In this document: one piece after another, positions 1 through 60,234 of the stretch
Numbering within the stretch: the first letter of the stretch is position 1
Layout: every line of letters starts with the position of its first letter
From: a virus
Lineage: Duplodnaviria > Caudoviricetes
Virus record (IMG/VR): IMGVR_UViG_3300037488_001588
Location: 1-60,234 of that record
Strand: one strand, 5' to 3'
Length of the DNA: 60,234 bases
Program-made: the position numbers and the translations under genes
Notes under the pieces: generated by a model
What the model saw: the letters and a program-made list of their open reading frames with translations, nothing else
What the model was told of the DNA's origin: nothing
The model's database searches: none

Positions 1-5
1 TTTGG

Positions 6-40
6 CTCTGCGCCCCCCCACCCCCTCTGCGACCCCCCCA
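6..40 (+). repeat. Two iteron-like repeats CTCTGCG(A/C)CCCCCC, part of candidate replication origin
   Basis: CTCTGCGCCCCCCC at 6-19 and CCTCTGCGACCCCCCCA at 24-40; reverse-complement copies at 60067-60081 and 60147-60163. Confidence 0.65.
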
Positions 41-48
41 AATGACCC

Positions 49-2298
49 CTACTTCTCTGGGGTCTTGACCAGCTTCAGGCCCGCCAACTGCGCCGCCGTG
101 AGCGTTGCGTTAAGATTTGGCAGCCAATAGCCGTTCCTGCCCTTGATCCGCGTCCGCTCGTGGCCGGCGAACTCTAGCGCGGCAGACAGGTCGGCGAAGG
201 CCTTCGGGCTGGACCTGACCGAGTACCGGTTCAGGACGTCGAGAGGCGACACATGCACCCAGCTGTCGCGGTCGGTGTTGCCGACCACGCGGACCGCGAT
301 GTCTTCCAGCGCATGCGACAGCTCGTTGGTGGCCTTGTGCCCTGCCGTGACCGTGGCATGCACCGCAGCCTCCGCAGGCGTCAGCCAGTGCTGCTCGTCG
401 ATCTCGGCGATCTCGGCCCACAGCTGCTGGAGCTCGATGTCGTGCTCGGGCTCACACCTCGCCACCGCCAGCGGCAGGAACCGCGTCTCACCCGTCTGGT
501 CGACCAAGAAGCCCTCCGGGTTGACCGTGGCGCCGAACGACGTCGTGCGTGGGCAGACGCTTTCGGTTCTGTCGTACGGCATGCGGTAGGTGTCGACCGT
601 GGTCGAAAGGAAATTGCGGAGCGCCGCCATGTCGGCCTTGCGGTAGATCGAGTCCAGCTCGCCCAGCTCCGTGATCGGCGTCCTCGTCGCCTTCTTCACC
701 ACGTCCCTCTCGTTCGGGCTGTCGAGGCGCAGGGACGCCCCGATCGTCACCCAGCCGGGCGGCAGGAGGGCGTTGAACCAGCGGCTCTTGCCGATGTTCT
801 GCGCCCCTTGCAGGGTCAGGCACATGCGCAGCTGCTCGGGGTCGGTCAGGCGGTAATTGTACCAGCCGGTGACGCACTGGATGCACCACCGCCTTATCGC
901 CATGTCACGCCAGCCATTGAGGGCCGGATCTCGCATGACGACAGTATCGTACAGCTCCTGAAGGCGCGACTTGCCGTCCCACTCGACGGCCTCGACCCAC
1001 TCGACAACAGGGCTGTATTTGTCGTTCTGGGCGACCGCGACGAGGGTCGCCCTGATCGCCTCCTTGTCTCTCATACCGCACCGAACGGCGGCATGGTGGA
1101 GCACGTCCAGAACATCTCCCGACGTGAGGTCTCCCTCGTACCCCCGAAGGGTGGCCTCGATCTGCTGCGAGATCGTGTTCAAGCGAACCACGAGCCCGAT
1201 CGCGTCCATGACATGCTCGACACGCGACGCCGTGGTGGCCTGCCTCATGTTCACAGCGTCTGCAGGCGTCCGGTCGGCGTCGGGGAGGTCACCCGGCCAC
1301 AGCTCGATCTCCCTGATGTGGGCCGCCAGACGCCCTGCGAGCCTCGTAGGAGCGATCCCGTTCTGGGTGGGCCTCGGGGCCGGCTCGGGCGGGAGAAGGG
1401 CTCTGGCGGGCGCCAGAGCCGCCGCCAGCGCCGCGATCGCGGCCGGCTGGATGTGGGCGTCGTCGAACGTGCCGGTCGAGACGGCGAACGCCCGCAGATC
1501 GGCCGTGGTCAGGTCTTGGCAGTGCGCGTGCAGGCACTTGAAGCCACCCGGGTTGCCGGGGTGGTACCCTGTGCCGTGCTCCGTGTCGCCTGTGTGCTGG
1601 TCCTGCTGCGGGCAGACCACCTCGTACCATCCGCTCGGGCTGGGCCCCGATCGGACACGCCCCTGCTCCTGCTGCCAGTCATACAGCGGATCGGACTTGC
1701 CGGGTGGCAGGGGAGGCGGCAGGGAGCCCATCTCTCTAGCCTCGCCGACCGTGACGCCGAGACCTGTTGCCAGCTCCGTCCAGCTGTACGTGACGTCCCA
1801 GCTCTCCTCTTCGAGGACGGCCTCGAACGGGCGCTCGTACTTGTGGTTGATCGAGCCGGGCACCCTCATGATCCGATCGGCCCGGATCGCGCCGGGGTCG
1901 GTGAGGCCTGCCGCCGCGATCGCCTCCATGAGGGCGGCGAACTGGCCGGGTTCGATCGGGTAGCTGAGCTTGAACCCCCACTGCTGGTTGCCGGGCGACG
2001 TGCGCAGCTTGTAGGTCGGCTTCAGCTTGATCAGGTCAGGGTCGACCTTTGTGCCGATGTCGTCGAGCACGACCACCCAGCTCAGCACCAGATCTGCAGC
2101 CTTGCGCGAGAGGACGGTCTGGCGGGGGATGTTGGCGACGGTGCTGACGCAGAAGTAGAGATCGTCGTAGGGCTGGTCCCGACCCGGGCGCCAGCGCCGG
2201 CTCTCGAAGCCGTCCCCTTTCGACGCGGTGACCACCACGCCTTGTGTTGTCTGATTGACTTTATCGAAGATGTGCGAGAGAAAGTTGTCGAGCTTCAC
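49..2298 (-). CDS. Primase-helicase: RepB-like primase domain, Zn-finger, VirE/VapE-type P-loop helicase
   Basis: N-terminal VVLDDIGTK...TSPGNQQWG...RIMRVPGSINHK primase motifs; CPQQDQH...CLHAHC zinc site; Walker A LQGAQNIGKS, ELGELD, DTYRMPY, FLVDQTGETRF typical of the VirE family. Confidence 0.85.
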   Translation of the reverse strand: MKLDNFLSHIFDKVNQTTQGVVVTASKGDGFESRRWRPGRDQPYDDLYFCVSTVANIPRQTVLSRKAADLVLSWVVVLDDIGTKVDPDLIKLKPTYKLRTSPGNQQWGFKLSYPIEPGQFAALMEAIAAAGLTDPGAIRADRIMRVPGSINHKYERPFEAVLEEESWDVTYSWTELATGLGVTVGEAREMGSLPPPLPPGKSDPLYDWQQEQGRVRSGPSPSGWYEVVCPQQDQHTGDTEHGTGYHPGNPGGFKCLHAHCQDLTTADLRAFAVSTGTFDDAHIQPAAIAALAAALAPARALLPPEPAPRPTQNGIAPTRLAGRLAAHIREIELWPGDLPDADRTPADAVNMRQATTASRVEHVMDAIGLVVRLNTISQQIEATLRGYEGDLTSGDVLDVLHHAAVRCGMRDKEAIRATLVAVAQNDKYSPVVEWVEAVEWDGKSRLQELYDTVVMRDPALNGWRDMAIRRWCIQCVTGWYNYRLTDPEQLRMCLTLQGAQNIGKSRWFNALLPPGWVTIGASLRLDSPNERDVVKKATRTPITELGELDSIYRKADMAALRNFLSTTVDTYRMPYDRTESVCPRTTSFGATVNPEGFLVDQTGETRFLPLAVARCEPEHDIELQQLWAEIAEIDEQHWLTPAEAAVHATVTAGHKATNELSHALEDIAVRVVGNTDRDSWVHVSPLDVLNRYSVRSSPKAFADLSAALEFAGHERTRIKGRNGYWLPNLNATLTAAQLAGLKLVKTPEK

Positions 2299-2342
2299 TG
2301 TTGCCCCCGAGCAATGTTGTAGTTCGTTCCGTGGTAGGAACC

Positions 2343-2372
2343 AACGCCCCGGCGATCACTCGCCGGGGCGTT
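2343..2372 (-). promoter_or_regulatory. 13-bp leader hairpin upstream of the primase gene
   Basis: AACGCCCCGGCGA-GTGA-TCGCCGGGGCGTT on the minus strand, GNRA loop, no U-tract. Confidence 0.6.
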
Positions 2373-2376
2373 CTTC

Positions 2377-2405
2377 GTTCTAGCCTTGTGTCGATGTCAC
2401 GGCAA
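2377..2405 (-). promoter_or_regulatory. Sigma70-type promoter for the primase gene
   Basis: TTGCCG-N17-TAGAAC; the -10 context GCTAGAAC fits the Caulobacter-type GCTANAWC consensus. Confidence 0.55.
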
Positions 2406-2407
2406 CG

Positions 2408-2698
2408 TCACTTCGAGCGACGCTCCTTGAACACCTTCTCTGCCTCGATCAGCTTGTCGCGGATCGCGGTCTCGTCGTAGTCGACCATGATATCCCCGAC
2501 GGTACGCACGCCCTCGTCGTCCTTCCAGACGCGCGTTCCGAACTGGGCGTCGATCCCCACCCACACACGATCGCCAGCGGCGGCGACCCTTGCCCGGTAT
2601 CTGGTCGTGCTGTACTCATTGACGATCCGCTGCACGGCAGCGTTCGCAGCCGCCCGAACGGCTATGGTCGCAAGCAATTCTTCCTTCGTCGGCTTCAT
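2408..2698 (-). CDS. Hypothetical protein (MKPTKEELL...)
   Basis: ATG at 2698 with GGAG RBS; abuts upstream gene. Confidence 0.6.
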   Translation of the reverse strand: MKPTKEELLATIAVRAAANAAVQRIVNEYSTTRYRARVAAAGDRVWVGIDAQFGTRVWKDDEGVRTVGDIMVDYDETAIRDKLIEAEKVFKERRSK

Positions 2699-2700
2699 CG

Positions 2701-2994
2701 CTACGTCTCCTTCGCTGCGCGGACCAGCACCCTCGCCGTGCCGGTGAGTTTCACGACCTGCCACTCGTCGGGGCACGTACGACGCGCCTGTCCTTCGTCG
2801 TTGTAGGCCGTATAGGCCGTGCCTGTGGGATCAACGAGGAGCCACGTCATCACTTCGACGTCCTTGTAGCGCGGCAGCGCCGCGAGGTGCGCGCGCGCGG
2901 CGGCAATCACCACCTTAGCTCTCGGGCTGAGGTTCACACGTGTGTCGTAGACGTCAAGCGCCTCTTCCAGCTCCTGCGGGTCAATGTCGCTCAT
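2701..2994 (-). CDS. Hypothetical protein (MSDIDPQ...)
   Basis: ATGA overlap with upstream gene, AAGGAG RBS. Confidence 0.65.
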   Translation of the reverse strand: MSDIDPQELEEALDVYDTRVNLSPRAKVVIAAARAHLAALPRYKDVEVMTWLLVDPTGTAYTAYNDEGQARRTCPDEWQVVKLTGTARVLVRAAKET

Positions 2995-3260
2995 TTCTTT
3001 ATCTCCTTCGATGCTGCTGCGATCATGGCGGCCCAAATGTCCGGCAATTCACCATCGTCGTCGGTCATGCAGGTCATGCCCGCGTTGATCATCGCCTGCG
3101 TCGGCTCCACCGGCACCACCGCCATCCCTGATTTCTCTAGTAGGGCCAGCATGTATTCGGCCTGCTCGATAAACAGTTCCGAAAACTTTTCGTATTCGAC
3201 TTCCTCGAAAGAGGCTCCAGCCCTCGCCATCACCTCTATGATCTTGGCTCGGTCGCTCAT
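2991..3260 (-). CDS. Hypothetical protein, paralogue A (MSDRAKIIEVMAR...AVVPVEPT)
   Basis: 89-aa ORF, ATGA-coupled; shares N-terminus and VPVEPT motif with the next gene. Confidence 0.7.
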   Translation of the reverse strand: MSDRAKIIEVMARAGASFEEVEYEKFSELFIEQAEYMLALLEKSGMAVVPVEPTQAMINAGMTCMTDDDGELPDIWAAMIAAASKEIKK

Positions 3261-3619
3261 ATCTCCGTCTCCTTTTTATAATCTGGATCGTACAGGTCAG
3301 GCCTTTCGGTGGCGGCCATATGATCCTCCCCCTTGCGATACTCTCCTTTGTCGAGCCATTCCCGTATCGGCTCGATCATGTTCGCCGGCTCAAGCATGGC
3401 GTTCGTCGGCTCCACAGGCACCACCGCCAGCCCTTTGGCTTGGAGGTGGGATTCGTAGGCGGTGAGGGCGGCGGAGGCGTCCGACTCAAACAAGCGCCAC
3501 GTTTCATCAACATACGCGCGGATCTCATCTTCGCTCACATCGCCCACGATGTTGTCGTCAAGGCGACGGCGGCAAATTCCACGCGCCATCACCTCTATGA
3601 TCTTGGCTCGGTCGCTCAT
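3225..3619. repeat. 36-bp exact direct repeat at 3225-3260 and 3584-3619
   Basis: CGCCATCACCTCTATGATCTTGGCTCGGTCGCTCAT twice; encodes the shared N-termini. Confidence 0.95.
3257..3619 (-). CDS. Hypothetical protein, paralogue B (MSDRAKIIEVMAR...AVVPVEPT)
   Basis: Start reassigned to ATG 3619 (RBS, ATGA overlap). Confidence 0.7.
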   Translation of the reverse strand: MSDRAKIIEVMARGICRRRLDDNIVGDVSEDEIRAYVDETWRLFESDASAALTAYESHLQAKGLAVVPVEPTNAMLEPANMIEPIREWLDKGEYRKGEDHMAATERPDLYDPDYKKETEI

Positions 3620-3783
3620 CTCTCCGTTTCCTTCGATGCGTAGCAGCCGCCCGAGACAAGGAGGCGTCTCCTGTCGAGCTGCAAGGTCATGTCGGCGCGC
3701 GCGATCTCGCACGCCTCCTTGGTGTTGAACGGTATCGACGTCATGGGCGCCGTCGTCGCCACCCACATGATCAGGATCCACAT
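3616..3783 (-). CDS. Small protein with hydrophobic N-terminus and PFxTKxxCE motif
   Basis: MWILIMWVATTAP...PFNTKEACE...GGC; AAGGA RBS. Confidence 0.55.
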   Translation of the reverse strand: MWILIMWVATTAPMTSIPFNTKEACEIARADMTLQLDRRRLLVSGGCYASKETER

Positions 3784-3968
3784 GACAGCATCCTTTCGGC
3801 TGTGGCGACCCACCACGCCGTCGACAGACGGAGCCGATAGCGCGCATCGATCTTCCTTGCCACGCCGCGCAGCGCGTCGCGACGCAACTTGGACGTGGCG
3901 ACGCCGGCCTCCTTCCGCAGGCGCCCGATGACCTGTCTCAGGTGCAGGCTTCTGTCGATGCTGCTCAC
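3771..3968 (-). CDS. Small basic hypothetical protein
   Basis: GTG start overlapping upstream stop (GTGA), GAGGA RBS. Confidence 0.45.
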   Translation of the reverse strand: MSSIDRSLHLRQVIGRLRKEAGVATSKLRRDALRGVARKIDARYRLRLSTAWWVATAERMLSCGS

Positions 3969-4147
3969 CGCGTGTTCCTCATCAGCGCGCCGATCTCCTC
4001 GTCCTCGTTGAGGAGGTCGACGATGCGATCGGCGAAGACGCTGTCGTACACGCGGGCGAGGGGATCGCTCCCCGCTCCGGGTCCACGCTCGTGGATCTCG
4101 AACATGAGACCGGCCGCAAGCGTGGTCGTTTCCTTGTAGTACTTCAT
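3965..4147 (-). CDS. Hypothetical protein (MKYYKETTT...)
   Basis: TGATG coupling, GAGGAGGA RBS. Confidence 0.6.
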   Translation of the reverse strand: MKYYKETTTLAAGLMFEIHERGPGAGSDPLARVYDSVFADRIVDLLNEDEEIGALMRNTR

Positions 4148-4443
4148 CACCACTGATCCTCCTCGTTGTTATTGTCGTCCGGGTTAGCCGTAATCTGGGC
4201 AACCAAGTCGTCGGCCCACCGCTCTTCCTCCACGATGTCGACCACATCCTCCATCGGCATGGGCTCGACGAACAGGCCCTCGGCCATCTTGCGCAGTTCG
4301 GCCAAGGGCGCGCTGATGTCGATCGGCGAGAGAGGGCCGTCGCCGCCGATCTCGATGAGGATCGCCTGCCTCGGTATGGCGGTGAAGCCGTTCTGGCCTT
4401 CATAGAAGGCGCGTATGGCCACCTCGATGACGAGCGTTTTCAT
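4147..4443 (-). CDS. Acidic hypothetical protein (MKTLVIEV...)
   Basis: ATGA coupling, AAGGGG RBS. Confidence 0.6.
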   Translation of the reverse strand: MKTLVIEVAIRAFYEGQNGFTAIPRQAILIEIGGDGPLSPIDISAPLAELRKMAEGLFVEPMPMEDVVDIVEEERWADDLVAQITANPDDNNNEEDQW

Positions 4444-4751
4444 GTCGACCCCCTTGGAAACAGTATCTCGCCGGTCGTCGCCGCACGCGACACGACCCAG
4501 TTCACCGCGCCGACCAATGACTTGCACTGGTACGTGTAGCCGCCGCGCCACGCGCCGTGGGCGCAGTTGCCGGTGCGCTTGACGACACCGATCAGGCGCC
4601 TCTCGCGGCCGGGCGGCGTGCCGTAGACGTCGTAGCTGTGGATGCCGTCGAGCGTCTCACCGAAGTACGTGACCTCGAGCGCCGGCATGAGGCTCGCCTT
4701 GCGGGCGTAGCCGTGGAAGTGTGAGGGCTTGACCCCGTGTCGCGTGCCCAT
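4440..4751 (-). CDS. Hypothetical protein (MGTRHGVK...)
   Basis: GAGGAGAG RBS before ATG 4751. Confidence 0.55.
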   Translation of the reverse strand: MGTRHGVKPSHFHGYARKASLMPALEVTYFGETLDGIHSYDVYGTPPGRERRLIGVVKRTGNCAHGAWRGGYTYQCKSLVGAVNWVVSRAATTGEILFPRGST

Positions 4752-4773
4752 GGCACTCTCCTCTGAAAGGTGA

Positions 4774-4803
4774 CAGGCCGCCCGCTTCCCGGCGGGCGGC
4801 CTG
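4774..4803 (-). promoter_or_regulatory. 12-bp intergenic hairpin
   Basis: CAGGCCGCCCGC-CGGGAA-GCGGGCGGCCTG between DUF932 gene and next gene; weak U-tract. Confidence 0.5.
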
Positions 4804-4813
4804 CCTGTGTGGG

Positions 4814-5626
4814 TCAGGCCGAGACGACGGAGACCGGCTTGACTTCGGCCGCCAGCTCGCTGGCCGCCGCCCACAGCTTGGTGTTGAACGAGACGTCGGC
4901 AGCGAGGGTGCGGATGCCGGACACGGCGCGACGCTGGCCGTTGGCACCCTGCCCACGCATGCCGCCGACGGTCAGGTTCTCCTGCACGCGGTTGAAGACG
5001 TTCCAGAGGCTGGCATTCTCGTCGTTGTAGCGACGGGGGCGAAGCACCTGCGCCGGCTGGATGTCGATCGAGGTGCCTCGGATCTCAAGGGCCTTCTGGG
5101 CGAAGCGCGAGACCTGATCGAGGGACAGGACGATCTTCGACCAGTCGCGAGCGATCTCCAGCGTCTTGGGCAGCTGCGACTGGATCATCGCGATGCCGGT
5201 GTGCAGGCGATCGAGCTGGTGGGCACCGACGTGGCGTAGGTTCACATGGAAACCGCTCTCGGCGACCGTCATGCCGTTCAGGCAGACGAGGCGGAAGATG
5301 CCGGCCGACAGGCTGAAGCCGCTGGTGCGATCGTGGCTGTTGCGCAGGAGCACCTCGGGGACGAGGTCGCCCAGCTCGCGGTGGGGCTCGGCGCCGACCT
5401 TGCGCATGCGCAGCTCGTGGATCGCGTAGTTGCGACCCTCGACCGAGCGCTTGTAGCCCTCGCGGACCTTTGCCACCTCGAAGCCCATGACGCGCATGGC
5501 GCGCACGGCCTGATAGGTGGGGAGGTAGGCGTACTTGGCGGACACGTTGTCGGCCGCCTGCGTCGCGAACACTGAGGGCGCCTTGGCGCGGATGGCATCG
5601 TCGTTGAGGAAACCGTCGAACGGCAT
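4814..5626 (-). CDS. DUF932 family protein
   Basis: APSVFA...SAKYAYLPT, HELRMR, LRNSHDRTSGF.LSAGIFRLVCLNG, LWNVFNRVQENL, N.KLW motifs characteristic of DUF932. Confidence 0.85.
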   Translation of the reverse strand: MPFDGFLNDDAIRAKAPSVFATQAADNVSAKYAYLPTYQAVRAMRVMGFEVAKVREGYKRSVEGRNYAIHELRMRKVGAEPHRELGDLVPEVLLRNSHDRTSGFSLSAGIFRLVCLNGMTVAESGFHVNLRHVGAHQLDRLHTGIAMIQSQLPKTLEIARDWSKIVLSLDQVSRFAQKALEIRGTSIDIQPAQVLRPRRYNDENASLWNVFNRVQENLTVGGMRGQGANGQRRAVSGIRTLAADVSFNTKLWAAASELAAEVKPVSVVSA

Positions 5627-5648
5627 GGGAAGTCTCCGATTGGTAGGT

Positions 5649-5708
5649 GGCCTGTCTCATCAGGGACGGTAGGCCGTGTCCGTCCGACGCCCTCGCGGGC
5701 GTTTCGAC
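5649..5708 (-). ncRNA. Type II hammerhead ribozyme with loop I / 3'-tail pseudoknot
   Basis: GUC GAAA CGCCC-GCGA-GGGCG UC^ GGACGG-ACACGGCCUA-CCGUCC CUGAUGA GAC AGGCC: complete core, three perfect stems, GGCCU:AGGCC pseudoknot; predicted cut between 5686 and 5685. Confidence 0.93.
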
Positions 5709-5968
5709 TAGCTCAGCTGTTCGTAGAGGTTCACCGTGATCGTTTCGAGTTCGTCCTTGACCTTCTTCAAGGCGACCAGACGAGCCTGCATCTCGCGCGC
5801 GGCGGTCTCGGCGGCAGAAGAGCTGATCGTGTAGTAGTCCCGCCCGTGGCAAGTGATGTCACGAACTGCGGTGATGGCGTTCTCGATCGCGTCGAGGGCG
5901 GTCGCGTATTCCTTGAGAAGGACTTTGCCAGAGGTGCCGTTGCTGTGGATCTGGGGGAACTGGGTCAC
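5708..5968 (-). CDS. Hypothetical helical protein
   Basis: 86-aa ORF with GTG start preceded by the conserved leader. Confidence 0.7.
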   Translation of the reverse strand: MTQFPQIHSNGTSGKVLLKEYATALDAIENAITAVRDITCHGRDYYTISSSAAETAAREMQARLVALKKVKDELETITVNLYEQLS

Positions 5969-6015
5969 TGGGAAATCTCCGTTGCGGCCGGGTCAGGAGC
6001 GACCCGGTAATGATG

Positions 6016-6044
6016 CTTCTAAGGCCTCAGTACGGGACTGTCAA
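6016..6044 (-). promoter_or_regulatory. Sigma70-type early promoter
   Basis: TTGACA-N17-TAGAAG, followed by 5' hairpin CCGGGTC/GACCCGG. Confidence 0.7.
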
Positions 6045-6052
6045 CACCCCTC

Positions 6053-6373
6053 TCAGGCCGCGAGGGCGGACGTGTCGTGGATGTACTTGACCTCGGCGGA
6101 CCACGCAGGGTGGCAGACGAGATACAGCGACTTGTTGACGGGGCAGAGCTGGTTGCGCGCCCACGACGGGACCGGGCCGCCGGCCGCCACGACCGCCGCG
6201 AGGCGGCGCCCGTTCTCGTAGTTGATCTGGTGCGCCGTGGTCCACCGATCGTAGTCGGCGTCGAAGGCCTTGCCGGCGCGGTAGTCGGTCCAGCCGGCAT
6301 GCAGCCCGGCGGCGATCGGGTCGCGCATCGGGGTGCGGGCGTTGCGGTAGGTCTCGCGGCGGATGTTCTGCAT
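6053..6373 (-). CDS. Hypothetical protein (MQNIRRET...)
   Basis: ATG 6373 preceded by the conserved leader. Confidence 0.7.
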   Translation of the reverse strand: MQNIRRETYRNARTPMRDPIAAGLHAGWTDYRAGKAFDADYDRWTTAHQINYENGRRLAAVVAAGGPVPSWARNQLCPVNKSLYLVCHPAWSAEVKYIHDTSALAA

Positions 6374-6391
6374 GGGAAGTCTCCGTGGTAG

Positions 6392-6450
6392 TCCAGCGAG
6401 GTTGCTGGCGGATCGAGCCCCCGGAGGGGCTCTCACCGTAAGGAACCTCA
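6392..6450 (-). ncRNA. Unidentified structured intergenic RNA (two hairpins plus a long-range pairing)
   Basis: GAGGUU...CGG-UGA-GAGCCCC-UCCG-GGGGCUC-GAU-CCG-CCAGC-AACCUC-GCUGG; GAGGUU is complementary to loop AACCUC. Confidence 0.5.
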
Positions 6451-6663
6451 GAATTCGGTGGGGCGGTTGATCACCGCCTCGGCTTGACGGCGGGCCGCGA
6501 CCTCCTCGATCGTGGCCTCGCGGATGTCGACCAGATGCTCGGCCGGGTACAGGCTGTCGAAGCGCACGACGGCGTTGGTCAGGGCGTCCGCGACCATGAC
6601 GCGGCTGCGGTTCACGAGAGCGAAGCAGACGTTGGCGCGAGAGGTGAGGATGAAGGTGGCCAT
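6448..6663 (-). CDS. Hypothetical protein (MATFILTS...)
   Basis: ATG 6663 preceded by the conserved leader. Confidence 0.7.
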   Translation of the reverse strand: MATFILTSRANVCFALVNRSRVMVADALTNAVVRFDSLYPAEHLVDIREATIEEVAARRQAEAVINRPTEF

Positions 6664-6707
6664 TTGGGAAGTCTCCGTGGTAGGGCGGCACCAGCGCCGC
6701 CCGACAG

Positions 6708-6736
6708 TCATGCCATAGTAGCGCCAGTATCGTCAA
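6708..6736 (-). promoter_or_regulatory. Early promoter, TTGACGATACT type
   Basis: TTGACGATACTGGCGCTACTATGGCA, near-identical to the element at 7170-7204; A-tract upstream; -10 non-canonical. Confidence 0.5.
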
Positions 6737-6755
6737 GCGCCCTTTTTGCGGCGGA

Positions 6756-6953
6756 TCACGACACCACCTCGCAGTGCTCGGCCCAGACCCGGATCGTGCG
6801 CCCGCTCTTGTCGAGCTTCACGACGTGGACGTCGGACAGGTAGAAGCTGCCATCGGCAGCGCTCTGCCGCTTCGCCTCGGTCGTGCGGACGACCTCTCCG
6901 TAGCGGTCGCCGCGCATCCAGCGATCGGTGTAGGCGGGGATCTGGACCCTCAT
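6756..6953 (-). CDS. Hypothetical small beta-rich protein (MRVQIPAYTDRWMRGDRYG...)
   Basis: GAGGAG RBS before ATG 6953; alternative start 7001. Confidence 0.6.
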   Translation of the reverse strand: MRVQIPAYTDRWMRGDRYGEVVRTTEAKRQSAADGSFYLSDVHVVKLDKSGRTIRVWAEHCEVVS

Positions 6954-7003
6954 GACGTGCTCCTCTCGTACTGCTTGCGATACTTGGCCGGTGGTGCTCA
7001 TGA

Positions 7004-7147
7004 CTAGAAATTCCAGCACTTGGCGCCGTGCTCGGCCGCGATCTTGCGGGCCTCGCGCTTGCCGGCCACCGGGTAGACGGTGCCGCCGACCGGGCGGTTG
7101 CTGTCGGTGATGCGGACGGTCTTGTCGTTGCAGTAGTGGGCGTACAT
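7004..7147 (-). CDS. 47-aa hypothetical protein (MYAHYCND...)
   Basis: ATG 7147 preceded by a leader variant. Confidence 0.6.
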   Translation of the reverse strand: MYAHYCNDKTVRITDSNRPVGGTVYPVAGKREARKIAAEHGAKCWNF

Positions 7148-7169
7148 GGGAAGGTCTCCGTTGTTGGTC

Positions 7170-7204
7170 CGATACTTGTGCCATAGAGGCACAAGTATCG
7201 TCAA
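7170..7204 (-). promoter_or_regulatory. Early promoter embedded in a perfect 13-bp inverted repeat (operator or cruciform)
   Basis: CGATACTTGTGCC-ATAGA-GGCACAAGTATCG at 7170-7200, overlapping TTGACG (-35) on the minus strand. Confidence 0.65.
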
Positions 7205-7215
7205 CCCCCCTATTC

Positions 7216-8529
7216 TCACCTTCTGAGCGCCGCCCACAGCCCGTCCTGCGTCGCCGCCTTCTGGCCCATCTTGCTCACGATCAGGGGCTCGACCGTGTTC
7301 TTGGCCACCGGCTCGTAGCTGTAGCACTGTGCTGTCGCCTGATCGCGACGGGCGACGCGGCCAAGCATTTGCAGGTACAGCTCCATGTCGTCTGGGACAG
7401 ACCACCACGCGATCGTGTTTCCACCGTGCTGCATGTTGAGGCCGTGGCCCATCGAGGCAGGCGAGACCGGCAGGACCGGGATCTCTTTCCGGTTCCAGCG
7501 GGCGATCGTGTCCTCGTCGTTCTTCGAGCCTGCGCCGATGAACGGGATGCCCGGCCACCGCCTCTGCATCATCGCGAGCTGCTCGCGGTAATGGTATGCG
7601 ATCAGGAGCGGCTTGCCGTTCATTTCATCGACGATGTCGGCCAGCACGTTCAGGCGGAACGGGTCGAACTCCACAGGCTCGCCCCTGTTGTCGTAGACGA
7701 ACCCGCCCGACGAGATCTGCAGCAGCTTGTTGCGCAGGACGCCTGCGGAGCCCGCCACGATGTCATGGTCGCTCAGCGTACTCTCTGCCCTGAACCTCTC
7801 GTAGAGGGCCCGTACGGCCGGCGGGAGGGTCACCTCGATCGGCGTACGCACGACGGGCGGCAGCTCGACCGCGTCGTCCTCCAGAACGTAGGTGAAAGGC
7901 CTGATGATCTCGGCCAGCTCGGCAGGCGTGTCGCCGAACGGCATCCAGTTGTGCTCGTCTCGATCGATCGGATAGAAGTACTTCCGCAGCCACTTGTCGT
8001 GACTGCGTCCGAACATCGTGAGCCCGACCGCGTTCGCCATGCCGTACAGGCTCGTCAAACCGTTCGGCGCCGGGGTGCCGGTACCGCCCGCCCAGATCTT
8101 GAAGCCGGCCTTGCGGACCGCCTTCTGGCGCTTGCCGGTCGGACTGCGCAATTTGCTCAGCTCGTCCCAATAGCAGGCCTCGCATCGGTGCTTTGTCTGG
8201 AGGATCGCGGGCACCATGTCGTGGTTGACCAGCAGCACGTCCGTCTTGGCGTCGATCGCCGCCTGTCGCTTGGCAGGCGAGATCTCGCCCGTGCAGAGTG
8301 CCATGCTCAGCGGGATGCCCCACTTCTCGGCCTCCTGCCGCCAGACGTTATTGATGACGCGAAGAGGCGCGCCGATCATGACGCGCTTCACGATCTTCTG
8401 CTCGATCAATGCCTGCGCCGTCAGGAGGTACGTGAGTGTCTTGCCGGTGCCAGTGGCACTAAACAGCATGCTATGATCTCGTTCAAACATGAAGTCCGCC
8501 GCCTCATGTTGATAGCTGGCGGGCTTCAT
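7216..8529 (-). CDS. SNF2-like superfamily 2 helicase
   Basis: YQ Q-motif, TGTGKT Walker A, APLRV, WDELSKL, GTGTPAPNG, HGLNMQ, Q..GRVAR; start reassigned to ATG 8529. Confidence 0.9.
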   Translation of the reverse strand: MKPASYQHEAADFMFERDHSMLFSATGTGKTLTYLLTAQALIEQKIVKRVMIGAPLRVINNVWRQEAEKWGIPLSMALCTGEISPAKRQAAIDAKTDVLLVNHDMVPAILQTKHRCEACYWDELSKLRSPTGKRQKAVRKAGFKIWAGGTGTPAPNGLTSLYGMANAVGLTMFGRSHDKWLRKYFYPIDRDEHNWMPFGDTPAELAEIIRPFTYVLEDDAVELPPVVRTPIEVTLPPAVRALYERFRAESTLSDHDIVAGSAGVLRNKLLQISSGGFVYDNRGEPVEFDPFRLNVLADIVDEMNGKPLLIAYHYREQLAMMQRRWPGIPFIGAGSKNDEDTIARWNRKEIPVLPVSPASMGHGLNMQHGGNTIAWWSVPDDMELYLQMLGRVARRDQATAQCYSYEPVAKNTVEPLIVSKMGQKAATQDGLWAALRR

Positions 8530-8807
8530 GGCAGCAGCATGAGGTTCAGGATTGCGCTGAACTGCTCCCGGGTGCGGACCACGTAGTGGTCGTGACCCAT
8601 CTTCAGTATACGGGTCCGCCACACTTCCTGCAGCGGCTCCAGAGGCGCCTTCGGCGTCTTGAATTCGAGGAAGACGACCGCGTACGGCAGCAACAGGATA
8701 CGATCGGGCACGCCGGCATTGCCGGGGCTCACCCACTTCAACAAGTACCCGCCGGCCTTGGTCGTCTGCTCGCGGCACCACTTCTCCAGATCAGCTTCGT
8801 ATGCCAT
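8526..8807 (-). CDS. VRR-NUC domain nuclease
   Basis: E.DLEK, KWVSPGNAGVPDRI, FLEFK.P, PLQ motifs. Confidence 0.9.
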   Translation of the reverse strand: MAYEADLEKWCREQTTKAGGYLLKWVSPGNAGVPDRILLLPYAVVFLEFKTPKAPLEPLQEVWRTRILKMGHDHYVVRTREQFSAILNLMLLP

Positions 8808-8809
8808 AC

Positions 8810-8859
8810 TTGACCCTCTGTTGTGCTTGAGATATATCCCGGTCTTCCGCAGCGTTCAA
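8810..8859. promoter_or_regulatory. Overlapping divergent promoters sharing a palindromic -10
   Basis: Plus strand TTGACC(8810)-N17-TATATC(8833); minus strand TTGAAC(8859)-N17-TATATC(8836); both use GATATATC at 8831-8838. Confidence 0.65.
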
Positions 8860-8874
8860 TGGAGTTTCAGCATC

Positions 8875-9054
8875 ATGGCAAGCCGTCTGGCCAAAGGCAC
8901 CAAGACCACGCGGGTACCGTCACAGGTGCCGGATGCGTGGTTGAAGGTGATCAACAAGGCCGCCGCGATCCGCAACATCAGCCGTTCGCAGTACATGTCG
9001 ACCGTAGCGTACGAGCAGGCCCAGCTGGACGTGGCCAAGGCCGCGAAGGGCTAG
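8875..9054 (+). CDS. Ribbon-helix-helix DNA-binding protein
   Basis: TTRVPSQVPDAWLKVINKAAAIRNISRSQYM: beta-helix-turn-SRS-helix pattern; GGAG RBS. Confidence 0.7.
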   Translation: MASRLAKGTKTTRVPSQVPDAWLKVINKAAAIRNISRSQYMSTVAYEQAQLDVAKAAKG

Positions 9055-9063
9055 CGTCGGCCG

Positions 9064-9246
9064 ATGGCGACGAAGAAGACCCGGCCGGCGATGAACGGCT
9101 ACGGCAGCATGTTCAGGGGCCGGCACGAGCCCGCCGAGCCCGCGAGCAAGGTACGAGTGCTGAAGGGCGCGGAGTTCGAGAGACGCAAGCGAGAGCTGGA
9201 AGAACGTATCGACAAACCAAAACCGAAAAACGAAATCAACTTCTGA
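9064..9246 (+). CDS. Hypothetical protein
   Basis: 60-aa ORF filling the gap in the operon. Confidence 0.55.
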   Translation: MATKKTRPAMNGYGSMFRGRHEPAEPASKVRVLKGAEFERRKRELEERIDKPKPKNEINF

Positions 9247-9256
9247 GGAGAGAAGC

Positions 9257-10381
9257 ATGCCTACCATCCATCACAAGTACGGCGGATCGAATGCCAGCAT
9301 ATGGCTCAACTGCGCGGCGGCGCCCGGCCTGATCGAGAAGGTGCCGCGCCGCCCCGCAGGGCCTGCCGCCGAGCACGGCACGGCGCAGCACGACGTCATG
9401 GAGGCCCTGATCAACGACCCCGATCTGGTGCCGGAAAAGTTCCTCGGGACCAAGATGGCCAACGGCATCGTGATCGACGAGAACTATATGGGCGCCATCA
9501 ACACCGCCCTCGACGCTTGGGTCGAGATCCAAGACACGTTCCCGAGCGCGACGTTTATCGCGGCCGAGCGCATGGTCATGCTGACCGACGAGGCCGGCGG
9601 AACAAGCGACGGCGCGTTAGTCGAGGGTAATCGCGGCGGCATCGTCGACTTTAAATTCGGGCAAGTTGAGGTTGCGGCGACGTCAGAACAAAATCTTTTC
9701 TACCTGACTTGCGCTCGTAAGAGCCTGCCAGAATTCGCCAAGGTTGAAATCTTTGAGAGCTACATCATCCAGCCCGCCCTAGACCCCGTCGTCGACAAGG
9801 TCGTGTACCCGGCGAGCGTTCTCGACCGTTTCGAGCAGACCGCCTTCACCGCGATCGCGGCGAGCAAGGCGCCCAACCCGAGACCGGTCGAGGGCGACTG
9901 GTGCAAGTGGTGCGACGCGAAGCTGGTGTGCCCGGCCAAGACCGGACGCAACGAGACGCTCACGCACCCGTCCGAGCACATCCTCAACCTCGCGACGCTG
10001 GGCGAGCAGGCTGCGCGCTTGCGCCCCCTGCTGAAGAGCGCGGAGAAGTGGCTGGAAGAGGCCGAGGAGCGCATCCACCACGAGCTGACGAACGGCGTCG
10101 CGGTGCCGGGCTGGAAGCTGGTCGACAAGCGCGCCGTGCGTGTGTGGAAGAGCGAGCCCGAGGCGATCCTTGCGCTGAAGCGCTTGAACATCTCGCCGGA
10201 CAAGTACATGATCACTACCCTCATCTCGCCCCCCAAGGCGGAAGAGTTGCTGAAGAAAAAGACCGTAGACGAAATGACCAACAAGGTTTCCTCGGGCACC
10301 ACTGTGGCGCTCGCGGATGACAAGCGACCGGCCGTGCTACCGGTCGCTGCGATAGCAGCACACCTCAAGAGACTGAAGTAG
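9257..10381 (+). CDS. Cas4-like / DUF2800 PD-(D/E)XK exonuclease
   Basis: H.KYGGS.A..WLNC, A.HGT..H, GGTSD, IVDFKFG, IIQP, CKWC....VCP, VPGWKLV. Confidence 0.85.
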   Translation: MPTIHHKYGGSNASIWLNCAAAPGLIEKVPRRPAGPAAEHGTAQHDVMEALINDPDLVPEKFLGTKMANGIVIDENYMGAINTALDAWVEIQDTFPSATFIAAERMVMLTDEAGGTSDGALVEGNRGGIVDFKFGQVEVAATSEQNLFYLTCARKSLPEFAKVEIFESYIIQPALDPVVDKVVYPASVLDRFEQTAFTAIAASKAPNPRPVEGDWCKWCDAKLVCPAKTGRNETLTHPSEHILNLATLGEQAARLRPLLKSAEKWLEEAEERIHHELTNGVAVPGWKLVDKRAVRVWKSEPEAILALKRLNISPDKYMITTLISPPKAEELLKKKTVDEMTNKVSSGTTVALADDKRPAVLPVAAIAAHLKRLK

Positions 10382-10393
10382 AAGGACCGACAA

Positions 10394-11152
10394 ATGACCA
10401 GCAACATCGTATCGTTCAAGGGCAACCTGCCCACGAACAACATCACCGTCTTCCAGAAGGCTCTTGCGCAGACCAAGCAGGCTGTCGGCGTCGATGCGTC
10501 CGGCGGCAAGCAGTTCCTGAAGCTCGCCAAGAACGGCGGCTACTGGGTGTACGGACCGAAGGACACCGAGGTCGAGGAAGGCAGCCGCTGGGCGATCAAC
10601 CCGATGTCCCTGAAGACGGGCTTCGTGGCGTGGAAGGGCGGCAAGCCGGTCGGCGAGCGCATGGGTTCCATCTTCAACCCGCCGATCACACGCGACTCGC
10701 TCGACGACGTCGGTGCCAAGTGGGACGAGGCGATCGCCTTCGATCTCGTCTGCGTCAGCGGCGAGGATGAGGGAACCGAGACCCGCTACAACGCCAACAG
10801 CTACGGCGGCCGGAAGGCGTTCACGGCTGTCATGGACGACCTCATGAAGCAGACGACCGTCGATCCGCAGAACATCGTGCCGATCGTCGAACTCAAGAGC
10901 GACAGCTACGATCATCGGGAGTACGGCAAGACCTACAACCCGCTGTTCAATATCGTGGGCTGGTCCAGCATGGGTGCGCCGCCGGCAGCCGAGGAGCCGG
11001 CCGACGAGCCTGCCGAGGCGCCTGTCGCCGAGACCAAGGCCGAGGCTCCGAAGGAAGAGCCTGCGCGCCGTCGTCGTGGCGCGGTGACCGACGTGGCTCC
11101 CGAGCCGGCGAAGGAAGAGCCTGCCCGCCGCCAGCGTCGGCGCGCCAGCTAG
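10394..11152 (+). CDS. Putative single-stranded DNA-binding protein
   Basis: Lies between exonuclease and polymerase; aromatic beta-rich body (SYDHREYGKTYNP.F.IVGW) and a low-complexity tail. Confidence 0.6.
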   Translation: MTSNIVSFKGNLPTNNITVFQKALAQTKQAVGVDASGGKQFLKLAKNGGYWVYGPKDTEVEEGSRWAINPMSLKTGFVAWKGGKPVGERMGSIFNPPITRDSLDDVGAKWDEAIAFDLVCVSGEDEGTETRYNANSYGGRKAFTAVMDDLMKQTTVDPQNIVPIVELKSDSYDHREYGKTYNPLFNIVGWSSMGAPPAAEEPADEPAEAPVAETKAEAPKEEPARRRRGAVTDVAPEPAKEEPARRQRRRAS

Positions 11153-11162
11153 TATCCGGGGC

Positions 11163-11228
11163 GCACGTCCCGGCAACGGGACGTGCGGTTTACCCGCCGG
11201 CAGTGTGTGGCTGCCGGCGGGTCTTTTT
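11163..11228 (+). terminator. Tandem hairpins; the second resembles an intrinsic terminator directly upstream of the polymerase gene
   Basis: GCACGTCCCG-GCAA-CGGGACGTGC, then ACCCGCCGGCAG-N7-CTGCCGGCGGGT-CTTTTT. Confidence 0.7.
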
Positions 11229-11250
11229 CCTGCTACCACGGGAAACTATC

Positions 11251-13302
11251 GTGAACCTCAATCTCGATTTCGAGACGGGCGCCACCGTCGACCTGACCGT
11301 GACCGGCGCCTACATCTACGCGGCGCACCCCGACACGCACGTCCTCTGCGCGTCGTACAGTCTGGACGACGGCAAGACCGTGAAGCGTTGGCGTGCGTGG
11401 GCTGGCGATAAGATGCCGGCCGATCTCGCTGCCGCGCTCGATGACGACACGGTCGAGATCCACGCATGGAACGCGGCCTTCGAGCGGCTGATCCTGCGAC
11501 ACGTCGTGAAGCGCGAGACACCGATCCGCCGCTTCCGCTGCACCATGGCGCGCGCCCGTACCATGGCACTGCCCGGCAAGCTCGAACTCTGCGCCAAGGC
11601 CCTCTGCCTGCCGCAGCAGAAGGGCAACAACGCCATCATGATGAAGTGGTGCAAGCCGCTCCCGAGCGGTGAGTGGGCCGACGACGATGGCGAGTACGAC
11701 AAGCTCTGCGACTACTGCGACGACGACGTCCGCACCGAGATCGCGATCGGCACCATGCTGCGCCCGCTCAGCGACGAGGAGTGGGAGGATTACCACATCA
11801 ACGAGGAGATCAACGATCGCGGGCTGCCGCTCGACATGGATCTCGTGCGCGCCGCGCAGAACTACGCCGCCGACGAGATGGTCGAGATCAACGCCCGCAT
11901 CTCGATGCTCACACGAGGCGTCGTCACCACGGTCAAGCAGCACGCGAGGATCAAGACGTGGCTTGGCGAACGCCTGCCACCCGGCATGGAGCTGGCTCCC
12001 CGAAAGGGCAAGATCTCGTTCGATAGGAGCGTGCGCGAGTACTACCTCTCAGTGGAGAATGAAGATGTCATCACAGGCGACATTCGCGACTTCATACAGC
12101 TGGTACACGATGGTGGCCGAGCGAGCACCGCTAAGTTCGCTGCTATGCAGGCTCGCTCGGGACCGGATGACCGTTTGCGCGGCGCATACGTCTTTGCAGG
12201 GGCCGGACAGACTGGTCGTTTTAGTTCGACAGGTGCCCAGACCCACAACTTCATCCGGAAGAAGCTCGCCAACATAGAAGACGTCGTCGAGCGGATTCTG
12301 AGCAAGGCCCCCAAGGCCGACGTGATCAAGGCGGCGAGCTTCGACAAGAACGGCGCGCTGGTATTTGACGACGGCGAGCAGCTCGCGAAGGCATACGACA
12401 TGCTCACGATCATGTCCCGCACGCTGCGCCCGTCGATCGTGGCACCGATCGGCAAGACGCTGGTCTGGGGCGACTGGTCGTCGATCGAGGCCGTCGTGCT
12501 GCCGTGGCTCAGCAAGGAGAACACGGCCAATCAGGTGCTTGAGGTCTACGCCTCGGGCGCTGACCTGTACCGGCATCAGGCTCTGTCGACGTTCAACCTG
12601 CAGTCCATCGATCAGGTCACGAAGGACCAGCGACAGGCCTGCAAGGTGCAGATCCTGTCGCTTGGTTTCGGCGGTGGCGTAGGTGCCTTCCAAGCGATGT
12701 CGCGCAACTATGGCCTGCGTGTGAGCGACGAGCAGGCCGACCAGTACAAGGTGACGTGGCGTCTCTCCAACCCGTGGGCGCAGCGCTTCTGGAACGCTCT
12801 TGAGACGGCGGCATTCAACGCGGTACGCACGCCCGAGACCGTGTTCGATGCCGGTCGCGTGTCGTACTTCTTCGCGCAGGGATCGCTGTGGTGCATGCTG
12901 CCGAGCGGTCGCACGATCTGCTACCCGTTTGCCAAGCTGGAGACGGTCGAGGACCGCTGGGGCTCATCTCTCAAGGTCACCGCGATCAAGGGATCGTTCC
13001 ACCCCGCCGCAGGCTCGGACGGCAGCGACTGGCCCCGCATGACGCTGTGGGGCGGGTTCCAAGCCGAGAACGTGACGCAGGCCGAGGCGGCGTCAGCGCT
13101 GCGCTACGCGCGCCGGGAGAGCTACGCCTGCGACTGGTACCAGATCGGCGACACGCACGATGAGCTGCTGTGGGAGGTCGAGGAGAGGGAGGAGGCCGAG
13201 GCCAAGGCCGCGATGCTCGACATCATGACGACCCTGCCCGAGACGTTCGCCGGCCTTCCGTTGCGGGCCGAGATCAGCTCGGGCGTGGTCTACGGCAAGT
13301 GA
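11251..13302 (+). CDS. polA: DNA polymerase family A with 3'-5' exonuclease
   Basis: LDFET (Exo I), AWNAAFE, YC..DV, TGRFSS, motif A DWSSIE, motif B RQACKVQILSLGFGGG, ENVTQA, motif C HDE; GTG start at 11251. Confidence 0.92.
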   Translation: MNLNLDFETGATVDLTVTGAYIYAAHPDTHVLCASYSLDDGKTVKRWRAWAGDKMPADLAAALDDDTVEIHAWNAAFERLILRHVVKRETPIRRFRCTMARARTMALPGKLELCAKALCLPQQKGNNAIMMKWCKPLPSGEWADDDGEYDKLCDYCDDDVRTEIAIGTMLRPLSDEEWEDYHINEEINDRGLPLDMDLVRAAQNYAADEMVEINARISMLTRGVVTTVKQHARIKTWLGERLPPGMELAPRKGKISFDRSVREYYLSVENEDVITGDIRDFIQLVHDGGRASTAKFAAMQARSGPDDRLRGAYVFAGAGQTGRFSSTGAQTHNFIRKKLANIEDVVERILSKAPKADVIKAASFDKNGALVFDDGEQLAKAYDMLTIMSRTLRPSIVAPIGKTLVWGDWSSIEAVVLPWLSKENTANQVLEVYASGADLYRHQALSTFNLQSIDQVTKDQRQACKVQILSLGFGGGVGAFQAMSRNYGLRVSDEQADQYKVTWRLSNPWAQRFWNALETAAFNAVRTPETVFDAGRVSYFFAQGSLWCMLPSGRTICYPFAKLETVEDRWGSSLKVTAIKGSFHPAAGSDGSDWPRMTLWGGFQAENVTQAEAASALRYARRESYACDWYQIGDTHDELLWEVEEREEAEAKAAMLDIMTTLPETFAGLPLRAEISSGVVYGK

Positions 13303-13617
13303 TCAGCGCGGGGGCGTCGGCACGGTTACCCGCCATTGCTCTAGGCCCGTGAGCCGCCTGTCGTGATTGAGGATGGTGGCGGACGTCACGCGCCCCTCCC
13401 CGATGACCTCTGTGATCCTGAGGTTGAGGGTGTTGATCGAGTTGGTGAGTTCCTTGATGTTCCCCAGCGTCTGGACGGCGACGTACGTCACGACGCTGAT
13501 GAACAGCAACAGGATCGTCGCGGTTATGCGGAAGAGGGCCTGAAATGCAGGGGTGTTGAACATCTCGACAGTCGCCTTCAAGGAATCCCCGCTAAGTCTA
13601 TTTGGATTGTTTGGCAC
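13303..13617 (-). CDS. Single-pass membrane protein with coiled coil (possible lysis accessory)
   Basis: One hydrophobic helix ITATILLLFISVVTYVAV followed by heptad repeats. Confidence 0.55.
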   Translation of the reverse strand: MPNNPNRLSGDSLKATVEMFNTPAFQALFRITATILLLFISVVTYVAVQTLGNIKELTNSINTLNLRITEVIGEGRVTSATILNHDRRLTGLEQWRVTVPTPPR

Positions 13618-13661
13618 GAGTGCATTCCCCTCTACGCATATCTCGACGATGTTTTTCTGAG

Positions 13662-15248
13662 CTAGGAAATCGCCCCGTCAGACTCGGTGACGCGCATGTA
13701 CACCGTCCCCGCGCCCAATGTGGCAGCGTTGAGCGTCAGAACGGAGCCGATAGTGAGCGCCGCAGTCGATACATTCTGATACGCGCCGATGACACGAAAC
13801 GGGCCTCCGTGCTGGGCATTGTTGGTGAAGTAGAAAGTTGCAGTGTTTAGCGTTGATGCGTCGACAGTCGCCGTCAAAGTACTACTGGTGTTCTGCCCGA
13901 TGAGATAAGGAATATCGACTTCGATAGTCAAAATCGAGGTGGATAGACGGGGGGTGTAGGAGAAGCTGAACGGGAATGCCCCGATAGCCTTCATCGTGAT
14001 GTAGGCGGGGTTCAGCGCAACGGGCGCGCCGCTCGCGCGCTGGTAAGCGTAACACACCCAAGTTCCGCCACCCGACGAAACCAATATCGCGGTGTCGCCC
14101 GCCTGCGTCTGGATGTTGTTGCCGCCGTTTGGCAACCCAAGAACGCCGCTCTGAACAAGCGTCAAAGAGCCGCCAAAGTACACTATCCGCGTCGCGCCGA
14201 ATGCAATACTGTCAAACGCATTGATCGTCGTCGTCCCGGTGATATCAATATTGTTCGCGGGGGCTGCGCCGATTGCAGTCGTCGAAGCGCTCGCCACCGC
14301 CGCTTTGGTCCCGTTGATCGCGGCGCCCGTCATGGTGAGCGTGCTGCTGAGCGTGGCCCCGGCAGCCGTCAGCAGCCCGGTGGTCGTGAGGGCGTTCGTC
14401 GTCTTGTTGAACACCAGACCGGCGTCACCGCCAAACGCACCCGCATCGTTGAACTGGACCTGAGTGGTCGAGCCGCCCGGCACGGTGCCGACAGACGCCG
14501 TCGTCTGCGTCGTGTTGTCGGGGAACTTGATGCCGCCTGCCGTCGTGTAGATGACGCCCGCCACCGTCAGCAGCTCGGCGCCCAGTGTGGCCGTCCCGAT
14601 GCCCACCTTTGTGCCGCTCAGATAGAGGTTGTTCGAGCCGATGTTCACGCCGTTCGGGATCGCCATCGTGCCGGCGTTCACGGTGATGGCATCGCCTACA
14701 GCGTCTCCGAGCACCGTGGTGCCGGTCACGCTCAAGCCCGTGGTCGTGACGGTCGTGCCGTTGAAGACGAGGTTGGCGGAGCCCGCGAGCACGCCCGCGT
14801 TGTTGTACTGGATCTGGGTTGTCGACCCCGCCGCCACGGGAGACGTGTTGATGGCGAGGAACATGCCCGTCGCGGTGCCGTCGCACGTCACCAACGTGTT
14901 CTGCGCCGCCGGGATCGTGACAGCTGCGCCGCCGGCCAGACTGTCCATGGTGACCGCGAAGCCGCCGACCGTATCGTTGCGTGCGACCCAGAGACCGCCG
15001 ACGGCCGACGGCACGCGGTAATTGATGGCCGCCGTGGGCGTGCCGGTGAAGACGATCTTGAGGGGCTGGTACTGCGCCGTGACGAGCGTCACGTTGCCCG
15101 ACAAGCCCGTCGTGTTGATGCTCACCGATCCGCCGAGCGCGAGGTCGATGATGGCCCAGTCGTTGTTGACCGGGACGTCCCACGTATCGACGTAGTCGTT
15201 GAATGCCGGCTGTTCGATGCGCTTATTGGCGGTGTACGTCGAAACCAT
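13662..15248 (-). CDS. Tail fibre / virion structural protein
   Basis: 528 aa, Thr/Gly-rich; N-terminal STYT...E.PA.......W....N virion-attachment-type motif; two GSTTQ.Q.N.AG repeats; GGIKFPDNTTQTTA. Confidence 0.7.
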   Translation of the reverse strand: MVSTYTANKRIEQPAFNDYVDTWDVPVNNDWAIIDLALGGSVSINTTGLSGNVTLVTAQYQPLKIVFTGTPTAAINYRVPSAVGGLWVARNDTVGGFAVTMDSLAGGAAVTIPAAQNTLVTCDGTATGMFLAINTSPVAAGSTTQIQYNNAGVLAGSANLVFNGTTVTTTGLSVTGTTVLGDAVGDAITVNAGTMAIPNGVNIGSNNLYLSGTKVGIGTATLGAELLTVAGVIYTTAGGIKFPDNTTQTTASVGTVPGGSTTQVQFNDAGAFGGDAGLVFNKTTNALTTTGLLTAAGATLSSTLTMTGAAINGTKAAVASASTTAIGAAPANNIDITGTTTINAFDSIAFGATRIVYFGGSLTLVQSGVLGLPNGGNNIQTQAGDTAILVSSGGGTWVCYAYQRASGAPVALNPAYITMKAIGAFPFSFSYTPRLSTSILTIEVDIPYLIGQNTSSTLTATVDASTLNTATFYFTNNAQHGGPFRVIGAYQNVSTAALTIGSVLTLNAATLGAGTVYMRVTESDGAIS

Positions 15249-18200
15249 CAGATTGCCTCATGAGCAACGGCAAGGGCCTTGGCGACGGTCGCGTCAGGCA
15301 CGTTCAGGAACTGCTTTGTCTTCTCGCCGTGCGCGTTCTTGGCGCGCGCCGCGAAGCGGACGTACTTTGCGGCCTCGGCCGCGTGGTCGATCAGGTTCGT
15401 GAGACGCCCGCCGGACGCGCGTGTCTTGCGATCGTCGTCGGGCTGTTCGGCGCGCAGGGGTGCCAGAAGCGGGGCGAGCGCGGCGATGTTCGGCTTGCCC
15501 TCGTTGGTGATGGCACGCTCCAGAAGGGCCTTGCCCTTGACGGGATCGGCCATCGCCTCGGAGAGGATACGCTGCACACGCTTCTGGGCAGCGGCGCGCA
15601 TGGGGCCGCCCACCGCCTTGTCGAGCACGAGGCCCGTGGCGCCGAGAATGGATGCCCAGTTGCCGCTGAAGAGCGCGTGGCCGATGGTCGGCATGAAGAA
15701 CGCCGTCCATGTCATGTTGTCGATGTTGCCCTTCGTCATGTCGTCGAGCATGCCGTTGATCTTCGACGCGGTATCGGACCCGGTCGAGGCCGCCTTCCGG
15801 GTGGCGTGCTGTACGCCCCGATCGATGTCGTCCCCGAGCTTGGTCAGCGTGCCGTAGCCCTCGTCGCCGTAGAGCCTGCGCAGCGTCGTCTCGCGCTGCT
15901 GGATGAAGGGCGACATCTTGGGCGACAGGTTGCGCACACCCTGATCGCCGATCGCGACGTTGGAGAACTTGTTGACCAGCCACTCTGCCGTGGCGCGCCG
16001 CGCGCCTTCGAGCGCCGCAGGATCACCGCCGATGTCGTCGAGCAGGCGACCGACGCGCGTCGCACTGTCCTTCGAGTTCATGATGGCGCCTATTTCGCGC
16101 CCGAGATCTTCGGCGTTGTTGTACTTCAGGAAGTTGCCGGCATTGCCCTCGAAATCTCGAACCTTGCCGGCCTCGTCCTTTACGGTCTGCGCGACCGTCG
16201 AGGTGTGCTCCCGCTCGGCGTCGCGGATCGAAGCATCACGATCGCGGCCGGCCTGTCGCACGCCCGTGGTCTGCGCGCGCGAGGCGTCTTCGAGCGCCTG
16301 CGTTGCGGTGGCGACATCGTCGAAGCGGTTGGAGAAGCCGGGAGACAGCTCGTCGATACGGGCCAGAGCCGGGGCGTGGTCTCGCTTCCACGCCGCCAGA
16401 CGCTGCGGTGTGAGGCCGTCCTTGGCCGCGTCCACCAGAGATGCCGACGCGAGATCCTGTATGATGGGCAGCGCCTGCGGATCGTCACCGGCAGCCTTCA
16501 ACCACGCATTGAGGCTCTCGGCGCCCTCTGCACCCTTCTTGAAGATGCTGGCCGCGACGCGCGCGCCGGACTTCTTGAAGTCGCCCGCGAAGCCTGTCGT
16601 CTTCAAAGCGTCGCCGACGGGCCCTTGTCGGAAGGTCGTGACGCGATCGATGTGACGTTGCTTTGCGGCGTTGTATCGTTCGAGATCCTCGGGTGTAAAA
16701 TTCGGTACTCGTTCATCACCCGGGCGTACTCCGGATCCTCCTTCGCCTTCAGCTCCAGCCTGACGAGAAACCCCGGCCGCGCCCACGGAGGCATCGTTTC
16801 CAGCGTTCGCACGAGAGCTTGCCCGTGCGTTAGCCATATGCTCCCGTGCTTCGGCTGCAAGTTTCGCTCCTATGGTGTCTTCGACACGCATTGTACCAGC
16901 TTCGACACGCCGAGCCTCGTGCGCAATCTGGTTCTCCAGAGAATTGCGCAGCTCGGCTTGCACGAGATCCTTGAGCGCGACCAGCTGGCCGTGCGCGGTG
17001 CGATCGGTGTTTTTGAAGTCGGCCATTTTGGCCGTGATGGTCTTGTCCATCTTGGCCAGCGCACCGAACGATACGACAGGCGGCAGCGCCGCCACCATCT
17101 CGATGATGGGCTGGGCGCCGGTCTTGAGTTCAACCGACGGGTCGAAATTCTGCAGCAGCTCCCGAGCGCCGGCAGCGGCGTTGCCCGACACGACGTTGAG
17201 CTGGTTGTCAGGATCGACGGCGTTGTAGAGGCGCGTCACCTCGCCTCCGAGAGCCGTGTCTCGTGTGTCGGTGATATCGCGCATGGCGTCGCCTCGCGCC
17301 GAGCGATCGATGCCGGTCGGCAGGGGGCGCTGGTCGACGGCGTCCTGTGCCGTGCGAACGCCGGCTTCGAGGTTGGCCTGCGTCTGGTCGAAAGCCTGAT
17401 TGGCGCCCTGCACTTTGCCGTCGCGTGCCTTGGCAGCGGCGGCCTGTGCGTCGGCTGTTTCGAGCGCGAGACGGCTGTGCAGATCATTGAGCTGGGCGAC
17501 GTAGGCGTCGGCGATCGCCTTGGGGCTGGCCGCAGGATCCGCCATCGTGTTGAGAGCGGCGTGTCGGGCGGCCTGCTGCTCGCCACGGATGGCGTGCGTC
17601 TCAGCCGCGAAGCCCTTGTCGCGCATCTCCAGCTCGGCCTCGGCCTTGGCGAGCTTGGTATCGCCGGCCGCCTCGGCGGTCGTCATGCGCGTGCCGAGTT
17701 CGTTCGTCGTGCGCATGCCGCGCACCTTGTCGACGTCGCCGACGTTCTCCTTGAATACTGCGCCGGCCTTGTCCTGTCGGCTGTTCTCGAAAACGGAGGG
17801 GAAGCGCTTCGACGCGGCGTTGCCGGCGGCTCCGGCCGCTCCGGCCGCGAAGGGCGCGGCGATCATGCCGTACAGAGGGTCGCCCGTGGCATCGGTCACC
17901 GCCGACGCGGCACCGCCGCCGACGGCACCGGCCGCCATGAGCTTCGGAGAGGCGCCTGACTTCAGCACCGTCTTGGCGAGGTCGACGGCGGGCTTTGTTG
18001 CCACGCCGGCACCCTTCGTGACACCGGCCCTCATGCCGCCGCCGGGCGCGATCATGCTGATGCCGGCCTCGCCCGCATCCATGGCGTACCGTCCGAGTTT
18101 CGACTGCGGCTCGTACTCACCTGTCGTCTTGGCGATCTTCGACGAGATGTCGTGCCCGCTCGGCATGACGTCTGTGCTGGGGATGATGCTGAGCGCCTTG

Positions 18201-18550
18201 CCTACGATGCCGCTCTCGCGCTCGGCGCGCTTCTTGAACGCCTTGCCGCGAGCTTCCTGCACCTCCGGCGTATCGCCCGTGATGCCCTGCATCAGCCGCC
18301 GGCCAAGGTACTGCCCGCTCTCGCGCAGATCGCCGACCATGCCGGGGATGTGTGACAGGCCCTTGATGATCGTGGTCGGGATAGCCTTTGCGGTAGACGA
18401 AACCCAATCGTCGTCGGGCGCGTTGTCGAGAACACCGCGTGCCTGCGGAGGACCGGACTGCGGACCGGACGACAGGTCGAGCGCGGGCGTGTCGCTCGCC
18501 GGGGCCGGCGGTGTCGTGAAGGAGCTTAGGTCGATCTTATCGTCGGCCAT
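15248..18550 (-). CDS. Large internal virion (DNA ejection) protein
   Basis: 1100 aa, Ala-rich helical with Gly-zipper and hydrophobic segments; follows the SLT-bearing protein as in podovirus ejectosome operons. Confidence 0.65.
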   Translation of the reverse strand: MADDKIDLSSFTTPPAPASDTPALDLSSGPQSGPPQARGVLDNAPDDDWVSSTAKAIPTTIIKGLSHIPGMVGDLRESGQYLGRRLMQGITGDTPEVQEARGKAFKKRAERESGIVGKALSIIPSTDVMPSGHDISSKIAKTTGEYEPQSKLGRYAMDAGEAGISMIAPGGGMRAGVTKGAGVATKPAVDLAKTVLKSGASPKLMAAGAVGGGAASAVTDATGDPLYGMIAAPFAAGAAGAAGNAASKRFPSVFENSRQDKAGAVFKENVGDVDKVRGMRTTNELGTRMTTAEAAGDTKLAKAEAELEMRDKGFAAETHAIRGEQQAARHAALNTMADPAASPKAIADAYVAQLNDLHSRLALETADAQAAAAKARDGKVQGANQAFDQTQANLEAGVRTAQDAVDQRPLPTGIDRSARGDAMRDITDTRDTALGGEVTRLYNAVDPDNQLNVVSGNAAAGARELLQNFDPSVELKTGAQPIIEMVAALPPVVSFGALAKMDKTITAKMADFKNTDRTAHGQLVALKDLVQAELRNSLENQIAHEARRVEAGTMRVEDTIGAKLAAEAREHMANARASSRANAGNDASVGAAGVSRQAGAEGEGGSGVRPGDERVPNFTPEDLERYNAAKQRHIDRVTTFRQGPVGDALKTTGFAGDFKKSGARVAASIFKKGAEGAESLNAWLKAAGDDPQALPIIQDLASASLVDAAKDGLTPQRLAAWKRDHAPALARIDELSPGFSNRFDDVATATQALEDASRAQTTGVRQAGRDRDASIRDAEREHTSTVAQTVKDEAGKVRDFEGNAGNFLKYNNAEDLGREIGAIMNSKDSATRVGRLLDDIGGDPAALEGARRATAEWLVNKFSNVAIGDQGVRNLSPKMSPFIQQRETTLRRLYGDEGYGTLTKLGDDIDRGVQHATRKAASTGSDTASKINGMLDDMTKGNIDNMTWTAFFMPTIGHALFSGNWASILGATGLVLDKAVGGPMRAAAQKRVQRILSEAMADPVKGKALLERAITNEGKPNIAALAPLLAPLRAEQPDDDRKTRASGGRLTNLIDHAAEAAKYVRFAARAKNAHGEKTKQFLNVPDATVAKALAVAHEAI

Positions 18551-18551
18551 C

Positions 18552-21500
18552 TTACTTCACCATCTTCCAGTCGATGCCGCCGGTCTCATTGCGCGTGGCC
18601 TTGAATTTGACCGCGCGCTTGCCCTGTTCCTTGTACCACTGCCGGATCTGGTCGACGGTATATTTGCCGTTCGGACCCTGCAGCTTGAAGAACTCCTCGG
18701 GTTTCAGCATGTAGTGGTGGCCGTCTTGGATGTCGCGAGTGTTCTCGGGCGTCGCCCCGAGCGCCGCGATGTCCTTGTAAGCCTCCTTGCGATAGTACTC
18801 GGGGTTGTTCTTTTCCTTGTCCGCGCCGCGCCACTGATCGCCGACGAGCTTCTGGTCGACGAGCTGATTGCCCTTGATCGACTTGGCGAGGTGCTCGGCG
18901 TAGGCGTCCTCGTAGTTCAGGTTGCCGAGGAACTGAGCGAGGATCTTCTTGTTGGCCTCGGGCGGTAGCGTCGGGTTTGCGAAGGCGCCCTCGACTTGCG
19001 CGCGCATGTTGTCGGTATCGCGGCCCGCCGCGCCCATGCTCAGTATCTGGTTGTAGGCGTCCTTCAGGAACGACTTGAAGGCGGCCTGATCCATCGTGTC
19101 GGTCTGCGGGCGAGGGAGGCCGATCGCATCGGCAACGCCCGCGATCTGAGCTTTGATGTCCGTACCGGTACCGCTCTCGAAAGTCTCGATGAGCGCCTTG
19201 ATCTGGTTGACGTTCTGGCGCGCGGCGAGACGCGCCTCCGTCGCTTTCTCAGCCTTCTGCAGCCAATCCTGATTGACCGCGATGTTCTTCTGCGTGGCTT
19301 GGTACGTGTCCCAGCCCGGCAGCCGTACCTGCGTGTTGCCCGGCCCGATACCCTGCCCCGTCGCGATGATGCTTTGCTCTTCGGCGCGCGCCTGATTCTC
19401 AAGACGCGCGCCGCCGGCCTCGTCACCGTTGGCGTACTGCTGTTCCGACCGCCTGCGCAGCTCCACTGGATTGCGATTGGGGTCGAGCTGGCGCAGGAAG
19501 GTGTCCGTCATGGGCGGCGGACCGCCCGTGCTGGTGCTCGGTGTCGGCGCGGTCGGCGTCGCGCCTGCTGCCGGCGGGGCGCCGGGCGCGGCCGGGGTCG
19601 CCAAAGGTGTCGAGGTGATCGGCGCCGACGGCGCGAGATCGGTCTTGACCGGCGTTGCTCCGGGCGCCGTTGCCGGCGCACGAAGACTGTCCGGCGCGCC
19701 GCCGGGCACGGCGGCAGTGCCGCCCTTGCCGTTGATGAGCGCGATCGTCTGCGCCATCTGGGCGTCCAGCTCGGGGCTGCGCTGGCTTTTGTTGGCGTAC
19801 ATGTAGTCGCTCTGCATCTTCTGCTGCTGAGCCAGAACACTCATGTACTGCGCGCGCGCGCCGATATCGATCCGCTCCTGACCCTGCTTCAGCTCCTCCT
19901 GCCGGAAGCCGGTCGCCATGTACATGGGCGCCGCTGCGGCCAGACCATCGCCGATCGCGCCGGTCAGCTGGTGGGACTTCGAGCCCAGCATGTTCCCGAT
20001 GAAGGCCAAACCCGCCATGATCGGACGCTGGTTGCGGTCGATCCAGTTTCCCGCCCGATCGAGGAAGTCAGGCGTCTCTTTCGTCTCGGCGGGGGTGTTT
20101 GTGGCGGCGGGCGGCTGGCCGCTTCCCAGACCGCCTTGGCCGCCGGTCCCGGTGTTGTCACGGAGCGCGACTGCTTGCGGGCGGGCGGTCTTGCCCGAGA
20201 CGATGGAGACGTAGTTCTGGGTCTCGGTCGGCAGGTAGTCCAAGTAGCTGCCGCCACGCTCGCGAGCCTTCTGCATGGCCGCGTCGACCGCGCCCGGGCC
20301 GGCGTTGTACGCCGCCGCAGCCACGTAGGGGTCGCCGTACTTCTGGACCTGTGCCGTGTAGTAGGCCTGCCCCAGCTGGCGATTGTAGTCCTCGGTCTCC
20401 TTGTCGAGCGCCGGGTCGCCCGTCCGGCCACGACTGAAGACGTCCGGGCGCCACGGCACCCCGGCCAGCTTGGCCGCCTCGGGCCCCGTGCCCGGCATGA
20501 CCTGTGCGATGCCGGTGGCACCCTTGGCCGACGTGATCGGCTGGCCCTTGTCGTCGAACTGACGGGTGCCGCTTTCCTGCGTCAGCATGCGGGGGAAGAC
20601 GCCCGCAGGGGAGTGATCGAGGTCGCCGCCGGGCGCAGCCGCAGCGCGGCCCGAGGCTACAATGTCCTTGGCCTGTTGGACGACAGGAGGCGTGCCGGCG
20701 GGCGGGGGTGCCGCCGCAGGCGGCGGCGGCGGCGGCTGGGCCGGGGAAAATGCCCGCTGGGAGCTGTCCTCCATGACGGGCGTGCCGTCGGGCAGCGTTG
20801 GGACGACCGCGCTGGGCGGGCTATTCTGGCCCGTGGCGAGGCCTTGCGCTGGCAGGGCTGTGCCGCTCTCAGGGACGGGGTTCTGATCTTGTGCGGTGTA
20901 CAAAGGCGCTCGGACAATCCGCTCAGCGCCGCCGTGAGCCCCGCTACGAAATTTATCCCCCGCTTGTAGCGATCGGGCGGTGTTCCAGCTTTCGGGACTG
21001 CTATCAAAGGCCACGTAAGGTAGCGGCGTTCCCGGCGCGGGTGGGGGCAGGTTCGGCGGGGCCAACGGCTCGTGGCCCAGACCACGGGGCATCTCAGCCG
21101 GCGGCCGGTCGGCGGCGGGCGGCGGGGTGGCCAGTCCGATCGGCTGGCTCAGCGTGGCGACGGGGCCGCCCCGGGGGCGCGGCAACAGGTCGTTGTCGGT
21201 CTCCTGTGCGATGCGCTCCTGCCGGGTCTCTTCGTCCTCTATGAGCTGGCTGCCGCCAGTCGCGAGGCCGACACGACCGCCCCGCGCAGCCATGCCACCA
21301 AGCATGCCGCCGGCCATGCTGCCGAGGCCCATACCCACCGGGCCGAAAAACGAGCCGATGCCGGCGCCGACCAGCGAGCCGACAGCCTTTCCGGTGTCGT
21401 CCTTCTTCTTCTGGCCGCCGCCTCCGCTGTCCATCTTGGACTTAGCGGCCTCGTCGGGCTTCTCCGGGGCGACCGGCTCGTAAAGCTCTTTGGGGATGTA

Positions 21501-23717
21501 GCCGGGAGCCTTGTAGGGCATCGCGCCGCCGCCGTGCGAAAGACCTACGCGGCCACCATCGCGCGCAAACGCAAAACTGGAAAGCCCCTCCAACAGTTCG
21601 GGGGCTATCTCGGCGACCATCTCGGGCGCCACTTCGGCGACCACCTCGGGTGCCACCTCGGCGACCATATTGGACGCACCAGTGGCAAGCCCCGCGTCGT
21701 CCCCAAACCCGGCGTCGGCGACAGTGGCCGCGCGGATGCCGCCGTCGTTCGCGGAACTGGCCGCAGGCGGCGGAAGCTCTTCTCGCGTGAACGTCGGCGG
21801 CGCGGTGCCGGTCTGCTTATCGAGCCACGTCTTTCCGGCGTCGTACTGCCGCCCAGCCCACCCGGCCTCCGGGTTCCACTTGCCGTCCTTGCCGAGAAAA
21901 CCGCCCGTTCCGTCCTTGCCGTCCTTGCCTGCCGTGCCGAAGAGGGCGTCCTTGCCCTCTGAGTAGGCTTCCGCCAGACCCTTGCCGGTCTTGTAGAGCC
22001 CCATCGCGGAGTCGATGTCCTGCTTCGCGCCGGTCTGCTGTTGCGGGCGCTGCATGTCGACCTTCGCCGCCTGCGGCGCCTGCGCCTTGAGAGGTGCGAT
22101 CGGCACGCCGTGCGGGCCGACGCCCGTCGCGATGCCGCGCGGATCGTGTGCGCCGCCGGGGAACATGGCGCGCTGCCGGGCGAGCAGTTGCGTGAGGTGA
22201 TCGTTGCCGGCCGTCAGGCCGCCGCCACCCGCCTTCTCGATGCTGTCTTGAGTTGCCGCGTCGTAGTCGACGGTCTTATATCCGCTCGCGAGCCCGACCG
22301 CGTCCGGGTGGTGCTTCTCGGTCTCCTGCGCGCTCAGACCGATCTGGGTGCTCGGGTCGCCCTTGTAGTTGTAGCGGTAGATCGGCTGACCATCGTTAGT
22401 CGTGCCGATCGGAACCATGTTCTCTTTGAGCCGCTCGTCCGAGAAGTACGGCTGGGCTGTCGAGTTGACCGTGTTCGTGGTCGAGCCCGACTGCGCGCCG
22501 GTACCCATCGCGATGTTGGCGAGGAACTGCGCGGTCTGAAACGGGTACCCCTTCTCCTGAAGAAACTGCTCGTACTCCGCAGTGTCCTGCGCCTGCCGTG
22601 TCTGCTGTTCCACCGTGCCGGCTGCGACCTGTGCCGTTCCCTGCGCAATCTGGTTCTGCTGCTGCTGCGTGCCGAGCTGGCCGAGAGCGCCTGCGGTACC
22701 GGCCGCCGTGCTGGCCATGCCGCTCGCGAGACCGGCATTCGCCGACGCGGTGCCCGTGGCCTGATTGTAGAGCTGCTGGCCGCCGGCCATTTGCGTTCCC
22801 GCAAGACCCTGACCCTGATTGTAGATTTGTTGACCGATGCCGAGGTTGCCCTTCGCGGCGGCGTCTCCTTGGTTGAACATCTGCTGCGAGATGCCCGCGA
22901 TGTTCTGCGCGCCAGTGGAGAGCGCAGCACGGTTCGCCTGCTCGGCACGGAGGCGGGTGTCCTGCTGCTGGGCAGCCGTGCTGAGAGCCTGACCGTAGTT
23001 TGCGTTGTAGAGGTTGCCCGCGACCTGACCGTACGCCATGTTCTGCTGGCGAGCCATGTTGGCCGATGCCACACCGGATCGATCGCCGCCGAAGGAGCCA
23101 CCGAGGATCTGACTGTCGCGCTGGTCGGCCCGCTCCGAGCCCTGCTCCTGTCGCAGGTTGCCGAGCGTCGACTGCACGACCGCCTCGTTGTACGGCGACA
23201 TGTAGCGATTGATGTCGAGGTCGGCGGCGTTGACCTGTCCGGTGCCGGCAGCCGCCAGACCGAGGGCGGCGTAGTTCCCGAGCTGGCTATCGCCGTACGC
23301 GTTGTTGAGCTGCCCCGTCGCGAGACCGTTGTAGGGCGACGCGGCGCCGGCTGCACCTGTCGCGGTGTCGATGCCCTGCTGGGTGTACTGCTTTCCGACA
23401 TCGTAGCCCGCGCCGATCTGGCCGGCAGCCGTACCGTACAGCTGTTGCGTCTGCGGGATCGCCTGATTGATGACGCCCGTCGCCTGATCAAAGTATGGTT
23501 TGTCGACGCCAGCCGCGCCGCTGATGGCGTCGATGCCGCCCTGTTGGGTCTGGTTGACCGGGGCGACGAATTCACCACCGTAGGCTTGCCACGGCACGCT
23601 GGCCGCCGTCTCGGCGCGAGCATTGACGGCGTTGTACCGCGCCAGCACTTCGGGCGGTATCTGCACCTGAGATGTCTGGTAGGTTGTGCCGCCGCCGCCT
23701 TTGTTGCCGCCGCTCAT
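18552..23717 (-). CDS. Internal virion protein with peptidase S74 autocleavage domain and lytic transglycosylase (SLT) domain
   Basis: YFSDERLKEN...IYRYNYKG...GLSAQE.EK..PDAV...VDYD (S74, from about aa 426); QESG...SAKGATGIAQVMPGT...AAAAYNAGPG...ETQNYV (SLT, about 20200-20600). Confidence 0.85.
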   Translation of the reverse strand: MSGGNKGGGGTTYQTSQVQIPPEVLARYNAVNARAETAASVPWQAYGGEFVAPVNQTQQGGIDAISGAAGVDKPYFDQATGVINQAIPQTQQLYGTAAGQIGAGYDVGKQYTQQGIDTATGAAGAASPYNGLATGQLNNAYGDSQLGNYAALGLAAAGTGQVNAADLDINRYMSPYNEAVVQSTLGNLRQEQGSERADQRDSQILGGSFGGDRSGVASANMARQQNMAYGQVAGNLYNANYGQALSTAAQQQDTRLRAEQANRAALSTGAQNIAGISQQMFNQGDAAAKGNLGIGQQIYNQGQGLAGTQMAGGQQLYNQATGTASANAGLASGMASTAAGTAGALGQLGTQQQQNQIAQGTAQVAAGTVEQQTRQAQDTAEYEQFLQEKGYPFQTAQFLANIAMGTGAQSGSTTNTVNSTAQPYFSDERLKENMVPIGTTNDGQPIYRYNYKGDPSTQIGLSAQETEKHHPDAVGLASGYKTVDYDAATQDSIEKAGGGGLTAGNDHLTQLLARQRAMFPGGAHDPRGIATGVGPHGVPIAPLKAQAPQAAKVDMQRPQQQTGAKQDIDSAMGLYKTGKGLAEAYSEGKDALFGTAGKDGKDGTGGFLGKDGKWNPEAGWAGRQYDAGKTWLDKQTGTAPPTFTREELPPPAASSANDGGIRAATVADAGFGDDAGLATGASNMVAEVAPEVVAEVAPEMVAEIAPELLEGLSSFAFARDGGRVGLSHGGGAMPYKAPGYIPKELYEPVAPEKPDEAAKSKMDSGGGGQKKKDDTGKAVGSLVGAGIGSFFGPVGMGLGSMAGGMLGGMAARGGRVGLATGGSQLIEDEETRQERIAQETDNDLLPRPRGGPVATLSQPIGLATPPPAADRPPAEMPRGLGHEPLAPPNLPPPAPGTPLPYVAFDSSPESWNTARSLQAGDKFRSGAHGGAERIVRAPLYTAQDQNPVPESGTALPAQGLATGQNSPPSAVVPTLPDGTPVMEDSSQRAFSPAQPPPPPPAAAPPPAGTPPVVQQAKDIVASGRAAAAPGGDLDHSPAGVFPRMLTQESGTRQFDDKGQPITSAKGATGIAQVMPGTGPEAAKLAGVPWRPDVFSRGRTGDPALDKETEDYNRQLGQAYYTAQVQKYGDPYVAAAAYNAGPGAVDAAMQKARERGGSYLDYLPTETQNYVSIVSGKTARPQAVALRDNTGTGGQGGLGSGQPPAATNTPAETKETPDFLDRAGNWIDRNQRPIMAGLAFIGNMLGSKSHQLTGAIGDGLAAAAPMYMATGFRQEELKQGQERIDIGARAQYMSVLAQQQKMQSDYMYANKSQRSPELDAQMAQTIALINGKGGTAAVPGGAPDSLRAPATAPGATPVKTDLAPSAPITSTPLATPAAPGAPPAAGATPTAPTPSTSTGGPPPMTDTFLRQLDPNRNPVELRRRSEQQYANGDEAGGARLENQARAEEQSIIATGQGIGPGNTQVRLPGWDTYQATQKNIAVNQDWLQKAEKATEARLAARQNVNQIKALIETFESGTGTDIKAQIAGVADAIGLPRPQTDTMDQAAFKSFLKDAYNQILSMGAAGRDTDNMRAQVEGAFANPTLPPEANKKILAQFLGNLNYEDAYAEHLAKSIKGNQLVDQKLVGDQWRGADKEKNNPEYYRKEAYKDIAALGATPENTRDIQDGHHYMLKPEEFFKLQGPNGKYTVDQIRQWYKEQGKRAVKFKATRNETGGIDWKMVK
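21595..21670 (-). repeat. Three tandem 24-bp in-frame repeats, (M/V)VAE(V/I)APE
   Basis: MVAEVAPEVVAEVAPEMVAEIAPELL. Confidence 0.8.
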
Positions 23718-23722
23718 ATGAA

Positions 23723-24220
23723 CTACCCGCTCGTGTCAGGCAGTCCCGCTCCACCGGTCTGCGCGCCATAAAGGAAGAATGCACCCGCCTGCGTGCCGAG
23801 ATGTCTCTCGTACAATCTGACCTTGGCCTCGGTCCGACTGTTGCTGAGTACTCCGATGAGCAGCGGCATACCAAGACGGTCTGCCGTGTGCTTGCTGAAT
23901 TCAACCAGCCGACTGGCCCGGCCGCCCTTTGCGGCCCGGTATTCGGGATGGATGAAAATAGCCTGCTCTTCTAGCACCTTGGCGCTAGAGTACCACGGAG
24001 TGATGACCTTGAGCAAAACCGCTCCTTCGGCCTTCTTTCCGGCCGGACCGATCAGGCCCATGATGCCGCAATTCAGGCTCAGGGCATCCCAGATCGTCTG
24101 CAGGATCTTGGCCTCGTCGGCGTTCACGAAGCCGTTCTCGGCGCGACCCATCAGGGCCAGCTCCATCACATCATGCACATCGGCGGGTGTGCCGATGCGG
24201 ACTTTCAGGTCTTCGCTCAT
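23723..24220 (-). CDS. GNAT-fold acetyltransferase-like protein
   Basis: VRIGTPADV, PWYS....LEEQAIFIHPEYR..KGG.A.RL, RLYER.LG; typical position before ejection genes. Confidence 0.7.
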   Translation of the reverse strand: MSEDLKVRIGTPADVHDVMELALMGRAENGFVNADEAKILQTIWDALSLNCGIMGLIGPAGKKAEGAVLLKVITPWYSSAKVLEEQAIFIHPEYRAAKGGRASRLVEFSKHTADRLGMPLLIGVLSNSRTEAKVRLYERHLGTQAGAFFLYGAQTGGAGLPDTSG

Positions 24221-24222
24221 GG

Positions 24223-24732
24223 TCAGTCCTTTTTAGGGCCGGGCAGGCGGGACAGCTTCTTGATGGTAGCGGCGCGAACCTGCTTCACGAAGTGGTCGAG
24301 GATCTGGTGTCCGTCGTCAAGCGAACCCTTGCCGATCCGCGTCACGGCCTCGGGCGAGATGACGTGCTCGCCGCCGGCCGCGATGATCTTGACCGATCCC
24401 GTGGAGCCACCGTCGGCTTTCATCGCTACACCGAGCGGTGTGCTTGGTGCCTTGTAGGGCGTGCCACTCGTGATGTCATCCGCGTCGAAGAGGGACTTGG
24501 CGACTTTGAAGCCGGCCATCGTGTTGCCCTCGCCGAGGGCGCTAATGATGTCGGCCGGCAGGACGTAGGAGCCCTCGCGGACCTCCATGGGAATGTGATC
24601 GGTGCGGCCGGCGACCGAGCTGTGGATCGGTCCGGCGTGCGTCTCGACCAGCTGCCTCACGGGCGACGCCTTCAGATTGAAGGGTCCGCCGGCAGCCTTC
24701 GCGATACGAAGGGCTTGAGCTGCGTGGTCCAT
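24223..24732 (-). CDS. Small protein with a duplicated AxGG...GExV module
   Basis: KAAGG...GRTDHIPMEVREGSYVLPAD and KADGG...VKIIAAGGEHVISPE; resembles the AxGG...D.IPA.LS.GE.V motif of tape-measure C-termini. Confidence 0.6.
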   Translation of the reverse strand: MDHAAQALRIAKAAGGPFNLKASPVRQLVETHAGPIHSSVAGRTDHIPMEVREGSYVLPADIISALGEGNTMAGFKVAKSLFDADDITSGTPYKAPSTPLGVAMKADGGSTGSVKIIAAGGEHVISPEAVTRIGKGSLDDGHQILDHFVKQVRAATIKKLSRLPGPKKD

Positions 24733-25082
24733 CAGATCCTCGTGTACATGATGGCGATCTCCTGCGCGGCGCCGGGGGTATACGCGAGACCGGTCGGGAA
24801 GACGAGGTTCATCGGATAGAAGCCCGGTGTCGTGCCCACCACGTATATCTTGTTCGTGGCCGCGATGTCGGCGACCGCGCGCACGTCATACAGCCCGCCC
24901 GCCGCGCCGCCGACGACCACGCTGACGCCGGTCACGCGCACGAAGCCGACCTGTACGATCTTGGTGGTGGATATCGTGCCCGAGCTTAGAACCGGCATGT
25001 CCCGGTTCGTCGCGTTCACCAGATCGGCGAGCGTGGCTACCGCCGACTGGAAGGTTGTCTGGATGTCGTCGAGCGATGCCAT
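24732..25082 (-). CDS. Small virion protein
   Basis: 116 aa, TGATG-coupled within the tail operon. Confidence 0.65.
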   Translation of the reverse strand: MASLDDIQTTFQSAVATLADLVNATNRDMPVLSSGTISTTKIVQVGFVRVTGVSVVVGGAAGGLYDVRAVADIAATNKIYVVGTTPGFYPMNLVFPTGLAYTPGAAQEIAIMYTRI

Positions 25083-27205
25083 CAGAGGAATTTCCCGTCA
25101 GGCGCCGCGCGGTAGCGCATTGCGCCGAGGCGCCAGAACGTACCGACGTCGACACTCTCGAACTTGATCGACACGAGACGACCCCTGAAACGGGGCGACA
25201 CGTACTGGATCGCGTTCGACAGCGTGTAGGGGCCGTAGGTCGAGACCGGTCCGTTCGGGTACTCGGCGACGTAGAAGGTCATGAGTACCTGCGCATTGGG
25301 TGAGCTGCCGTACGATCCCCACTTCATGTCAGGCCACACCTGATCGACGAACATCAGCATGTCGGCCTCGTTCAGCGCGAAGTACCCCGTCGTGAACGAC
25401 GACACGAGAGCCTGACCATCCGCGTCGTTCGACGTCTCGTGCTGGTACAGCACGCTGTCCGTGCCGGCGCCGATCGGCGCGCCCAGAATCGACTGATTGA
25501 TCCACGCCGTGCGGCCGAGCGATCCGTAGTCCCACCCGGCGCCGTCCGGCAGCAGAGTGTTGAGCTTGACGTAGCTGTCCACCTCACCGTTGCCAGCGCT
25601 GCTGGGGTAGTACCATGTGATCTCGTTGAAGCGGGAGTTAACGGCGACGCGGATCTTCCGGACATTGTCAAGATCGAGGTTCTGGAACACGATATCCCAG
25701 ACCGGACATGACAGGGACTCCACACCCTGTCCCGCCATCCGGTAGAACTGCGTCGGGCCCATCCAGTAGAGCGAGCCCATGTAGGCGGCCACGGCTTTGC
25801 GCGCCAGAAGGCCGGTACCGATGCCGACCTCGTTGAAGCTGTAGACGCCCTGCCCGCCTGTGTACTGCATCGTCCACACACCGACGTCAGTCAGGATGAC
25901 GCACTGCTGACCCATCTGAAGCGCCGATATGATGCGCGAGCCCCGGGGGATGCGGTAGCTGCCGGCGCGCGTCGTCGGATCGGCAACCCAGTTGAAGAAA
26001 TTGCCGACGTCGCACCACCTGATGAGGAGGTGGTCCTGAATGCCAGAGAACGACGACGCCCACGCGATTACCTGTCGCTGCGGCATCGCCACGAACGCGC
26101 CGTCGTTGCAGATAGGGCCCTGCGCGATCGGGGCCGGCGAGCCCGCCTGCCGTTGCGGCGACCAGTAGTACAGCGGTCCCCCTACGTGCGTGTCGCCGCC
26201 GCTCACCGAGCCGAACGTCGTGAGGACGGGGCACGCGATGAGCGTCTCGCCGAAATTGTCCAACGTCCAGTCGAGCGTCACTATCGCATCGCCGTCCGAA
26301 GGCGTGGGTGTGGCACCCGAGCCGTAGCCGCCTGTACCGTATCCTCCCGTGCCGTAGCCGGACCCGATCGGGAGCGCCCCGGCGCCAAGGTAAAAGTTCA
26401 GCCGCACGTCGCCGCCGTTTATAGACTCGGTATCGGTGGCGCTGGCGAGCTGGTTGGCAAGGAACGAGAAGACGTTCGCGCTGGTGACCTCGGTGACGAC
26501 GTTATTGCCGAACAGGGTCAGCCCGCCCACGACCGTCGACACCAGAATTGGGTACGTATCGCCGACCTGATATCCGTGGTCGTTGAGCGTTACCTCGACC
26601 GTGGCGCTGCCGCTCGTCGTGTCGAACACCGCCACAGCACCGAGGTTTGCTATGGTCGATGGCACGTATACCGGATTGCCAAGCGTATCTGTCAGCTGGA
26701 TCTGGAACACGTTCGCGCTCGCGGCGATGCACTGGTAAAAGCCGAAGATGACAGCGCCGCCAACGGATACGTGCGTGGGGATGTACACGGCATCGAACGC
26801 GGTCGCGTTGCTGCCGGTGTCGAGTATATCGACAATATCTGAGCCGGCTGTGGTGCTGAAGTCGACCGTGACGTTGTCCTGTCGCACTTCCGGCGTGATG
26901 TTGCTGAGAATCCCATCGCTGATGACGGCGAGCGACGACCCGACACCCGGCGTGGCGCTCTCGTCGCAGCCGACTGCCAGCCATTTGTAGTTGTCGGTAT
27001 CCTGCCACGCACACAGCGCCCGCACGGTCGACGGCATCGCCGTAGGGTAGAAGCGCGTCCAGCCGCCCAGCTTCTGCACGAGGCCGATACCGGCGCGATC
27101 TATGGCGAACCGAATGAGCTGAGACTCGGATATGCCGGCCTCGTTCAGCGTCGGGGTCTTGGTAGTATCGACGCCCGGGATCAGCTTCAGGGTCTGGTGC
27201 GGCAC
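25082..27205 (-). CDS. Tail nozzle / stabilisation protein (P22 gp10 or T7 gp12-like beta-propeller)
   Basis: 707 aa; KLGGW, WTLDNFGE.LIA, LIRWCD, EITWYYPS, RFRGR motifs; follows the adaptor gene. Confidence 0.7.
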   Translation of the reverse strand: MPHQTLKLIPGVDTTKTPTLNEAGISESQLIRFAIDRAGIGLVQKLGGWTRFYPTAMPSTVRALCAWQDTDNYKWLAVGCDESATPGVGSSLAVISDGILSNITPEVRQDNVTVDFSTTAGSDIVDILDTGSNATAFDAVYIPTHVSVGGAVIFGFYQCIAASANVFQIQLTDTLGNPVYVPSTIANLGAVAVFDTTSGSATVEVTLNDHGYQVGDTYPILVSTVVGGLTLFGNNVVTEVTSANVFSFLANQLASATDTESINGGDVRLNFYLGAGALPIGSGYGTGGYGTGGYGSGATPTPSDGDAIVTLDWTLDNFGETLIACPVLTTFGSVSGGDTHVGGPLYYWSPQRQAGSPAPIAQGPICNDGAFVAMPQRQVIAWASSFSGIQDHLLIRWCDVGNFFNWVADPTTRAGSYRIPRGSRIISALQMGQQCVILTDVGVWTMQYTGGQGVYSFNEVGIGTGLLARKAVAAYMGSLYWMGPTQFYRMAGQGVESLSCPVWDIVFQNLDLDNVRKIRVAVNSRFNEITWYYPSSAGNGEVDSYVKLNTLLPDGAGWDYGSLGRTAWINQSILGAPIGAGTDSVLYQHETSNDADGQALVSSFTTGYFALNEADMLMFVDQVWPDMKWGSYGSSPNAQVLMTFYVAEYPNGPVSTYGPYTLSNAIQYVSPRFRGRLVSIKFESVDVGTFWRLGAMRYRAAPDGKFL

Positions 27206-27208
27206 GGA

Positions 27209-27925
27209 CTACCCTCGCGTGGGCGTCGCGGCGATGGCCGGCGACATCGACGTCCAGCCAGAAGACTGGAATTTCTTACGGGCCTCCTCGACAGCCGCGC
27301 TCTTCATCATCGTCTGGTACTGGCCCTCGTAGGTGACGCCCATCGTGGGGTCGTTGCCCATCAGACCGAAGTTGCGCTGGTAGCCCGAGATGTAGACCAT
27401 GGCTGCGTACAGCAGCAGATCCGGCATGTACGTGCTGATCCACGTCGTCGTGTTGGTCGCCGACAGGGACGGCGGCCTGATCGTGCCCACGATCTCAAGA
27501 GCGTAGTTCGCGTCCGGCCACGGTCCCACAAGAACTGTTGTCGTGTTCAGGATGGCCATGCGTGACGGTAGCGCTGCGCCTGTCGTGCTGCCCCATACCG
27601 AGTACAGGAATTCTTTCGACGCAGGGACGAGAGGATTGCGTGTGGCGGTGAGCGGGCTGGCCTGCCCGACAGGGGTCAGGACGTTGATGTTCTGGAGCGT
27701 CACGAAATCGCCCTCGGCCAATGTCAGGACGTTGCTCCCCGACATCAGCGAGAAGCCCGTGACGGCCATGACCGTCGACAGGAGGTCGATGTCGCGATAG
27801 ATCCGCAGCTCGGCGTAGTTGATCGCGCTCGGGAGGTTGGACAGGAACGCATCGTCCGTGGGCGAGACCACGGCGAGCAACGCCAGCTCCGTCGCGAAAG
27901 TCGAGTAGGTAAGCCCGGCAACCAT
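27209..27925 (-). CDS. Head-tail adaptor / tail tubular protein A-like
   Basis: I.YAE.RI.RD, VGPWPDANY, NTTTW....PDLLLYA motifs; position. Confidence 0.65.
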   Translation of the reverse strand: MVAGLTYSTFATELALLAVVSPTDDAFLSNLPSAINYAELRIYRDIDLLSTVMAVTGFSLMSGSNVLTLAEGDFVTLQNINVLTPVGQASPLTATRNPLVPASKEFLYSVWGSTTGAALPSRMAILNTTTVLVGPWPDANYALEIVGTIRPPSLSATNTTTWISTYMPDLLLYAAMVYISGYQRNFGLMGNDPTMGVTYEGQYQTMMKSAAVEEARKKFQSSGWTSMSPAIAATPTRG

Positions 27926-28140
27926 CAGGTGGGATCTTTCTCCAGCTCTGCCGTGAGGTCATCCAGACGCCTGCGCGTGCTCTCGATCGCGGCCGAGAAC
28001 TCGCTCAGCTCGTCGGCGGTGGTCGGCGTCGGGCTCTTGGCCAACGCGATCGAGCGGCTCACGACGTCCGAGATGTCGAGGCCCAGTTTGATGGCCGGCA
28101 GTACGAGGCCCATTGCCTCGCCGAGTAGTGTGACCAACAT
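27925..28140 (-). CDS. Small lysis-cassette protein
   Basis: 71 aa, amphipathic, last gene of the lysis cassette. Confidence 0.55.
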   Translation of the reverse strand: MLVTLLGEAMGLVLPAIKLGLDISDVVSRSIALAKSPTPTTADELSEFSAAIESTRRRLDDLTAELEKDPT

Positions 28141-28149
28141 GCGCGGCTC

Positions 28150-28521
28150 CTACTTGTACGTGTCGAGGATCTTCTGGAACGCCGGGATGCCGATCGTGGC
28201 GGCGGCGACTGCTGCCGTGACGGCGTCCTGCGTGACGCCCGGCACGCTGGCGATCGTCCTCGCCTTGTCGAACGCGAGCATGATGTTGTGGTTGGTCTTG
28301 CGCAGCATGCCGACCACCTCGGGATCGCTACAGGTGACAACCGTCCGGGGCGTCGTGCAGCGCGGGCGGTTGTTGTAGGCCACCGCCGTCAACAGGACAG
28401 CTTCGTAGGCGACCTCTGCCTGCAGCACGATCTTCTGCGCCGCGACCGTGGAGAGGGTCGGTTGCGGGGCCGGCTGGCACGCCGCCAGTGCCAGCACGAG
28501 GATCAGGGCTATGCGCTTCAT
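28150..28521 (-). CDS. Lipoprotein, probable spanin-like lysis protein
   Basis: MKRIALILVLALAAC lipobox; downstream of endolysin and holin; start reassigned to 28521. Confidence 0.7.
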   Translation of the reverse strand: MKRIALILVLALAACQPAPQPTLSTVAAQKIVLQAEVAYEAVLLTAVAYNNRPRCTTPRTVVTCSDPEVVGMLRKTNHNIMLAFDKARTIASVPGVTQDAVTAAVAAATIGIPAFQKILDTYK

Positions 28522-28838
28522 ACCGGCGACACTCCGTTGTTGGCCTTGTCGAGCGCGGCAGCGACGACAGGCGCCGGGGCGGTGCCGGTGTCGACCTTGA
28601 CGGACACGCCGGGCATCGCGCCGGCCGTCAGGGCGATGTTCCGGGGCGAGCGCGTGACAAGTCCCCAGACCACGGTGCCGGCGATGGCGAGGATCGGCGC
28701 GGCCTGAAGAGCCCAGCCGGTGATCTGGCCCATCTGCTCGTTGCTGAGCTTGCCGCTTGAGACCAGTGCCGTGAGAACGATGGTGGTGGTGGTCCGCAAG
28801 AGGGAATTCCACTGCACCTGAGAGAGACCGAGGAACAT
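28518..28838 (-). CDS. Putative holin
   Basis: 106 aa, two hydrophobic helices, directly after endolysin. Confidence 0.65.
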   Translation of the reverse strand: MFLGLSQVQWNSLLRTTTTIVLTALVSSGKLSNEQMGQITGWALQAAPILAIAGTVVWGLVTRSPRNIALTAGAMPGVSVKVDTGTAPAPVVAAALDKANNGVSPV

Positions 28839-28841
28839 TGG

Positions 28842-29573
28842 CTATCCTTTCAACTTGAGAGAGCTGCGCGTCAAGGCGCCGACGATACCGTCAGCGTCGC
28901 CACATTCGGGGTGCGTCTTCTGCCATGCTATTACGGCGGCTTGCGTCTTGTGGCCGAACACACCATCCGCCGGGATGCCCAGCGCGGTTTGCAGCGCCGC
29001 CACATCGGGGCCGGGGCCGCAGCCGACATGGAGCAGCCGTGTCTGCGGAGGTGGCGACGCAGCGCCATCGGCGGACATGTTGCCCATGAGTTTGCGGATG
29101 GTGCTGAGCACACTTGTCAGATTGGCCGCGTAGTTGGGGTCGGTCGCGTAGCCGGCTTTCTGCAACCTGCGGAAATACTCTTCATCCGACATGGTGTCGT
29201 CGCGATCGAACACGTCCCGATATCGTCCGTTGGCCTTGAGAAAATTGAAATGATCTTCGATGCCTTCGGCCAGTGTCGGGTAGTCGCGGAAACGGGCAAC
29301 GATGTGTTCGACAGACTGCGTGGCAGGGTTCCACTCCCACGTCGGGCGGTCCTGCGTCAAGCCGCGCCACGACGGGTCCGCCTTGATGCCGAACAGGTTG
29401 TTGCCGATGGCTGACTTACCCCAGCCCGTTTCCTGCGCGGCTTGCGCCACAACTGCCGCAGGGCTGCAACCTATCTTGGCCGCAGTAGTTGCGGCGGAAT
29501 TGAGCATGCGGGCCGTCCACACGGCGAGGCGCTGCATGTGCGGATCGGCGTAAGGTTTAGCTATAGCGTACAT
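28842..29573 (-). CDS. Endolysin: GH73 glucosaminidase (FlgJ-like) with peptidoglycan-binding domain
   Basis: AQAAQETGWG, NNLFGIKA, FRDY, LQKAGYATDPNYA; C-terminal V..LQ.ALG..ADGVFG.KT..AV..WQ...DGIVG..T. Confidence 0.92.
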   Translation of the reverse strand: MYAIAKPYADPHMQRLAVWTARMLNSAATTAAKIGCSPAAVVAQAAQETGWGKSAIGNNLFGIKADPSWRGLTQDRPTWEWNPATQSVEHIVARFRDYPTLAEGIEDHFNFLKANGRYRDVFDRDDTMSDEEYFRRLQKAGYATDPNYAANLTSVLSTIRKLMGNMSADGAASPPPQTRLLHVGCGPGPDVAALQTALGIPADGVFGHKTQAAVIAWQKTHPECGDADGIVGALTRSSLKLKG

Positions 29574-29682
29574 CCGGCACCCGTCGTCGTATCCTGCGGC
29601 ACACAGGCTAGAGAAATATCACATGTACAGCATACACTTAAAAGACGGCACAATCATCCCGGCAGACGTCCGGCCCTGTTGT

Positions 29683-32600
29683 TCACGGCTGGCATCCGTT
29701 GGCCATAGGCGACGTGCTGGTCCCGAAGAGGAGTATTTGTATCTTCTGGTTGGTGCATCGCGTGGCCGAACCGCCTAGCTGGGAGAACACAGGAGCAAGT
29801 ACGACTCCCCCTACATTGTTCGCTATGGCAAAGGCACGGGCATCTGTAGCGTCGCGAACGGTGGTGCCTGCGGGCCACGCCCCCAAGACAAACTGGAGAA
29901 CGACGTGCCCCTGCGGGAAACTGCCCGGAGCGCCTATCATGCTCCAGAACTTGGTCATCGACGTGGCGAACGTGTAGCCTGTCGGAGCAGGTCGCCCCAC
30001 CGAGATAAAGAATTGATCCACATTGGTGACGATGGGGTTGAGGTTGCCATTGGCCCCCATGTCGCAGTTGTTCTGCGTGGCCCCGATACCGCAGAAGCCC
30101 CCACTCTGCCCTGCACCCAAAAGACCGTTGGAGACGACAGCGTACTGGTACCCCGCTGCGCGCGTAATGTTGGAGAACTCGATCATATTGGCCGTGTTGC
30201 GACTGGCCAACCGACCGTCGGACATTTCGCAATCACACAGCACACCCCATATCTGGTTCGTGCCGCCAGCCAGCGTGGCATCATGCAGAAACACCCAGTC
30301 GTCCACCGTAGAGTAATTCACACCCGCCTGTGTCGTTGTATTGGGAAAGTAGGTGTCGGGTGCGGCCTTGGCCGTGGTGTAGGATACGACATTGATGTCA
30401 GGGATGCCGTAGGCCGCCGTGACATCGAGGTAGCCGCAGTAGCGAATGATCGATGTCACTGTCAGCGCGTCGCCGCTGGAGGTGGTCGCATAGTCTGTCA
30501 CATAGACGCCCGCCCCGCCCGGTGTGCCGCTCGTCTGCGAGACGATGACAGTCCCGACAGGCACGCCTGTCCCGGCTACGATATACCCCGGCCACAGGAA
30601 CCCGGCTGCGTTGAGGCCCGTCACTGTCAGGTTGGTTCCCGATCCAGTGCCCGTGAAGGTACCTACAGTGGACCCCGCAGGGCAGGCCCCACCTGCATGC
30701 GCAGGATATCCATTCAGGTAGAGCAACTGCGCGTACATCGCCGCGTCGGCTTTATCGTAGGTGGTGAAATTGACGCGCGCCTGATTGCCGTTGCTGGTGA
30801 AGAACACTGTGCCCGCTGCGGAATTAGGCTTCATGTTGGCGATGCCGCCCGCCGTGAGAGAGGCTCCGCTGGAGGTGGTGGCTTGGCTGGTGACGTAGAC
30901 GCCTGCGCCACCCACTGTGCCGCTCGTCTGTGAGACGATGGTGGTTCCCATAGGGACACCCGTCCCAGACACGGCGTACCCTGCGACAATGGTCCCTGTG
31001 ACGCCTGTCACAGTCAGGTCGGTTCCCGACCCCGTCCCGGTGAAGGCTGCCCGACACAGATTGCACCGATTACCCCAAGCCAGCGCGGCGGCGGAGGCGG
31101 TGGTCGATGTTGACGAGTGATTTGATAGAGGGCTCTGCCCATAAACCGCCGTGACAGGATACCAAGGATACTTGGCGTTGCTTTCCGCATCGCTTGTGGG
31201 GAGACGCGCGGATCGCCACACTTCCCAGCCGGGGTACACACTGCTGAGCATCGCCTGCGTGAAGTAATTCGGCGGGAAGTTGGCGTCAGGATTGTAGGGC
31301 GGAAGCGGGAACAGCAGATTGGTCATAATCTGCGTCGAGAGCGCATCCGCGAAAATGGCCATTTGCGTAAGCGCACTGTTGGAGGTGAACGTGACCCCCG
31401 CGCTGTAGCTCGCCAGTTGAAGGATCGTCAGGGGGTCCGTAGGAAACGTCGTTGCAGTACTTGTCTTTGTTGACTGTCCTGTATTACGAATCCAGTTGGC
31501 TCCGGGCTTGGCTATTGCCGCAATGCCAAAACCTTGATTGAAAGTGGAGAGCGGGCCGCCCGTAGTGACGGTGGCCGTTGCGCTGTCCACCAACTGCATG
31601 CTGAACGTGTTCGAGACGTTTACGTTGTTCTGCACGAGCGTGATGCGCTTGGTGTTGGCGGCGTTTTCCATCGCCATGAAGACGTTGCTTACGTTTTGCG
31701 CGGCGTCAGGCAGTCGGACATCCAGAAGAAACGAGTACGCCGAACGAGACTGGAGGTTCGTCGGTATGCTCATCTTGATCCGGTCTACAACGCGCGCGAC
31801 GGCCACCGTCGTGGTCGGGATGTAGGACGACATGACCGTCGAGGTCTGCACCGACCCGGCTGTGTTCTGCTGCGCCTGACAGCCCCAGATCGCCAGCGAC
31901 GACGTGTTGTCGCCCGTGTAGCTCAGGTTTGTGCCGTCAGACAGGCCGAAGGCCACACGTAGCGTGACCGCCGTGTTGGTGGTGAAGGTCAGTCCGACAC
32001 GCACGTAGCCGTAGGGTGAGGTCCTATCCGCTGCAACGAGGCCCCCAGCCTGAAGGTGTGTGGCAAGAGTGGTGAACGACGTGCCGACCCCCACCGCCGT
32101 GGGCAGAAGGTCGCTCGTGTAGTCGTAGTTGAAGATTGCGTAGGCACCATTGCCCGCGTTGTCGTCCACGTAAACATACGGGACGCGGTCGCCTGCCCCC
32201 GGCGCAAACCAGCAGCTTGCCGTGTAGGTCAGCGCGCTGGCGGCCTTGGTGATGCTCTGGATGATCTGGTGGGTTCCGGTGCTGGCGTCCTCCGTCAGCG
32301 TCGAGGCGACCAGCGTCCCGGTCGGCGCGGCGCGCGCGGCGGCGGCGACGGCCACGTTGGTCTTCGTCCAAGTGGCGCTGGTGAACGTCTCGCTCTGGAG
32401 TAGGGCGTTGGTTGCGGCGTTCTCCCAGCAAATACCCCGCAGTTCGCCGTCGCCCCCATAGCACGGCTCTGCCACGGTGTTCGCGGGGATCTGAACGAGC
32501 GTCCCGGTGCTGTCGTATATCCACTTCGCGGTCGACGTGACGACGCCCGACAGCGCCGTGAACATCGCCGAGAAGCTGCCGTAGTCTGTATACGACCCGA

Positions 32601-32802
32601 TTGTCGTCGGGTCTTGGTAGCCGAACTCGTTGTTTACGTAGTCGATCAGCAGGCCGCCTGTGATCTTGATCTGGGCAATCGGGGAGGACTGGTTCCCTTG
32701 ATTGAAATCGTTCGCTCTGGCCACGCCGATAGACTGGCTGTGGGCCGCGCCACCAAACAAGGAAAAGCCCGCGAGCAGCGCCAGAAGAATACGATAGGAC
32801 AT
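29683..32802 (-). CDS. Large spike/fibre-like protein with N-terminal signal peptide
   Basis: MSYRILLALLAGFSLFGGAAHS|Q; GICWENAATNALLQSE, IWGCQAQ, SSYIPTT..AVAR..D motifs seen in phage spike/fibre domains; duplicated ~64-aa Gly/Thr module. Confidence 0.65.
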   Translation of the reverse strand: MSYRILLALLAGFSLFGGAAHSQSIGVARANDFNQGNQSSPIAQIKITGGLLIDYVNNEFGYQDPTTIGSYTDYGSFSAMFTALSGVVTSTAKWIYDSTGTLVQIPANTVAEPCYGGDGELRGICWENAATNALLQSETFTSATWTKTNVAVAAAARAAPTGTLVASTLTEDASTGTHQIIQSITKAASALTYTASCWFAPGAGDRVPYVYVDDNAGNGAYAIFNYDYTSDLLPTAVGVGTSFTTLATHLQAGGLVAADRTSPYGYVRVGLTFTTNTAVTLRVAFGLSDGTNLSYTGDNTSSLAIWGCQAQQNTAGSVQTSTVMSSYIPTTTVAVARVVDRIKMSIPTNLQSRSAYSFLLDVRLPDAAQNVSNVFMAMENAANTKRITLVQNNVNVSNTFSMQLVDSATATVTTGGPLSTFNQGFGIAAIAKPGANWIRNTGQSTKTSTATTFPTDPLTILQLASYSAGVTFTSNSALTQMAIFADALSTQIMTNLLFPLPPYNPDANFPPNYFTQAMLSSVYPGWEVWRSARLPTSDAESNAKYPWYPVTAVYGQSPLSNHSSTSTTASAAALAWGNRCNLCRAAFTGTGSGTDLTVTGVTGTIVAGYAVSGTGVPMGTTIVSQTSGTVGGAGVYVTSQATTSSGASLTAGGIANMKPNSAAGTVFFTSNGNQARVNFTTYDKADAAMYAQLLYLNGYPAHAGGACPAGSTVGTFTGTGSGTNLTVTGLNAAGFLWPGYIVAGTGVPVGTVIVSQTSGTPGGAGVYVTDYATTSSGDALTVTSIIRYCGYLDVTAAYGIPDINVVSYTTAKAAPDTYFPNTTTQAGVNYSTVDDWVFLHDATLAGGTNQIWGVLCDCEMSDGRLASRNTANMIEFSNITRAAGYQYAVVSNGLLGAGQSGGFCGIGATQNNCDMGANGNLNPIVTNVDQFFISVGRPAPTGYTFATSMTKFWSMIGAPGSFPQGHVVLQFVLGAWPAGTTVRDATDARAFAIANNVGGVVLAPVFSQLGGSATRCTNQKIQILLFGTSTSPMANGCQP
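30460..31044 (-). repeat. Duplicated ~64-aa module (about 30853-31044 and 30460-30657)
   Basis: FTGTGSGT.LTVTG...GY.V.GTGVP.GT.IVSQTSGT.GGAGVYVT..ATTSSG..LT twice. Confidence 0.85.
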
Positions 32803-32812
32803 CACAGCACCC

Positions 32813-33466
32813 TCAGAAGTTCTGCGTAATGGAGGCCAGCCAGTCTGTTCCTCCGTTGGTCGTGATGAACGTAAGCACGTCCCGCTGACCCATCGTCGTC
32901 GTGAGCGAGGGCGGAACGCCGTTGGGCCACAGTACCGGAGCTCCCCACGTCTGCGTGTAGGTGGTGCCGTTGCCGGTCATCACCAACGTGAACGCCGTCG
33001 CGCCTGCGGGGGCGTTGGAGATCGTGAACGTCGTGATGTTGGCATTTGATGTAGTCGTGTAGACTGTGGCGCCGCTGCTAAGATCGATGGTCAGTACGTT
33101 GGCGGTGATCGACACCGCCGACACCGTCTCAACAATGGTCTTGAGAACGGTAGTCGCGCCCGATGTGACCGTCCCGGTAAAGGTGGGGGAATTACCGACA
33201 AAGTACGAGGTCGCCAAGCGTGTGTAGCAGACGGTAGTGCCACTGGTCGGCTGCACCTGATAGATGTCATCCGCTGCGGAACAGGCCCCGCTCGTCAGAT
33301 TAAAGATGCCGGGGGTCGCGTCGTTGACCTGTACAACTTGAGGGCGCGAAGTCGTCATCGCCTTGAGCGCGGCGATGGACGGCACGGTGTAATACTGCGT
33401 CTGCGTCTGACTGTAAGCGAGGGACGGGGCAGTAAGGGCCAACAGAAGAAGGAGATGCTTTTTCAT
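32813..33466 (-). CDS. Fibre-tip-like protein with N-terminal signal peptide
   Basis: MKKHLLLLLALTAPSLAYS|Q; C-terminal IDLS.G...FTISNAP...W...V.WP.G..P.LTT...DV..F.T..GG..W domain common in phage fibres. Confidence 0.7.
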   Translation of the reverse strand: MKKHLLLLLALTAPSLAYSQTQTQYYTVPSIAALKAMTTSRPQVVQVNDATPGIFNLTSGACSAADDIYQVQPTSGTTVCYTRLATSYFVGNSPTFTGTVTSGATTVLKTIVETVSAVSITANVLTIDLSSGATVYTTTSNANITTFTISNAPAGATAFTLVMTGNGTTYTQTWGAPVLWPNGVPPSLTTTMGQRDVLTFITTNGGTDWLASITQNF

Positions 33467-34008
33467 GCCGGCGTCCATGTCCCCATAGAGGATTGAGCAA
33501 GCCACTCGGTGTCTGAGCGGCACTTGATGAAAAGGTACGACCCGATCGTGTTGGCGGTGATAGTCCCCCCTGCGGACGTTGCCAGCTCCCCAAGGTAAAT
33601 CGTGACCCCGCCGGGGGCGTCTATCACGAGGTTCTGGGCTTCCATGACGGCAAACCCGTAAGCAAGCCCGACCGTCGCGGCGGGGAGCGTGAACGTGACT
33701 TGGCCAGCTGCTCCGTTATTGTCGAAATCCCGGTAATTATCGGCGGCCAAGATGGTGTAGTTCGCCGTCTTGGATGTGGCGATACCGAAGGGAAGTTCGC
33801 CGAGAAAGCCTCCGTTGTCGTACAAGAAGTTCCCAGTGCTGCCGCCGTAAATTCCGGTTCCGCCGACCGCTAGGGTGAGATTGAAGTACGTTTGGAGCTG
33901 AGCCACGGTGATCCTGACCGACGTACCAGCCTGCACGGCCTCAAGCTGTTCCGATCCACCCAGCGCGATCGCGACCGGCAGGTTTGGAATCTGGATGTAC
34001 GCGACCAT
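33463..34008 (-). CDS. Virion appendage protein
   Basis: I.NLP.A.AL.G.E N-terminal motif, LYDN.G..GELP, SKTANYT...TLP.A fibre motifs. Confidence 0.65.
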   Translation of the reverse strand: MVAYIQIPNLPVAIALGGSEQLEAVQAGTSVRITVAQLQTYFNLTLAVGGTGIYGGSTGNFLYDNGGFLGELPFGIATSKTANYTILAADNYRDFDNNGAAGQVTFTLPAATVGLAYGFAVMEAQNLVIDAPGGVTIYLGELATSAGGTITANTIGSYLFIKCRSDTEWLAQSSMGTWTPA

Positions 34009-34511
34009 TAGAGTGCCCCCGTATCGGGAATTTCATCGTTGCCATACGGCAGGCCCGGAACTTGACCCGCCGGCAAATTCGGTTGGGTGCCGGGTAGCTG
34101 GTTGAGGCCGCCGGGCGGCTCGCCCGTTTGCTGCGGCACGCGGCGACGGTTGTTCTGCGTGATGCGGTAATCACCCACGGGTCCGATCGGGATGCCGGTG
34201 TTGCCGTACGTGCGGACAGTGCTGCCAGTGACACGTTGCGTCGACTGGTCGGCGACGAACGGCTCGATGCGAGGGTTGGCGATCGGCAGCGGATCGGCGG
34301 GCAGCACGATCGCCCGTAGCTGCTCCTGCGGCTTGTCGAGACACCGCGGGCAGACAAGGATCTGCTTGTTGATCATGCCGGCGCCGGCCCAGTCCCATTG
34401 GAAGCTGAGCTTGTGATGGTTGATCCAGATACCGCAGCGATCGCAGACGGCGAAGGCGCGAGGATTTCGCGCGTTGGCGTATGCGCGGCCGGCGCGCGAG
34501 GCGTAGCTCAT
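34008..34511 (-). CDS. Zn-ribbon protein of the head-tail region
   Basis: AVCDRCG...LVCPRCLD.PQ.QL; start reassigned to ATG 34511. Confidence 0.7.
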   Translation of the reverse strand: MSYASRAGRAYANARNPRAFAVCDRCGIWINHHKLSFQWDWAGAGMINKQILVCPRCLDKPQEQLRAIVLPADPLPIANPRIEPFVADQSTQRVTGSTVRTYGNTGIPIGPVGDYRITQNNRRRVPQQTGEPPGGLNQLPGTQPNLPAGQVPGLPYGNDEIPDTGAL

Positions 34512-35200
34512 CGGTAGTACCCTCCGAGCTGCGGCGTCATGTAGATGGCCGCCGTCTCGACGTCCTGCCCCTGCGCCTTCATCAGGCTCTTGTCGGCGAA
34601 CGGCGCGACGGCGCCGATCGCGCCGGGGTTCCAGATGCGAGCGAGCTGGAGAGCCAGCCCGTTGGCGAAGGCCGGGAGCCACCGCAGCGGGAGGTCGGCC
34701 GTCTGGCCAGCCGCAAAGCCGGCGTCTTGGATCTGGCGTACCCGGTAGTAGCGCAGGTACTGCGCGCTGACGCCGTCAGGGACCGGCCACAGCGTGACCT
34801 CCGGGTTGATGAGGCGATCGTACCAGAAGACCGTCGGAAACCCCTCCAGCTCCTTATTTGGGTAGCTGGCGTACTCCGTACGGCTGATCGGCAGGATGAT
34901 GCGGTCCTGCGGGGGCGAGACGCCATCGTCGATGCGTATATAGGCGTCGAGCATGACGATCGTGCTCGGGTCGACGGGGTACGTCGCCTGCCCCTCGACA
35001 AGGGTCTCCTCGACGAGATCGACCTTCCACAGGTTCGGCGTGTCGTTCGACCATTCGGCGAGCATGAGGTTCATCGCCATGCGCGCGCTCTCCATGTGCT
35101 CCTGCACGATGGACGTCGGACGGACTTGGATCAGGTTGTACGCGAACAGGACCAGCTCGCCGAGACTGGGCTGGAAGTCGTAGGTACCGCTAGAGGTCAT
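34508..35200 (-). CDS. Head-tail adaptor (second adaptor-like protein)
   Basis: TSGTYDF, A...NL.L.EW.N...NLW, ISR.EY...PNK...G.P, LWPVPD, GLA..LA. Confidence 0.65.
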   Translation of the reverse strand: MTSSGTYDFQPSLGELVLFAYNLIQVRPTSIVQEHMESARMAMNLMLAEWSNDTPNLWKVDLVEETLVEGQATYPVDPSTIVMLDAYIRIDDGVSPPQDRIILPISRTEYASYPNKELEGFPTVFWYDRLINPEVTLWPVPDGVSAQYLRYYRVRQIQDAGFAAGQTADLPLRWLPAFANGLALQLARIWNPGAIGAVAPFADKSLMKAQGQDVETAAIYMTPQLGGYYR

Positions 35201-35214
35201 CGGGTATTCCTCCC

Positions 35215-37329
35215 CTACAACAACATGAGGAAGTTACCGCCGGAAGTTCCCGCCGCAGGGGCCGTGAACACCCAGCCAGAATTATTGCTGCCGTCAGTGC
35301 TGTTAGCCCCAGCGTACCATGTAGCGCCGCTGCTTGTGGCGGTACTCCTGCTGATAGTCAGGTAGTCGGCACTGACAGTCCCTGTACTCTTGAACAGTGT
35401 GTGAGACGCGGCGGTGGCGCTCTGTATCGTAACCAGATTTCCCAGCGTTCCGCTCACACTCCAGTTGGTGATGGTCTGCGTCGTGCCCGCAGTAAACGAG
35501 AACGTAGTTGGCTGAACGGAATTGGATAGCGTCCCAATCGTATTGCTTCCGGTAACGACAAGCGCACCGGCCCCCGCGTTGTCCACCGTTATCCCACTGT
35601 AGTTGCCGCCGCCCCCGGCAAAGGTTTTGGACGACGCAGAGTCTAGCGCGATAGTGCCTGTGCCGGTGACGGTCATTCCGGAGGAGGTCACAGTCCACGG
35701 CGCGGTGCCGCTGATTGTCCATGTGCCGGACCCGATGACGATTGCGCGTGTGGCTGTGCCGGAATCGGCCCGGACGCCCCCCGCCGCGTCCGTCAGCGTG
35801 ACGTTGAAGCCGTTCGCGTCAAACGTACCCTGAACTACCGCCACCCCATCGTTAGACGCCTTAGAACAGGTAAAATTGTCTTGCAGTTCAACAATGGTAG
35901 AGGGCGCGTTTACCAGCACGCCCGCAGTTGAAGTAATTCCCGCAGACGTAAACAACTGAGTTGTTCGTCCATAAAAACCAAAACTTTGGCGAAACGCGGT
36001 GCCGGCGAACGAGCAGCCGGTGCCAAATATCAGGTTGCCATATATTTGCACACCAAAATCAGGAAAAGTTTTAGGTGACGGCGATATGGAGAGAATCATG
36101 TCGAAGATGGTCACGACCCGCGCCGACATGTCCAGCGTTCCGATATACGGCGGTGTGTCGGTACTGAACGTCACCGTCGCGCCGTCATTCAGACCCGTTG
36201 TGCTGAAGATGCAGGTATCTTGGGGAAGCGGGAAGTTAGCGGCGGAAGGTGTTCCGATGGAGGTCAGCGCCCACGCTGTCGCTGTCCACAAACCGCCCGC
36301 AGCCAGATTCCAATACACCGTCTTCGGCGCGGTAAATGTGACGCCTGAATTACCTTTGCAGTCGCCAAGGCTGCTCCCCGAAATAGGCGCTGCTGAGCCT
36401 GCAATCGTAATATCGCGGAAATCAACATTATCACCGGAAAAAGCGTTGCATGTCAGCGTTACTGCGGTGCCTACCGTAGCCGAACGCAGGAAAGACCGTT
36501 TGGCGAGTGACGCACCTGTGGATATTGAAAGTGTCCCCGTGATTGTGACTCCCCCCGGCGAAGACACGACCACGTCCCGAAAATTAAAAGTTGTGGACGT
36601 AAACGAAAGATTTCTGAACGTGCCTAGATTAGACAAGTTGGGCGCGCTGGCGGCGGCAGTGATATTTACATCGTAATAGGTCTTGCTATTAAAATTTACG
36701 GTGCCGGTCGCGCTAATATTCAACACCGACGTGCCAGCGTTAACCGTTGTCGTCCCGGTAGAGCTATCGGTATACCCATTCGTAGATATCGTGCTGGAGC
36801 CCAAATTCAGGGTTTTTGCTGACGCGCCGGTAAGTTGAAACGTCCCCGTGGCGAGTGTCAGGTTGTAGTTTCCGGTACCGAACGTGCCCGCTGAAAGCGC
36901 CGACGTTCCCGATCCTCCAACTGTCAGCGCACTGCCGAGAGTCCACTCGCCACCTACACCACTGAAAATTATTGACGGCGCAAAACTCACGCCGTTTGTA
37001 GTGACGGTTCTTCCGGTGGACGTGGAAGAAAAAGTGATCGTCCCGGTGCTTGTCCAGAGCGTGCCGGACAACAGCGACATCGACCCGCGAATGTTTAGCG
37101 TTGGCGACGTGCCCGTGGCGAACGTCACCGTTCCAGCGGATACGGTAATGTCGAGGCACGCAAGGGCACCCGTCATCGTTACGGTGTAGGTGCCTGCCTG
37201 ATCGAAGAACACATTGTCGGCAACGGTGGGAACGGAGAAGCCGCTACTCCCACCAGACGCATCAGACCAGTTTGTCGTGGAAGAAGTATTCCACGTTCCG
37301 GCACCGCCTACCCAGTACCTGTCGGCCAT
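35215..37329 (-). CDS. Adhesin-like beta-helix/solenoid protein (receptor-binding or decoration)
   Basis: 704 aa, Thr/Ser/Gly-rich; YWVGGAGTW...NWS..SGG...VPT..D.V.FD and a second YW...G.W copy; visibly lower GC. Confidence 0.7.
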   Translation of the reverse strand: MADRYWVGGAGTWNTSSTTNWSDASGGSSGFSVPTVADNVFFDQAGTYTVTMTGALACLDITVSAGTVTFATGTSPTLNIRGSMSLLSGTLWTSTGTITFSSTSTGRTVTTNGVSFAPSIIFSGVGGEWTLGSALTVGGSGTSALSAGTFGTGNYNLTLATGTFQLTGASAKTLNLGSSTISTNGYTDSSTGTTTVNAGTSVLNISATGTVNFNSKTYYDVNITAAASAPNLSNLGTFRNLSFTSTTFNFRDVVVSSPGGVTITGTLSISTGASLAKRSFLRSATVGTAVTLTCNAFSGDNVDFRDITIAGSAAPISGSSLGDCKGNSGVTFTAPKTVYWNLAAGGLWTATAWALTSIGTPSAANFPLPQDTCIFSTTGLNDGATVTFSTDTPPYIGTLDMSARVVTIFDMILSISPSPKTFPDFGVQIYGNLIFGTGCSFAGTAFRQSFGFYGRTTQLFTSAGITSTAGVLVNAPSTIVELQDNFTCSKASNDGVAVVQGTFDANGFNVTLTDAAGGVRADSGTATRAIVIGSGTWTISGTAPWTVTSSGMTVTGTGTIALDSASSKTFAGGGGNYSGITVDNAGAGALVVTGSNTIGTLSNSVQPTTFSFTAGTTQTITNWSVSGTLGNLVTIQSATAASHTLFKSTGTVSADYLTISRSTATSSGATWYAGANSTDGSNNSGWVFTAPAAGTSGGNFLMLL

Positions 37330-37502
37330 TAAAGGTCCTCCGGCTCCGGTAACGGCGCGCTTACAATCTCAATCCAGCTATCACGACGCTGCTCCTTGAG
37401 GGCGTCTATTGCGGCGTCTGTCATGCCGTGATCTTCAGGCAAGTGTAGAGCGTCTCTGAAGACTCCGTATGCGGTAGAATATTCAAAATCAATCTTGACC
37501 AT
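37329..37502 (-). CDS. 57-aa acidic hypothetical protein, absent from the ORF track
   Basis: MVKIDFEYSTAYGVFRDALHLPEDHGMTDAAIDALKEQRRDSWIEIVSAPLPEPEDL; TAATG coupling to the next gene. Confidence 0.7.
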   Translation of the reverse strand: MVKIDFEYSTAYGVFRDALHLPEDHGMTDAAIDALKEQRRDSWIEIVSAPLPEPEDL

Positions 37503-37503
37503 G

Positions 37504-38046
37504 TTACGACTGTGTCGTTACCGCGACGACATCCCAAAAGGATTCGTCTGAGTTATAAACGCACCCGACGTAAGTTACTTTGCTTGCGGTAGTCGTAGTC
37601 GGGAGAGTTACGCCGATGGCCCTGAATGACCCGGAGCCTGCCACCGTCCAAGTCAGAAGTCGTGGCGTGCCGTCATCCTTGAACCGAAATAGAAGTTTGT
37701 CGCCGTTGAGAGGGGTTCCTCCGGTTGCCGCGTTTATAGTAAGCCCCACGGCCAACGCCGTGAACACGTAAACATCAGCCGTTGCAATGCTTGGCGTGAC
37801 CGAAGACGCCGACGCCGCAGACGATGCGCGCGGGTCGATTCTTTTAGCTGTCAGCGTTTGCGTGTCCGTCGTGCCGACTATGGCCCCCGTTGGCGCGGGC
37901 AGTTCCCCAACGATCCCGGCGTTGTCGTATAGAATGCGCCCGGTCGTGCCGTTGACGATGGGGCTCGTGCCGATAGTAATATCACCGCCGCCGCCGCCGG
38001 CCTGCGTGATCGTTAGGCCGCTGCCGGAAAGAGATAGCCCGCTCAC
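37504..38046 (-). CDS. Virion appendage protein
   Basis: LYDNAGIVGELP, VGTTDTQTLT.K, GTP.NG.KL..R.KDDGT.R.LTW fibre-type motifs. Confidence 0.65.
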   Translation of the reverse strand: MSGLSLSGSGLTITQAGGGGGDITIGTSPIVNGTTGRILYDNAGIVGELPAPTGAIVGTTDTQTLTAKRIDPRASSAASASSVTPSIATADVYVFTALAVGLTINAATGGTPLNGDKLLFRFKDDGTPRLLTWTVAGSGSFRAIGVTLPTTTTASKVTYVGCVYNSDESFWDVVAVTTQS

Positions 38047-38696
38047 AGGCTCACGCTCCCAGACTGGATAATAGTTGCCGTCGTGGAGCCCGCGCCGCTA
38101 TTCAACAGAACACGAACATAGCGGGGGGTGAAAGCGTAGTTAGTCTGCTGCGCCGTGGTAGCCGCGACGACCTCGGTGTCGGCGCTGTCAATCCACGTCA
38201 TGCTGGCCGCCGTTGTGGGGTTCGTCGGGTCGTTGGGGTCATCCAGCGACTGCTGAAGGGTGTAATTGACCGTCCCGCTGACGTTAAGCTGAACAGCAAC
38301 GGCCGGAAGCGCCCACGGGTCCAACATAACCCACGGGCTAGCCGCCACGTCGTTCGTGCCGAGGGACAGGTTGCCGGTCAGCGCCGCGCTGCAGTAGGCG
38401 CTCGTCACTGTCTTATAGTCGAGGACGGATGCCACGGTGCTGTTGTTGACCAGCGTCAACGTCTCGCTGACCGAACTCCCCGACCAGTTGGTGCCGGTCA
38501 TCGTGACGGTTTTGGTGGTCTCGTCGGCCGTCGTCGTGAACAGGACACGACGCGCGTTGTCGAACGTGGCCACGCCGCCGCTGACGAGAGAGCCGTTGAG
38601 TACGACCGCGCCGGCTGACGCCACGCCCGACGCGGTGCGGACGTTGGTAGCGCTGGCCGTCGTAAGAGGGCCTACTGTGACTGTGATAGGACGCAT
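38043..38696 (-). CDS. Virion structural protein
   Basis: 217 aa, beta-rich, in structural operon. Confidence 0.65.
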   Translation of the reverse strand: MRPITVTVGPLTTASATNVRTASGVASAGAVVLNGSLVSGGVATFDNARRVLFTTTADETTKTVTMTGTNWSGSSVSETLTLVNNSTVASVLDYKTVTSAYCSAALTGNLSLGTNDVAASPWVMLDPWALPAVAVQLNVSGTVNYTLQQSLDDPNDPTNPTTAASMTWIDSADTEVVAATTAQQTNYAFTPRYVRVLLNSGAGSTTATIIQSGSVSL

Positions 38697-38764
38697 TCAG
38701 GTTTTCCTTTCCCGGCGCGCCGCGATCACGTCATCAGAAGCACGCCTCCAATTGAGGCATAAGA

Positions 38765-39049
38765 CTAGTGCGAGGAGCCGTCGGTCTTGCGTCCGGCCGG
38801 CGCATTGCCGACGCGGGCCGACGAGAACGGGCTGGCGTTGGAGCCGGTGCGCCCGCCGCTCTTGCGCGGCATGCGACCACCGTTTTTCATCGGCGCGTCG
38901 CCGTCCACCTTGCCGCCGCTCTTGCGAGCCTTGGCCGGTCCGGTGATCTTCGGCGCCTTGTTGCGCCCGACCGGCATCGGCTCGTGCTTCCAGTCCTTGT
39001 CGCCCTTGGCCGGACCCGAGGTGCCCGGACCCATCTTACGTCCCTTCAT
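38765..39049 (-). CDS. Small basic protein with three xKxGG motifs
   Basis: RKSGGKV, MKNGGRM, RKSGGRT; AGGAG RBS before ATG 39049. Confidence 0.65.
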   Translation of the reverse strand: MKGRKMGPGTSGPAKGDKDWKHEPMPVGRNKAPKITGPAKARKSGGKVDGDAPMKNGGRMPRKSGGRTGSNASPFSSARVGNAPAGRKTDGSSH

Positions 39050-39059
39050 GATCCTGCTC

Positions 39060-40097
39060 CTACGTCGGCTTGACGGCGTTGCCGTTGGTGGCCGCAGTCG
39101 GCGAGCCGCCATTGACATACATGTTGGCGAGGGCGTTGGTGTCGCCCCAGTTCGTGCTGCTGTCACCAATGAACACACAGTTGTCCATCAGCAGCAGGCC
39201 GCCCGGCGAGGCGTTGGTCATCGACGCGATGACGGTCTGGGCCGTGCCGCCGCTCGACATGGCGTTGACGAACTTGCAGCGATCGAAGATCTGGTCGCGA
39301 TCCATGCAGCTGGCGCCCGTGCCGAGGATGCTCAGCACGCCGGCATTGGTGGCCAGCATCGGGAAGACGCAGTTGCGGAACACGTTGCGAGGCGTGCCGG
39401 CGGCGAACTCAAGGCTCGCGTTGGCGACCGTGCGCGCGGTCGTATCGAGACCGATGACGCAGCCGTCGAAGGTGTTCTCGCCGGTCGACCCGCTGACGAG
39501 AAGAGCGCGTGCGCCCGTGCCCTGCGCGGAGGCAGCGTCGCCGAAGCCGCCGAACTGGACGTTGGAGTAGTAGTTGCGACCGCCCGTGTCGGACCAGCCG
39601 ACCATGCTGGCGCTGCCGGTCGAGAAACCGACGTACGTCGAGATGTTCGAGAAGATGCAACCCTGCGCCGTGACCGACACGAAGACGTCGGCGTTGAACG
39701 TGGTCGCGGTGTAGGTGCCGGTCGGCGGCGCGAGGCGGGCGCGGGCGGCGAAGGCCGTCGGAGCAGCCATGCCGACGATGTGGCAGGCGGCCTTGGCCCA
39801 GACCAGCGTGCCGGTCGTGGCCGTCGAGTCGGCGATCTGCGCGTTGGCCAGCGAGAGACGCTGCGTGGCCGTCGTGCTGCCGTCGCCGACGATGACCGCG
39901 ACGTCGTTCTGGCCTGCGGTCATCCTGACCTGAGCCATGTAGAGCGTCTTCAGCGGCGCATCGGCCGCTCCGCTGTTGCCGTCGCCACCGTTGACGTAGT
40001 CGACGAAGAAGACGTTGCCCGTGGTCAGAGGGAGACCGGACATCCCCATCGTGGGGACGCCGGCAACCTCAAGACCGCTCAGATGCGTGACACCCAT
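39060..40097 (-). CDS. Head decoration / beta-helix protein
   Basis: Directly after the major capsid gene; FFVD...G.D.NSG....PLKTL and repeated F..C beta-helix pattern. Confidence 0.6.
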   Translation of the reverse strand: MGVTHLSGLEVAGVPTMGMSGLPLTTGNVFFVDYVNGGDGNSGAADAPLKTLYMAQVRMTAGQNDVAVIVGDGSTTATQRLSLANAQIADSTATTGTLVWAKAACHIVGMAAPTAFAARARLAPPTGTYTATTFNADVFVSVTAQGCIFSNISTYVGFSTGSASMVGWSDTGGRNYYSNVQFGGFGDAASAQGTGARALLVSGSTGENTFDGCVIGLDTTARTVANASLEFAAGTPRNVFRNCVFPMLATNAGVLSILGTGASCMDRDQIFDRCKFVNAMSSGGTAQTVIASMTNASPGGLLLMDNCVFIGDSSTNWGDTNALANMYVNGGSPTAATNGNAVKPT

Positions 40098-40139
40098 AGT
40101 CGTATCCTTTCGACCGCCGTCAGTGGGCGGTTCTCAAGC

Positions 40140-41054
40140 TTAGGAGGTCGGGAAAGAGCCGTAGATCGAGCGCCAGTTGTAGTAGGCGAACGAGTAGCGC
40201 TCGTAGCCCTTGACCAGCAGGTTGTCGGTGATGAAGTCCACCTGCATGTCGGTCTCGAACTTGATGCGCTCCATGTAGGAGAGCCCGGCAATGTTCGTGA
40301 GCAGGAACCACGGGAAGGCCGAGGTGAGGAAGTCCATCACCATGTAGCCTTCCGGCAGGCCGTTGGCCACGAAGCCGATCGCGTTGATGTCGTTGTCGGC
40401 CGTGCCGGGCCGCAGCTCGGTCTTGGTCAGACGAACGGCGACAGGCTCGTTCTGCGGCGCGATGATCAGCTTCCGGGCACGCGCGAAGGTCTTGAGGCCG
40501 GCGATGTCGCGGAAGTTCGTGCGGATCGAGATCTGGCCGTTGAGCAGCGACGCCTCGTTGAGGTCGACGTCGATGGTCGGACGGTTGGCGACCGTGCTGC
40601 CATCGATCGGGTGAGCGGTGGAGCAGAGCGCCACGCCGTCGCCGCCGATGTTCGCGTTGTAGGTCGTCGCCGTGTTGAAGAGGTTCGCGCCGTAGATTTC
40701 CTTGGTCTGGTGGAAGCTCTCCATCAGGCCGAGGTTCGACGGGTTGAACTGGCTCTTGTAGAGGTTGTCGTCGATCGCCTTGCGGGTCATCGCGTACCCG
40801 AGAGCGATCTCGATGTGCTCCTGATTGTAGACGAAGCGCTCGCCTGCGCCGTTGTCGAAGGCGGTCTGGCCGCCTTCGGTCTTCAGCTGCGCGAGACCGA
40901 GGTACCGCATTTCGGCGGTGCGCTCCAAGGCCATCTTCGAGTCGTACTTCGTGAAGACCTTGTCGTACTGCGAGGGGATCTGCTCGTACTTGCCCTCGAC
41001 ACCACGAAGGCCCGGGAGCAGCAGATCCTTGATCTGGGAGAGATTGACGACCAT
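40140..41054 (-). CDS. Major capsid protein (Mu gpT-like HK97 fold)
   Basis: 304 aa; LLPGL, K.EG, ALG...T..AIDDNLY, GGDGVALCSTAHP, KLI..P, RYSF...NWR..YGS. Confidence 0.85.
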   Translation of the reverse strand: MVVNLSQIKDLLLPGLRGVEGKYEQIPSQYDKVFTKYDSKMALERTAEMRYLGLAQLKTEGGQTAFDNGAGERFVYNQEHIEIALGYAMTRKAIDDNLYKSQFNPSNLGLMESFHQTKEIYGANLFNTATTYNANIGGDGVALCSTAHPIDGSTVANRPTIDVDLNEASLLNGQISIRTNFRDIAGLKTFARARKLIIAPQNEPVAVRLTKTELRPGTADNDINAIGFVANGLPEGYMVMDFLTSAFPWFLLTNIAGLSYMERIKFETDMQVDFITDNLLVKGYERYSFAYYNWRSIYGSFPTS

Positions 41055-41066
41055 GGGTGCGGCTCC

Positions 41067-41702
41067 TTAGCTGATACCGGTGGGGCCTGCGCCGTTGTTG
41101 CGCATCCACTCGTTGTTGAAGCCGACGATCACACGGTTGTAAGCGGACGCCGGGTCGGAGCCGGGGCCCGCGTTGTAGTCGGCGCCGAGGCCGATCAGAC
41201 CACGCACGATGAACGGGAAGGTAACCGTGGTGGCGAGCGAGTTGAGGTATGCCCCCGACAGGCCGGTCGACGTGTTGCCGGTGCCGATCGCGAACTGCGC
41301 ATACTGGCCGATCGGCGAGCTGGTCATCGTGGTCGGCGTGCCGGTGATGTTGAAGGTGGTGCTGTTGCCCATGACGACGAACTGGGCGTTCGGGTCGTCG
41401 ATGACGTACGCCTCTACGTCGCCCGTAGCGTCGGAGCCCGGCCAGTAGTTGGACCAGACGGTCCGCTTCTGGCTGGTCGACAAATACTTGCAGCCCGAGA
41501 AGATGCCTGCGAGGACTGTGGTGCCCGGCGAGCCGACGACGATGTAGCCCGTGGCCGTGCCGATGACCGGCATGACGGGGTCGCCGTTGTAGATCGCAGC
41601 CGCATTCGATGCGACGCGACGGACGGACTGGTTGAAGGTCGGGACGCCTCCCGAGCCGCCGAAGTACTGGCTGAAGCCGAAGGGGGCATTAACATTACTC
41701 AT
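41067..41702 (-). CDS. Capsid decoration / cement protein
   Basis: N.NAPFG, IYNGDPV, G.F.GCKY, AYV.DDP...F; immediately upstream of the major capsid gene. Confidence 0.65.
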   Translation of the reverse strand: MSNVNAPFGFSQYFGGSGGVPTFNQSVRRVASNAAAIYNGDPVMPVIGTATGYIVVGSPGTTVLAGIFSGCKYLSTSQKRTVWSNYWPGSDATGDVEAYVIDDPNAQFVVMGNSTTFNITGTPTTMTSSPIGQYAQFAIGTGNTSTGLSGAYLNSLATTVTFPFIVRGLIGLGADYNAGPGSDPASAYNRVIVGFNNEWMRNNGAGPTGIS

Positions 41703-41865
41703 GACGGACACTCCTCCTTGAGGAGAGCGTCGAAGTCATGCACCGGGCCGACTGTCGTCGCGAAAAATCGCGGAGTACGTCCCGAGACGCACTATGATCT
41801 GTTCCACGATGTCAGTGCATCAAACTGTTGTAAAGCGCGATATGAGGTACTATGACGTGTTGACC

Positions 41866-42381
41866 ATGGAGATATCGCAAAAGCAGCTACCGTCCGCCGA
41901 CGAATTACGCCGGCTATTCCTGTACGACCCACGCACTGGCCGACTTACTTGGCGCATTCGACCCGGACGAAATACGCAGGCAGGCGACCTCGCAGGCTGT
42001 CTTATGTCGACCGGATATCGCCGCGTGAAAATCAAAGGCCACCCATTTACCGAGCACCGCGTTATTTGGAAATTACACTACGGCACCGAGCCGCCGCCGT
42101 ATGTCGATCACCGCAATACCGACAAGACCGACAATAGGATTGCGAATCTGCGCGAAACAACTCGTCGTCAGAATTGCCACAACAGTCGCTTATCGAAGCG
42201 TAATACATCCGGCTTCAAAGGTGTGCATTTCAACTCTCGTCGCAACCAGTTTGAAGCCAACATCCGTATCAACGGCCGACTGAAATTTCTTGGGCGTTAT
42301 GCGTCGGGCCTTGCGGCTCACGAAGCCTACTGCGCCGCCGGGCGTAAATTCTTCGGTTCGTATTTCAATTCCGGCCAGTAG
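41866..42381 (+). mobile_element. Free-standing HNH homing endonuclease with AP2-like domain
   Basis: LF.YDP.TG, HRVIW, VDHRN.DK.DNR..NLR, NTSGFKGV, LG.Y.....A..AY; antisense to the operon, lower GC; start uncertain (41794-41866). Confidence 0.88.
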
Positions 42382-42389
42382 CGCGCAGT

Positions 42390-42417
42390 GAAAAGCCCCG
42401 CTCTTTCGAGCGGGGCT
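42390..42417 (-). terminator. Intrinsic terminator
   Basis: AGCCCCGCTC-GAAA-GAGCGGGGCT-TTTC on the minus strand, between convergent genes. Confidence 0.75.
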
Positions 42418-42428
42418 CATGTAGTCGG

Positions 42429-43022
42429 CTAGTCCCGTGGTATCTCGACCGGTCCGTAGCCCTTCTTGACCGCAACGGGCGCGCCCGGATGCGTGCCGCG
42501 CTCGAACGTGCCGGCCGGCGCCGAGGCCAGCTGCTCTTCCTTCGCGCGCACCTGATTGCGTGCCGCGAGGAGATCGCGGGCCTTCACCTTGTCGGTGACG
42601 GCCTTCGGTCGCTCCATGAGCATCAGGCCGTCGAGATGGATGAAGGCCTCTGCGCTGCCGGGCGGCATCAGCTCGGGATGGCGCTCGGTCGGGACGTTCT
42701 CCCAGCCGCCACGGTCGATGACCGTGCGGTACTGCGGATCTTCCTTGTTGTAGACGGTCCAGCGCTTCCACTCGTAGGTCCACCCGTCGGGGACGACGGA
42801 CGGATCGACGTGGAACTTGTCCTCTCCCGTTGTGAGCATCGAGTCGTCGCCGAGGATCTCGGCCGTACGGGCGTCGGCTCGCGCCCGATCGTCTGCGCTC
42901 ATGCTCGACCGCATGGGCGACCGCTCAAGCGTGGGCGTCTTCTCGACCACGGTCTTCATCACCGGCTCTGCCGGTGCCTCGGTGACGTGCGAACGGGTGC
43001 GACGGCGGCGGCGGGGTTCCAT
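42429..43022 (-). CDS. Conserved-looking head-region protein
   Basis: PDGWTYEWKR...GWE.VP...HPE...GLMLMERP; TGATG coupling to scaffold gene. Confidence 0.7.
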   Translation of the reverse strand: MEPRRRRRTRSHVTEAPAEPVMKTVVEKTPTLERSPMRSSMSADDRARADARTAEILGDDSMLTTGEDKFHVDPSVVPDGWTYEWKRWTVYNKEDPQYRTVIDRGGWENVPTERHPELMPPGSAEAFIHLDGLMLMERPKAVTDKVKARDLLAARNQVRAKEEQLASAPAGTFERGTHPGAPVAVKKGYGPVEIPRD

Positions 43023-43855
43023 CAGTTCTTCCCTCTCGAAAGGTTGGCGGCGTACTCCTCCTCGGAGATGCCCGAGATCTTCGCGGCCTCGCGCTGGTCG
43101 GCGTTCAGTCGCACGGCGTTCTTGCCCGTGCTGCGCGACGGTGGCGCCGCAGCAGGCGGCGTGTCGGCCCCTCGCTCGCGGACAGCCGTGGCGGCCGACG
43201 ACGTCTGCGGCGGGTCGTCGGTGTGCGGCTCGTGTCGCGTGGCAGGGTTGATGCCGAGCACCTCCTCGACCTTGGCGTAGTACTCGGGCGTCTCCTCCCG
43301 CAGGCCGGCGCCGTTCACGGCGACGTTGTGCGCCCCGATCATGGCGGCGTACTTCTTCGGATCGCGTGCGAATTCCGGATGCTTGCGGATCCACGCAGCT
43401 GACTGCTTGGCGCCTCCGTCCTCCATGCTGCGCGCCAGATCCTCGACGGGATCGCCCGTCCTGACAGGCCCGGCGGCGGCCGGCGGCGGCGTTTCCTTCA
43501 TCGCGCGGAGGCCGAGCTGGAGCTGGTTCAGCTTGGCGGCCACGTCGGCGAGCTGGTCGTTGGCTTCGATCTCGGCATCGATATCGCCCACGCCGCGCGC
43601 GTCGCGGTACTGCTGCTTGAGCGCGTCGCGTTCCATCGAGAGCTTGTCGATCGCGCTCTCGACGATCTGCTGGTTGGTCTCGTGGACCTCGCCGCTCTTC
43701 TCGCGCAGATCGCTCGTGAGCTTGCGCTCACGGCCCTCTGCCGCGATGCGCTTGCCTTCCTCGACCTTGAGGCGCTCGCGCAGCTCCTCGATGCCTTCCT
43801 CGACCTCCTTGATGGGGCGGTCGTCTTCGCCGATCTTGATCTCTTCGCCTGCCAT
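43022..43855 (-). CDS. Putative scaffolding protein
   Basis: Acidic coiled coil; W...HP.F, EYY...E, C-terminal VRL...Q.E.AK..G.S.EEYA. Confidence 0.7.
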   Translation of the reverse strand: MAGEEIKIGEDDRPIKEVEEGIEELRERLKVEEGKRIAAEGRERKLTSDLREKSGEVHETNQQIVESAIDKLSMERDALKQQYRDARGVGDIDAEIEANDQLADVAAKLNQLQLGLRAMKETPPPAAAGPVRTGDPVEDLARSMEDGGAKQSAAWIRKHPEFARDPKKYAAMIGAHNVAVNGAGLREETPEYYAKVEEVLGINPATRHEPHTDDPPQTSSAATAVRERGADTPPAAAPPSRSTGKNAVRLNADQREAAKISGISEEEYAANLSRGKN

Positions 43856-43864
43856 GGTGATCTC

Positions 43865-44254
43865 CTAGTACACGCTGTCGGGCGACGGGATGCGCAGCTT
43901 CACTGCCTCGTCGACGAGCATGCGGCACAAAGTACCGTTGATGTTGATAGGCCAGCCGTCGGATGGCCGGATCGCAATCCAGTCTCCGACTTGAGGTCCG
44001 CCTTCTGTGAAGTATCCCTCGGTCTGCGCGAACGCGACGGGGCCCATCTTCAATATAAGCGCTGCCTTACCTTGGTATTTATCTTCCCCTCGGGTGGTCT
44101 GTGTCAAGATGATGCCCTTGGCGGTCTTCTCAGGCCGCTCATAGATGCCGATCAGGACTTGGTTGTTGTAGAGGACGAAACCGTCGAGGTTTCCGAGCTT
44201 TTTCAGAAGATCCGAACGCGGATCCGTATCATGGCGCATAGCCATCGATGACAT
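43865..44254 (-). CDS. groES: Phage co-chaperonin (GroES/Cpn10-like)
   Basis: VLI...ERPEKTAKGIILT mobile loop, ILKMGP.A, VGDWI, R.L.D. Confidence 0.85.
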   Translation of the reverse strand: MSSMAMRHDTDPRSDLLKKLGNLDGFVLYNNQVLIGIYERPEKTAKGIILTQTTRGEDKYQGKAALILKMGPVAFAQTEGYFTEGGPQVGDWIAIRPSDGWPININGTLCRMLVDEAVKLRIPSPDSVY

Positions 44255-44264
44255 CAGTGTCTCC

Positions 44265-44468
44265 TCACACTCGTTGCATGTCCCGCAGCGCGTCCATCAG
44301 AAGCTCCTTGGCTTTTTCAAGACCCGCTATGGTGCCAGCATGATACTTGTATGTCGCATGGTCTGGCAACTGTCCGGCCGCGAGCGTGTTCTTGGCTGCG
44401 CAGACGGCTTCATCGATACGCTTGGACGTCTCAAGTTCGAGAGCTTGATTGAATGTCTGGGCTGTCAT
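44265..44468 (-). CDS. Small conserved-type protein upstream of groES
   Basis: LAAG...D.ATYK...G.I.GL helical pattern; GGAGG RBS. Confidence 0.7.
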   Translation of the reverse strand: MTAQTFNQALELETSKRIDEAVCAAKNTLAAGQLPDHATYKYHAGTIAGLEKAKELLMDALRDMQRV

Positions 44469-44488
44469 TGCTTCCTCCAAAAACAGGT

Positions 44489-44526
44489 GAGCCCGACACG
44501 CAGCGAGGAGTCTGCGTGTCGGGCTC
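44489..44526. promoter_or_regulatory. Perfect 15-bp hairpin (terminator or processing site)
   Basis: GAGCCCGACACGCAG-N8-CTGCGTGTCGGGCTC; followed on the minus strand by ACCTGTTTTT. Confidence 0.65.
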
Positions 44527-44560
44527 TGTATCGCGCGACCGTTAAGCCAAACGACCGGCG

Positions 44561-46453
44561 CTACCTCAAGTTAGCTTTTTCCAGTCTGCCCAATCCGCCC
44601 CCGGAGCCGCCGATCTTGTTCATGCCGAGACGTCCGCCTCGTGCCCGCATCGGCGGGCCCCCACCACCCATGCCAGCCATCATCGACGGAGGTGGCATGT
44701 TGGGCGGCGGTGCGCCCGGCGGCGGGCCTTGCGGCGGCATCGGAGGGGGAGGAAGCGGCATCGGAGGCGGCGGTGCCGGGATCGGACCCGGCATCGGCGG
44801 CTTGTCGTTCGCGTCCTTGCTCGGGTTCACGATGATGTTGATGTTGGTCTTGCCCTTGGTGCGGCCACCGCTCTTGCGCTCGGCGCGACCGCCTTTTTTG
44901 CGCCCGTAGCGCGCGACCATATTAGCTTCAGAATCTTCCCTATCCGCGGCCAAAGCGGCTGCATCTGCGCGTTCCATTCGCGGAAAATTTTTGGCTTCTG
45001 CCTTCCGCTGAGCGTAATCAAGTTTGCCCATACGGGCTACTTCTGACCCCCCAACGCGGCGCGGGTACATGCCCTGTCTGTCGTCAACGCGGTTGACCGC
45101 GTCTGCCAGTACATCGCCGCCGCCGGCCTTCGGCATGCGGTCGCCGGTCGGGCGTGTGCCGCCGTAGTAGGTGCCGCCGCCGCTCTTGTAGCCGCCGATG
45201 CTTTCGGCCTTCATCAGCGCGTCGAGGTTCTTGTACTTGGGCGCGCGCGGCGCGTCCAAATAGATGTCGGGGTAGCGGGGCTCACGCGACGGCGGCGGCG
45301 GCATATCTTCGTAGTTGTCAGTCGAAGATTTGCCGGGTCCGTAACCGCGCGTCGGGGCGTCGCCGGGGATGGCCTTCTTGTCCATGCCGCCGCCGACCTG
45401 CTTCTTGGTGCGGCCGCTCTTCCCCACGCCGCCACCATTTTTCTTTGTTCCCAGACCGTTAATGGCCGGGAAGAACCCTCTCTGGCTGTTCTCAGGGCGG
45501 CCTGTTGCCTGCCCGCCGCCCTTGGTGTCGGGTCCGCGTGTGGGAGCGTCGCCGGGGATAGCTTTTTGAGGCGGCGGCGCGTCCTCATAGGGCGTCTTGT
45601 CGGCCGGGCCGCCGACCTGCTTCTTGGTGCGGCCGCCCTTCTTCATGCCGCTTTCTTTTGAGTTGACGCCGAGCATGGCGTCGTAATCACCGCGCTCCAA
45701 ATCCCGCAACGCGCGAGGATCGGAGCGATCCGTCCTGTCCCTGATGAACGGCGGCGACAGCTCGCGCGGCGCGCGCCGCTCGGCGCGATACACATAGGTG
45801 GCATCTTTGAGGTTTCGGCCGTCGTCCAAGGTGTCGTTTATGCGGCGATTCATCGCCTTTGCCTCCCCCGCCGTCATGCCGCCGCCGCCCTGTTTCTCGG
45901 CGCGCTTCATGGCGGTCGGCTTGACCATCTTCCGGACCATCGCCTTGTCTTCGGCGGCATCGTCGTGGACCTTCCCGCCCTTCTTCATCTGGCTGTTCTT
46001 CACGGCGTTGGCGTGAGCGGAAGCACCGTCGTCGCCGCCCGATCCGCCGCCTTCGATCAGCTTCTTGCCCATCATGATGGGCGAGAGCATCTCAAGGGCG
46101 CCGATACCGCCGCCGCCTTCCTTGCGGGTGCGTCCGCCCTTCTTCATGCCGCCGACATGCGGCGAGCCGAACTTGTCACGGTTGGCCTGCTTGGTGTCCC
46201 TCGTCGAGATCTCGTCGGCGACGTTGCCCCGGGACTTCTTGTCGGCCCTGCGCGGCCCCCGATCGCCCTGAATGCGCCCGCCCAGCTTGTAGGCGCGGGG
46301 GCTGACCGGCCGCATGCCGGTCTTCTTGGTCGAGTTCATGTTGGTCGGCTGCTCGTAGGAGCTGGCGTCGACCTTGCCTGCACTCTGGCCGGACGAAAGA
46401 CGCTTGGCCTTGGCGCGCATGGCGGCCCGGGCAGACTTTGAGGCCTCGCTCAT
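44561..46453 (-). CDS. Basic low-complexity protein punctuated by about 15 xxxGG motifs
   Basis: 630 aa; YKLGG, MKKGG x3, KQVGG x2, KKNGG, YKSGG, RKKGG, RKSGG, RARGG and others; Pro-rich C-terminus. Confidence 0.8.
   Translation of the reverse strand: MSEASKSARAAMRAKAKRLSSGQSAGKVDASSYEQPTNMNSTKKTGMRPVSPRAYKLGGRIQGDRGPRRADKKSRGNVADEISTRDTKQANRDKFGSPHVGGMKKGGRTRKEGGGGIGALEMLSPIMMGKKLIEGGGSGGDDGASAHANAVKNSQMKKGGKVHDDAAEDKAMVRKMVKPTAMKRAEKQGGGGMTAGEAKAMNRRINDTLDDGRNLKDATYVYRAERRAPRELSPPFIRDRTDRSDPRALRDLERGDYDAMLGVNSKESGMKKGGRTKKQVGGPADKTPYEDAPPPQKAIPGDAPTRGPDTKGGGQATGRPENSQRGFFPAINGLGTKKNGGGVGKSGRTKKQVGGGMDKKAIPGDAPTRGYGPGKSSTDNYEDMPPPPSREPRYPDIYLDAPRAPKYKNLDALMKAESIGGYKSGGGTYYGGTRPTGDRMPKAGGGDVLADAVNRVDDRQGMYPRRVGGSEVARMGKLDYAQRKAEAKNFPRMERADAAALAADREDSEANMVARYGRKKGGRAERKSGGRTKGKTNINIIVNPSKDANDKPPMPGPIPAPPPPMPLPPPPMPPQGPPPGAPPPNMPPPSMMAGMGGGGPPMRARGGRLGMNKIGGSGGGLGRLEKANLR
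45389..45636. repeat. 29-bp exact direct repeat at 45389-45417 and 45608-45636
   Basis: GCCGCCGACCTGCTTCTTGGTGCGGCCGC, encoding GRTKKQVGG. Confidence 0.9.
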
Positions 46454-49400
46454 GCGGGTGCTCCTTTGTGGACGAGCTGTAGCGCCCGATCGACGATCGA
46501 CCGGCCGTTGGCTGGTGTGTCAGTTTTACCACGAAGAAGTCGCTTCCGAAAGACGCCGGCCTCCCCGCGATTGGCGGCGCCGCCCGCCGCGCGGGTCAGC
46601 CGGGTTTTTTCGCGGAGCTTTTTGGCGAACTCTTCTTCAAGTTCTTGCCCAGCACGACCGAGTTCGGCTGTGGGATCTCTTTTGAGGAGGTCGACCAGCC
46701 GTGATTTATAAGCTTGCCCATGATTGTCCTCATTCCAGTCGTTGCGGGCCTTCATGATCTCCGCTTCATGCATCTTGGCATGAACATCGAACGGAAGACT
46801 TTCCGCCATGCGTCGTATAGGCCCTTCTACGGCATCATTCAAGATCTTCATGGTCCCTGTGCCGCCCCTGTCGATCAGGGCCCTGATGCCGACCTTGCCG
46901 TCTACCGTGCGAATGGGCTGGTAGCCCTGAAAGAGCGCTTTTTTGGTGCCTTTCAGGGGGTCGGCATCCATGACTTTACCCCAGAAATCACGCAAACCCT
47001 CGTCCGTGTGGAGATTGTGATCTCCATCGGCGATGAAATCGACCGCAAAGCCCTTCGGGGCCGACGTCACGGGCTTCACACTGTTCGACCACACCTCGGT
47101 TTGCTGCAAAAGGTGCCCGAGAGCGTTCGAGGCGATCTCGGCGCCCTCTTTCGTGGCCAGCGCCTGACCCACGGTCGACGGGTTCTGATACTGCTGCCAG
47201 CCGCCCGTGCCGTGGACGATGTCGCGGACGTCGATGCCGGCCAGTTTCGATGCATGCTCGATCGCTTTCTGCGTCATGTGGTGCGTCAGCTCGTACTGAT
47301 CGGCCGGCGCGAGCTTTGCGAAGGCATCTCCGTACTTCTTGTGCCAAGGCGAGCCTTCCCCGGGCGCCAGCTCCATTGAGATGCGTCGCATGTTCCGGTC
47401 AAGACCGCTTACGACATCGTCTGCCTGATTGGCCGTGAGCTTCGTCATGCCCATCCAGCCGACAGCCTGCACTTCCATTGGCGTCCAGTCGTTACGGCCC
47501 TGCCAGTTTATGTTGTTCAGATGCTCCGTGATCTGCTGCCCAAACTGCGCGCGGTTTTCGTACTGTGTCTCGCTCGGAGACCCCGCCATGTCGACCCTGA
47601 TTCGGGCGATGTCCTCCGCATTGTACCCGAGCCGCGTCAGGTGATTGATCAATTTCTGATCCACGATACCTGTATCGCGCGCGGTGTGGACATCGACCAC
47701 GAAGGGCTTGCCGCCATCGGGATGGTTCGCCATCCACGACCGCACGTCCTTGCCCTCGGCTGAGTCCACGAAATCGGAGATCTTCTGCCCGACGCCCGTG
47801 ATCGGCCTCTTGGCGATGACGGATCGGGCAGCCGCCGTCGGGTTCGGCATGCCTGCGGCACGCATCTGGTCTTCTGGGACGCCTCGGTTCATCTGCTCCT
47901 TCTGCAGGAGGACGTTGTTCATGGCGCCGCTGACGTCGACATTCTGTTGCGTCACCAACCAGCCGCGCATGTACTCCTTGGCCCTCTCCGCGTCGCCGTG
48001 CGTTTGCTGGAGGAACGTGTCGTAGACTTTTTGGTACCACCCGGATGCGTCACGAATTTCGGCAGGTTCTAGGATATTTTCGTGCCGACGAACCCAGTCT
48101 TCTGGCGTGATACGACCAACCACGAAATCGGGCTTCTTCTTCGGGACGATGCCAGTGGTCGGATCGGGACTCGGTTCGGGGGCCCGAATAACGGTGCGCG
48201 GATTGGCGGGCATGCCGGGCGCATCCTCTCCCGATTGCGTGGCTTTCGCGGCTCGTGCCAGCTTCAGGCGTAGACGTTCCGCTGCCGGGGCTCTCGGAAA
48301 GATCAGACCGCGATCGGCATTGGCCTGCATGACCTGTTCGGACTGAGCTTGCGGCGTGGTCGATAGACTGTGAACGGTAGTCATCGGATCAACCGGTTGC
48401 CTCACAGGCCTTGGCGCCTGTGTCTGCAGGATCTGCTGCGCCTGCTGCACTACAGGGTGCTCGTCGGGCACTATCTGCAGAGCTTGCGATACGATGCCGG
48501 TATCGTTGGGTGGCACGGAACCTCCTCTGGCGTACGCCGTCTGGCCCTTCAGGATGCTGGCGCGCATCTTGGGGGTGATATCGATCGAGTGTAGCTTGGC
48601 GTCCTCGACATTGTCGCGGGCGTAATCATTTCGGTAGCCCATGCGCTCCTGCCGAGACATGCCGCCCCACACACGCGATGACAGCTCGTGATGCTGGCGG
48701 ATGTCTTCGTCGTTGACCTTGGACATGTCGGGTTCGACACGAACCGGATGTGTGTGCAGCTTCACCTCGGCCGACGGGTCGTGCTTCTTCACCAGCTTCT
48801 GCAGCGCAGACGGCACGATCTTGTCGTAGTAGCCCTTCATGCCCTCGCCGCCGACCTTGAGGTCGAGACCTTCGTACGTGCGGTTGTGCGCGCCGCGCGC
48901 CGGATCCGCTGCCTTGTGATCCGCGATGATCTTCTCCGCGAGATCCTTGCCGATGTGCCTGTGCAGCTCCTCGAACGGCACCGAGTCGCCGCCGACCTCG
49001 TGGTAATCGTTTGCACCCTTCGGGCGAACGGCCAGCTCGACGTGCCCCGGCTTGCTTGGTCGGCTCGTCGTGTAGATCGCGTCAACCTGCTTGCTGAGAT
49101 CGTACCGCTTGGCCTGCTCCTCGCCCGGCGTGATCAGCAGCTTGTCGTAGCCGCCCTTGGCGGCCTCGTGCAGCGCCCGCTTCAGCCCGAGGTCGGTCCA
49201 CTTCGCGGTGCTGTCGACGTAGGGCGCGCGCGGCACGCCGGCACTTTCCTCGCGTACAGCCGCGTGACCTTCCGCCGCCTGCTGGCTGCCGAAGCCGCCC
49301 GAGAAAGAGCCGTCGGGCCATGTGACTTTCCACAGGCCGTGTTCTTGGGGTTCCACTTTCCCCGGCTCCCGTTTGTCGTCGCGGAAACCCGTCTCCCGTC

Positions 49401-50574
49401 CTTGCTGCCCCCAGTCGCTCTGCAGCTCCTCCAGATGCAGCGCCTTGCCGCCGCCCGGCAGCTTGCGATCGCTGAGACGGAGGTGGGCGAGGACGTTGGG
49501 CTCGTCCCAGTGGCTGGATCGGTAGTTGTTCGCGCCCGCTTCACGGTTGCTCTGTTCTGCTTTGTCCTGCAGCTCGTCATGCCGCATGAGCGCCTGCGCG
49601 TACGCTGTCCGCATGTCCGACCTGTTCGGCGCGTTCGCTTCGTTGGCCTGTCGCAACGCCGAGAAGGCGTCCGCCTTGGCGCGGCGTGCCTGTTCGAGAT
49701 CCGCCAATACCTTACGATGCTCGTCGGCGGATGCCGGCGGCATGTGCATCAGCAGCTCGCGGTAGTTCTCACCGCCGGGCAGTGTCTTATCCTCGAACTT
49801 GGGTGCTGTGTTGCGCCCAATACCGCCAAGTTGCGTCTCCTGCACGTTCGGCAGGCCGCTCCTGAAGTGCTGCACGACCTCGTCTCGCGTCACCATCGGC
49901 TTGGCGCCCAGCTTCTCGTCGAAGCCGCTCCACTTCAGCTCGTCGGGCTTCACGCCCTTGTTCAGGAGCGTCGACCGGACCTGCGCAGGTGGTGCCTGCT
50001 GCTGGAGGGCCGTCTGCGCGATCTGGGCGGCGTGGCTGTAGAGGCCCTGCTGGTTCAGGTCGGGCGGCGTGTCGACAGCACCGCCGTCGGCGTAGGCGGT
50101 GTCGGTCTGCTGGTAGGCCGACGGCAGGTAGATGTCCCTTGCCGGCATGCCGCGTTGCTGCGCGGACCACACCAGCTGCCGATATTTCCCGGCGTACAGC
50201 GTGCCCGGTTTGTTCAGCAGCCCGGCCGCATTCTCGTAGCTGGAAGGCTTGTCGGGCCACGCTCTAGTGTAGCTGTCGGGGTGCGTATCGTTGGCGTGAG
50301 ACACCAAGGAGTACAGCTCGGGGTCGTCGCTCGCGTCAAACCCACCGTCCCGCCCGTTCCCCGGCTGTGTAACGCGCATCGCGCCTGACTTGATGAGATT
50401 CTCGGCGTTCAGCGGAGGATATGTACCCACTGCGGGGTCGCTGAAGTACTCGTTCGAGGGGCGAACCTCGCCGCCGTCGGCGTAGCGACCGGTCGTCGAG
50501 ACCACGCGCTTCGCGCGCTTGTAGGGGTCGCGCGCGGTGAGAAGCGCGGCGCGTGCGGCCTTGCTACTGTCCAT
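46450..50574 (-). CDS. Large modular (polyvalent-like) protein with YAxGG-delimited domains
   Basis: 1374 aa; LPGGENYRELL...HWDEPNVLAHLR...EELQSDW...KRALHEAA.GGYD domain; second domain with WY...KISDF...VVDVH...QAVGW. Confidence 0.75.
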   Translation of the reverse strand: MDSSKAARAALLTARDPYKRAKRVVSTTGRYADGGEVRPSNEYFSDPAVGTYPPLNAENLIKSGAMRVTQPGNGRDGGFDASDDPELYSLVSHANDTHPDSYTRAWPDKPSSYENAAGLLNKPGTLYAGKYRQLVWSAQQRGMPARDIYLPSAYQQTDTAYADGGAVDTPPDLNQQGLYSHAAQIAQTALQQQAPPAQVRSTLLNKGVKPDELKWSGFDEKLGAKPMVTRDEVVQHFRSGLPNVQETQLGGIGRNTAPKFEDKTLPGGENYRELLMHMPPASADEHRKVLADLEQARRAKADAFSALRQANEANAPNRSDMRTAYAQALMRHDELQDKAEQSNREAGANNYRSSHWDEPNVLAHLRLSDRKLPGGGKALHLEELQSDWGQQGRETGFRDDKREPGKVEPQEHGLWKVTWPDGSFSGGFGSQQAAEGHAAVREESAGVPRAPYVDSTAKWTDLGLKRALHEAAKGGYDKLLITPGEEQAKRYDLSKQVDAIYTTSRPSKPGHVELAVRPKGANDYHEVGGDSVPFEELHRHIGKDLAEKIIADHKAADPARGAHNRTYEGLDLKVGGEGMKGYYDKIVPSALQKLVKKHDPSAEVKLHTHPVRVEPDMSKVNDEDIRQHHELSSRVWGGMSRQERMGYRNDYARDNVEDAKLHSIDITPKMRASILKGQTAYARGGSVPPNDTGIVSQALQIVPDEHPVVQQAQQILQTQAPRPVRQPVDPMTTVHSLSTTPQAQSEQVMQANADRGLIFPRAPAAERLRLKLARAAKATQSGEDAPGMPANPRTVIRAPEPSPDPTTGIVPKKKPDFVVGRITPEDWVRRHENILEPAEIRDASGWYQKVYDTFLQQTHGDAERAKEYMRGWLVTQQNVDVSGAMNNVLLQKEQMNRGVPEDQMRAAGMPNPTAAARSVIAKRPITGVGQKISDFVDSAEGKDVRSWMANHPDGGKPFVVDVHTARDTGIVDQKLINHLTRLGYNAEDIARIRVDMAGSPSETQYENRAQFGQQITEHLNNINWQGRNDWTPMEVQAVGWMGMTKLTANQADDVVSGLDRNMRRISMELAPGEGSPWHKKYGDAFAKLAPADQYELTHHMTQKAIEHASKLAGIDVRDIVHGTGGWQQYQNPSTVGQALATKEGAEIASNALGHLLQQTEVWSNSVKPVTSAPKGFAVDFIADGDHNLHTDEGLRDFWGKVMDADPLKGTKKALFQGYQPIRTVDGKVGIRALIDRGGTGTMKILNDAVEGPIRRMAESLPFDVHAKMHEAEIMKARNDWNEDNHGQAYKSRLVDLLKRDPTAELGRAGQELEEEFAKKLREKTRLTRAAGGAANRGEAGVFRKRLLRGKTDTPANGRSIVDRALQLVHKGAPA

Positions 50575-52891
50575 CGAGTTCGTCCTGCTTCTTCTTGACG
50601 TTCTCGTACGCCGGCCGGACCAGAGGCTCGATCAGGGCGGCGCTCTCGGGATGGACGGCGACGTTCTGGGCGACATCAATGAGTTGAATTCTCTCGCGCA
50701 TGAGCTGGTCCGCCTTCTTGGTCTCCAGCTCCTTCGCCGCGAGCTGCGCATCGACGCCGAACTTGGCCGAGGCCAGACCCATCTCCTGATCGGCAACCTT
50801 CTGCTTGAGCTGGAATTCGCCGGCAGCGAGACCCGTCTTCTGCTGAGCCTGCTTCGCGTTCGTCTGTGCCGTGAGCGTCGCGGCGTCGGCCTTCTGCTTC
50901 TCGATCTGTATCTTGGCCTTCTCCGTTTCGTGCTCGGGCGGCAACCGCCCCATCGACGCGGGCGGCGCCATGAGCTGCTCGGGGTTGAAGAAGCCCAGCG
51001 TCTGCAGCGCGAGGCGCTCGACGGCGATCGGATCGTACAGCGCGGGCGATGCGGCCTGCAGGCCCTTGAGCACGCCGACCTTGACGATGCGCTGGGTGTG
51101 GCTGGACGTGTTCGGGTCCGCCTGTGGCACGAGGTTGCAGTCCTCCAGAGCCTTCAGGAACGTCTCGTGGTCCCACTGCTTGGCGGGCTTCTTGTTGCAC
51201 TGCCAGAAGCTCTCCGGGTGCTCCCTGAAGCACTGGCCGATCAGCTCGAATTCCTCGCTCTGGGATACGTGAAGGCGCTTGTGAACCGAATTGACCAGCT
51301 GCTGAGCCTGTTCGATCTGGGCGAGCATCGTGCCGACCGGCATCTGCGAGCTGCCCTCGCCGACCATCGCCTCGCTCGTGCCGCCGATGCGCTGTCCTGT
51401 CTGGGCCATGTTGTCGACCAGCGTCATCATCGCTGGCGCATGCTGCATGCTGTACGGCATCGGCATGACGGCCTGATTGATCGGCATGCCTTGCGTGTCG
51501 ATGCCCTGACCGCCGCCGGGCGGGATGCGGAACATGGTCGTGTTCTGCCGTCCGCTCTGCTTGGCGTACAGGAAGCCCGGGAAGTTCGCGAACATGCCGA
51601 GGTCGAGCAGCTCTCGCCACGCAGCCGTGATGGCGTTGGTGGTGTTGCCGAGGATGTGGAGCAAACCGATGTCGTTGAAGCCGAAGCCCGGCACGAAGGT
51701 GTACTTCACGAAGGTGCGTCGCTTCTCGGGCAGTGCGTTTCCTTCAGGCTTCGGGTAGTTGCGCACGATCGAGAGGATCTGCTTCGACGAGACGTCGATC
51801 GTGACGCGCCACGGCACCTCAAGGCCTGAGATCTTGCCTTTCCACTTGTGCTCGTACCCGGGGATGTCGGCCTCGCAATAGCACTCGTGGATCTCGTGGT
51901 CGCGGTCCTCCGGTCGCGTGCTGGCCTGCGCCTTGCCTTCCTGCTCGTTCTCGGCCTGCTTCAGGGCGTTGGTCTGCTGCGGCATCGGCGTGCCGAGCAG
52001 GACGTCGCGGTAGATGCCGAGCAGCTGCATGCGCTTGAGGAGCGACGGCGTCATGTCGATGCGATGCGTGACGCGCTTGGCGTTGTGCAGATCGGTCGCG
52101 CTGTCGTTCACGATCAGGTCGCCTGCCGTCACGGTCTCGCTGACCGGGCGCTGCCGCAGCGGGCAGTAGTAGATTTTCTTGAACGCCATGCCGCCGAAGC
52201 CGAGCTTCAGCAGCATGCGATCGGTGTCGGGATAGTACTCGCGAGCGGTCTTGGTCAGGTAGTGGTTGAAATCGTTCTGGAGGGCCTCGGCCAACTGGTC
52301 GTCGGCGATGTTCCCGTTGTTGTTGTCGTCCCTGATCTTGACCGGACCATCGGTCGGCAGCATCTCGCTGCGTGCGTTGGCCTGAAAACGAAGGCACGCT
52401 TCGAGCAACAGGGGGTGCCGCACGCGGCTCGTGCCCTCGACGCCGCTGGCGTCGGCTGACGAGGCGCCCGGCGCGCTCTCAAGTGTCAGCCCGAGCAGCT
52501 TGACGCCCTCTGCCTGCTGCTGAAGCCAGTCCTCGCGGCTGCGGATGTCGTCTGCAATGCCGCGCATCAGCTCTTCGGAGAGCGCGTTCAGCGTGGCGTC
52601 GTCGAGATCCTCGGCGATGTTCTCGTACCAGCCCTTCGGCGAGTCCGAGACGGCCTCTTTGAGGGGCCTGCCGTTGATCGAGATCGTGACCGAACCGTCG
52701 GCGTGGTCGATCTTGATGACGTTTCCGGCGCCGTCCAGCGTCGGCGTGTCGCCGTTCTCGTCGGCTTCAGGCTCCTCGACGCTGTTCTCGTTGCCGGCCG
52801 CGAGACCGGCCCCATCACGGACCACTTCCACGGCACCCTCGTCTCCCGAGAGGTCGTGAAGACGGATATTGGCGCCAGTGGCAAGGGACAT
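50564..52891 (-). CDS. Portal protein
   Basis: 775 aa after TerL; SR..W, HP.L.EA..RFQA.A..E.LP..GPVK, G..FKK.Y, PG.GF...GL.H motifs; helical C-terminal barrel. Confidence 0.85.
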   Translation of the reverse strand: MSLATGANIRLHDLSGDEGAVEVVRDGAGLAAGNENSVEEPEADENGDTPTLDGAGNVIKIDHADGSVTISINGRPLKEAVSDSPKGWYENIAEDLDDATLNALSEELMRGIADDIRSREDWLQQQAEGVKLLGLTLESAPGASSADASGVEGTSRVRHPLLLEACLRFQANARSEMLPTDGPVKIRDDNNNGNIADDQLAEALQNDFNHYLTKTAREYYPDTDRMLLKLGFGGMAFKKIYYCPLRQRPVSETVTAGDLIVNDSATDLHNAKRVTHRIDMTPSLLKRMQLLGIYRDVLLGTPMPQQTNALKQAENEQEGKAQASTRPEDRDHEIHECYCEADIPGYEHKWKGKISGLEVPWRVTIDVSSKQILSIVRNYPKPEGNALPEKRRTFVKYTFVPGFGFNDIGLLHILGNTTNAITAAWRELLDLGMFANFPGFLYAKQSGRQNTTMFRIPPGGGQGIDTQGMPINQAVMPMPYSMQHAPAMMTLVDNMAQTGQRIGGTSEAMVGEGSSQMPVGTMLAQIEQAQQLVNSVHKRLHVSQSEEFELIGQCFREHPESFWQCNKKPAKQWDHETFLKALEDCNLVPQADPNTSSHTQRIVKVGVLKGLQAASPALYDPIAVERLALQTLGFFNPEQLMAPPASMGRLPPEHETEKAKIQIEKQKADAATLTAQTNAKQAQQKTGLAAGEFQLKQKVADQEMGLASAKFGVDAQLAAKELETKKADQLMRERIQLIDVAQNVAVHPESAALIEPLVRPAYENVKKKQDELDGQ

Positions 52892-52894
52892 GTG

Positions 52895-53107
52895 TCAGTG
52901 TCTCGTCGGTGGCGGCCTCTCCAGCTCGTCGGTGAGCCGGCGCAGACCTTCCTGCGCCGCTAGGGTATCACTCGCGGCCGATATTTGGTAGACGGCCCGC
53001 CCGATGCCCGGAAAAGCCTCCTTTACCGTCACTTTCCACCAGCTTTTGGCCGATTGGCCGATCACCGGGCCGATGTAGTCGACGGTGGCCTGCAGTCTGG
53101 GTGCCAT
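52895..53107 (-). CDS. Hypothetical protein (MAPRLQATVD...)
   Basis: AGGAGG RBS before ATG 53107. Confidence 0.6.
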   Translation of the reverse strand: MAPRLQATVDYIGPVIGQSAKSWWKVTVKEAFPGIGRAVYQISAASDTLAAQEGLRRLTDELERPPPTRH

Positions 53108-53115
53108 GGTGCCTC

Positions 53116-54774
53116 CTAGCTCGGATACAGCGGTGCCGGCGTCGATCTCACGAACGACAGGCTCTCGTTCAGCTCCTGCAGACGCTCGGCCGGGCGTACA
53201 ATCAGGCCAAGGTCGCGCAGATGGCGCAGCGCTTGGCTCACGGTGTCGACGATGTCGTCGTGTTTTGCATTTGGGAACGTGCCGCACTGGGCCATGACGT
53301 CCTCCGACCACTGGCGCTCGGGCGCGTAGACCTGTCCCTCCTCGAAGATGTTCTGCACCGAGTAGAGGCGCGCCAGCTTGTCGACGTTGCCCGGATTATT
53401 GAGCTGGATGGCGAAGCCTTCGGTCGTGAACAGGCGCCGCAGCTCCTGCGCCACGCTGATGCCGCTCGCCTTGTTCTCGATCAGGATCTTGTCGACGCGG
53501 TACGTCTTGCAGTGCTTGCCGACTTCCTTGACGAGGTCGTGCAACTCAAGCCTGCCATGCCAGCAGTACATCAGCATGACGCGGGCGCTGGCCTCGCCCG
53601 TCACGCGCGTGCTGCTGGTCGGCGATGTCTTGAGGTCTCGCGTCACCGTATCGCCCGTGAACACGCCCCAGATCGTGAGCGCGCTCTCGTCGTTCATCGT
53701 GTCCGCCGTGTAGGCGCTGTCGAGCGACGCGAGGATGTAGTCCATGGCAGGGTACGCCGCAGGCTTCGTGATGCGCCCGGCGTTGTCGGTCGGCTCGCCC
53801 TCTGGCGGCCACAGCTGCCAGTGCTCTCGCTTGATGATGCCGCCGCCAGCCGGCTCCGGGCGCTGCTGGAGCTGCCCGGCTGATCGCCAGCTGCCCAGCG
53901 CGGCCTTCAGCTCGTTGATCTCCCTGTGGCCCATGCGCTCGGGCCACAGCAGCTCGCCGGGCTCGGTGCGGGGATCCTCCCACCCGATGCTGGTGATGAA
54001 CGATCGCTGCGGCTCGTACTCTGCCGGCAGCATGAGATGCGTCCACTCCTTGCTCGAAGGCTTCGACAGGATGTGCCCTGTCAAATCGCTCTCGCCGAGG
54101 CGCTGCTGGATGACGATGTAGGCGCCGGTCTTCGGGTCGTTGAGGCGTGTGCTCATCGTGCCGTCCCACCAATCCTCGTTGGTGGATTGGATCACAGCCT
54201 CCGACAGGACTTCCTTGGCGTTGTTGCCGTCATCCACGATGATGATCTGCCCGCCTTCACCCGTGATGCCACCGTCGACAGACGACACGATGCGCTCGCC
54301 GCCTCTCGTGTTGCCGAATCGGATCTTCTGGTTGCTGTCGGACAGCAGGCTGAAGCGATGACCCCATAGGCTCTGGTACCACGGGCTGGCGATCAGGCGC
54401 CTGCACTTCACGCTGTCGCGCACGCTGAGCTTGAAGGCGTACGACGCGGAGATGATGGGCACGCCCGGGCCCGACGTCGGGCCCTCGAACTCCTGCGCCC
54501 ACACCCATGCGGGGAAGGCCACGCTCGCGATCGAGCTTTTGGACATGCGAGGCGGGATGTTGATCAGAAGACGCTTGATGTCGCCATCGACGACTGCTTC
54601 GAGGTGCTCGGCGAGGGCGTCGATCACCCAACCGTCGGTGAACGGTGCCGGGTCGATGTACGGCCACGCCTTCTTCAGGAAGAAGTGAAGGCTCTCCTCG
54701 GCGTCACCACGATCCAGCTCGCGCAGCTGCGCGTCGCGATCGATGAGCCGGCCGTTCCACTCGATAAGGGGCAT
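53116..54774 (-). CDS. terL: Terminase large subunit
   Basis: RLLINIPPRMSKS (Walker A variant), ITGEGG.IIIVDD (Walker B), LQQRP, SLDSAY, IENKASG, FPNAKHDD.VD. Confidence 0.92.
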   Translation of the reverse strand: MPLIEWNGRLIDRDAQLRELDRGDAEESLHFFLKKAWPYIDPAPFTDGWVIDALAEHLEAVVDGDIKRLLINIPPRMSKSSIASVAFPAWVWAQEFEGPTSGPGVPIISASYAFKLSVRDSVKCRRLIASPWYQSLWGHRFSLLSDSNQKIRFGNTRGGERIVSSVDGGITGEGGQIIIVDDGNNAKEVLSEAVIQSTNEDWWDGTMSTRLNDPKTGAYIVIQQRLGESDLTGHILSKPSSKEWTHLMLPAEYEPQRSFITSIGWEDPRTEPGELLWPERMGHREINELKAALGSWRSAGQLQQRPEPAGGGIIKREHWQLWPPEGEPTDNAGRITKPAAYPAMDYILASLDSAYTADTMNDESALTIWGVFTGDTVTRDLKTSPTSSTRVTGEASARVMLMYCWHGRLELHDLVKEVGKHCKTYRVDKILIENKASGISVAQELRRLFTTEGFAIQLNNPGNVDKLARLYSVQNIFEEGQVYAPERQWSEDVMAQCGTFPNAKHDDIVDTVSQALRHLRDLGLIVRPAERLQELNESLSFVRSTPAPLYPS

Positions 54775-54810
54775 GCCGAAATATATCCTGCGACGCCACT
54801 ATCGTCGAGC

Positions 54811-55014
54811 CTACCGCGCGTAGCGGCACTCCCACATGGCGACGACGTCAGGATACGCTTCGCGATAGTGGGCCGTCATTTCCGCCAGATCGATGCAAGG
54901 CGTGCCGTCATCCCGCAGCGCGCCCGTCGGCGTGTTGCGTCGGACGCGGGCGGCGATCTTCTTGCGCAGGCGTTTCCAAGCGTAGCGCGCGAGCAGGATC
55001 TCGGCGTCGGTCAC
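54811..55014 (-). CDS. Hypothetical protein
   Basis: GTGA coupling, GAGG RBS. Confidence 0.55.
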   Translation of the reverse strand: MTDAEILLARYAWKRLRKKIAARVRRNTPTGALRDDGTPCIDLAEMTAHYREAYPDVVAMWECRYAR

Positions 55015-55187
55015 AGGTCGGCCTCGTTGGGTGTCTGGCGCTGAACCGGAACGCGGACGCGCGGCTTGCCGTACCGTTTTATGTGGGTGTCGATGTACGG
55101 CCCCACGTCATCCAGCCATCGCGTGAACGCTTCCTGCGTCATCGCCGTCATGCTCGGCGTGCCGAATAGGCTGCGTGGTCCGCTCAC
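55011..55187 (-). CDS. 58-aa hypothetical protein, absent from the ORF track
   Basis: MSGPRSLFGTPSMTAMTQEAFTRWLDDVGPYIDTHIKRYGKPRVRVPVQRQTPNEADL; 4-bp overlaps at both ends. Confidence 0.5.
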   Translation of the reverse strand: MSGPRSLFGTPSMTAMTQEAFTRWLDDVGPYIDTHIKRYGKPRVRVPVQRQTPNEADL

Positions 55188-55480
55188 GGCACGTACCCTA
55201 CGCCGTGGATGTCCTCGAAACTCTCGGAGAGCCTAGCGTCGAGCGGATTGCCCGGCGGCAACGTCGACATCGGAATAGTGACGTGCTCGTAGCGCTTGGC
55301 GCTTGCCATGTCCCAGTGCATCAGCATCAAGGCCTTGTTGCGCGCCTCGTACTGCTGCGCCGTGTACATCCACGGGCTGATCAGGTGGTGGTTGCGGCGC
55401 AGGAACTCTCCCTCCCTGTAGCGGCGGCCAGCCTCCTGCGCGGTGAGCTGGGGCGGGACGGTCTCGTAGCTATTGACCAC
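55184..55480 (-). CDS. Hypothetical protein
   Basis: GGAGG RBS before GTG 55480. Confidence 0.55.
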   Translation of the reverse strand: MVNSYETVPPQLTAQEAGRRYREGEFLRRNHHLISPWMYTAQQYEARNKALMLMHWDMASAKRYEHVTIPMSTLPPGNPLDARLSESFEDIHGVGYVP

Positions 55481-55655
55481 AGGCTGTGTCCTCCGTCGAT
55501 CGAGTTGCCGCGCACGCGGCGGCAAGGGCTCGAACGTCGCCCCACGTCAGCATCACGCCTGCCTCGTCGAGCAGGACCAGCTGGGTGTCGGGCGCGAGCG
55601 TGTCGGGTGCCGACGAGATGCGCGCGGCGATCTCCGCGATGTCGGGCTCAGTCAT
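55470..55655 (-). CDS. Hypothetical protein
   Basis: ATGA coupling. Confidence 0.5.
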   Translation of the reverse strand: MTEPDIAEIAARISSAPDTLAPDTQLVLLDEAGVMLTWGDVRALAAACAATRSTEDTACGQ

Positions 55656-55855
55656 ATGCTGGGCCCTCGCCATTCAAAGAACTTGGCATCCTTGCCGCAG
55701 ATATCGGCGCCCTCGTTGTAGCGCTCGTACCATGCGTCGTTCTGGGTGCGGATCAGCGGCTTACCGGTCACCAAGCTCACCGTCATGACACTCGCCGGTC
55801 TCGCGCAATCCGATCGCGCGCTGTCGAAATGCTTACAACCGTAACAGAACTTCAT
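55652..55855 (-). CDS. Small four-cysteine (Zn-binding) protein
   Basis: MKFCYGCKHF......C...R......CG.DAKFFE. Confidence 0.65.
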   Translation of the reverse strand: MKFCYGCKHFDSARSDCARPASVMTVSLVTGKPLIRTQNDAWYERYNEGADICGKDAKFFEWRGPSI

Positions 55856-56238
55856 TCGGCGCACTCCGCTGCGATGCCGGCATAGCCCGCGAGGTCGACG
55901 TAGTTGTCGGGGTTGTGGCTGCCGCTCTTCAGGCGGGCGATCTTCAGCAGGCACATCATCACAGCGACGTCGTGCGCGGTGAAGTGCCGGTAGCCCGTCA
56001 CGGCATCGACACCAAAGTAGGCGTTCCACAGGTCGGCGATGTTCTGGTGATTGACGCGCTTGTCGCCGTGCTGCTTGGCACGATCGCCACCCGTGAGTTC
56101 CAAGGCGGTGCGGAGCGTCGTCTCGCAGACACTGGGCGCGACGGGCGAGCCCGCCGCAACGCCCTTTCGTTCGCAGTTACACTCCCATCGATCGTCCAGC
56201 CCGCAGCGCGGGCATCTGTCACACGCAGTCATCGTCAT
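55852..56238 (-). CDS. DUF6378-like protein
   Basis: GDR...HG....NH..IA.LW.AY, DVA.MM.LLK.AR, D.YVD.AGYA. Confidence 0.75.
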   Translation of the reverse strand: MTMTACDRCPRCGLDDRWECNCERKGVAAGSPVAPSVCETTLRTALELTGGDRAKQHGDKRVNHQNIADLWNAYFGVDAVTGYRHFTAHDVAVMMCLLKIARLKSGSHNPDNYVDLAGYAGIAAECAE

Positions 56239-56528
56239 GCTCCATCCAGCAGAGCGTTGTACTTGACCGAGAGCTGGTGCGTGTTGGCGCCGCCCGTCTC
56301 GACGTCCCACGCGACCAGCGCGTCGAGGATCGCGTCGGCGGCGCGCTTGGTGCCCGGCTTCTTGCGCTTCTGCAGGAGCGCCTTCGTACGCTCGAAATTG
56401 AACAGGTCGATGATGTACTGTGCGCGGCTGATGTTCGGCGGCACGGCCAGCTCTGATCCCGTGGTCATCCTGATCTCCTCGTGCCCGGCCGCGATCGCGG
56501 CCGGCGGGTTGGGTGCTCGTCTTGTCAT
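56235..56528 (-). CDS. Hypothetical protein
   Basis: 97-aa ORF, ATGA-coupled. Confidence 0.55.
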   Translation of the reverse strand: MTRRAPNPPAAIAAGHEEIRMTTGSELAVPPNISRAQYIIDLFNFERTKALLQKRKKPGTKRAADAILDALVAWDVETGGANTHQLSVKYNALLDGA

Positions 56529-56659
56529 GCGCCACTATGGCGCTGGCCGCGCCGGGGCGCAAGGGGGAGAGGTCGATGAAGCTCGCCTGCCATTTCGTTG
56601 GCCACGGGCTGAAACCCGAAAAATATCCCGTGTTCTTTCGCGCCTCTCAGGTCGGGTTG

Positions 56660-56980
56660 TCACCCCTTCTTGCGTGTCTTCTTGGCCGGCGGCGGCGGGG
56701 GCGGCGGCGGCGGCGGCGGCTCGATCGTCTGCCAGTTACCGCCCTTGTCGAGACGCTGCCGGCGCACGGTCGCGCCCTCCGTGATGATCTTGGTGTCGCC
56801 GTAGATCTCGGTGACACGACCGCCTGTGGCCTGCGCGGCGTCGCTACGGGGTTCGGCGCGCGCAGCTTTCCAGCCGGCCTCGAAGATGGCGAAGCCCTCG
56901 CTGTCGGGTATGAAGCTCATAGAACCGGCGCCTTCTGACGTCTCGCACCATTTGTTGAACGCCTGCCTTGCTAGTGTCAT
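56660..56980 (-). CDS. Hypothetical protein with poly-Pro tail
   Basis: GAGGAG RBS before ATG 56980; FEAGWKAA motif; run of 11 Pro. Confidence 0.6.
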   Translation of the reverse strand: MTLARQAFNKWCETSEGAGSMSFIPDSEGFAIFEAGWKAARAEPRSDAAQATGGRVTEIYGDTKIITEGATVRRQRLDKGGNWQTIEPPPPPPPPPPPAKKTRKKG

Positions 56981-57090
56981 GTCGAACTCCTCGAACTGAT
57001 AGTTAAAGCAACTCACTTGAAACTCAACAGCGGCGGCACATTACAGCATCATTATCGCATAATGTGTATTATGGAACATTTACGGCGCTA

Positions 57091-57684
57091 CTACGTCTCG
57101 TCGTCCATACCCTCAAGCGCGGCACGAAGCGCTGCACGTCGCTCGGGCGTCAGCTCTGCCGTTGTGATGACGTGCGCGTTCATCGTTGCGATCGGGCCGC
57201 CATTGGCGCCTGTGAGCTGCTGCCGATCGACGACGTGCCCTTCGAGCTTGGCGAGATCCATCAAAGCTGCGCGCTTGTCGTGGAGCGTGAACTTGGTCTT
57301 GCGCACGGGCGCGCCGCCAACGGTGCTGGTCTCGCTCGTGATCTCTTTCACCGCAGCCATCTTGTCGCGATCGACATCGGTGAAGTCGAGCACTGGGTTG
57401 CCGTCCTCATCGAACGACGTGAAGTCGGCCATGTTCGATCGCGCGAGCTTGGCCAGCTCCTCGACGATCCACTCGCGCGTCACCTCGAACTTCTTGAGCA
57501 CTTTCTTCTCGATGGCGCCGCGACGACGCTCGATCTCGGCCGCGACGTCAGGATTGGACAGCAGATACGAGCCTTGTTGCTTGGCGCTTCCTTCGGCGTA
57601 GCCAGCAGCGATCGCCGAGCGCGTTGCATTCCCACTAGCAACGTACTCGACTATGAAACGCTCTTGTCTCGCGGTGAAAGCCAT
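57091..57684 (-). CDS. terS: Terminase small subunit
   Basis: T.RQERF..EY...GNAT..AI.AGY....A...G..LL..P.V; DK..AL..LAK..G. Confidence 0.92.
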   Translation of the reverse strand: MAFTARQERFIVEYVASGNATRSAIAAGYAEGSAKQQGSYLLSNPDVAAEIERRRGAIEKKVLKKFEVTREWIVEELAKLARSNMADFTSFDEDGNPVLDFTDVDRDKMAAVKEITSETSTVGGAPVRKTKFTLHDKRAALMDLAKLEGHVVDRQQLTGANGGPIATMNAHVITTAELTPERRAALRAALEGMDDET

Positions 57685-57693
57685 AACGTAATG

Positions 57694-57960
57694 CTAGTCC
57701 TTGTTGTAATGATCAGCAACGGGCAGGCATTCGACCTTGTCATTGATCATTTCGATCATGACAGGGAAACGCACTTCCTCGCACAGTTGCTTGGTCGGAA
57801 AGGGCGGACCGATGTTGTGGCGAAGGTTGTTCTTCACCACCTGTATCTGCCAGCCGGTCTTGACCTGTGCGCTCGCAGCTGCAGCCATCAGCACGAGCAG
57901 GGAGCCGATCGCGATCGTCGTGAACAACAGCGTCAGCCCGTCCTTGATCCAGCTGGACAT
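57694..57960 (-). CDS. Small exported or membrane protein
   Basis: Signal-like N-terminus ending ASA|Q; PFPTKQLCE...C. Confidence 0.6.
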   Translation of the reverse strand: MSSWIKDGLTLLFTTIAIGSLLVLMAAAASAQVKTGWQIQVVKNNLRHNIGPPFPTKQLCEEVRFPVMIEMINDKVECLPVADHYNKD

Positions 57961-58310
57961 CAGCTGTCCTTCTTGCGGCGGAACAGCAAACTACGCCACA
58001 GCGTCACTGTCCGCATGTGATTGTGCATGTGTTCAGGCTCCACCAGCTTCACGCGCTCGATCCAGCCCAGCCGAGCAAGAGCTTGGGGTCCGCTAACCCA
58101 TATGTTCGAGTCCAGCGCTGCCGGCTTGATAAGCCCGCGTCGCGTGCAGTACTCCTTGAACTCATCGCCCCGCACGAACTCTTTACTCAGCAGCAGCTCT
58201 TCGCTGAACTCCAGATAGCCCTCTACGAAGGCGGGCTTGGTCGCCATCGCCTTGGCAAACAGGCTGGCCCCTCGCGCCATTGCCATTTCCATTCTCTCGG
58301 ACATTGTCAT
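57960..58310 (-). CDS. Hypothetical protein (possibly winged helix)
   Basis: 116-aa ORF with RBS; N.W......LARLGWIE...W.SL. Confidence 0.6.
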   Translation of the reverse strand: MTMSERMEMAMARGASLFAKAMATKPAFVEGYLEFSEELLLSKEFVRGDEFKEYCTRRGLIKPAALDSNIWVSGPQALARLGWIERVKLVEPEHMHNHMRTVTLWRSLLFRRKKDS

Positions 58311-58323
58311 CTCCTCTTCTGTT

Positions 58324-58581
58324 TTACGTCAGCTCTCTGTCAGGCGGCGGCTCGCACCACTTCACCCTGATCATGTTCTCAGTACCCTTTATCAGCAACA
58401 TGAGCTGCAGCATGCGGACGACTGCAAGCGGGATCGGTGATGTGCCGTTGGTCCACCGGTAGACCGTCTGGATGGCGACGCCAGAGCATCGGGCCGCCTC
58501 GTCGTTGGTGATGTCCAGCTCGTAGAGCAGGCGCTCCAGCTCTGCGCGATCGCCCGTACGGGCTGTCTTCTCGGTTGGCAC
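58324..58581 (-). CDS. Helix-turn-helix DNA-binding protein (XRE/Cro-like)
   Basis: ITNDEAARCSGVAIQTVYRWTNGTSPIP. Confidence 0.8.
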   Translation of the reverse strand: MPTEKTARTGDRAELERLLYELDITNDEAARCSGVAIQTVYRWTNGTSPIPLAVVRMLQLMLLIKGTENMIRVKWCEPPPDRELT

Positions 58582-58596
58582 TGCTCATCTCCTCGG

Positions 58597-58833
58597 TCAG
58601 CTGTCTAGATCTTCGATGTCGTAGGCCGTGTAGAGGGCGCTGGACAGGCGACCCGGCAGCTTGACGCCGGTTTTCAAACGGCGAGCTGCGCGCGCCTTGT
58701 GGTAGGTTTGGCGCATCTTTTCCTCGAAAGCGCGCTTCTCCTCGGGAGTGCGCGAGGCCTGCCAGCGGCGAGCCCCTTCGAGCTGCCGCTGGCGCTGTTC
58801 GGGGGTGAGCGGGGGTTGGGTCTTCCGGGCCAT
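58597..58833 (-). CDS. Basic hypothetical protein
   Basis: GAGGAGG RBS; two TPE repeats. Confidence 0.55.
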   Translation of the reverse strand: MARKTQPPLTPEQRQRQLEGARRWQASRTPEEKRAFEEKMRQTYHKARAARRLKTGVKLPGRLSSALYTAYDIEDLDS

Positions 58834-59076
58834 CTAGCGGTCCTCCTCGGCGTCGGCGGTGGCCGCGACCGGCAGGACGTAGGCGTACACCGCGTCGGCC
58901 AGCACGGCTGTCATCGGAACCTTGCGCTGGCGGGCGAGCCACGCCATACGCCGGAAATTGTCGGCATCCAGAGTGACGCAAATCCGGCGCGGGCCGTCTG
59001 GCACCCCGCTGTAAAGCGGGGTGCCTTTCCCGTGTTTGTGGCGGCGCCGATAGCCGGCGGTCTTGCGAGGGGTCAT
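58834..59076 (-). CDS. Possible ribbon-helix-helix protein
   Basis: RICVTLDADNFRRMAWLARQRKVPMTAVLADAV.AY pattern. Confidence 0.55.
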   Translation of the reverse strand: MTPRKTAGYRRRHKHGKGTPLYSGVPDGPRRICVTLDADNFRRMAWLARQRKVPMTAVLADAVYAYVLPVAATADAEEDR

Positions 59077-59077
59077 G

Positions 59078-59977
59078 TCAGAACCCCCACTTTCCGGCGC
59101 AGATCGGACCGATGCCGCGAGCGATGCTCTCGGGGTTCGAGAGCGTCAGGCCGCAGCAGCCGCACGGGATCGTCATGCCGGGATCCTTGAGCAGCAGCTC
59201 GGCGCGGCGGGCGGCGTCAGCCTTCACGGCCTCGGCCGGGTTCGCCATGACCTCGGCAAGCGCCGGCAGGCGGCTCTGGTCGAAGTCACGGCCGGGCAGG
59301 AACGTCGAGGCGTCGCGAGCAATCTTGCCGACATAGGTGCCGCGATCCTTCACGTAGATGGCGCCCGGGTTGTTGCCGTGGTTGGGCGCGAGCGAGAACG
59401 TGAACTCCGCGATCATCACCTTCTTGCGGTTCTGGAGCGCGTTGCGGATCGCCGTGACGTCGAGGGTGGCTCCCTTGTCAGCCTGCTTCTGGACGCGCTC
59501 AGCGGCCCACTGGGCGCTGCGGGCCATGCCCTTGACGATCACCGCCATCTGGCCGTCGGACAGCTCGTGGCCGCCCAGCAGGCGCGTCTGGGCGCCTTCC
59601 AGCATCGTGGCGTAGCCCTCGGGCAACCGATCGCGGCGGGCGAGCGTCGCGTTCAGCCACGTCAGCTCGGCCTGATGGTCGGCAACGACCGAGGCCTTGG
59701 CGACGGCCGTGCGCTGGCGGGCCTGCGCGCGGACCTCGGGGCTGGTGGCGAACGTCTTGTGGCCGTTGCCCTTGCACTTATAGCAGGGGCCGAGAGCCCG
59801 GCCGCTGTAGCTGATGAAGCGGCCGGTGCCACGGCAGCTCTGGCACGTCTCGGAGAAGGTCATCTCGCGGATGCGGACGCTGGCCTCGTCCTGCGGGAGG
59901 CGCTTGGGCGTGGAGAACGTCGGGTCGGCGAGGTTGTCACCGAAGATGTCGTCGAGGCGGTCGTTGAGGTCGGTCAT
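59078..59977 (-). CDS. Zn-finger protein with C-terminal DUF6011-like domain
   Basis: CQSCRGTG...CYKCKGNG; LS..Q; CGCCG.TL.NPESIARGIGPIC. Confidence 0.75.
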   Translation of the reverse strand: MTDLNDRLDDIFGDNLADPTFSTPKRLPQDEASVRIREMTFSETCQSCRGTGRFISYSGRALGPCYKCKGNGHKTFATSPEVRAQARQRTAVAKASVVADHQAELTWLNATLARRDRLPEGYATMLEGAQTRLLGGHELSDGQMAVIVKGMARSAQWAAERVQKQADKGATLDVTAIRNALQNRKKVMIAEFTFSLAPNHGNNPGAIYVKDRGTYVGKIARDASTFLPGRDFDQSRLPALAEVMANPAEAVKADAARRAELLLKDPGMTIPCGCCGLTLSNPESIARGIGPICAGKWGF

Positions 59978-60001
59978 GGGATGCTCCGTTGGTAGGTGCC
60001 C

Positions 60002-60029
60002 ATCATACCGCCCTCGTCCGGTGATGCAA
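60002..60029 (-). promoter_or_regulatory. Sigma70-type promoter
   Basis: TTGCAT-N16-TATGAT upstream of the conserved leader. Confidence 0.6.
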
Positions 60030-60035
60030 GCGGAA

Positions 60036-60050
60036 TTAACACAATGTTAA
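60036..60050. promoter_or_regulatory. Full CtrA-binding box
   Basis: TTAA-CACAATG-TTAA, an exact TTAA-N7-TTAA, intergenic in a GC-rich genome. Confidence 0.7.
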
Positions 60051-60066
60051 TGAGGCAGCAAAACCG

Positions 60067-60234
60067 TGGGGGGTCGCAGAGCTTTTTTGCCTGCAACCCC
60101 CCTATAAAGCTCAAGCGGGAGTGCATTTTAGACGCGCCGACACCCCTTGGGGGGTCGCAGAGGTCTTAAACACCCCCTCAACGCCATACGGTACCGCTAT
60201 CCCCCCTTATTCTCTAATATCTACAACTCTTGTA
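60067..60234. repeat. Iteron-like repeats and AT-rich tract (candidate origin)
   Basis: GGGGGGTCGCAGAG within 60067-60081 and 60147-60163, degenerate inverted copy at 60091-60102, AT-rich 60207-60234. Confidence 0.65.

Follow-up and report, generated by a model that had tools for sequence, protein, structure and literature searches.

A predicted pseudoknotted type II hammerhead ribozyme upstream of a DUF932 gene in a phage genome

Perreault et al. (2011) reported that type II hammerhead ribozymes with a pseudoknot are common in bacteria and prophages, where they often flank single genes. They cleave in vitro and in Escherichia coli, and the available text of that report presents their role as unproven (PMC3088659). 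Olzog et al. (2021) subsequently used cyPhyRNA-seq and described three type II hammerheads that cleave in vivo in Desulfovibrio vulgaris (PMC8782182). A search of the literature from 2012 onwards for hammerhead ribozymes in the polycistronic context of prophages found nothing relevant. The sequence-only reading of the DNA considered here had given the same background, namely pseudoknotted type II hammerheads in bacterial and phage intergenic regions with a role yet to be proven, in agreement with what is available of Perreault et al. (2011).

The window, that is, the whole stretch of DNA analysed, comprises 60,234 bases and is a complete IMG/VR virus record. Its hammerhead shares with the RF02276 hammerheads of Perreault et al. 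(2011) the topology, the core, a short stem II, the register of the pseudoknot and an intergenic placement within a phage operon. Nothing structural sets it apart from the examples in the accessible part of that report, although the window has a single copy and theirs form gene-flanking clusters (PMC3088659). As in the triple ardA arrangement of Agrobacterium tumefaciens, the ribozyme lies between a stop codon and the next leader, and the role proposed in both cases is the processing of a polycistronic phage mRNA; unlike the ardA cluster as described there, this locus has one ribozyme, and the neighbouring gaps contain plain hairpins (PMC3088659). The hammerheads of D. vulgaris belong to the same family and are also near phage-like genes, but they are backed by direct RNA-end evidence in the text available, whereas the window copy is known from sequence alone (PMC8782182). 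The locus is a further clean example of a family with an unproven role in phages. What is new is an orthologue with changes confined to loops, the equivalence of the ribozyme to hairpins that occupy the same slot elsewhere, and the exchange of an ORF at the ribozyme edge. Two further systems offer a functional parallel, RiboJ being an engineered type III hammerhead insulator and the RNase III sites of the T7 early genes relying on a host enzyme. The cut predicted here would resemble both in preceding a cistron and leaving a hairpin-ended, context-decoupled message; the window copy is of type II, unlike RiboJ, and by prediction cuts itself, unlike the T7 sites.

CheckV rates the window as 100% complete. 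The minus strand carries nearly all of its genes, including those for the terminase, portal, virion, tail fibre and endolysin, which run from about 57.7 kb down to 13.7 kb. A short plus-strand block (approximately 8875-13302) encodes a DUF2800 exonuclease, a nucleotidyltransferase and a family A DNA polymerase (PolA), together with a 59-aa ORF that has a weak, sub-threshold TacA1-like match. It is followed by a second minus-strand block (8781-49) of tightly packed genes with coding-like GC3, which includes an SNF2-type helicase (7216-8781), a VapE-type primase-helicase (49-2298) and several small ORFs. Since it contains these two enzymes, the block was assigned to a replication module. The ribozyme lies within it, and had been placed by the sequence-only reading between two early genes; the two genes are indeed there, but the description 'early' gives way to that of a replication module. 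No phage RNA polymerase or tRNA was seen in the window, no terminator-like site was found on the minus strand between 8781 and 5709, and a sigma-70 promoter scan of positions 1-14000 returned no sites.

A DNA-level search for relatives of the window gave nothing useful. The PolA protein is no more than 38% identical to that of any deposited phage, and on this basis the phage is considered novel; identity to the nearest cultured phages, which infect Ralstonia, Sinorhizobium and Brevundimonas, is about 30%. The host is plausibly a GC-rich proteobacterium. Elsewhere in the window, a full-length match to RF02496 (the Rhizobiales sRNA Atu_At1; 72.5 bits against a gathering threshold of 60) lies on the minus strand at 56561-56672, after a small proline-rich ORF and directly ahead of a DUF6378 gene (55852-56562). 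This may hint at a Rhizobiales host.

The hammerhead is complete and occupies positions 5709-5646 of the minus strand, matching RF02276 (Hammerhead_II) over model positions 1-66. The score of 38.5 bits exceeds the gathering threshold of 37 by a margin of only 1.5 bits; the E-value is 2.6e-4 for the entire window against all 4227 Rfam families and 6.1e-8 for RF02276 alone. The sequence-only reading had named the element a type II hammerhead and suggested an Rfam search as a check, which it passes. Read 5' to 3', the open stem II (3 bp; GUC, G5708-U-C5706, paired with GAC, G5656-A-C5654) leads into GAAA (5705-5702), of which GAA (5705-5703) forms the second core strand. There follows a 6-bp stem III hairpin, inclusive of the A15.1-U16.1 pair (5702-5697 with 5692-5687), closed by the GNRA tetraloop GCGA (5696-5693). 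Beyond the predicted cleavage site at 5686/5685 come a 6-bp stem I hairpin (GGACGG, 5685-5680, with CCGUCC, 5669-5664) with a 10-nt loop (5679-5670), and the catalytic core strand CUGAUGA (C3-A9; 5663-5657). Beyond the GAC strand of stem II lies the 3' tail, in which AGGCC (5653-5649) pairs with GGCCU of loop I (5675-5671) as a 5-bp pseudoknot.

A scripted check confirmed all 20 base pairs and every core residue, with C3, U4, G5, A6, N7, G8 and A9 at 5663-5657 and G12, A13 and A14 at 5705-5703. The stems are without mismatch, and the core-adjacent pairs 10.1-11.1 (G10.1-C11.1), 1.1-2.1 and 15.1-16.1 are intact; these are the three pairs demanded by the acceptance rules in the available text of Perreault et al. 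(PMC3088659). As required of H17, the residue at the cleavage site is C5686 and not G, and it completes a GUC triplet, after U16.1 (U5687) paired to A15.1 (A5702). In both the Rfam alignment and the core check, C17 is C5686, which places the predicted cut between 5686 and 5685. From the order of the elements, loops close stems I and III while stem II is open, so the permutation is that of type II, and a custom hammerhead descriptor agrees. To be recognized as a pseudoknot, the bases that directly follow stem II had to form at least 4 bp with loop I; the window copy has 5 bp, beginning at the first tail base. The Rfam model ignores the pseudoknot, which is thus independent support. In each of these respects (core, triplet, perfect stems I-III, pseudoknot and cleavage position) the earlier description proved accurate.

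The bare core pattern, with no demand on the stems, has one match in the window against 0.03 expected, and 3 of 100 shuffles contained at least one. The custom descriptor identifies 5709-5646 as the sole hammerhead of the window, and no other ribozyme was found in the window at Rfam E<=1. The exact stem I and core pattern had no matches in viral contigs and none in genome contigs. On these sequence features, the element is almost certainly a hammerhead ribozyme. The folding energy of the isolated 64-mer is not below that of shuffles (z = -1.49; 15 of 200 shuffles were equally stable). The nested minimum-energy fold (-25.4 kcal/mol) replaces stem I with the pseudoknot helix and does not return the hammerhead, because the algorithm cannot model a pseudoknot; the canonical three-stem fold comes to -21.7, to which the pseudoknot duplex adds roughly -7.5 (a rough sum). 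Such a failure is expected of a pseudoknot-blind algorithm, and was counted neither for nor against the hammerhead.

An orthologous copy is present in a metagenome contig, L331, at the same place and with a score of 39.4 bits (RF02276). The DUF932 product of L331 is identical to that of the window at 162 of 181 residues (90%), at which point the contig ends, and the coding DNA is 88.8% identical. The two ribozymes differ at three of 61 positions, all of them among the nine unconstrained loop positions: one change is in the stem III tetraloop, where GCAA replaces GCGA and the loop is still GNRA, and two affect unpaired bases of loop I. The 40 paired and 12 core positions are all unchanged. Were changes distributed at random, the probability of all three being in the nine free positions would be 0.0023 (hypergeometric). 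Just past the pseudoknot, the leader of L331 differs by substitutions and indels. Of the present results, this pattern speaks most strongly for selection on the fold, and it comes from a single comparison, L331 being the only orthologue found and showing no compensatory changes.

Hammerheads with this architecture are numerous in viral contigs. One narrow DNA pattern, in which stem II was fixed as GUC/GAC, matched at least 132 stretches, and the matches listed include 145 distinct viral instances, counting the window copy. Amongst the matches listed, the 6-bp stem I seen in the window is the commonest length (48/145), its 10-nt loop I is the joint commonest (33/145), and a pseudoknot of at least 4 bp occurs in 88 of 145, among them all 33 of those with a 10-nt loop I. 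Surroundings are also alike: amongst the matches listed, a same-strand ORF of at least 40 aa starts within 150 nt in 136 of 145 (median 25 nt; 27 nt here), and an open frame upstream ends within 10 nt of the ribozyme start in 113, as it does in the window. The window copy was aligned with 43 of the other 144 instances among the matches listed, selected for a compact stem III and for stem I and loop I lengths of 6-7 bp and 8-12 nt, respectively. In this 44-sequence alignment, 95.4% of cells pair, against 33-41% with the partners slid, although the pairing in stems I and III partly reflects how the members were chosen. The members were not chosen for the pseudoknot, which covaries in the same register in these 44 sequences from the matches listed; both partners change at three of its five pairs, and pairing is retained in 83.6% of cells.

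The matches listed also include a second class (within L032-L163) with a loop I of 3-5 nt, in which the usual pseudoknot is mostly lacking (none of the 33 with a 3-nt loop has it). The tails in this class often start with CAAC, CACA or CATCAG, by eye and uncounted. This suggests that the short-loop class uses a different tertiary contact.

The borderline Rfam score, and the inactivity of some candidates tested by Perreault et al., as the available text records (PMC3088659), would fit a non-cleaving element, either an inactive relic or a look-alike that arose by chance. Against this, the core is perfect with 20 of 20 pairs and a chance expectation of 0.03 for the core pattern; amongst the matches listed the geometry is the commonest and the pseudoknot covaries, and L331 differs in loops only. 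A relic or look-alike is very improbable. Phage hammerheads have been known since 2011 and are very common, which makes this a well-supported ordinary case; the window copy is an ordinary type II hammerhead, and leaves knowledge of hammerheads unchanged. Family membership and conservation make cleavage in vivo likely.

The ribozyme occupies a true intergenic gap. Upstream is an 86-aa ORF (5968-5708, minus strand) with coding-like GC by codon position (0.56/0.41/0.83), for which searches gave neither a Pfam or PHROG family nor any relative in viral contigs. Its TAG (5710-5708) overlaps the first two conserved bases of the ribozyme and the first base of stem II. Downstream is the DUF932 gene (5626-4814, minus strand; 270 aa; PF06067, E 3.7e-25; phrog_12094, E 1e-44), with GC by codon position of 0.66/0.44/0.91. 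Its ATG, at 5626, is 27 nt past stem II, and a GGAG is found at 5637-5634. The ribozyme had been said to fill the space from the upstream stop codon to the DUF932 leader, and these positions bear this out. A long ORF (5085-5852) that would span the ribozyme was rejected as non-coding, its GC3 being 0.45.

The position of the stop codon is relevant to a reading in which the ribozyme is a conditional switch that tunes DUF932 translation, its cleavage or its later refolding being modulated by terminating ribosomes, by Mg2+ or temperature, or by competition for the stem I 5' strand GGACGG by CCGUUC (DUF932 codons 2-3). With the stop codon reaching into stem II, a ribosome that terminates there has to unfold the 5' half of the ribozyme; in addition, GGACGG is paired with the start region in the nested fold of the 3' product. 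However, the overlap is common: amongst the matches listed, a TAG lies over the first ribozyme bases in 51 of 145, the window copy included, and in 43 of these it closes a real-looking frame of at least 50 codons. The alternative pairing involves a 6-mer and includes one G-U pair, by estimate likely to arise by chance (fold z = -0.02), and the Shine-Dalgarno sequence is unpaired in the ribozyme. A switch of this kind is quite improbable.

The leader of the DUF932 gene contains a ribosome-binding cassette, CGGAGACUUCCCA (5638-5626, minus strand), which ends in the A of the ATG. As CGGAGAYUUCCCA (13 nt), it is found in four exact copies on the minus strand (5626-5638, 5969-5981, 6373-6385 and 6665-6677), every one of which ends at a start codon or a little before it; the four genes concerned are consecutive (starts 6663, 6373, 5968 and 5626), and the sequence looks like a repeated ribosome-binding cassette. 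The number of matches does not rise above a chance control (5, with a control mean of 2.85; 17 of 100 shuffles reached 5), a control that permits two mismatches and is blind to the occurrence of four exact copies within 1.05 kb at start codons. Each other gap in this run of genes has a stable GC-rich hairpin 6-11 nt 5' of the GGAG, none with a U-tract. These are located at 7170-7200 (13 bp), 6680-6705, 6398-6449 and 5988-6007 (7 bp) and, after the DUF932 gene, at 4774-4803 (12 bp). The hammerhead gap is the exception. The pseudoknot ends 11 nt 5' of the GGAG, and the ribozyme is therefore in the slot used by hairpins elsewhere.

We consider that the element is probably a functional type II hammerhead, which cuts and insulates in a gap of a leftward replication-module operon; we infer transcription of the minus strand from the orientation and packing of the genes. 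As RNA polymerase passes, the 64-nt motif would fold into three stems and the loop I-tail pseudoknot, and would cleave the leftward operon mRNA co-transcriptionally between C5686 and G5685. The upstream message would then end 22 nt past its stop codon, in the stem III GNRA hairpin with a 2',3'-cyclic phosphate, and the 5' end of the DUF932 message, a 5'-OH 59 nt ahead of the AUG, would lie at the base of the stem I hairpin. A split mRNA, with a 5'-OH and a hairpin at the front of the DUF932 message, had also been proposed in the sequence-only reading, and it would be the most plausible consequence. Such a cut would physically uncouple the upstream and DUF932 cistrons, and would generate ends that are poorly handled by the 5'-monophosphate-dependent and 3'-exonucleolytic decay enzymes of the host. 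By analogy with the 5'-end dependence of RNase E and with ribozyme insulators such as RiboJ, 5'-OH and hairpin ends should slow decay and decouple a cistron. The ribozyme would in this way be a host-independent processing and insulating signal, and the plain hairpins in the neighbouring gaps appear to do likewise. For the physiological effect that we infer, a stabilizing or insulating role, we regard the chances as evenly balanced.

The association of the ribozyme with DUF932 was examined from both directions. Of 166 known instances, the custom descriptor recovers 161, and 1.33 Mb of reversed sequence contains three matches to it. It detected no hammerhead at the 110 closest viral DUF932 loci or at 12 DUF932 loci from bacterial genomes. 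Of 80 metagenome DUF932 loci, some of which are on the same contigs as the viral ones, 79 are without a ribozyme, the one exception being L331. Among 80 loci of the L078 type and seven of the L037 type, real ribozymes were found only in the respective seed; weak 'type III' matches in L262-L264 overlap the coding start and were taken as false positives. Relatives with approximately 50% DUF932 identity show no ribozyme even at Rfam E<=1, and five related virus records, searched whole, contain no hammerhead. These include the 70.6-kb genome of a relative with 52% identity, in which the gap before the DUF932 gene is 20 nt. In L332-L336, the gap contains one to three strong plain hairpins, followed in L332 and L334 by a near-identical ribosome-binding sequence. 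Judging from these loci, DUF932 genes do not as a rule require the ribozyme. The presence of plain hairpins in the same slot, both in neighbouring gaps and in relatives, makes this a convenient system in which to compare ribozyme and hairpin function.

In the other direction, 87 of the 136 ORFs downstream of hammerheads among the matches listed were scanned (one truncated ORF and 47 from short-flank loci were left out, and that of the window was scanned separately). No Pfam family was found for 72 of these 87. Amongst the matches listed, the 87 include three DUF932 proteins, one ArdA, five AAA_5-type ATPases (four of which also match phrog_1297) and one AAA, two phi29-like single-stranded DNA-binding proteins, and one each of Mor (below the cut-off), Cpn10 and GP88. 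ArdA and DUF932 thus both recur downstream of ribozymes (1/87 and 3/87, respectively, among the matches listed), and at the 132 hammerhead loci among the matches listed all three DUF932 genes are directly downstream of the ribozyme. The loci concerned, L037, L057 and L078 (DUF932) and L073, are on unrelated viral contigs and represent three very diverged DUF932 subfamilies and one ArdA. The DUF932 protein of L037 is 32% identical to that of the window, and those of L057 and L078 have no BLASTP similarity to it. A conserved hammerhead-DUF932 link was rejected, as ribozymes are rare when the search starts from DUF932 loci and the linked DUF932 proteins are very diverged. We read the adjacency as one that recurs but is not conserved, ribozyme and gene both favouring the same kind of accessory-gene operon.

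Comparison of the window with L331 also reveals the replacement of a gene. The gap 5' of the small ORF (6045-5969 in the window) is 92% identical in L331, and similarity resumes exactly at the TAG/ribozyme start, from 5710 onward, with 91% identity over 600 nt. The ORF between differs, being 86 aa in the window (5711-5968) and 65 aa in L331 (1220-1414), and BLASTP of one against the other gave no alignment at E<=100. The junctions of the swap are the edge of the ribosome-binding cassette and the TAG/ribozyme start. As homology flanks an unrelated ORF, one gene has been replaced between two conserved intergenic elements; with a single comparison, this amounts to one swap event. Promoter-stem-loop (PeSL) cassettes are described as mediating modular shuffling in T4-type phages in the accessible text of two reports (PMC2839356, PMC4122927). 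The present locus is similar in having conserved intergenic cassettes beside small variable ORFs, with replacement junctions at cassette edges. It differs in that the phage is of an unrelated type and one of the cassettes is a ribozyme, and the likeness to the PeSL system as described there is one of analogy only (PMC2839356, PMC4122927). Of the PeSL-type features, the locus has a repeated cassette with hairpins and, in one comparison, one cassette-bounded ORF replacement; the promoter scan gave 0 sites. It is conceivable, if rather doubtful, that in this phage lineage a plain hairpin or hammerhead together with the common ribosome-binding cassette constitutes an interchangeable module, which would serve both in mRNA processing and as a homologous joint for swaps of small ORFs. 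If true, self-cleaving ribozymes help to shuffle phage accessory genes.

The same junctions bear on whether the ribozyme, although active, is mainly a passenger or a recombination joint, one of several interchangeable intergenic modules whose sequence conservation permits the exchange of small ORFs between phages, with little or no benefit to DUF932 expression. The break in homology between the window and L331, exactly at the TAG/ribozyme edge and the ribosome-binding cassette with an unrelated ORF between, is consistent with this, as are the sporadic occurrence of hammerheads amongst DUF932 relatives and the presence of plain hairpins, or nothing, in the same slot in relatives. However, the swap is one event in one comparison, and the substitution pattern in L331 points to selection on the catalytic fold and not to mere sequence identity. 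In addition, we know of no mechanism for autonomous movement of a 60-nt ribozyme, which was counted against this reading. It is unlikely to be correct, and a ribozyme that cuts and insulates remains the preferred interpretation.

Several other repeats are present in this region. A 46-nt repeat (76% identical) occurs in two gaps, at 6701-6746 and 7169-7214; on the minus strand it contains (C/G)TTGACGATACT and then CTATGGCA, and the copy at 7169-7214 forms a perfect 13-bp hairpin. This could be a promoter, operator or processing element. In both phages, the spacer before the small ORF (6045-5969 in the window; 1143-1220 in L331) contains TTGAC(A/G), 17-18 variable bases and TAGAAGCAT, which may be a promoter, with a poor -10-like hexamer. 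Further along the block, a 50-nt direct repeat (96% identical; 3225-3274 and 3584-3633) spans the start regions of two tandem minus-strand genes, from ribosome-binding site into the first codons; these small genes are apparently paralogues. A weaker third copy is located near 2986-3014.

A literature search on DUF932 yielded nothing on ribozymes, and a sequence search gave no relative of solved structure. An AlphaFold model of the DUF932 protein (pLDDT 77.9) had no Foldseek match at E<=0.001, and its best VIA-align Z of 5.8 is inside the stated noise of that tool. Within the family itself, C115, N117, H132 and N212 are invariant in an alignment of 17 DUF932 sequences, and an NSHD motif is conserved in an alignment of 10.

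Follow-up and report, generated by a model that had tools for sequence, protein, structure and literature searches.

A previously uncatalogued pseudoknot RNA module between the cistrons of phage small-gene operons, found in the same slots as type II hammerhead ribozymes

The small self-cleaving ribozyme classes are few, and the latest of them were found by looking near hammerheads; those held in Rfam 15 include twister, twister-sister, pistol, hatchet and HDV-like ribozymes. The RAGATH motifs, pistol, hatchet and twister-sister were reportedly found by Weinberg et al. in 2015 in the neighbourhood of genes associated with hammerhead or twister ribozymes. In the early genes of phage T7, RNase III sites lie between successive cistrons, and the upstream mRNA keeps a protective 3' hairpin after the cut. 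Repeated elements are also known next to genes: start-associated sequences with extended inverted repeats in the Cluster K mycobacteriophages, PeSL cassettes in T4-type phages and REP elements in bacteria. Perreault et al. (2011, PMC3088659) describe hammerheads that flank single genes in prophages and propose processing into gene-length mRNAs, and the strategy of searching near ribozyme-associated genes is set out in a further paper (PMC5737381).

The family described here is a previously uncatalogued, conserved RNA module of ~60 nt, situated between the cistrons of co-directional small-gene operons. The window, that is, the whole stretch of DNA analysed, is a complete phage record of 60,234 nt, and the module lies in a run of co-directional genes on its minus strand (Table 1). 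The 71-aa product encoded directly upstream (P0001) matched no Pfam or PHROG family and has one relative, P0002, which is 82% identical and is encoded on a 61-kb contig; the 5' strand of the pseudoknot begins with the last two bases of the UGA stop codon of the 71-aa ORF. The 106-aa product encoded downstream (P0003) likewise matched no Pfam or PHROG family, and 78 representatives of its own family were found at E<=0.001. The leader between the module and the 106-aa gene, with its AUG, occurs in two exact copies, and degenerate forms stand ahead of three other genes; a single base, A6392, separates it from hairpin B.

Table 1. Positions of the pseudoknot RNA, its parts and its surroundings in the window
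Feature	Position	Strand	Remarks
Genes for VRR-NUC nuclease, SNF2 helicase, orphan ORFs of 47-106 aa, DUF932 protein and primase-like protein	~8800-2300	-	
Second exact copy of the 19-nt leader	6665..6683	-	direct repeat with 6373-6391
71-aa ORF (P0001), orphan, upstream of the pseudoknot RNA	6448..6663	-	UGA stop 6450-6448
Pseudoknot 5' strand, GAGGUU	6444..6449	-	purine-rich, Shine-Dalgarno-like; pairs with loop 6398-6403
Linker, CCUUA	6439..6443	-	family consensus N-Y-U-R-A
P1, CGG/CCG	6438-6436 / 6411-6409	-	
P1, internal loop and hairpin A together	6409..6438	-	-21.5 kcal/mol
Symmetric internal loop, UGA/GAU	6435-6433 / 6414-6412	-	possible U.U and tandem sheared G.A
Hairpin A, GAGCCCC-UCCG-GGGGCUC	6432-6415	-	variable
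Hairpin B, CCAGC-AACCUC-GCUGG	6393..6408	-	-8.3 kcal/mol; adjoins P1 without spacer
Hairpin B loop, pseudoknot 3' strand	6398-6403	-	
Leader CUACCACGGAGACUUCCC	6391-6374	-	GGAG at 6384-6381; AUG at 6373-6371
106-aa ORF (P0003), downstream of the pseudoknot RNA	6053..6373	-	protein family of ~100 aa, function not known
Type II hammerhead ribozyme (Hammerhead_II)	5646-5709	-	38.5 bits against a gathering score of 37

A preliminary description of this DNA, made from its letters, had written out the module as two abutting hairpins, the loop of the second being complementary to a 5' strand at the upstream stop codon. The string that it gave is present base for base on the minus strand (6392-6450), and all 6 nt of the hairpin B loop are Watson-Crick complementary to GAGGUU. 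The 91 nt from 6370 to 6460 have a minimum free energy (MFE) of -35.5 kcal/mol (z = -2.48; a value reached by 3 of 200 shuffles), and their centroid fold consists of the two abutting hairpins; such single-sequence folding, modestly above chance, is only suggestive. The RNA at 6393-6449 is nevertheless a conserved structured RNA, pseudoknot included, and it is accepted as real because its relatives covary in all four helices, which is decisive beyond the folding of a single sequence. In the MFE structure of the window, GAGGUUCC, composed of the 5' strand and two linker bases, pairs with the leader GGA-ACUUC and not with the hairpin loop. This pairing of GAGGUUCC with GGAGACUUC would mask part of the ribosome-binding site, and it has no conserved counterpart in the other copies.

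The general anatomy of the family is as follows. A purine-rich strand of 5-7 nt, at or next to the upstream stop codon, is followed by a 5-nt linker (N-Y-U-R-A) and by a 3-bp helix, mostly CGG/CCG, which encloses the UGA/GAU loop and a hairpin of free sequence. An abutting 5-bp hairpin, mostly CCAGC/GCUGG, closes the module, and its loop pairs with the 5' strand, which makes the fold an H-type pseudoknot. Beyond it lies a short leader, unstructured, in which the next gene has its ribosome-binding site.

The relatives were collected by three IUPAC scans of IMG/VR built on the conserved bases, together with a covariance model (R1). At E<=0.001 the family amounts to 27 copies, scoring 26-84 bits, from 14 sources; 17 contigs carry at least one copy when near-identical contigs are counted, and two further contigs (G017 and G018) carry the hairpin-A part alone. 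False positives had been removed before counting, namely L011, L012, L017, L018, L026, L027 and L028 from scan 1 and most matches of scan 3, including ~20 loci of one conserved coding region (the L106 group; open frame), while an antisense match (L066:13968-14034) was removed by a stricter cut-off. Moreover, a four-sequence alignment of the 106-aa family pulled the metagenome contig L010, which holds two more copies, one directly after the 106-aa homologue, and so on the opposite side of it from the window copy, and one after the next gene. In the latter the hairpin-A stem is entirely different, and the loop-tail pair is different yet complementary. In G007 (13972-19655, L066) the module forms an array over 5.7 kb, ten copies at E<=0.001 each standing after one of a succession of small genes; their pseudoknot is nearly constant (GGAAGC/GCUUCC, once GAAAGC/GCUUUC) and their hairpin-A stems differ.

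The carriers belong to at least six phage lineages, with G+C contents from 53% to 66%, and can be arranged as group A (G000, G001, L010 and G014), group B (G007, G004 and perhaps G013), group C (G008 with its near-copies, G010 and G012) and others (G005; G011; G015/G016). What these lineages share is almost limited to the DNA polymerase, at ~25% identity, and a few small genes adjoining the copies. Several searches defined the reach of the family from outside. No relatives were obtained from locus searches in IMG/VR with single proteins (106-aa, 71-aa and SNF2); the 8-sequence alignment A3, and A1 in metagenomes, recovered nothing, and A4 in genome_contigs gave 3 weak loci in which the motif is absent. 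Scanning for the exact 18-nt leader returned two loci: L004, a relative with two leaders and no module upstream, and L005, rejected as a chance match within a gene. By blastn no member was found among 50,697 deposited phage records, the 18-33-nt chance matches falling mostly inside genes. Among 401 genomes of the class of G054, the pattern gave 4 matches with no convincing hairpin A or pseudoknot, three of which score 23.2, 17.9 and 10.2 bits, the fourth being unmatched by the model. The 23.2-bit match, in a bacterial genome (G282:C1:2275782-2275830; L176:1488-1551), has the conserved flanks, a poor hairpin A and no evident pseudoknot, and is either a decayed prophage copy or chance.

The covariation among these homologues supports all four helices of the fold first put forward in the preliminary description, the pseudoknot included. 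Pairs were counted on the alignment A8, which was fitted to the nested helices of the model, the pseudoknot brackets being absent from the model and added afterwards; ten of the aligned copies come from G007 and are not independent. In A8, 97.8% of 492 cells are paired and 14 of the 20 pairs show changes on both sides, none of 500 shuffles reaches any of five measures, and pairing falls to 26-48% when the partners are slid by 1-3 columns. Both-side changes affect five of the six pairs of the pseudoknot helix (94.2% of cells paired), all six counted pairs of hairpin A, two of the five of hairpin B and one of the three of P1, whose first pair is C-G in 23 copies, U-A in 2 and G-C in 1. Variants of the hairpin B stem are few: CCAGU/AUUGG, CCAAC/GUUGG and, in L111, a 6-bp CCAGUG/CACUGG. 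A MAFFT alignment of 17 unique copies, fitted to no structure, gives the same covariation picture. Thus, the loop-tail helix and hairpin B are both kept by compensatory change, as in an H-type pseudoknot.

Apart from the helices, some unpaired bases are near-invariant: U12 and A14 of the linker (the U in 27 of 27 copies, the A in 26), the UGA and GAU of the internal loop and the CCA after P1. This conservation is partly built in, since the search patterns fixed many of the 'invariant' bases; its support therefore comes from the copies found without pattern constraint, in which these bases are for the most part retained. The CCA might suggest a tRNA-like RNA or a substrate of RNase P, a reading set aside because the base before the CCA covaries with the first base of P1. 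Divergent copies indicate which parts can be separated. In G007:14256 the loop is UAG/UCU instead of UGA/GAU, and in G004:15896 a plain 12-bp hairpin stands without P1, hairpin B being kept and the pseudoknot perfect. The hairpin-A part occurs alone, as NGG-UGA-stem-GAU-CCN, in L089:992-1019 (G011) and in L141 and L167 (G017/G018); one such copy lies directly before a ribosome-binding site, and another at a convergent junction of genes, at the 3' end of one of them. Finally, the 3' strand of hairpin B is absent from L122/L130, so that the loop-tail pairing becomes the base of one long hairpin.

According to the preliminary description, the module occupies the same slot as a hammerhead of the operon, and this placement holds: the type II hammerhead of the window, located between the 86-aa gene and the DUF932 gene, two genes downstream of the pseudoknot RNA, starts inside the stop codon of the former and ends just short of a similar leader, which the AUG of the latter follows. 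Its core is intact (CGAAAC...GUC...CUGAUGAG). In G000, L010, G007, G004 (two), G017 (two) and G018, Hammerhead_II ribozymes with intact cores occupy neighbouring slots of the same strand. That of L010 lies ahead of a DUF932 gene, that of G007 (21967-22032) follows the ten-copy array, and the slots of G004 hold, in order, a motif variant, the motif and two hammerheads. At E<=0.01, Hammerhead_II was present in five of 15 motif records (two of the five above the gathering score) and in none of 35 controls, these being viral records that the same patterns had matched by chance. The association has ~p = 0.001 in a one-sided Fisher's test done by hand and is weaker when counted by lineage (three lineages); by contig, a hammerhead occurs on 6 of ~19 carriers. 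No Rfam family reached the gathering score in G001, G005, G008 and G010-G015, and no family other than the hammerhead reached it in the carriers scanned; the other small self-cleaving classes did not reach it in any of 13 carrier sources.

Type II hammerheads in prophage operons and the new module have much in common: a slot reaching from the upstream stop codon to shortly before the next ribosome-binding site, the same strand and operons, arrays that flank single small genes, a length of ~60 nt, two free-sequence hairpins and a loop-tail pseudoknot. They differ in that the module has neither the CUGANGA/GAAA core nor the three-way junction nor a match in Rfam, its cleavage being putative, and in that its pseudoknot joins the loop of the 3' hairpin to the 5' tail, whereas type II hammerheads join loop I to the 3' tail.

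The module shares further features with the RAGATH motifs, pistol, hatchet and twister-sister, all of them small conserved RNAs near hammerheads, and it too recurs in such neighbourhoods (five of 15 records against none of 35; also L010). Like the RAGATH motifs, it combines a pseudoknot with conserved junction bases and comes mainly from phage and metagenome DNA; unlike them, it matches no Rfam 15 model, RAGATH-6 and RAGATH-18 included. The novelty supposed in the preliminary description withstood a cmscan of 5400-7400, where nothing matched 6392-6450 at E<=10 and only the hammerhead at 5646-5709 and a weak plus-strand Scr1601 match elsewhere were returned. The other small self-cleaving classes of Rfam 15 gave no match at E<=10. 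A full-text search of open-access papers and preprints found no description of such a motif; it could be an undeposited RAGATH candidate, perhaps one included in the supplements of Weinberg et al. (2015 and 2017).

Several known identities were considered and rejected. As for the hammerhead (Rfam clan CL00010), the UGA/GAU bases surround one hairpin, with no CUGANGA or GAAA. The topologies of HDV, pistol, twister and attC were rejected by reasoning from their consensus structures, the strand order of the module (5' strand, hairpin, helix-2 5' strand, 3' strand, helix-2 3' strand) being, by such reasoning, unlike that of pistol, twister and HDV. Compared with integron attC sites, which have conserved core and inverse-core sites at the hairpin base and lie next to an integron integrase, the base helix of the module is free in sequence, purine-rich on its 5' side and pyrimidine-rich on its 3' side. 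An intrinsic terminator was rejected after a scan of 2200-9200 that placed no terminator-like site at 6392-6450, where hairpin A is followed by GAUCCGCCAGC.

With no Rfam match, and with the same slots as hammerheads in barely related phages, the motif may be a new RNA-cutting or gene-boundary device. The reading that we put first, though tentatively, is that of a cis-acting mRNA element for gene boundaries or processing. The module would act in cis on the polycistronic mRNA, with the role that type II hammerheads have in these slots. A cut in the module or next to it would leave the upstream message with the stable hairpin A as its 3' end and would give the downstream message a 5' end formed by hairpin B, immediately before the leader. 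Such products would have the layout of hammerhead products and that of the units of promoter, 5' hairpin and leader found elsewhere in the operon. Self-cleavage and cutting by a conserved host RNase are given roughly equal weight. Since hardly any proteins are common to the carrier phages, the module is unlikely to depend on a phage protein dedicated to it, and we infer that it works in cis on the mRNA without one.

A parallel for a host RNase is provided by the T7 early region, whose RNase III sites are also repeated, related, irregular hairpins with internal loops between cistrons, each of about two helical turns. The modelled anatomy, with 3 bp, 3 non-canonical pairs and 7-10 bp, would fit an RNase III site, and these helices are possibly stacked on the 6-bp pseudoknot helix. 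The T7 sites, in contrast, are long, plain hairpins that have neither a pseudoknot nor a second hairpin adjoining them, whereas the module keeps its sequence across phages sharing almost no proteins; its cleavage by RNase III is putative.

As to cleavage by the RNA itself, it is possible, if doubtful, that the module represents a new class of small self-cleaving ribozyme, built as an H-type pseudoknot with tandem G.A pairs in its internal loop and a conserved U-R-A in its linker; it would be used interchangeably with type II hammerheads and would cut operon transcripts into hairpin-capped, gene-length mRNAs. The conserved bases and the company of hammerheads argue for one integrated catalytic core; the separable modules and the copies without the internal loop argue against it. 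Furthermore, the overlap with the stop codon, the Shine-Dalgarno-like 5' strand and the mini-ORF of G014 point towards the ribosome rather than towards cleavage.

These last features are those expected of a translation-coupled switch, which we regard as an unlikely explanation of the module. Here, the terminating ribosome would melt the pseudoknot and toggle the RNA between the form with pseudoknot or long hairpin and a form with hairpin B only, setting initiation at the next gene, so that the toggle would provide coupling or deliberate uncoupling of that gene. The melting would be obligatory because the 5' strand lies in or right after the stop codon. Every copy is on the sense strand relative to its flanking genes. 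Of 20 copies examined, 13 (14 with L010a, placed by eye) have an upstream stop codon whose first base is 0-4 nt from the first aligned column, so that it overlaps or abuts the 5' strand, and in two more the stop is the URA of the linker. By reading, most copies have the start codon of the next gene ~10-25 nt beyond hairpin B, and this interval contains a purine-rich ribosome-binding site. The hammerheads share both the overlap with the stop codon and the spacing to the next AUG, and since they show the same geometry it may only reflect tight packing.

The 5' strands are also purine-rich (fraction 0.74) and Shine-Dalgarno-like above background: their mean duplex energy with the anti-Shine-Dalgarno motif is -4.3 kcal/mol, against -1.4 for background 11-mers, and 67% of them, against 14% of the 11-mers, reach -4 or lower. 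This likeness may stem from UAG-G or UGA-GG contexts and from purine richness, and the G007 copies that contribute to it are not independent. In G014 (L115, 17463-17535, minus strand), a promoter-like TTGACA site is followed by a 4-codon ORF (M-T-E-G) that has a strong AGGAGG site and a UGA adjoining the 5' strand of the pseudoknot. This ORF may serve to deliver ribosomes, or a deletion may have left it behind. The idea that a mini-ORF starting at GUG crosses the module was rejected: the distance from GUG to GAU is 22, 22, 26 and 27 nt in four copies, which keeps no reading frame.

In the nested variant L122/L130 the GGAG of the next gene follows the 3' strand of the helix without a gap, and in the window the long hairpin with the loop-tail pairing and the two-hairpin form with hairpin B, the pseudoknot being left out of the calculation, are isoenergetic (-29.6 and -29.8 kcal/mol). 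Both facts suit a switch. The preliminary description proposed a switch opened by terminating ribosomes; the specific form of this idea, in which the helix opened masks the ribosome-binding site, did not prove general, however: that site adjoins a helix only in L122/L130 and is mostly unpaired, and the MFE pairing is not conserved. In nested-fold ensembles the mean pairing probability of the Shine-Dalgarno window ranges from 0.09 to 0.74 in the 20 copies and is <0.4 in 14 of them, with windows set by hand and four offsets off by one or two bases. Moreover, a pure switch needs neither hairpin A nor the conserved CGG-UGA...GAU-CCG-CCA bases, and at a convergent gene end the copies made of hairpin A only have no downstream gene to regulate.

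Lower still in probability stands an insulator or stabiliser that is not cleaved, whose fold would block exonucleases and RNase E entry and keep the upstream coding sequence off the next ribosome-binding site. The fold is very stable, at -29.8 kcal/mol with the pseudoknot left out, the leader after it is mostly unpaired, and its separable modules fit a role for each hairpin alone. In Pseudomonas phage Rollin, which shares the 47-aa gene (79% DNA identity over 97 nt), the slots after that gene carry plain GC hairpins with a different conserved leader (ACCCGGAG...CCAUG). Such a structural role leaves unexplained why unpaired bases, P1 and hairpin B keep their sequences across lineages of 53-66% G+C, why a pseudoknot is selected over two hairpins and why hammerheads are associated.

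The conserved leader ahead of start codons, with a repeated stem-loop upstream, is a likeness with the start-associated sequences, PeSL cassettes and REP elements, as is the flanking of small genes by repeats that mediate gain and loss; REP hairpins near stop codons affect the upstream gene. Those elements are lineage-specific hairpins, unlike the module, with its covarying pseudoknot, conserved internal-loop bases, spread over at least six lineages and association with ribozymes. An instance of gene loss is seen in a public Logan contig (run X1; 467 nt, depth 3.4), which joins 6372 to 6665 and thereby lacks the 292 nt (6373-6664) that carry the module, the gene for the 71-aa product and one of the two leader copies. 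The deletion lies between the 19-nt direct repeats, and the contig also has one G>A change at 6338. The share of query words in this run is 0.07 and the deletion form consists of one contig; it is probably real, because the 19-nt junction repeat is shorter than the word used by the assembler. As far as one contig goes, the repeated leader adjoining the module would thus mediate the loss of a gene cassette, which accounts for local genome plasticity.

That the module itself is a DNA-level element, a repeated cassette boundary which, folded as single-stranded DNA in the manner of REP or attC, would serve the recombination or mobility of small genes, is very improbable: the exact 292-nt loss, the L010 module that follows the 106-aa homologue where that of the window precedes the 106-aa gene, the small genes adjoining copies in otherwise unrelated phages and the cassette-like arrays would favour it, but the deletion ends in the leader repeats and not in the module, the copies are always on the sense strand of their flanking genes, the helices contain G-U pairs, the antisense strand scores much lower with the model (13-19 bits, as against 47-84), and by reading no attC-type core sites are seen in the module sequences.

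The small number of self-cleaving classes gives the module its interest, as it presents the traits by which the latest were found, that is, hammerhead neighbourhoods, a pseudoknot backed by covariation, conserved junction bases and occurrence in barely related phages. If it does not cleave, it would still be a widespread and portable gene-boundary signal of phage operons, which the ribosome or a host RNase could read. In both cases it is relevant to the processing and insulation of polycistronic messages by phages, and it could serve as a compact part for operon design.

Some further observations concern the operon and the rest of the record. A promoter-like repeat, TTGACG-N13-TATGGCA, is present on the minus strand in two exact copies (6711-6736 and 7179-7204), each followed by a hairpin and the conserved leader; at least two matches also arise in 20 of 100 shuffles, and a promoter scan found no promoter at these repeats, whose spacing is off the sigma-70 consensus. 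A variant, TTGACA...TAGAAG, stands ahead of the 86-aa gene (~6000-6050, minus strand) and, in G001, ahead of the DUF932 gene. In group A the slots may instead carry a promoter-like site with hairpin and leader, or be empty. The 47-aa gene of the window (7004-7147, minus strand) belongs to phrog_20574 (E 2e-11). Over the whole window Rfam 15 recognises two families only, the type II hammerhead and the Rhizobiales sRNA Atu_At1 (RF02496); the latter is a full-length match at 56561-56672 on the minus strand, with 72.5 bits against a gathering score of 60, and its presence in a phage genome hints at a Rhizobiales host or at a captured host sRNA.

What the first reader, a model, noticed from the sequence alone, without database searches (positions are those of the whole stretch)
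15248..50574. Genome-wide xxxGG motif in six virion-region proteins: candidate polyprotein-processing or capsid-cargo system
Seen: about 30 copies by eye of [Y/M/R/K/L/A]-[A/K/R/Q/S]-x-G-G, often followed by R/K/x then V/T/L. They lie in six genes: 46450-50574 (YADGG x2, YARGG, RAAGG), 44561-46453 (about 15, e.g. YKLGG, MKKGG, RKSGG, RARGG), 38765-39049 (3), 24223-24732 (KAAGG, KADGG), 18552-23717 (KAGGG, ARDGG, LSHGG, AARGG, LATGG) and 15248-18550 (RASGG). They sit in linkers at domain boundaries and I did not notice them in portal, capsid or terminase. Known: di-glycine is the cleavage site for ubiquitin-like, adenoviral and double-glycine leader proteases, and phage heads often process internal proteins; I recognised no prohead protease here. 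Inference: a shared tag that either directs proteins into the procapsid or marks cuts that release separate effector domains on maturation or injection.
Basis: partly seen in the sequence, partly recalled or inferred. Interest (0 to 1): 0.85.

Follow-up and report, generated by a model that had tools for sequence, protein, structure and literature searches.

The report
Shared glycine-glycine linker motif in phage cargo
The proteins this phage carries inside its head and shoots into the host share a short conserved glycine-glycine motif in their flexible linkers, most likely a cutting mark, and two of three known cut sites in lambda, T5 and P22 injected proteins lie just before such a pair.

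Summary
The window is a whole 60,234-bp podovirus-like phage genome. Inside the window alone only the 630-aa disordered protein is clearly significant. Relatives carry the case. In 130 representatives of that disordered family the motif occurs 872 times against 80-87 expected. In 21 post-portal polyvalent proteins [YF][AK]xGGx[VAI] occurs 35 times against 0.4, and 0 times in 105 control proteins. In 39 ejection proteins [YF]AxGG occurs 45 times against 5.5.

The motif sits in low-confidence linkers, flanks Pfam domains, brackets inserted cargo domains and adjoins conserved terminal helices. Codons vary, so selection acts on the protein.

Published cut sites in T5 pb2 (R|AEGG) and P22 gp7 (E|KGG, by host OpdA) lie 1-2 residues before a GG, and lambda gpH is cut in its glycine-rich region.

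Best reading (about 0.42): a processing site used by a host or unknown protease. Docking motif and passive hinge remain rivals. No cleavage was shown here.

The parts
46450..50574 (-). 1374-aa post-portal cargo (polyvalent-type) protein
   Evidence: Follows the SU10-type portal. Residues 159-740 are homologous to a module in post-portal proteins of relatives that also carry ART-PolyVal, GP88 or InPase. No Pfam hit of its own at E<=0.01.
50527..50565 (-). N-terminal amphipathic helix of the 1374-aa protein (aa 4-16)
   Evidence: A similar N-terminal pattern is present in 16 of 21 polyvalent proteins against 5 of 105 controls (the regex was made after looking).
50464..50484 (-). motif YADGGEV (aa 31-37)
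50074..50094 (-). motif YADGGAV (aa 161-167), N-terminal flank of the conserved module
   Evidence: GG is invariant in 8 of 8 aligned orthologous modules. pLDDT<50. In MW202675.1 the gene is split just here.
48514..48534 (-). motif YARGGSV (aa 681-687), C-terminal flank of the conserved module
   Evidence: G526, G527 and V529 of alignment A3 are invariant. pLDDT<50.
48466..48498 (-). internal copy of the terminal-type helix (aa 693-703)
   Evidence: Homology with L004 ends near aa 738.
46573..46593 (-). weak motif RAAGGAA (aa 1328-1334)
   Evidence: conservation not examined
46465..46503 (-). C-terminal helix of the 1374-aa protein (aa 1358-1370)
   Evidence: The last 33 aa are 82% identical to the tail of an otherwise unrelated 1395-aa protein in L001. 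Same pattern in 11 of 21 polyvalent proteins against 1 of 105 controls.
44561..46453 (-). 630-aa disordered Gly/Lys/Arg/Pro-rich protein with 11 motif copies
   Evidence: GG 37 against 15.5 expected. Family of 739 representative clusters. Motif 872 against 80-87 expected in 130 representatives.
46271..46291 (-). motif YKLGGRI (aa 55-61), invariant first copy
   Evidence: G58 and G59 invariant in 13 of 13 aligned N-termini
46127..46147 (-). motif MKKGGRT (aa 103-109)
46106..46126 (-). motif RKEGGGG (aa 110-116)
45968..45988 (-). motif MKKGGKV (aa 156-162)
45626..45646 (-). motif MKKGGRT (aa 270-276)
45425..45445 (-). motif KKNGGGV (aa 337-343)
45170..45190 (-). motif YKSGGGT (aa 422-428)
45110..45130 (-). 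motif KAGGGDV (aa 442-448)
44882..44902 (-). motif RKKGGRA (aa 518-524)
44858..44878 (-). motif RKSGGRT (aa 526-532)
44627..44647 (-). motif RARGGRL (aa 603-609) in the conserved C-terminal tail
   Evidence: The tail after the Pro-rich tract is conserved across the family.
38765..39049 (-). 94-aa basic protein with three motif copies
   Evidence: Homologues in 5 loci carry 3-7 RKxGG-type copies.
38906..38926 (-). motif RKSGGKV (aa 42-48)
38870..38890 (-). motif MKNGGRM (aa 54-60)
38846..38866 (-). motif RKSGGRT (aa 62-68)
24223..24732 (-). 169-aa internal protein (p169): carrier module of unknown fold
   Evidence: 65 homologues in loci L047-L125. 622 longer forms, some with inserted ART, nucleotidyltransferase or methyltransferase domains bracketed by the motif. 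No fold match.
24679..24699 (-). motif KAAGGPF (aa 12-18) directly after the N-terminal helix (aa 2-13)
   Evidence: The helix plus KAxGG is conserved in the family consensus. pLDDT<50 for residues 15-26.
24400..24420 (-). motif KADGGST (aa 105-111), followed 10 aa later by the GGEHVISPEAV strand
   Evidence: G109 is nearly invariant. pLDDT<50 for residues 86-110. Same order of elements as in lambda gpH and T5 pb2 C-terminal regions; the hhalign support is weak.
18552..23717 (-). 1721-aa ejection protein with an internal S74 self-cleaving domain and an SLT transglycosylase domain
   Evidence: Pfam Peptidase_S74 at 426-474 and SLT at 1061-1155. [YF]AxGG occurs 45 times against 5.5 expected in 39 family members.
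21546..21566 (-). motif ARDGGRV (aa 718-724), first half of a doublet
   Evidence: The doublet xRGGR[VTI]G-x-xxGG recurs in polyvalent and ejection proteins of relatives.
21522..21542 (-). motif LSHGGGA (aa 726-732), second half of the doublet
21270..21290 (-). motif AARGGRV (aa 810-816), first half of the second doublet
21246..21266 (-). motif LATGGSQ (aa 818-824), second half of the second doublet
15248..18550 (-). 1100-aa internal/ejection protein
   Evidence: Only its last ~60-130 aa are conserved in 8 loci.
15401..15421 (-). motif RASGGRL (aa 1044-1050)
   Evidence: An R[AK][ST]GGR site about 55 aa from the C-terminus in 9 of 9 family members, window included.
15251..15292 (-). C-terminal helix ATVAKALAVAHEAI (aa 1087-1100)
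   Evidence: Present in 9 of 9 family members.

Best explanation
The motif (aromatic or basic)-[Ala/Lys]-x-Gly-Gly-x-[Val/Ala/Thr] is a conserved short linear motif. It lies in the disordered linkers of every protein class that this phage lineage packs into the head and ejects: the polyvalent effector protein after the portal, a long disordered basic protein, a small basic protein, the 169-aa carrier, the transglycosylase ejection protein and the 1100-aa protein.

It most likely marks proteolytic processing sites. Cuts next to the GG would do three things:
- remove the short terminal amphipathic helices, which are the likelier packaging addresses;
- free the individual effector domains;
- chop the disordered protein into basic peptides of about 8-90 residues.

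The phage seems to encode no protease for this. The enzyme would therefore be a host peptidase, as OpdA is for P22 gp7, or a still unknown activity, as for lambda gpH and T5 pb2.

Shown here: the motif, its enrichment, its conservation, its linker position and the protein-level selection on it.
Inferred: that it is cut, where, when and by what.
For: 1. Conservation and enrichment far beyond composition.
- Disordered family, 130 representatives at no more than 50% mutual identity: [RKYFLM][KA]xGG 872 against 80+-10 (global shuffles) or 87+-10 (local shuffles); 128 of 130 have at least 3 copies.
- Polyvalent set, 21 proteins: [YF][AK]xGGx[VAI] 35 against 0.4; 0 in 105 control head proteins.
- Ejection family, 39 proteins: [YF]AxGG 45 against 5.5; 0 in the nozzle, GNAT, fibre and adaptor families.

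2. Both motifs that flank the conserved module are invariant in 8 of 8 orthologues while the neighbouring linker residues vary.

3. Position.
- pLDDT is below 50 at the motifs.
- 16 of 38 Pfam boundaries have a motif within 30 aa, against 7.1 expected; 2 sites lie inside domains, against 18 expected.

4. Cargo domains inserted into the 169-aa carrier are bracketed by motif copies, in one case by a duplicated PHKAAGG. One relative has the gene split exactly at the motif.

5. Synonymous codons differ between copies, and Gly codon use is 71% GGC in motifs against 65% overall. The constraint is therefore on the protein.

6. Precedents.
- T5 pb2 is cut after R1127 (PMC10038345, passages read). In the T5 record this reads FVPR|AEGG.
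- Mature P22 gp7 starts Lys-Gly-Gly-Lys-Gly after host OpdA removes 20 residues (PMC8402733 and PMC4992974, passages read; record note and sequence).
- The chance that both cuts lie 1-2 residues before a GG is about 4e-4 (a post hoc test).
- Lambda gpH loses about 14 kDa from its glycine-rich C-terminal region, with site and enzyme unknown (PMC12617516, passages read). That region holds HFATGG and GYATGG. A cut at F733|A734 would leave a 79.7-79.8-kDa gpH* and a fragment of about 12.5 kDa.

7. Terminal helices next to the motif resemble the removable capsid targeting sequence of T4 internal proteins (PMC3012670, passages read).
Against: - No cleavage was observed; all of this is sequence inference.
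- No protease family or fold was found in the 50 ORFs scanned or in the two folded proteins. There is no HExxH in the 1374-aa protein.
- The host is unknown, so a host enzyme cannot be checked.
- OpdA is an oligopeptidase (my recollection). It could reach sites near termini but hardly linkers deep inside 1000-aa proteins.
- The two mapped cuts differ in register (two residues before GG in T5, one in P22) and in the residue before the cut (R, E). One enzyme or one rule is therefore not established.
- Deleting the P22 gp7 leader costs little (60% burst; PMC8402733).
- The motif is kept 5 residues from a C-terminus after a gene split, where a cut site would have no use.
- The N4 virion RNA polymerase, a polyvalent protein, is packaged unprocessed (PMC5512222, passage read).
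- The similarity of the 169-aa protein to lambda gpH is weak (hhalign E 0.0086, probability 4.7%) and absent for T5.
- Within the window alone the signal outside the 630-aa protein does not survive multiple-test correction.
- Counts in related proteins are not independent.
Confidence: 0.42

Rival explanations
1. Docking motif. The GG motif is a multivalent binding site, not a cut site. It holds cargo proteins to the scaffold, the capsid inner surface, the portal or the DNA during assembly. The disordered protein, with 7-20 copies, acts as a glue or condensing agent that leaves with the DNA.
For: - The many copies, with variable number and position but a conserved consensus, are typical of multivalent linear motifs.
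- In the disordered and small basic proteins the flanks are strongly basic: R/K at -3, -2 and +1. The inter-motif segments carry +0.137 net charge per residue.
- The motif persists at a C-terminal end after a gene split.
- In P22 the scaffold recruits the ejection proteins (PMC4992974 and PMC8402733, passages read).
Against: - In polyvalent and ejection proteins the flanks are often acidic or neutral (YADGGAV, KAEGGAV), so DNA binding cannot be the shared function.
- One tag per protein would be enough for docking, yet the motif brackets nearly every domain.
- No partner was identified.
Confidence: 0.22
2. Passive hinge or linker cassette. The motif is a favoured flexible joint, with an aromatic anchor plus a Gly-Gly swivel. 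It lets multidomain proteins pack, unfold and thread through the portal and tail channel. It travels with domains when they are shuffled between phages. It is neither cut nor specifically bound.
For: - The motif always lies in low-confidence linkers, at shuffling junctions of mosaic proteins and at both sides of inserted domains.
- It occurs only in proteins that must pass the channel.
- Glycine-rich junctions as swap points are known from T-even adhesins (my recollection; not looked up).
Against: - A mere hinge does not need an invariant aromatic/Ala/Val context kept across orthologues of 37-62% identity to the window protein, or a tenfold excess of one consensus.
- Codon variation argues against maintenance through DNA-level recombination.
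- It does not explain why two mapped natural cuts fall next to such sites.
Confidence: 0.2
3. Modification site. The motif is recognised by an enzyme that modifies the neighbouring Lys or Arg, for instance the conserved GNAT encoded between the 169-aa and 1721-aa genes, or the ART domains of the polyvalent proteins.
For: - A GNAT gene (23723-24220) is conserved in 56 related loci inside the ejection module.
- ART-PolyVal domains occur in 14 of 27 post-portal proteins of relatives, one of them below the curated cut-off.
- Lys is frequent at -2 and Arg at +1.
Against: - Ala replaces Lys at -2, and Glu/Ala replace Arg at +1, in the polyvalent and ejection proteins. No modifiable residue is therefore constant.
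Confidence: 0.04
4. Chance or composition. High G+C and Gly-rich, low-complexity sequence produce the pattern by accident.
For: - The genome is about 64% G+C.
- Outside the 630-aa protein the in-window excess is not significant after correction.
Against: - Composition-preserving and local shuffles never reach the observed counts in any family.
- The motifs are invariant in orthologues.
- There are zero copies in 105 control proteins of the same loci.
Confidence: 0.02

Closest known systems
P22 ejection protein gp7 leader removal by host oligopeptidase A (OpdA)
   Same: - An injected virion protein loses a short N-terminal peptide (20 aa).
- The cut lies one residue before Gly-Gly: the mature end is Lys-Gly-Gly-Lys-Gly (PMC8402733 passages).
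- The enzyme is a host one, so the phage needs no protease gene.
- In the window phage the 169-aa, 1374-aa and many related proteins have a 12-35-aa N-terminal helix followed by [A/K]xGG.
   Different: - P22 has one such site in one protein. Here there are dozens, in six protein classes, mostly internal and far from termini.
- P22 gp16 and gp20, and T7 gp13-16, show no excess of GG.
- The host, and the presence of OpdA in it, are unknown for this phage.
C-terminal processing of tape measure proteins: T5 pb2 to pb2*/pb2C and lambda gpH to gpH*
   Same: - These are proteins that leave through the tail before the DNA.
- T5 is cut at R1127|AEGG (PMC10038345 passages).
- Lambda is cut in a glycine-rich region that contains HFATGG and GYATGG (PMC12617516 passages).
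- The order AxGG, then 10-14 residues, then a G-E-x-V strand is shared with the 169-aa protein.
- No enzyme is known in either phage.
   Different: - These are siphovirus tail proteins, with one or two sites per protein.
- Homology to the window proteins is not established (hhalign E 0.0086 at 4.7% probability for lambda, nothing for T5).
- The lambda cut site has not been mapped.
T4 internal proteins: capsid targeting sequence plus prohead protease gp21
   Same: Diverse anti-host cargo proteins share only a short conserved terminal peptide that takes them into the prohead (PMC3012670 passages). That peptide is removed by cleavage (my recollection).
   Different: - T4 encodes its own prohead protease, cuts after Leu/Ile-x-Glu (recalled) and has the tag only at the N-terminus.
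- Here no protease gene was found, the motif is GG-based, and the helices occur at both termini.
Polyvalent proteins of phages and conjugative elements (Iyer et al. 2017, PMC5512222)
   Same: - Large multidomain effector proteins encoded beside the portal.
- ART-PolyVal, InPase and other listed domains occur in the relatives.
- Processing into separate domains was predicted.
   Different: - The paper proposes zincin-like metallopeptidase domains within the proteins as the processing enzymes (passages read). None is detectable in this lineage.
- A word search of the paper's main text found 0 uses of 'linker' or 'glycine'; the 14 uses of 'motif' were read only in part, and none of the passages shown concerned a linker.
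Gly-Gly cleavage sites of adenovirus protease, ubiquitin-like protein proteases and double-glycine leader peptidases
   Same: A Gly-Gly pair preceded by a hydrophobic or basic residue, in an exposed, flexible segment.
   Different: - As I recall, those enzymes cut after GG with the hydrophobic residue three positions before the cut site's P1 (LxGG, (M/I/L)xGG). Here it lies one residue further away.
- The two mapped phage cuts fall before the GG.
- No cysteine protease of those clans was found by Pfam, PHROGs or NCBIfam.

Membership tests
Polyvalent proteins (Iyer et al. 2017) | Large multidomain protein encoded in the head module next to the portal | tested here: met
   The 1374-aa ORF overlaps the portal stop codon region (46450-50574 and 50564-52891). 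The same position is held by 300-1650-aa proteins in the related loci.
Polyvalent proteins (Iyer et al. 2017) | Carries effector domains typical of the class (ART-PolyVal, InPase, LPD domains and others) | tested here: inconclusive
   The window protein has no Pfam hit at E<=0.01. Its residues 159-740 form a module shared with relatives that carry ART-PolyVal, GP88 or DUF7178. Its last 33 aa match the tail that follows an InPase domain in L001. The module model resembles GNAT-fold enzymes (best Z 10.2, rmsd 2.9, 140 aligned).
Polyvalent proteins (Iyer et al. 2017) | Zincin-like metallopeptidase (HExxH) domain predicted to process the protein | tested here: not met
   No HExxH, HExxxH or HxxEH in the window protein. 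In 6 relatives the only HExxH-type motif in the shared module is HEAAH (some carry other matches elsewhere), and it reads HEAAK in the window. No peptidase Pfam apart from the cell-wall M15 in one relative.
T4-type capsid targeting sequence with prohead protease | Phage-encoded prohead protease | tested here: not met
   No protease family in 50 ORFs scanned with Pfam, 28 with PHROGs and 13 with NCBIfam. The scaffold-like 277-aa and the 177-aa, 214-aa and GroES-like proteins show no catalytic signature in alignments. Not all small ORFs were folded.
T4-type capsid targeting sequence with prohead protease | Short conserved terminal peptide shared by otherwise unrelated cargo proteins | tested here: met
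   N-terminal helix pattern in 16 of 21 polyvalent proteins against 5 of 105 controls. C-terminal pattern in 11 of 21 against 1 of 105 (post hoc regex). Present in 9 of 9 C-termini of the 1100-aa family. Its function as an address was not tested.
OpdA-processed ejection protein leader (P22 gp7 type) | Short N-terminal leader followed within 1-2 residues by Gly-Gly | tested here: met
   The 169-aa protein has KAAGG at aa 12-16 and the 1374-aa protein has YADGG at 31-35. GG lies within the first 40 aa in 14 of 21 polyvalent proteins, against 21 of 105 controls.
OpdA-processed ejection protein leader (P22 gp7 type) | Cleavage by host oligopeptidase A | not testable with these tools
   The host is unknown. 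The only genome-collection hit is a 2.3-kb contig of a metagenome bin.
Tape-measure C-terminal processing module (lambda gpH, T5 pb2) | Sequence homology to the gpH or pb2 C-terminal region | tested here: inconclusive
   hhalign of the 169-aa family against gpH 700-853: E 0.0086, probability 4.7%, 32 columns at 41% identity. Against pb2 1100-1219: no relevant match. BLASTP gives 10 of 18 identities.
Tape-measure C-terminal processing module (lambda gpH, T5 pb2) | Cut site next to an AxGG element | tested here: met
   This holds for the known members only. In T5, R1127|AEGG. In lambda the site is unmapped but the region contains FATGG and YATGG. Cleavage in the window proteins is not testable here.
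Adenain, ubiquitin-like protease or double-glycine leader cleavage sites | Cognate cysteine protease encoded nearby | tested here: not met
   None found by Pfam, PHROGs or NCBIfam.
Adenain, ubiquitin-like protease or double-glycine leader cleavage sites | Hydrophobic residue at P4 with Gly-Gly at P2-P1 (consensus recalled, not from a call) | tested here: not met
   The logos place the aromatic or basic residue three positions before the first Gly. That is P5 if the cut were after GG.
Peptidase_S74 intramolecular chaperone (self-cleaving) domain, in the 1721-aa protein only | Pfam match above the curated cut-off, with Ser and Lys five residues apart at its start | tested here: met
   PF13884: E 1.2e-5, 26.0 bits against a cut-off of 22, residues 426-474. 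The sequence reads F-S426-D-E-R-L-K431. The Ser-Lys dyad rule is recalled. Self-cleavage itself was not tested.

The most novel reading that the evidence does not exclude
A common maturation code for proteins that leave a tailed phage through its channel. A cut 1-2 residues before a Gly-Gly, in the context (aromatic or basic)|[Ala/Lys]-x-Gly-Gly, is made by a conserved host peptidase or by a confined self-reaction rather than by a phage protease. The same rule would then explain four things:
- the long-unmapped lambda gpH to gpH* cut (predicted at F733|A734);
- T5 pb2 processing;
- P22 gp7 leader removal;
- in a large uncultivated podovirus clade, the release of effector domains from polyvalent proteins and the dicing of a disordered protein into basic peptides.
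Probability: 0.15. Interest if true: 0.85.

Novelty: new variant of a known kind. Interest (0 to 1): 0.66.

Why it matters
Phage heads deliver proteins as well as DNA. How cargo is addressed, stored and released is known for only a few model phages.

This work defines a simple, strongly conserved linker motif and companion terminal helices. They are shared by all internal protein classes of a large, uncultivated podovirus lineage:
- 739 representative clusters of the disordered protein alone;
- at least 599 related viral contigs.

It ties the motif to two mapped cut sites and one unmapped cut in classic phages. A 2025 paper still calls the lambda gpH cut site and its enzyme unknown (PMC12617516, passages read).

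If the motif is a processing site, three things follow:
- it gives a testable prediction for lambda;
- it explains how polyvalent proteins without a peptidase domain could be taken apart;
- it offers a portable cassette (helix plus motif) for loading foreign proteins into capsids and releasing them.

If it is not cut, it is still a defined linear motif that marks ejected proteins in metagenomic phage genomes.

Tried and rejected
Searches for a protease
- Pfam on 50 window ORFs, PHROGs on 28 and NCBIfam on 13: no peptidase.
- PDB sequence search with the 1374-aa protein: 0 hits at E<=1.
- HExxH scan: none in the window protein.
- AlphaFold model of the conserved module (pLDDT 60.9). Foldseek against PDB gave nothing at E<=0.001. 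VIA-align gave GNAT-like matches up to Z 10.2 and helical hairpins, but no protease.
- AlphaFold model of the 169-aa protein (pLDDT 73.6). Foldseek against PDB gave nothing. The VIA-align best was Z 3.9, on the C-terminal helix only. BFVD gave only uncharacterised uncultured phage proteins.
- Alignments of the 214-aa, 277-aa and 177-aa head-module families showed no catalytic pattern.

Other lines that led nowhere or were rejected
- ESM Atlas look-up of the module: best score 0.85, unnamed clusters only.
- DNA-level explanation (recombination signal): rejected because codons vary.
- GroEL-binding mimicry of the GroES mobile loop: considered, because a GroES-like gene is adjacent, and dropped, because the residue after GG is mostly charged rather than hydrophobic. 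The GroES loop sequence was recalled, not fetched.
- Homology of the 169-aa protein to T5 pb2: none.
- Host clue from prokaryotic genomes: one 2.3-kb contig only.
- Cultured relatives: none. The portal's only close relative (59.5% identity) and the 169-aa protein's only hit in GenBank phages is the uncultured MW202675.1; cultured phages match the portal at 24-32% identity only.
- Earlier notes of this scan: nothing found.
- Literature searches for a described GG linker motif in ejection or polyvalent proteins found none. This covers only the open-access library searched.

Complex prediction
- The job (scaffold with the N-terminal 75 aa of the disordered protein) was never accepted because the queue was full. 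The docking idea is therefore untested.

Technical

Full report
**What the window is.**
The 60,234-bp window is the entire assembly, at about 64% G+C. It is a podovirus-like phage. The minus strand from about 54.8 kb down to 13.7 kb encodes, in order:
- large terminase;
- an SU10-type portal;
- a 1374-aa protein;
- a 630-aa Gly/Lys/Arg/Pro-rich protein;
- a 71-aa ORF;
- a GroES-like protein;
- a coiled-coil scaffold-like protein with a C-terminal helix-turn-helix;
- a 177-aa protein;
- an HNH homing endonuclease on the other strand;
- a 214-aa protein;
- the major capsid protein (true frame 40140-41054);
- a 345-aa protein;
- a 94-aa basic protein;
- fibre-like proteins and an endolysin;
- an SU10-type adaptor and a 707-aa nozzle-like protein;
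- a 116-aa protein and a 169-aa protein;
- a GNAT;
- a 1721-aa protein with Peptidase_S74 and SLT domains;
- an 1100-aa protein;
- a fibre.

The closest GenBank phage is an uncultured 61-kb genome, MW202675.1. Cultured phages match the portal at only 24-32% identity.

**The observation inside the window.**
- It never occurs in portal, capsid, terminase, scaffold, nozzle or adaptor.
- The pattern and the genes were picked by eye, so I also counted every 3-residue pattern without prior choice.
  - K.GG is the strongest non-proline pattern in the six genes (19 against 4.45; Bonferroni 0.011).
  - Once the 630-aa protein is removed, the best related pattern (A.GG, 19 against 7.6) is not significant after correction.
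- The window alone therefore proves the motif only for the 630-aa protein (GG 37 against 15.5 expected). For the 94-aa protein (three RK/MK-x-GG copies) it is only suggestive.

**Relatives settle it.**
A portal-based scan of viral contigs gave 45 loci. A nozzle-based scan gave 599 confirmed stretches, of which 79 loci were kept. I dropped six near-duplicate loci (L003, L028, L033, L036, L040, L043) from the first set. I dereplicated families by identical 50-60-aa ends.

- *Disordered protein.*
  - All 15 homologues examined keep many copies, although they align only over their ends.
  - A profile of the N-terminal 75 aa finds 739 representative clusters (E<=0.001) in 1.84 billion proteins, always at the N-terminus.
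  - In the 130 of the best 150 that are at least 250 aa long, [RKYFLM][KA]xGG occurs 872 times, against 80+-10 or 87+-10 in shuffles.
  - The median is 7 per protein, and 128 of 130 have at least 3.
  - Spacing has a median of 35.5 aa, with peaks at 5-9 and 20-39.
- *Post-portal proteins.*
  - 20 of 27 have Pfam domains of the polyvalent-protein class: ART-PolyVal in 14 (one below cut-off), GP88 in 4, InPase in 3, DUF7178 in 3, and M15, GNAT and methyltransferase in single proteins.
  - In 21 of them, window included, [YF][AK]xGGx[VAI] occurs 35 times against 0.4+-0.7.
  - It occurs 0 times in 105 terminase, portal, GroES-like, scaffold and other head proteins of the same loci.
- *Ejection protein with SLT.* In 39 dereplicated members [YF]AxGG occurs 45 times against 5.5+-2.0. 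It occurs 0 times in the nozzle (39 members), GNAT (36), fibre (22) and adaptor (38) families.
- *1100-aa family.* 9 of 9 C-termini hold R[AK][ST]GGR about 55 aa from the end.
- *169-aa family.* KAxGG follows a conserved N-terminal helix and precedes the last strand.

Looser patterns such as [AKR]xGGx[VIA] also score in the control families, because one conserved site is counted in many orthologues. Counts in related proteins are not independent. The representative set is the cleanest.

**Consensus.**
Logos from the disordered and polyvalent sets agree on the frame:
- three residues before the first Gly: an aromatic or basic residue (Y or F enriched 2.7-5.6-fold; R 26-32% in the disordered family);
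- two before: Lys or Ala;
- then any residue, then Gly-Gly;
- the next residue is R or K in the basic proteins, and E, A or S elsewhere;
- then Val, Ala or Thr (Val enriched about 4-fold).

Doublets of the form xRGGR[VTI]G-x-xxGG recur in polyvalent and ejection proteins.

**Where it sits.**
- In the alignment of the module shared by eight post-portal proteins, the motifs at both ends are invariant (G6, G7; G526, G527, V529), while the adjoining linker residues vary and carry indels.
- The AlphaFold model gives pLDDT below 50 for residues 1-22 and 520-542, which hold these motifs. The model of the 169-aa protein does the same for 15-26 and 86-110.
- In 15 proteins with near-complete Pfam matches:
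  - 16 of 38 domain boundaries have a motif within 30 aa outward, against 7.1+-2.3 for random placement (1 of 5000);
  - 2 of 85 motif sites lie inside domains, against 18.0+-3.7 (0 of 5000). Adjacent regex hits are counted twice in the 85.
- In MW202675.1 one gene ends five residues after a motif, and the next gene begins where the window protein continues after its second YADGG.
- Longer relatives of the 169-aa protein (622 at E<=0.001) carry ART, nucleotidyltransferase or methyltransferase domains inserted between motif copies. In one case the inserted domain sits between two copies of PHKAAGG.
- Copies in the window use different synonymous codons, and their Gly codon use matches the genes' average. 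The constraint is therefore on the peptide, not on the DNA.

**Companion signals.**
The same proteins share short amphipathic helices at their ends.
- An N-terminal pattern of the type ..RRALMIAR occurs in 16 of 21 polyvalent proteins against 5 of 105 controls.
- A C-terminal pattern of the type ..IVDRALxL occurs in 11 of 21 against 1 of 105 (the regex was written after looking).
- The pattern occurs 7 times in the window proteome against 1.1 expected.
- The helices often touch a motif: helix then KAxGG at N-termini, and xGGRxx then helix at C-termini.
- The last 33 aa of the 1374-aa protein are 82% identical to the tail of an otherwise unrelated 1395-aa protein.
- The N-terminal helix of the disordered family looks similar by eye but does not match the regex (0 of 13).

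**Is there a protease?**
None was recognised.
- Family scans of 50 ORFs found no peptidase.
- The 1374-aa protein has no HExxH and no PDB sequence relative.
- Its conserved module resembles GNAT-fold enzymes with a helical hairpin. The best VIA-align rows are Z 10.2 (rmsd 2.9, 140 aligned) and Z 10.0. Foldseek's weak top rows were FemX and FemA.
- The 169-aa protein has enzyme-like invariant residues (R43, T44, D45, H46, E68, N70, E122, H142, D146) but no known fold.
- The only self-cleaving element is the Peptidase_S74 domain inside the 1721-aa protein (F-S426-D-E-R-L-K431). It would separate the N-terminal 425 residues from the rest by a different mechanism.

**Precedents.**
- *T5.* The tape measure protein pb2 is cut after R1127 (PMC10038345, passages). 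In the T5 record this is FVPR|AEGG, followed 12 residues later by G-E-H-G-T-E-V-V.
- *P22.* The record states that the N-terminal 20 aa of injection protein gp7 are removed by host OpdA. The mature end is Lys-Gly-Gly-Lys-Gly (PMC8402733, passages). The sequence reads SYPE|KGGKGG.
- *Chance.* The fraction of positions followed by GG at that distance is 0.0082 in pb2 and 0.054 in gp7, so the joint chance is 4e-4. This test was made after the fact.
[quoted passage not shown] - That region holds HFATGG (GG at 736-737) and GYATGG (GG at 781-782).
  - A T5-like cut at F733|A734 gives fragments of about 79.7 and 12.6 kDa.
  - gpH 754-771 matches the 169-aa protein in 10 of 18 residues, but profile comparison is weak (E 0.0086, probability 4.7%).
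- *No general excess.* T7 gp13-16 and P22 gp16 and gp20 show no GG excess, so the motif is not universal among ejection proteins.

**Reading.**
The motif is a functional linear motif of ejected proteins. The systematic bracketing of every domain, the adjacency to removable-looking terminal helices and the natural cuts next to such sites make 'processing site' the best single explanation (about 0.42). The enzyme would be supplied by the host or still be unknown.

Weaknesses of that reading:
- there is no direct evidence of cleavage and no enzyme;
- OpdA-type oligopeptidases should not reach internal linkers (my recollection of the enzyme);
- the T5 and P22 cuts differ in register;
- the P22 leader is nearly dispensable (PMC8402733);
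- the motif persists at a C-terminus after a gene split;
- N4's polyvalent RNA polymerase is packaged whole (PMC5512222).

A multivalent docking role (0.22) and a passive hinge that travels with shuffled domains (0.20) are not excluded. The three could also coexist. The complex prediction that might have tested docking to the scaffold was never accepted by the queue.

**Verdict.**
- The kind is known (maturation and targeting signals of phage internal proteins), but this motif, its breadth and the apparent lack of a phage protease make it a new variant.
- I found no description of it in four literature searches or in a word search of the main text of the polyvalent-protein paper, within the open-access library only.

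Noticed in passing
window 22248-22472 (aa 416-490 of the 1721-aa protein, 18552-23717, minus strand): A Peptidase_S74 intramolecular-chaperone (self-cleaving) domain sits inside the ejection protein instead of at a fibre C-terminus. It has Ser426 and Lys431 at its start. It follows a Gln/Ala/Gly-rich 415-aa region that matches stand-alone 'DNA ejection protein' families (phrog_4287). It would split the protein by itself.
   Followed up: partly
window 46465-46503, 50527-50565, 48466-48498, 24694-24729, 15251-15292: Short amphipathic helices (types ..RRALMIAR at N-termini and ..IVDRALxL at C-termini) are shared by otherwise unrelated internal proteins and their relatives. They are likely address tags for packaging. 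One internal copy in the 1374-aa protein suggests a past gene fusion.
   Followed up: partly
window 48475-50100 (aa 159-700 of the 1374-aa protein): The conserved module of the post-portal proteins models as a GNAT-like fold with a long helical hairpin. VIA-align gives Z 10.2 to the ICL2 C-terminal domain and Z 8.1-8.5 to the AtaT and TacT tRNA-acetylating toxins. Foldseek's weak top rows are FemX and FemA. It may be an injected acyl- or aminoacyl-transferase effector.
   Followed up: partly
window 23723-24220 (minus strand): A GNAT acetyltransferase gene lies between the 169-aa and 1721-aa genes and is conserved in 56 related loci at 45-88% identity. PhiKMV-like phages have a GNAT (Rac) that triggers cleavage of the host RNA polymerase alpha subunit (PMC7552054, passages read). 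No link was tested.
   Followed up: no
window 41794-42381 (plus strand): An HNH_3 homing endonuclease gene is inserted on the opposite strand in the middle of the head module, between the 177-aa and 214-aa genes. Relatives lack a gene there.
   Followed up: no
window 40120-41109 and 40140-41054 (minus strand): The longest ORF here (329 aa, Arg/His-rich) is a wrong frame. The 304-aa ORF in another frame is the capsid-like protein, conserved as a 304-aa ORF in relatives.
   Followed up: partly
window 43865-44254 (minus strand): A GroES-like co-chaperonin (phrog_3188, E 1.5e-7) with a mobile-loop-like segment is found in all 15 related loci that reach that position, between the disordered protein and the scaffold.
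   Followed up: partly
window 44561-44800 (C-terminal 80 aa of the 630-aa protein): A Pro/Met-rich tract is followed by a family-wide conserved tail: PRKxGGR, then YRSYKDMDAG-type residues in most relatives, then GSGLGRLEK. The variable middle lies between the conserved N-terminal 75 aa and this tail.
   Followed up: partly
loci L004, L009, L010 (post-portal proteins); database proteins P0112 and relatives of the 169-aa protein (L077, L089, L099, L110): Two further short conserved elements occur in linkers of relatives: GHNGGPP, and an insert of about 40 aa reading GLYANIHAK...MRKPG...GAPT that lies between two motif copies.
   Followed up: no
window 42429-42962 (minus strand): The 177-aa head-module protein has an Arg-rich N-terminus in relatives and an invariant PDGWxYxWK...GWxxV...RHP core. 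It has no family or known function. The longer 321-aa ORF call overlaps the scaffold gene and is probably too long.
   Followed up: partly
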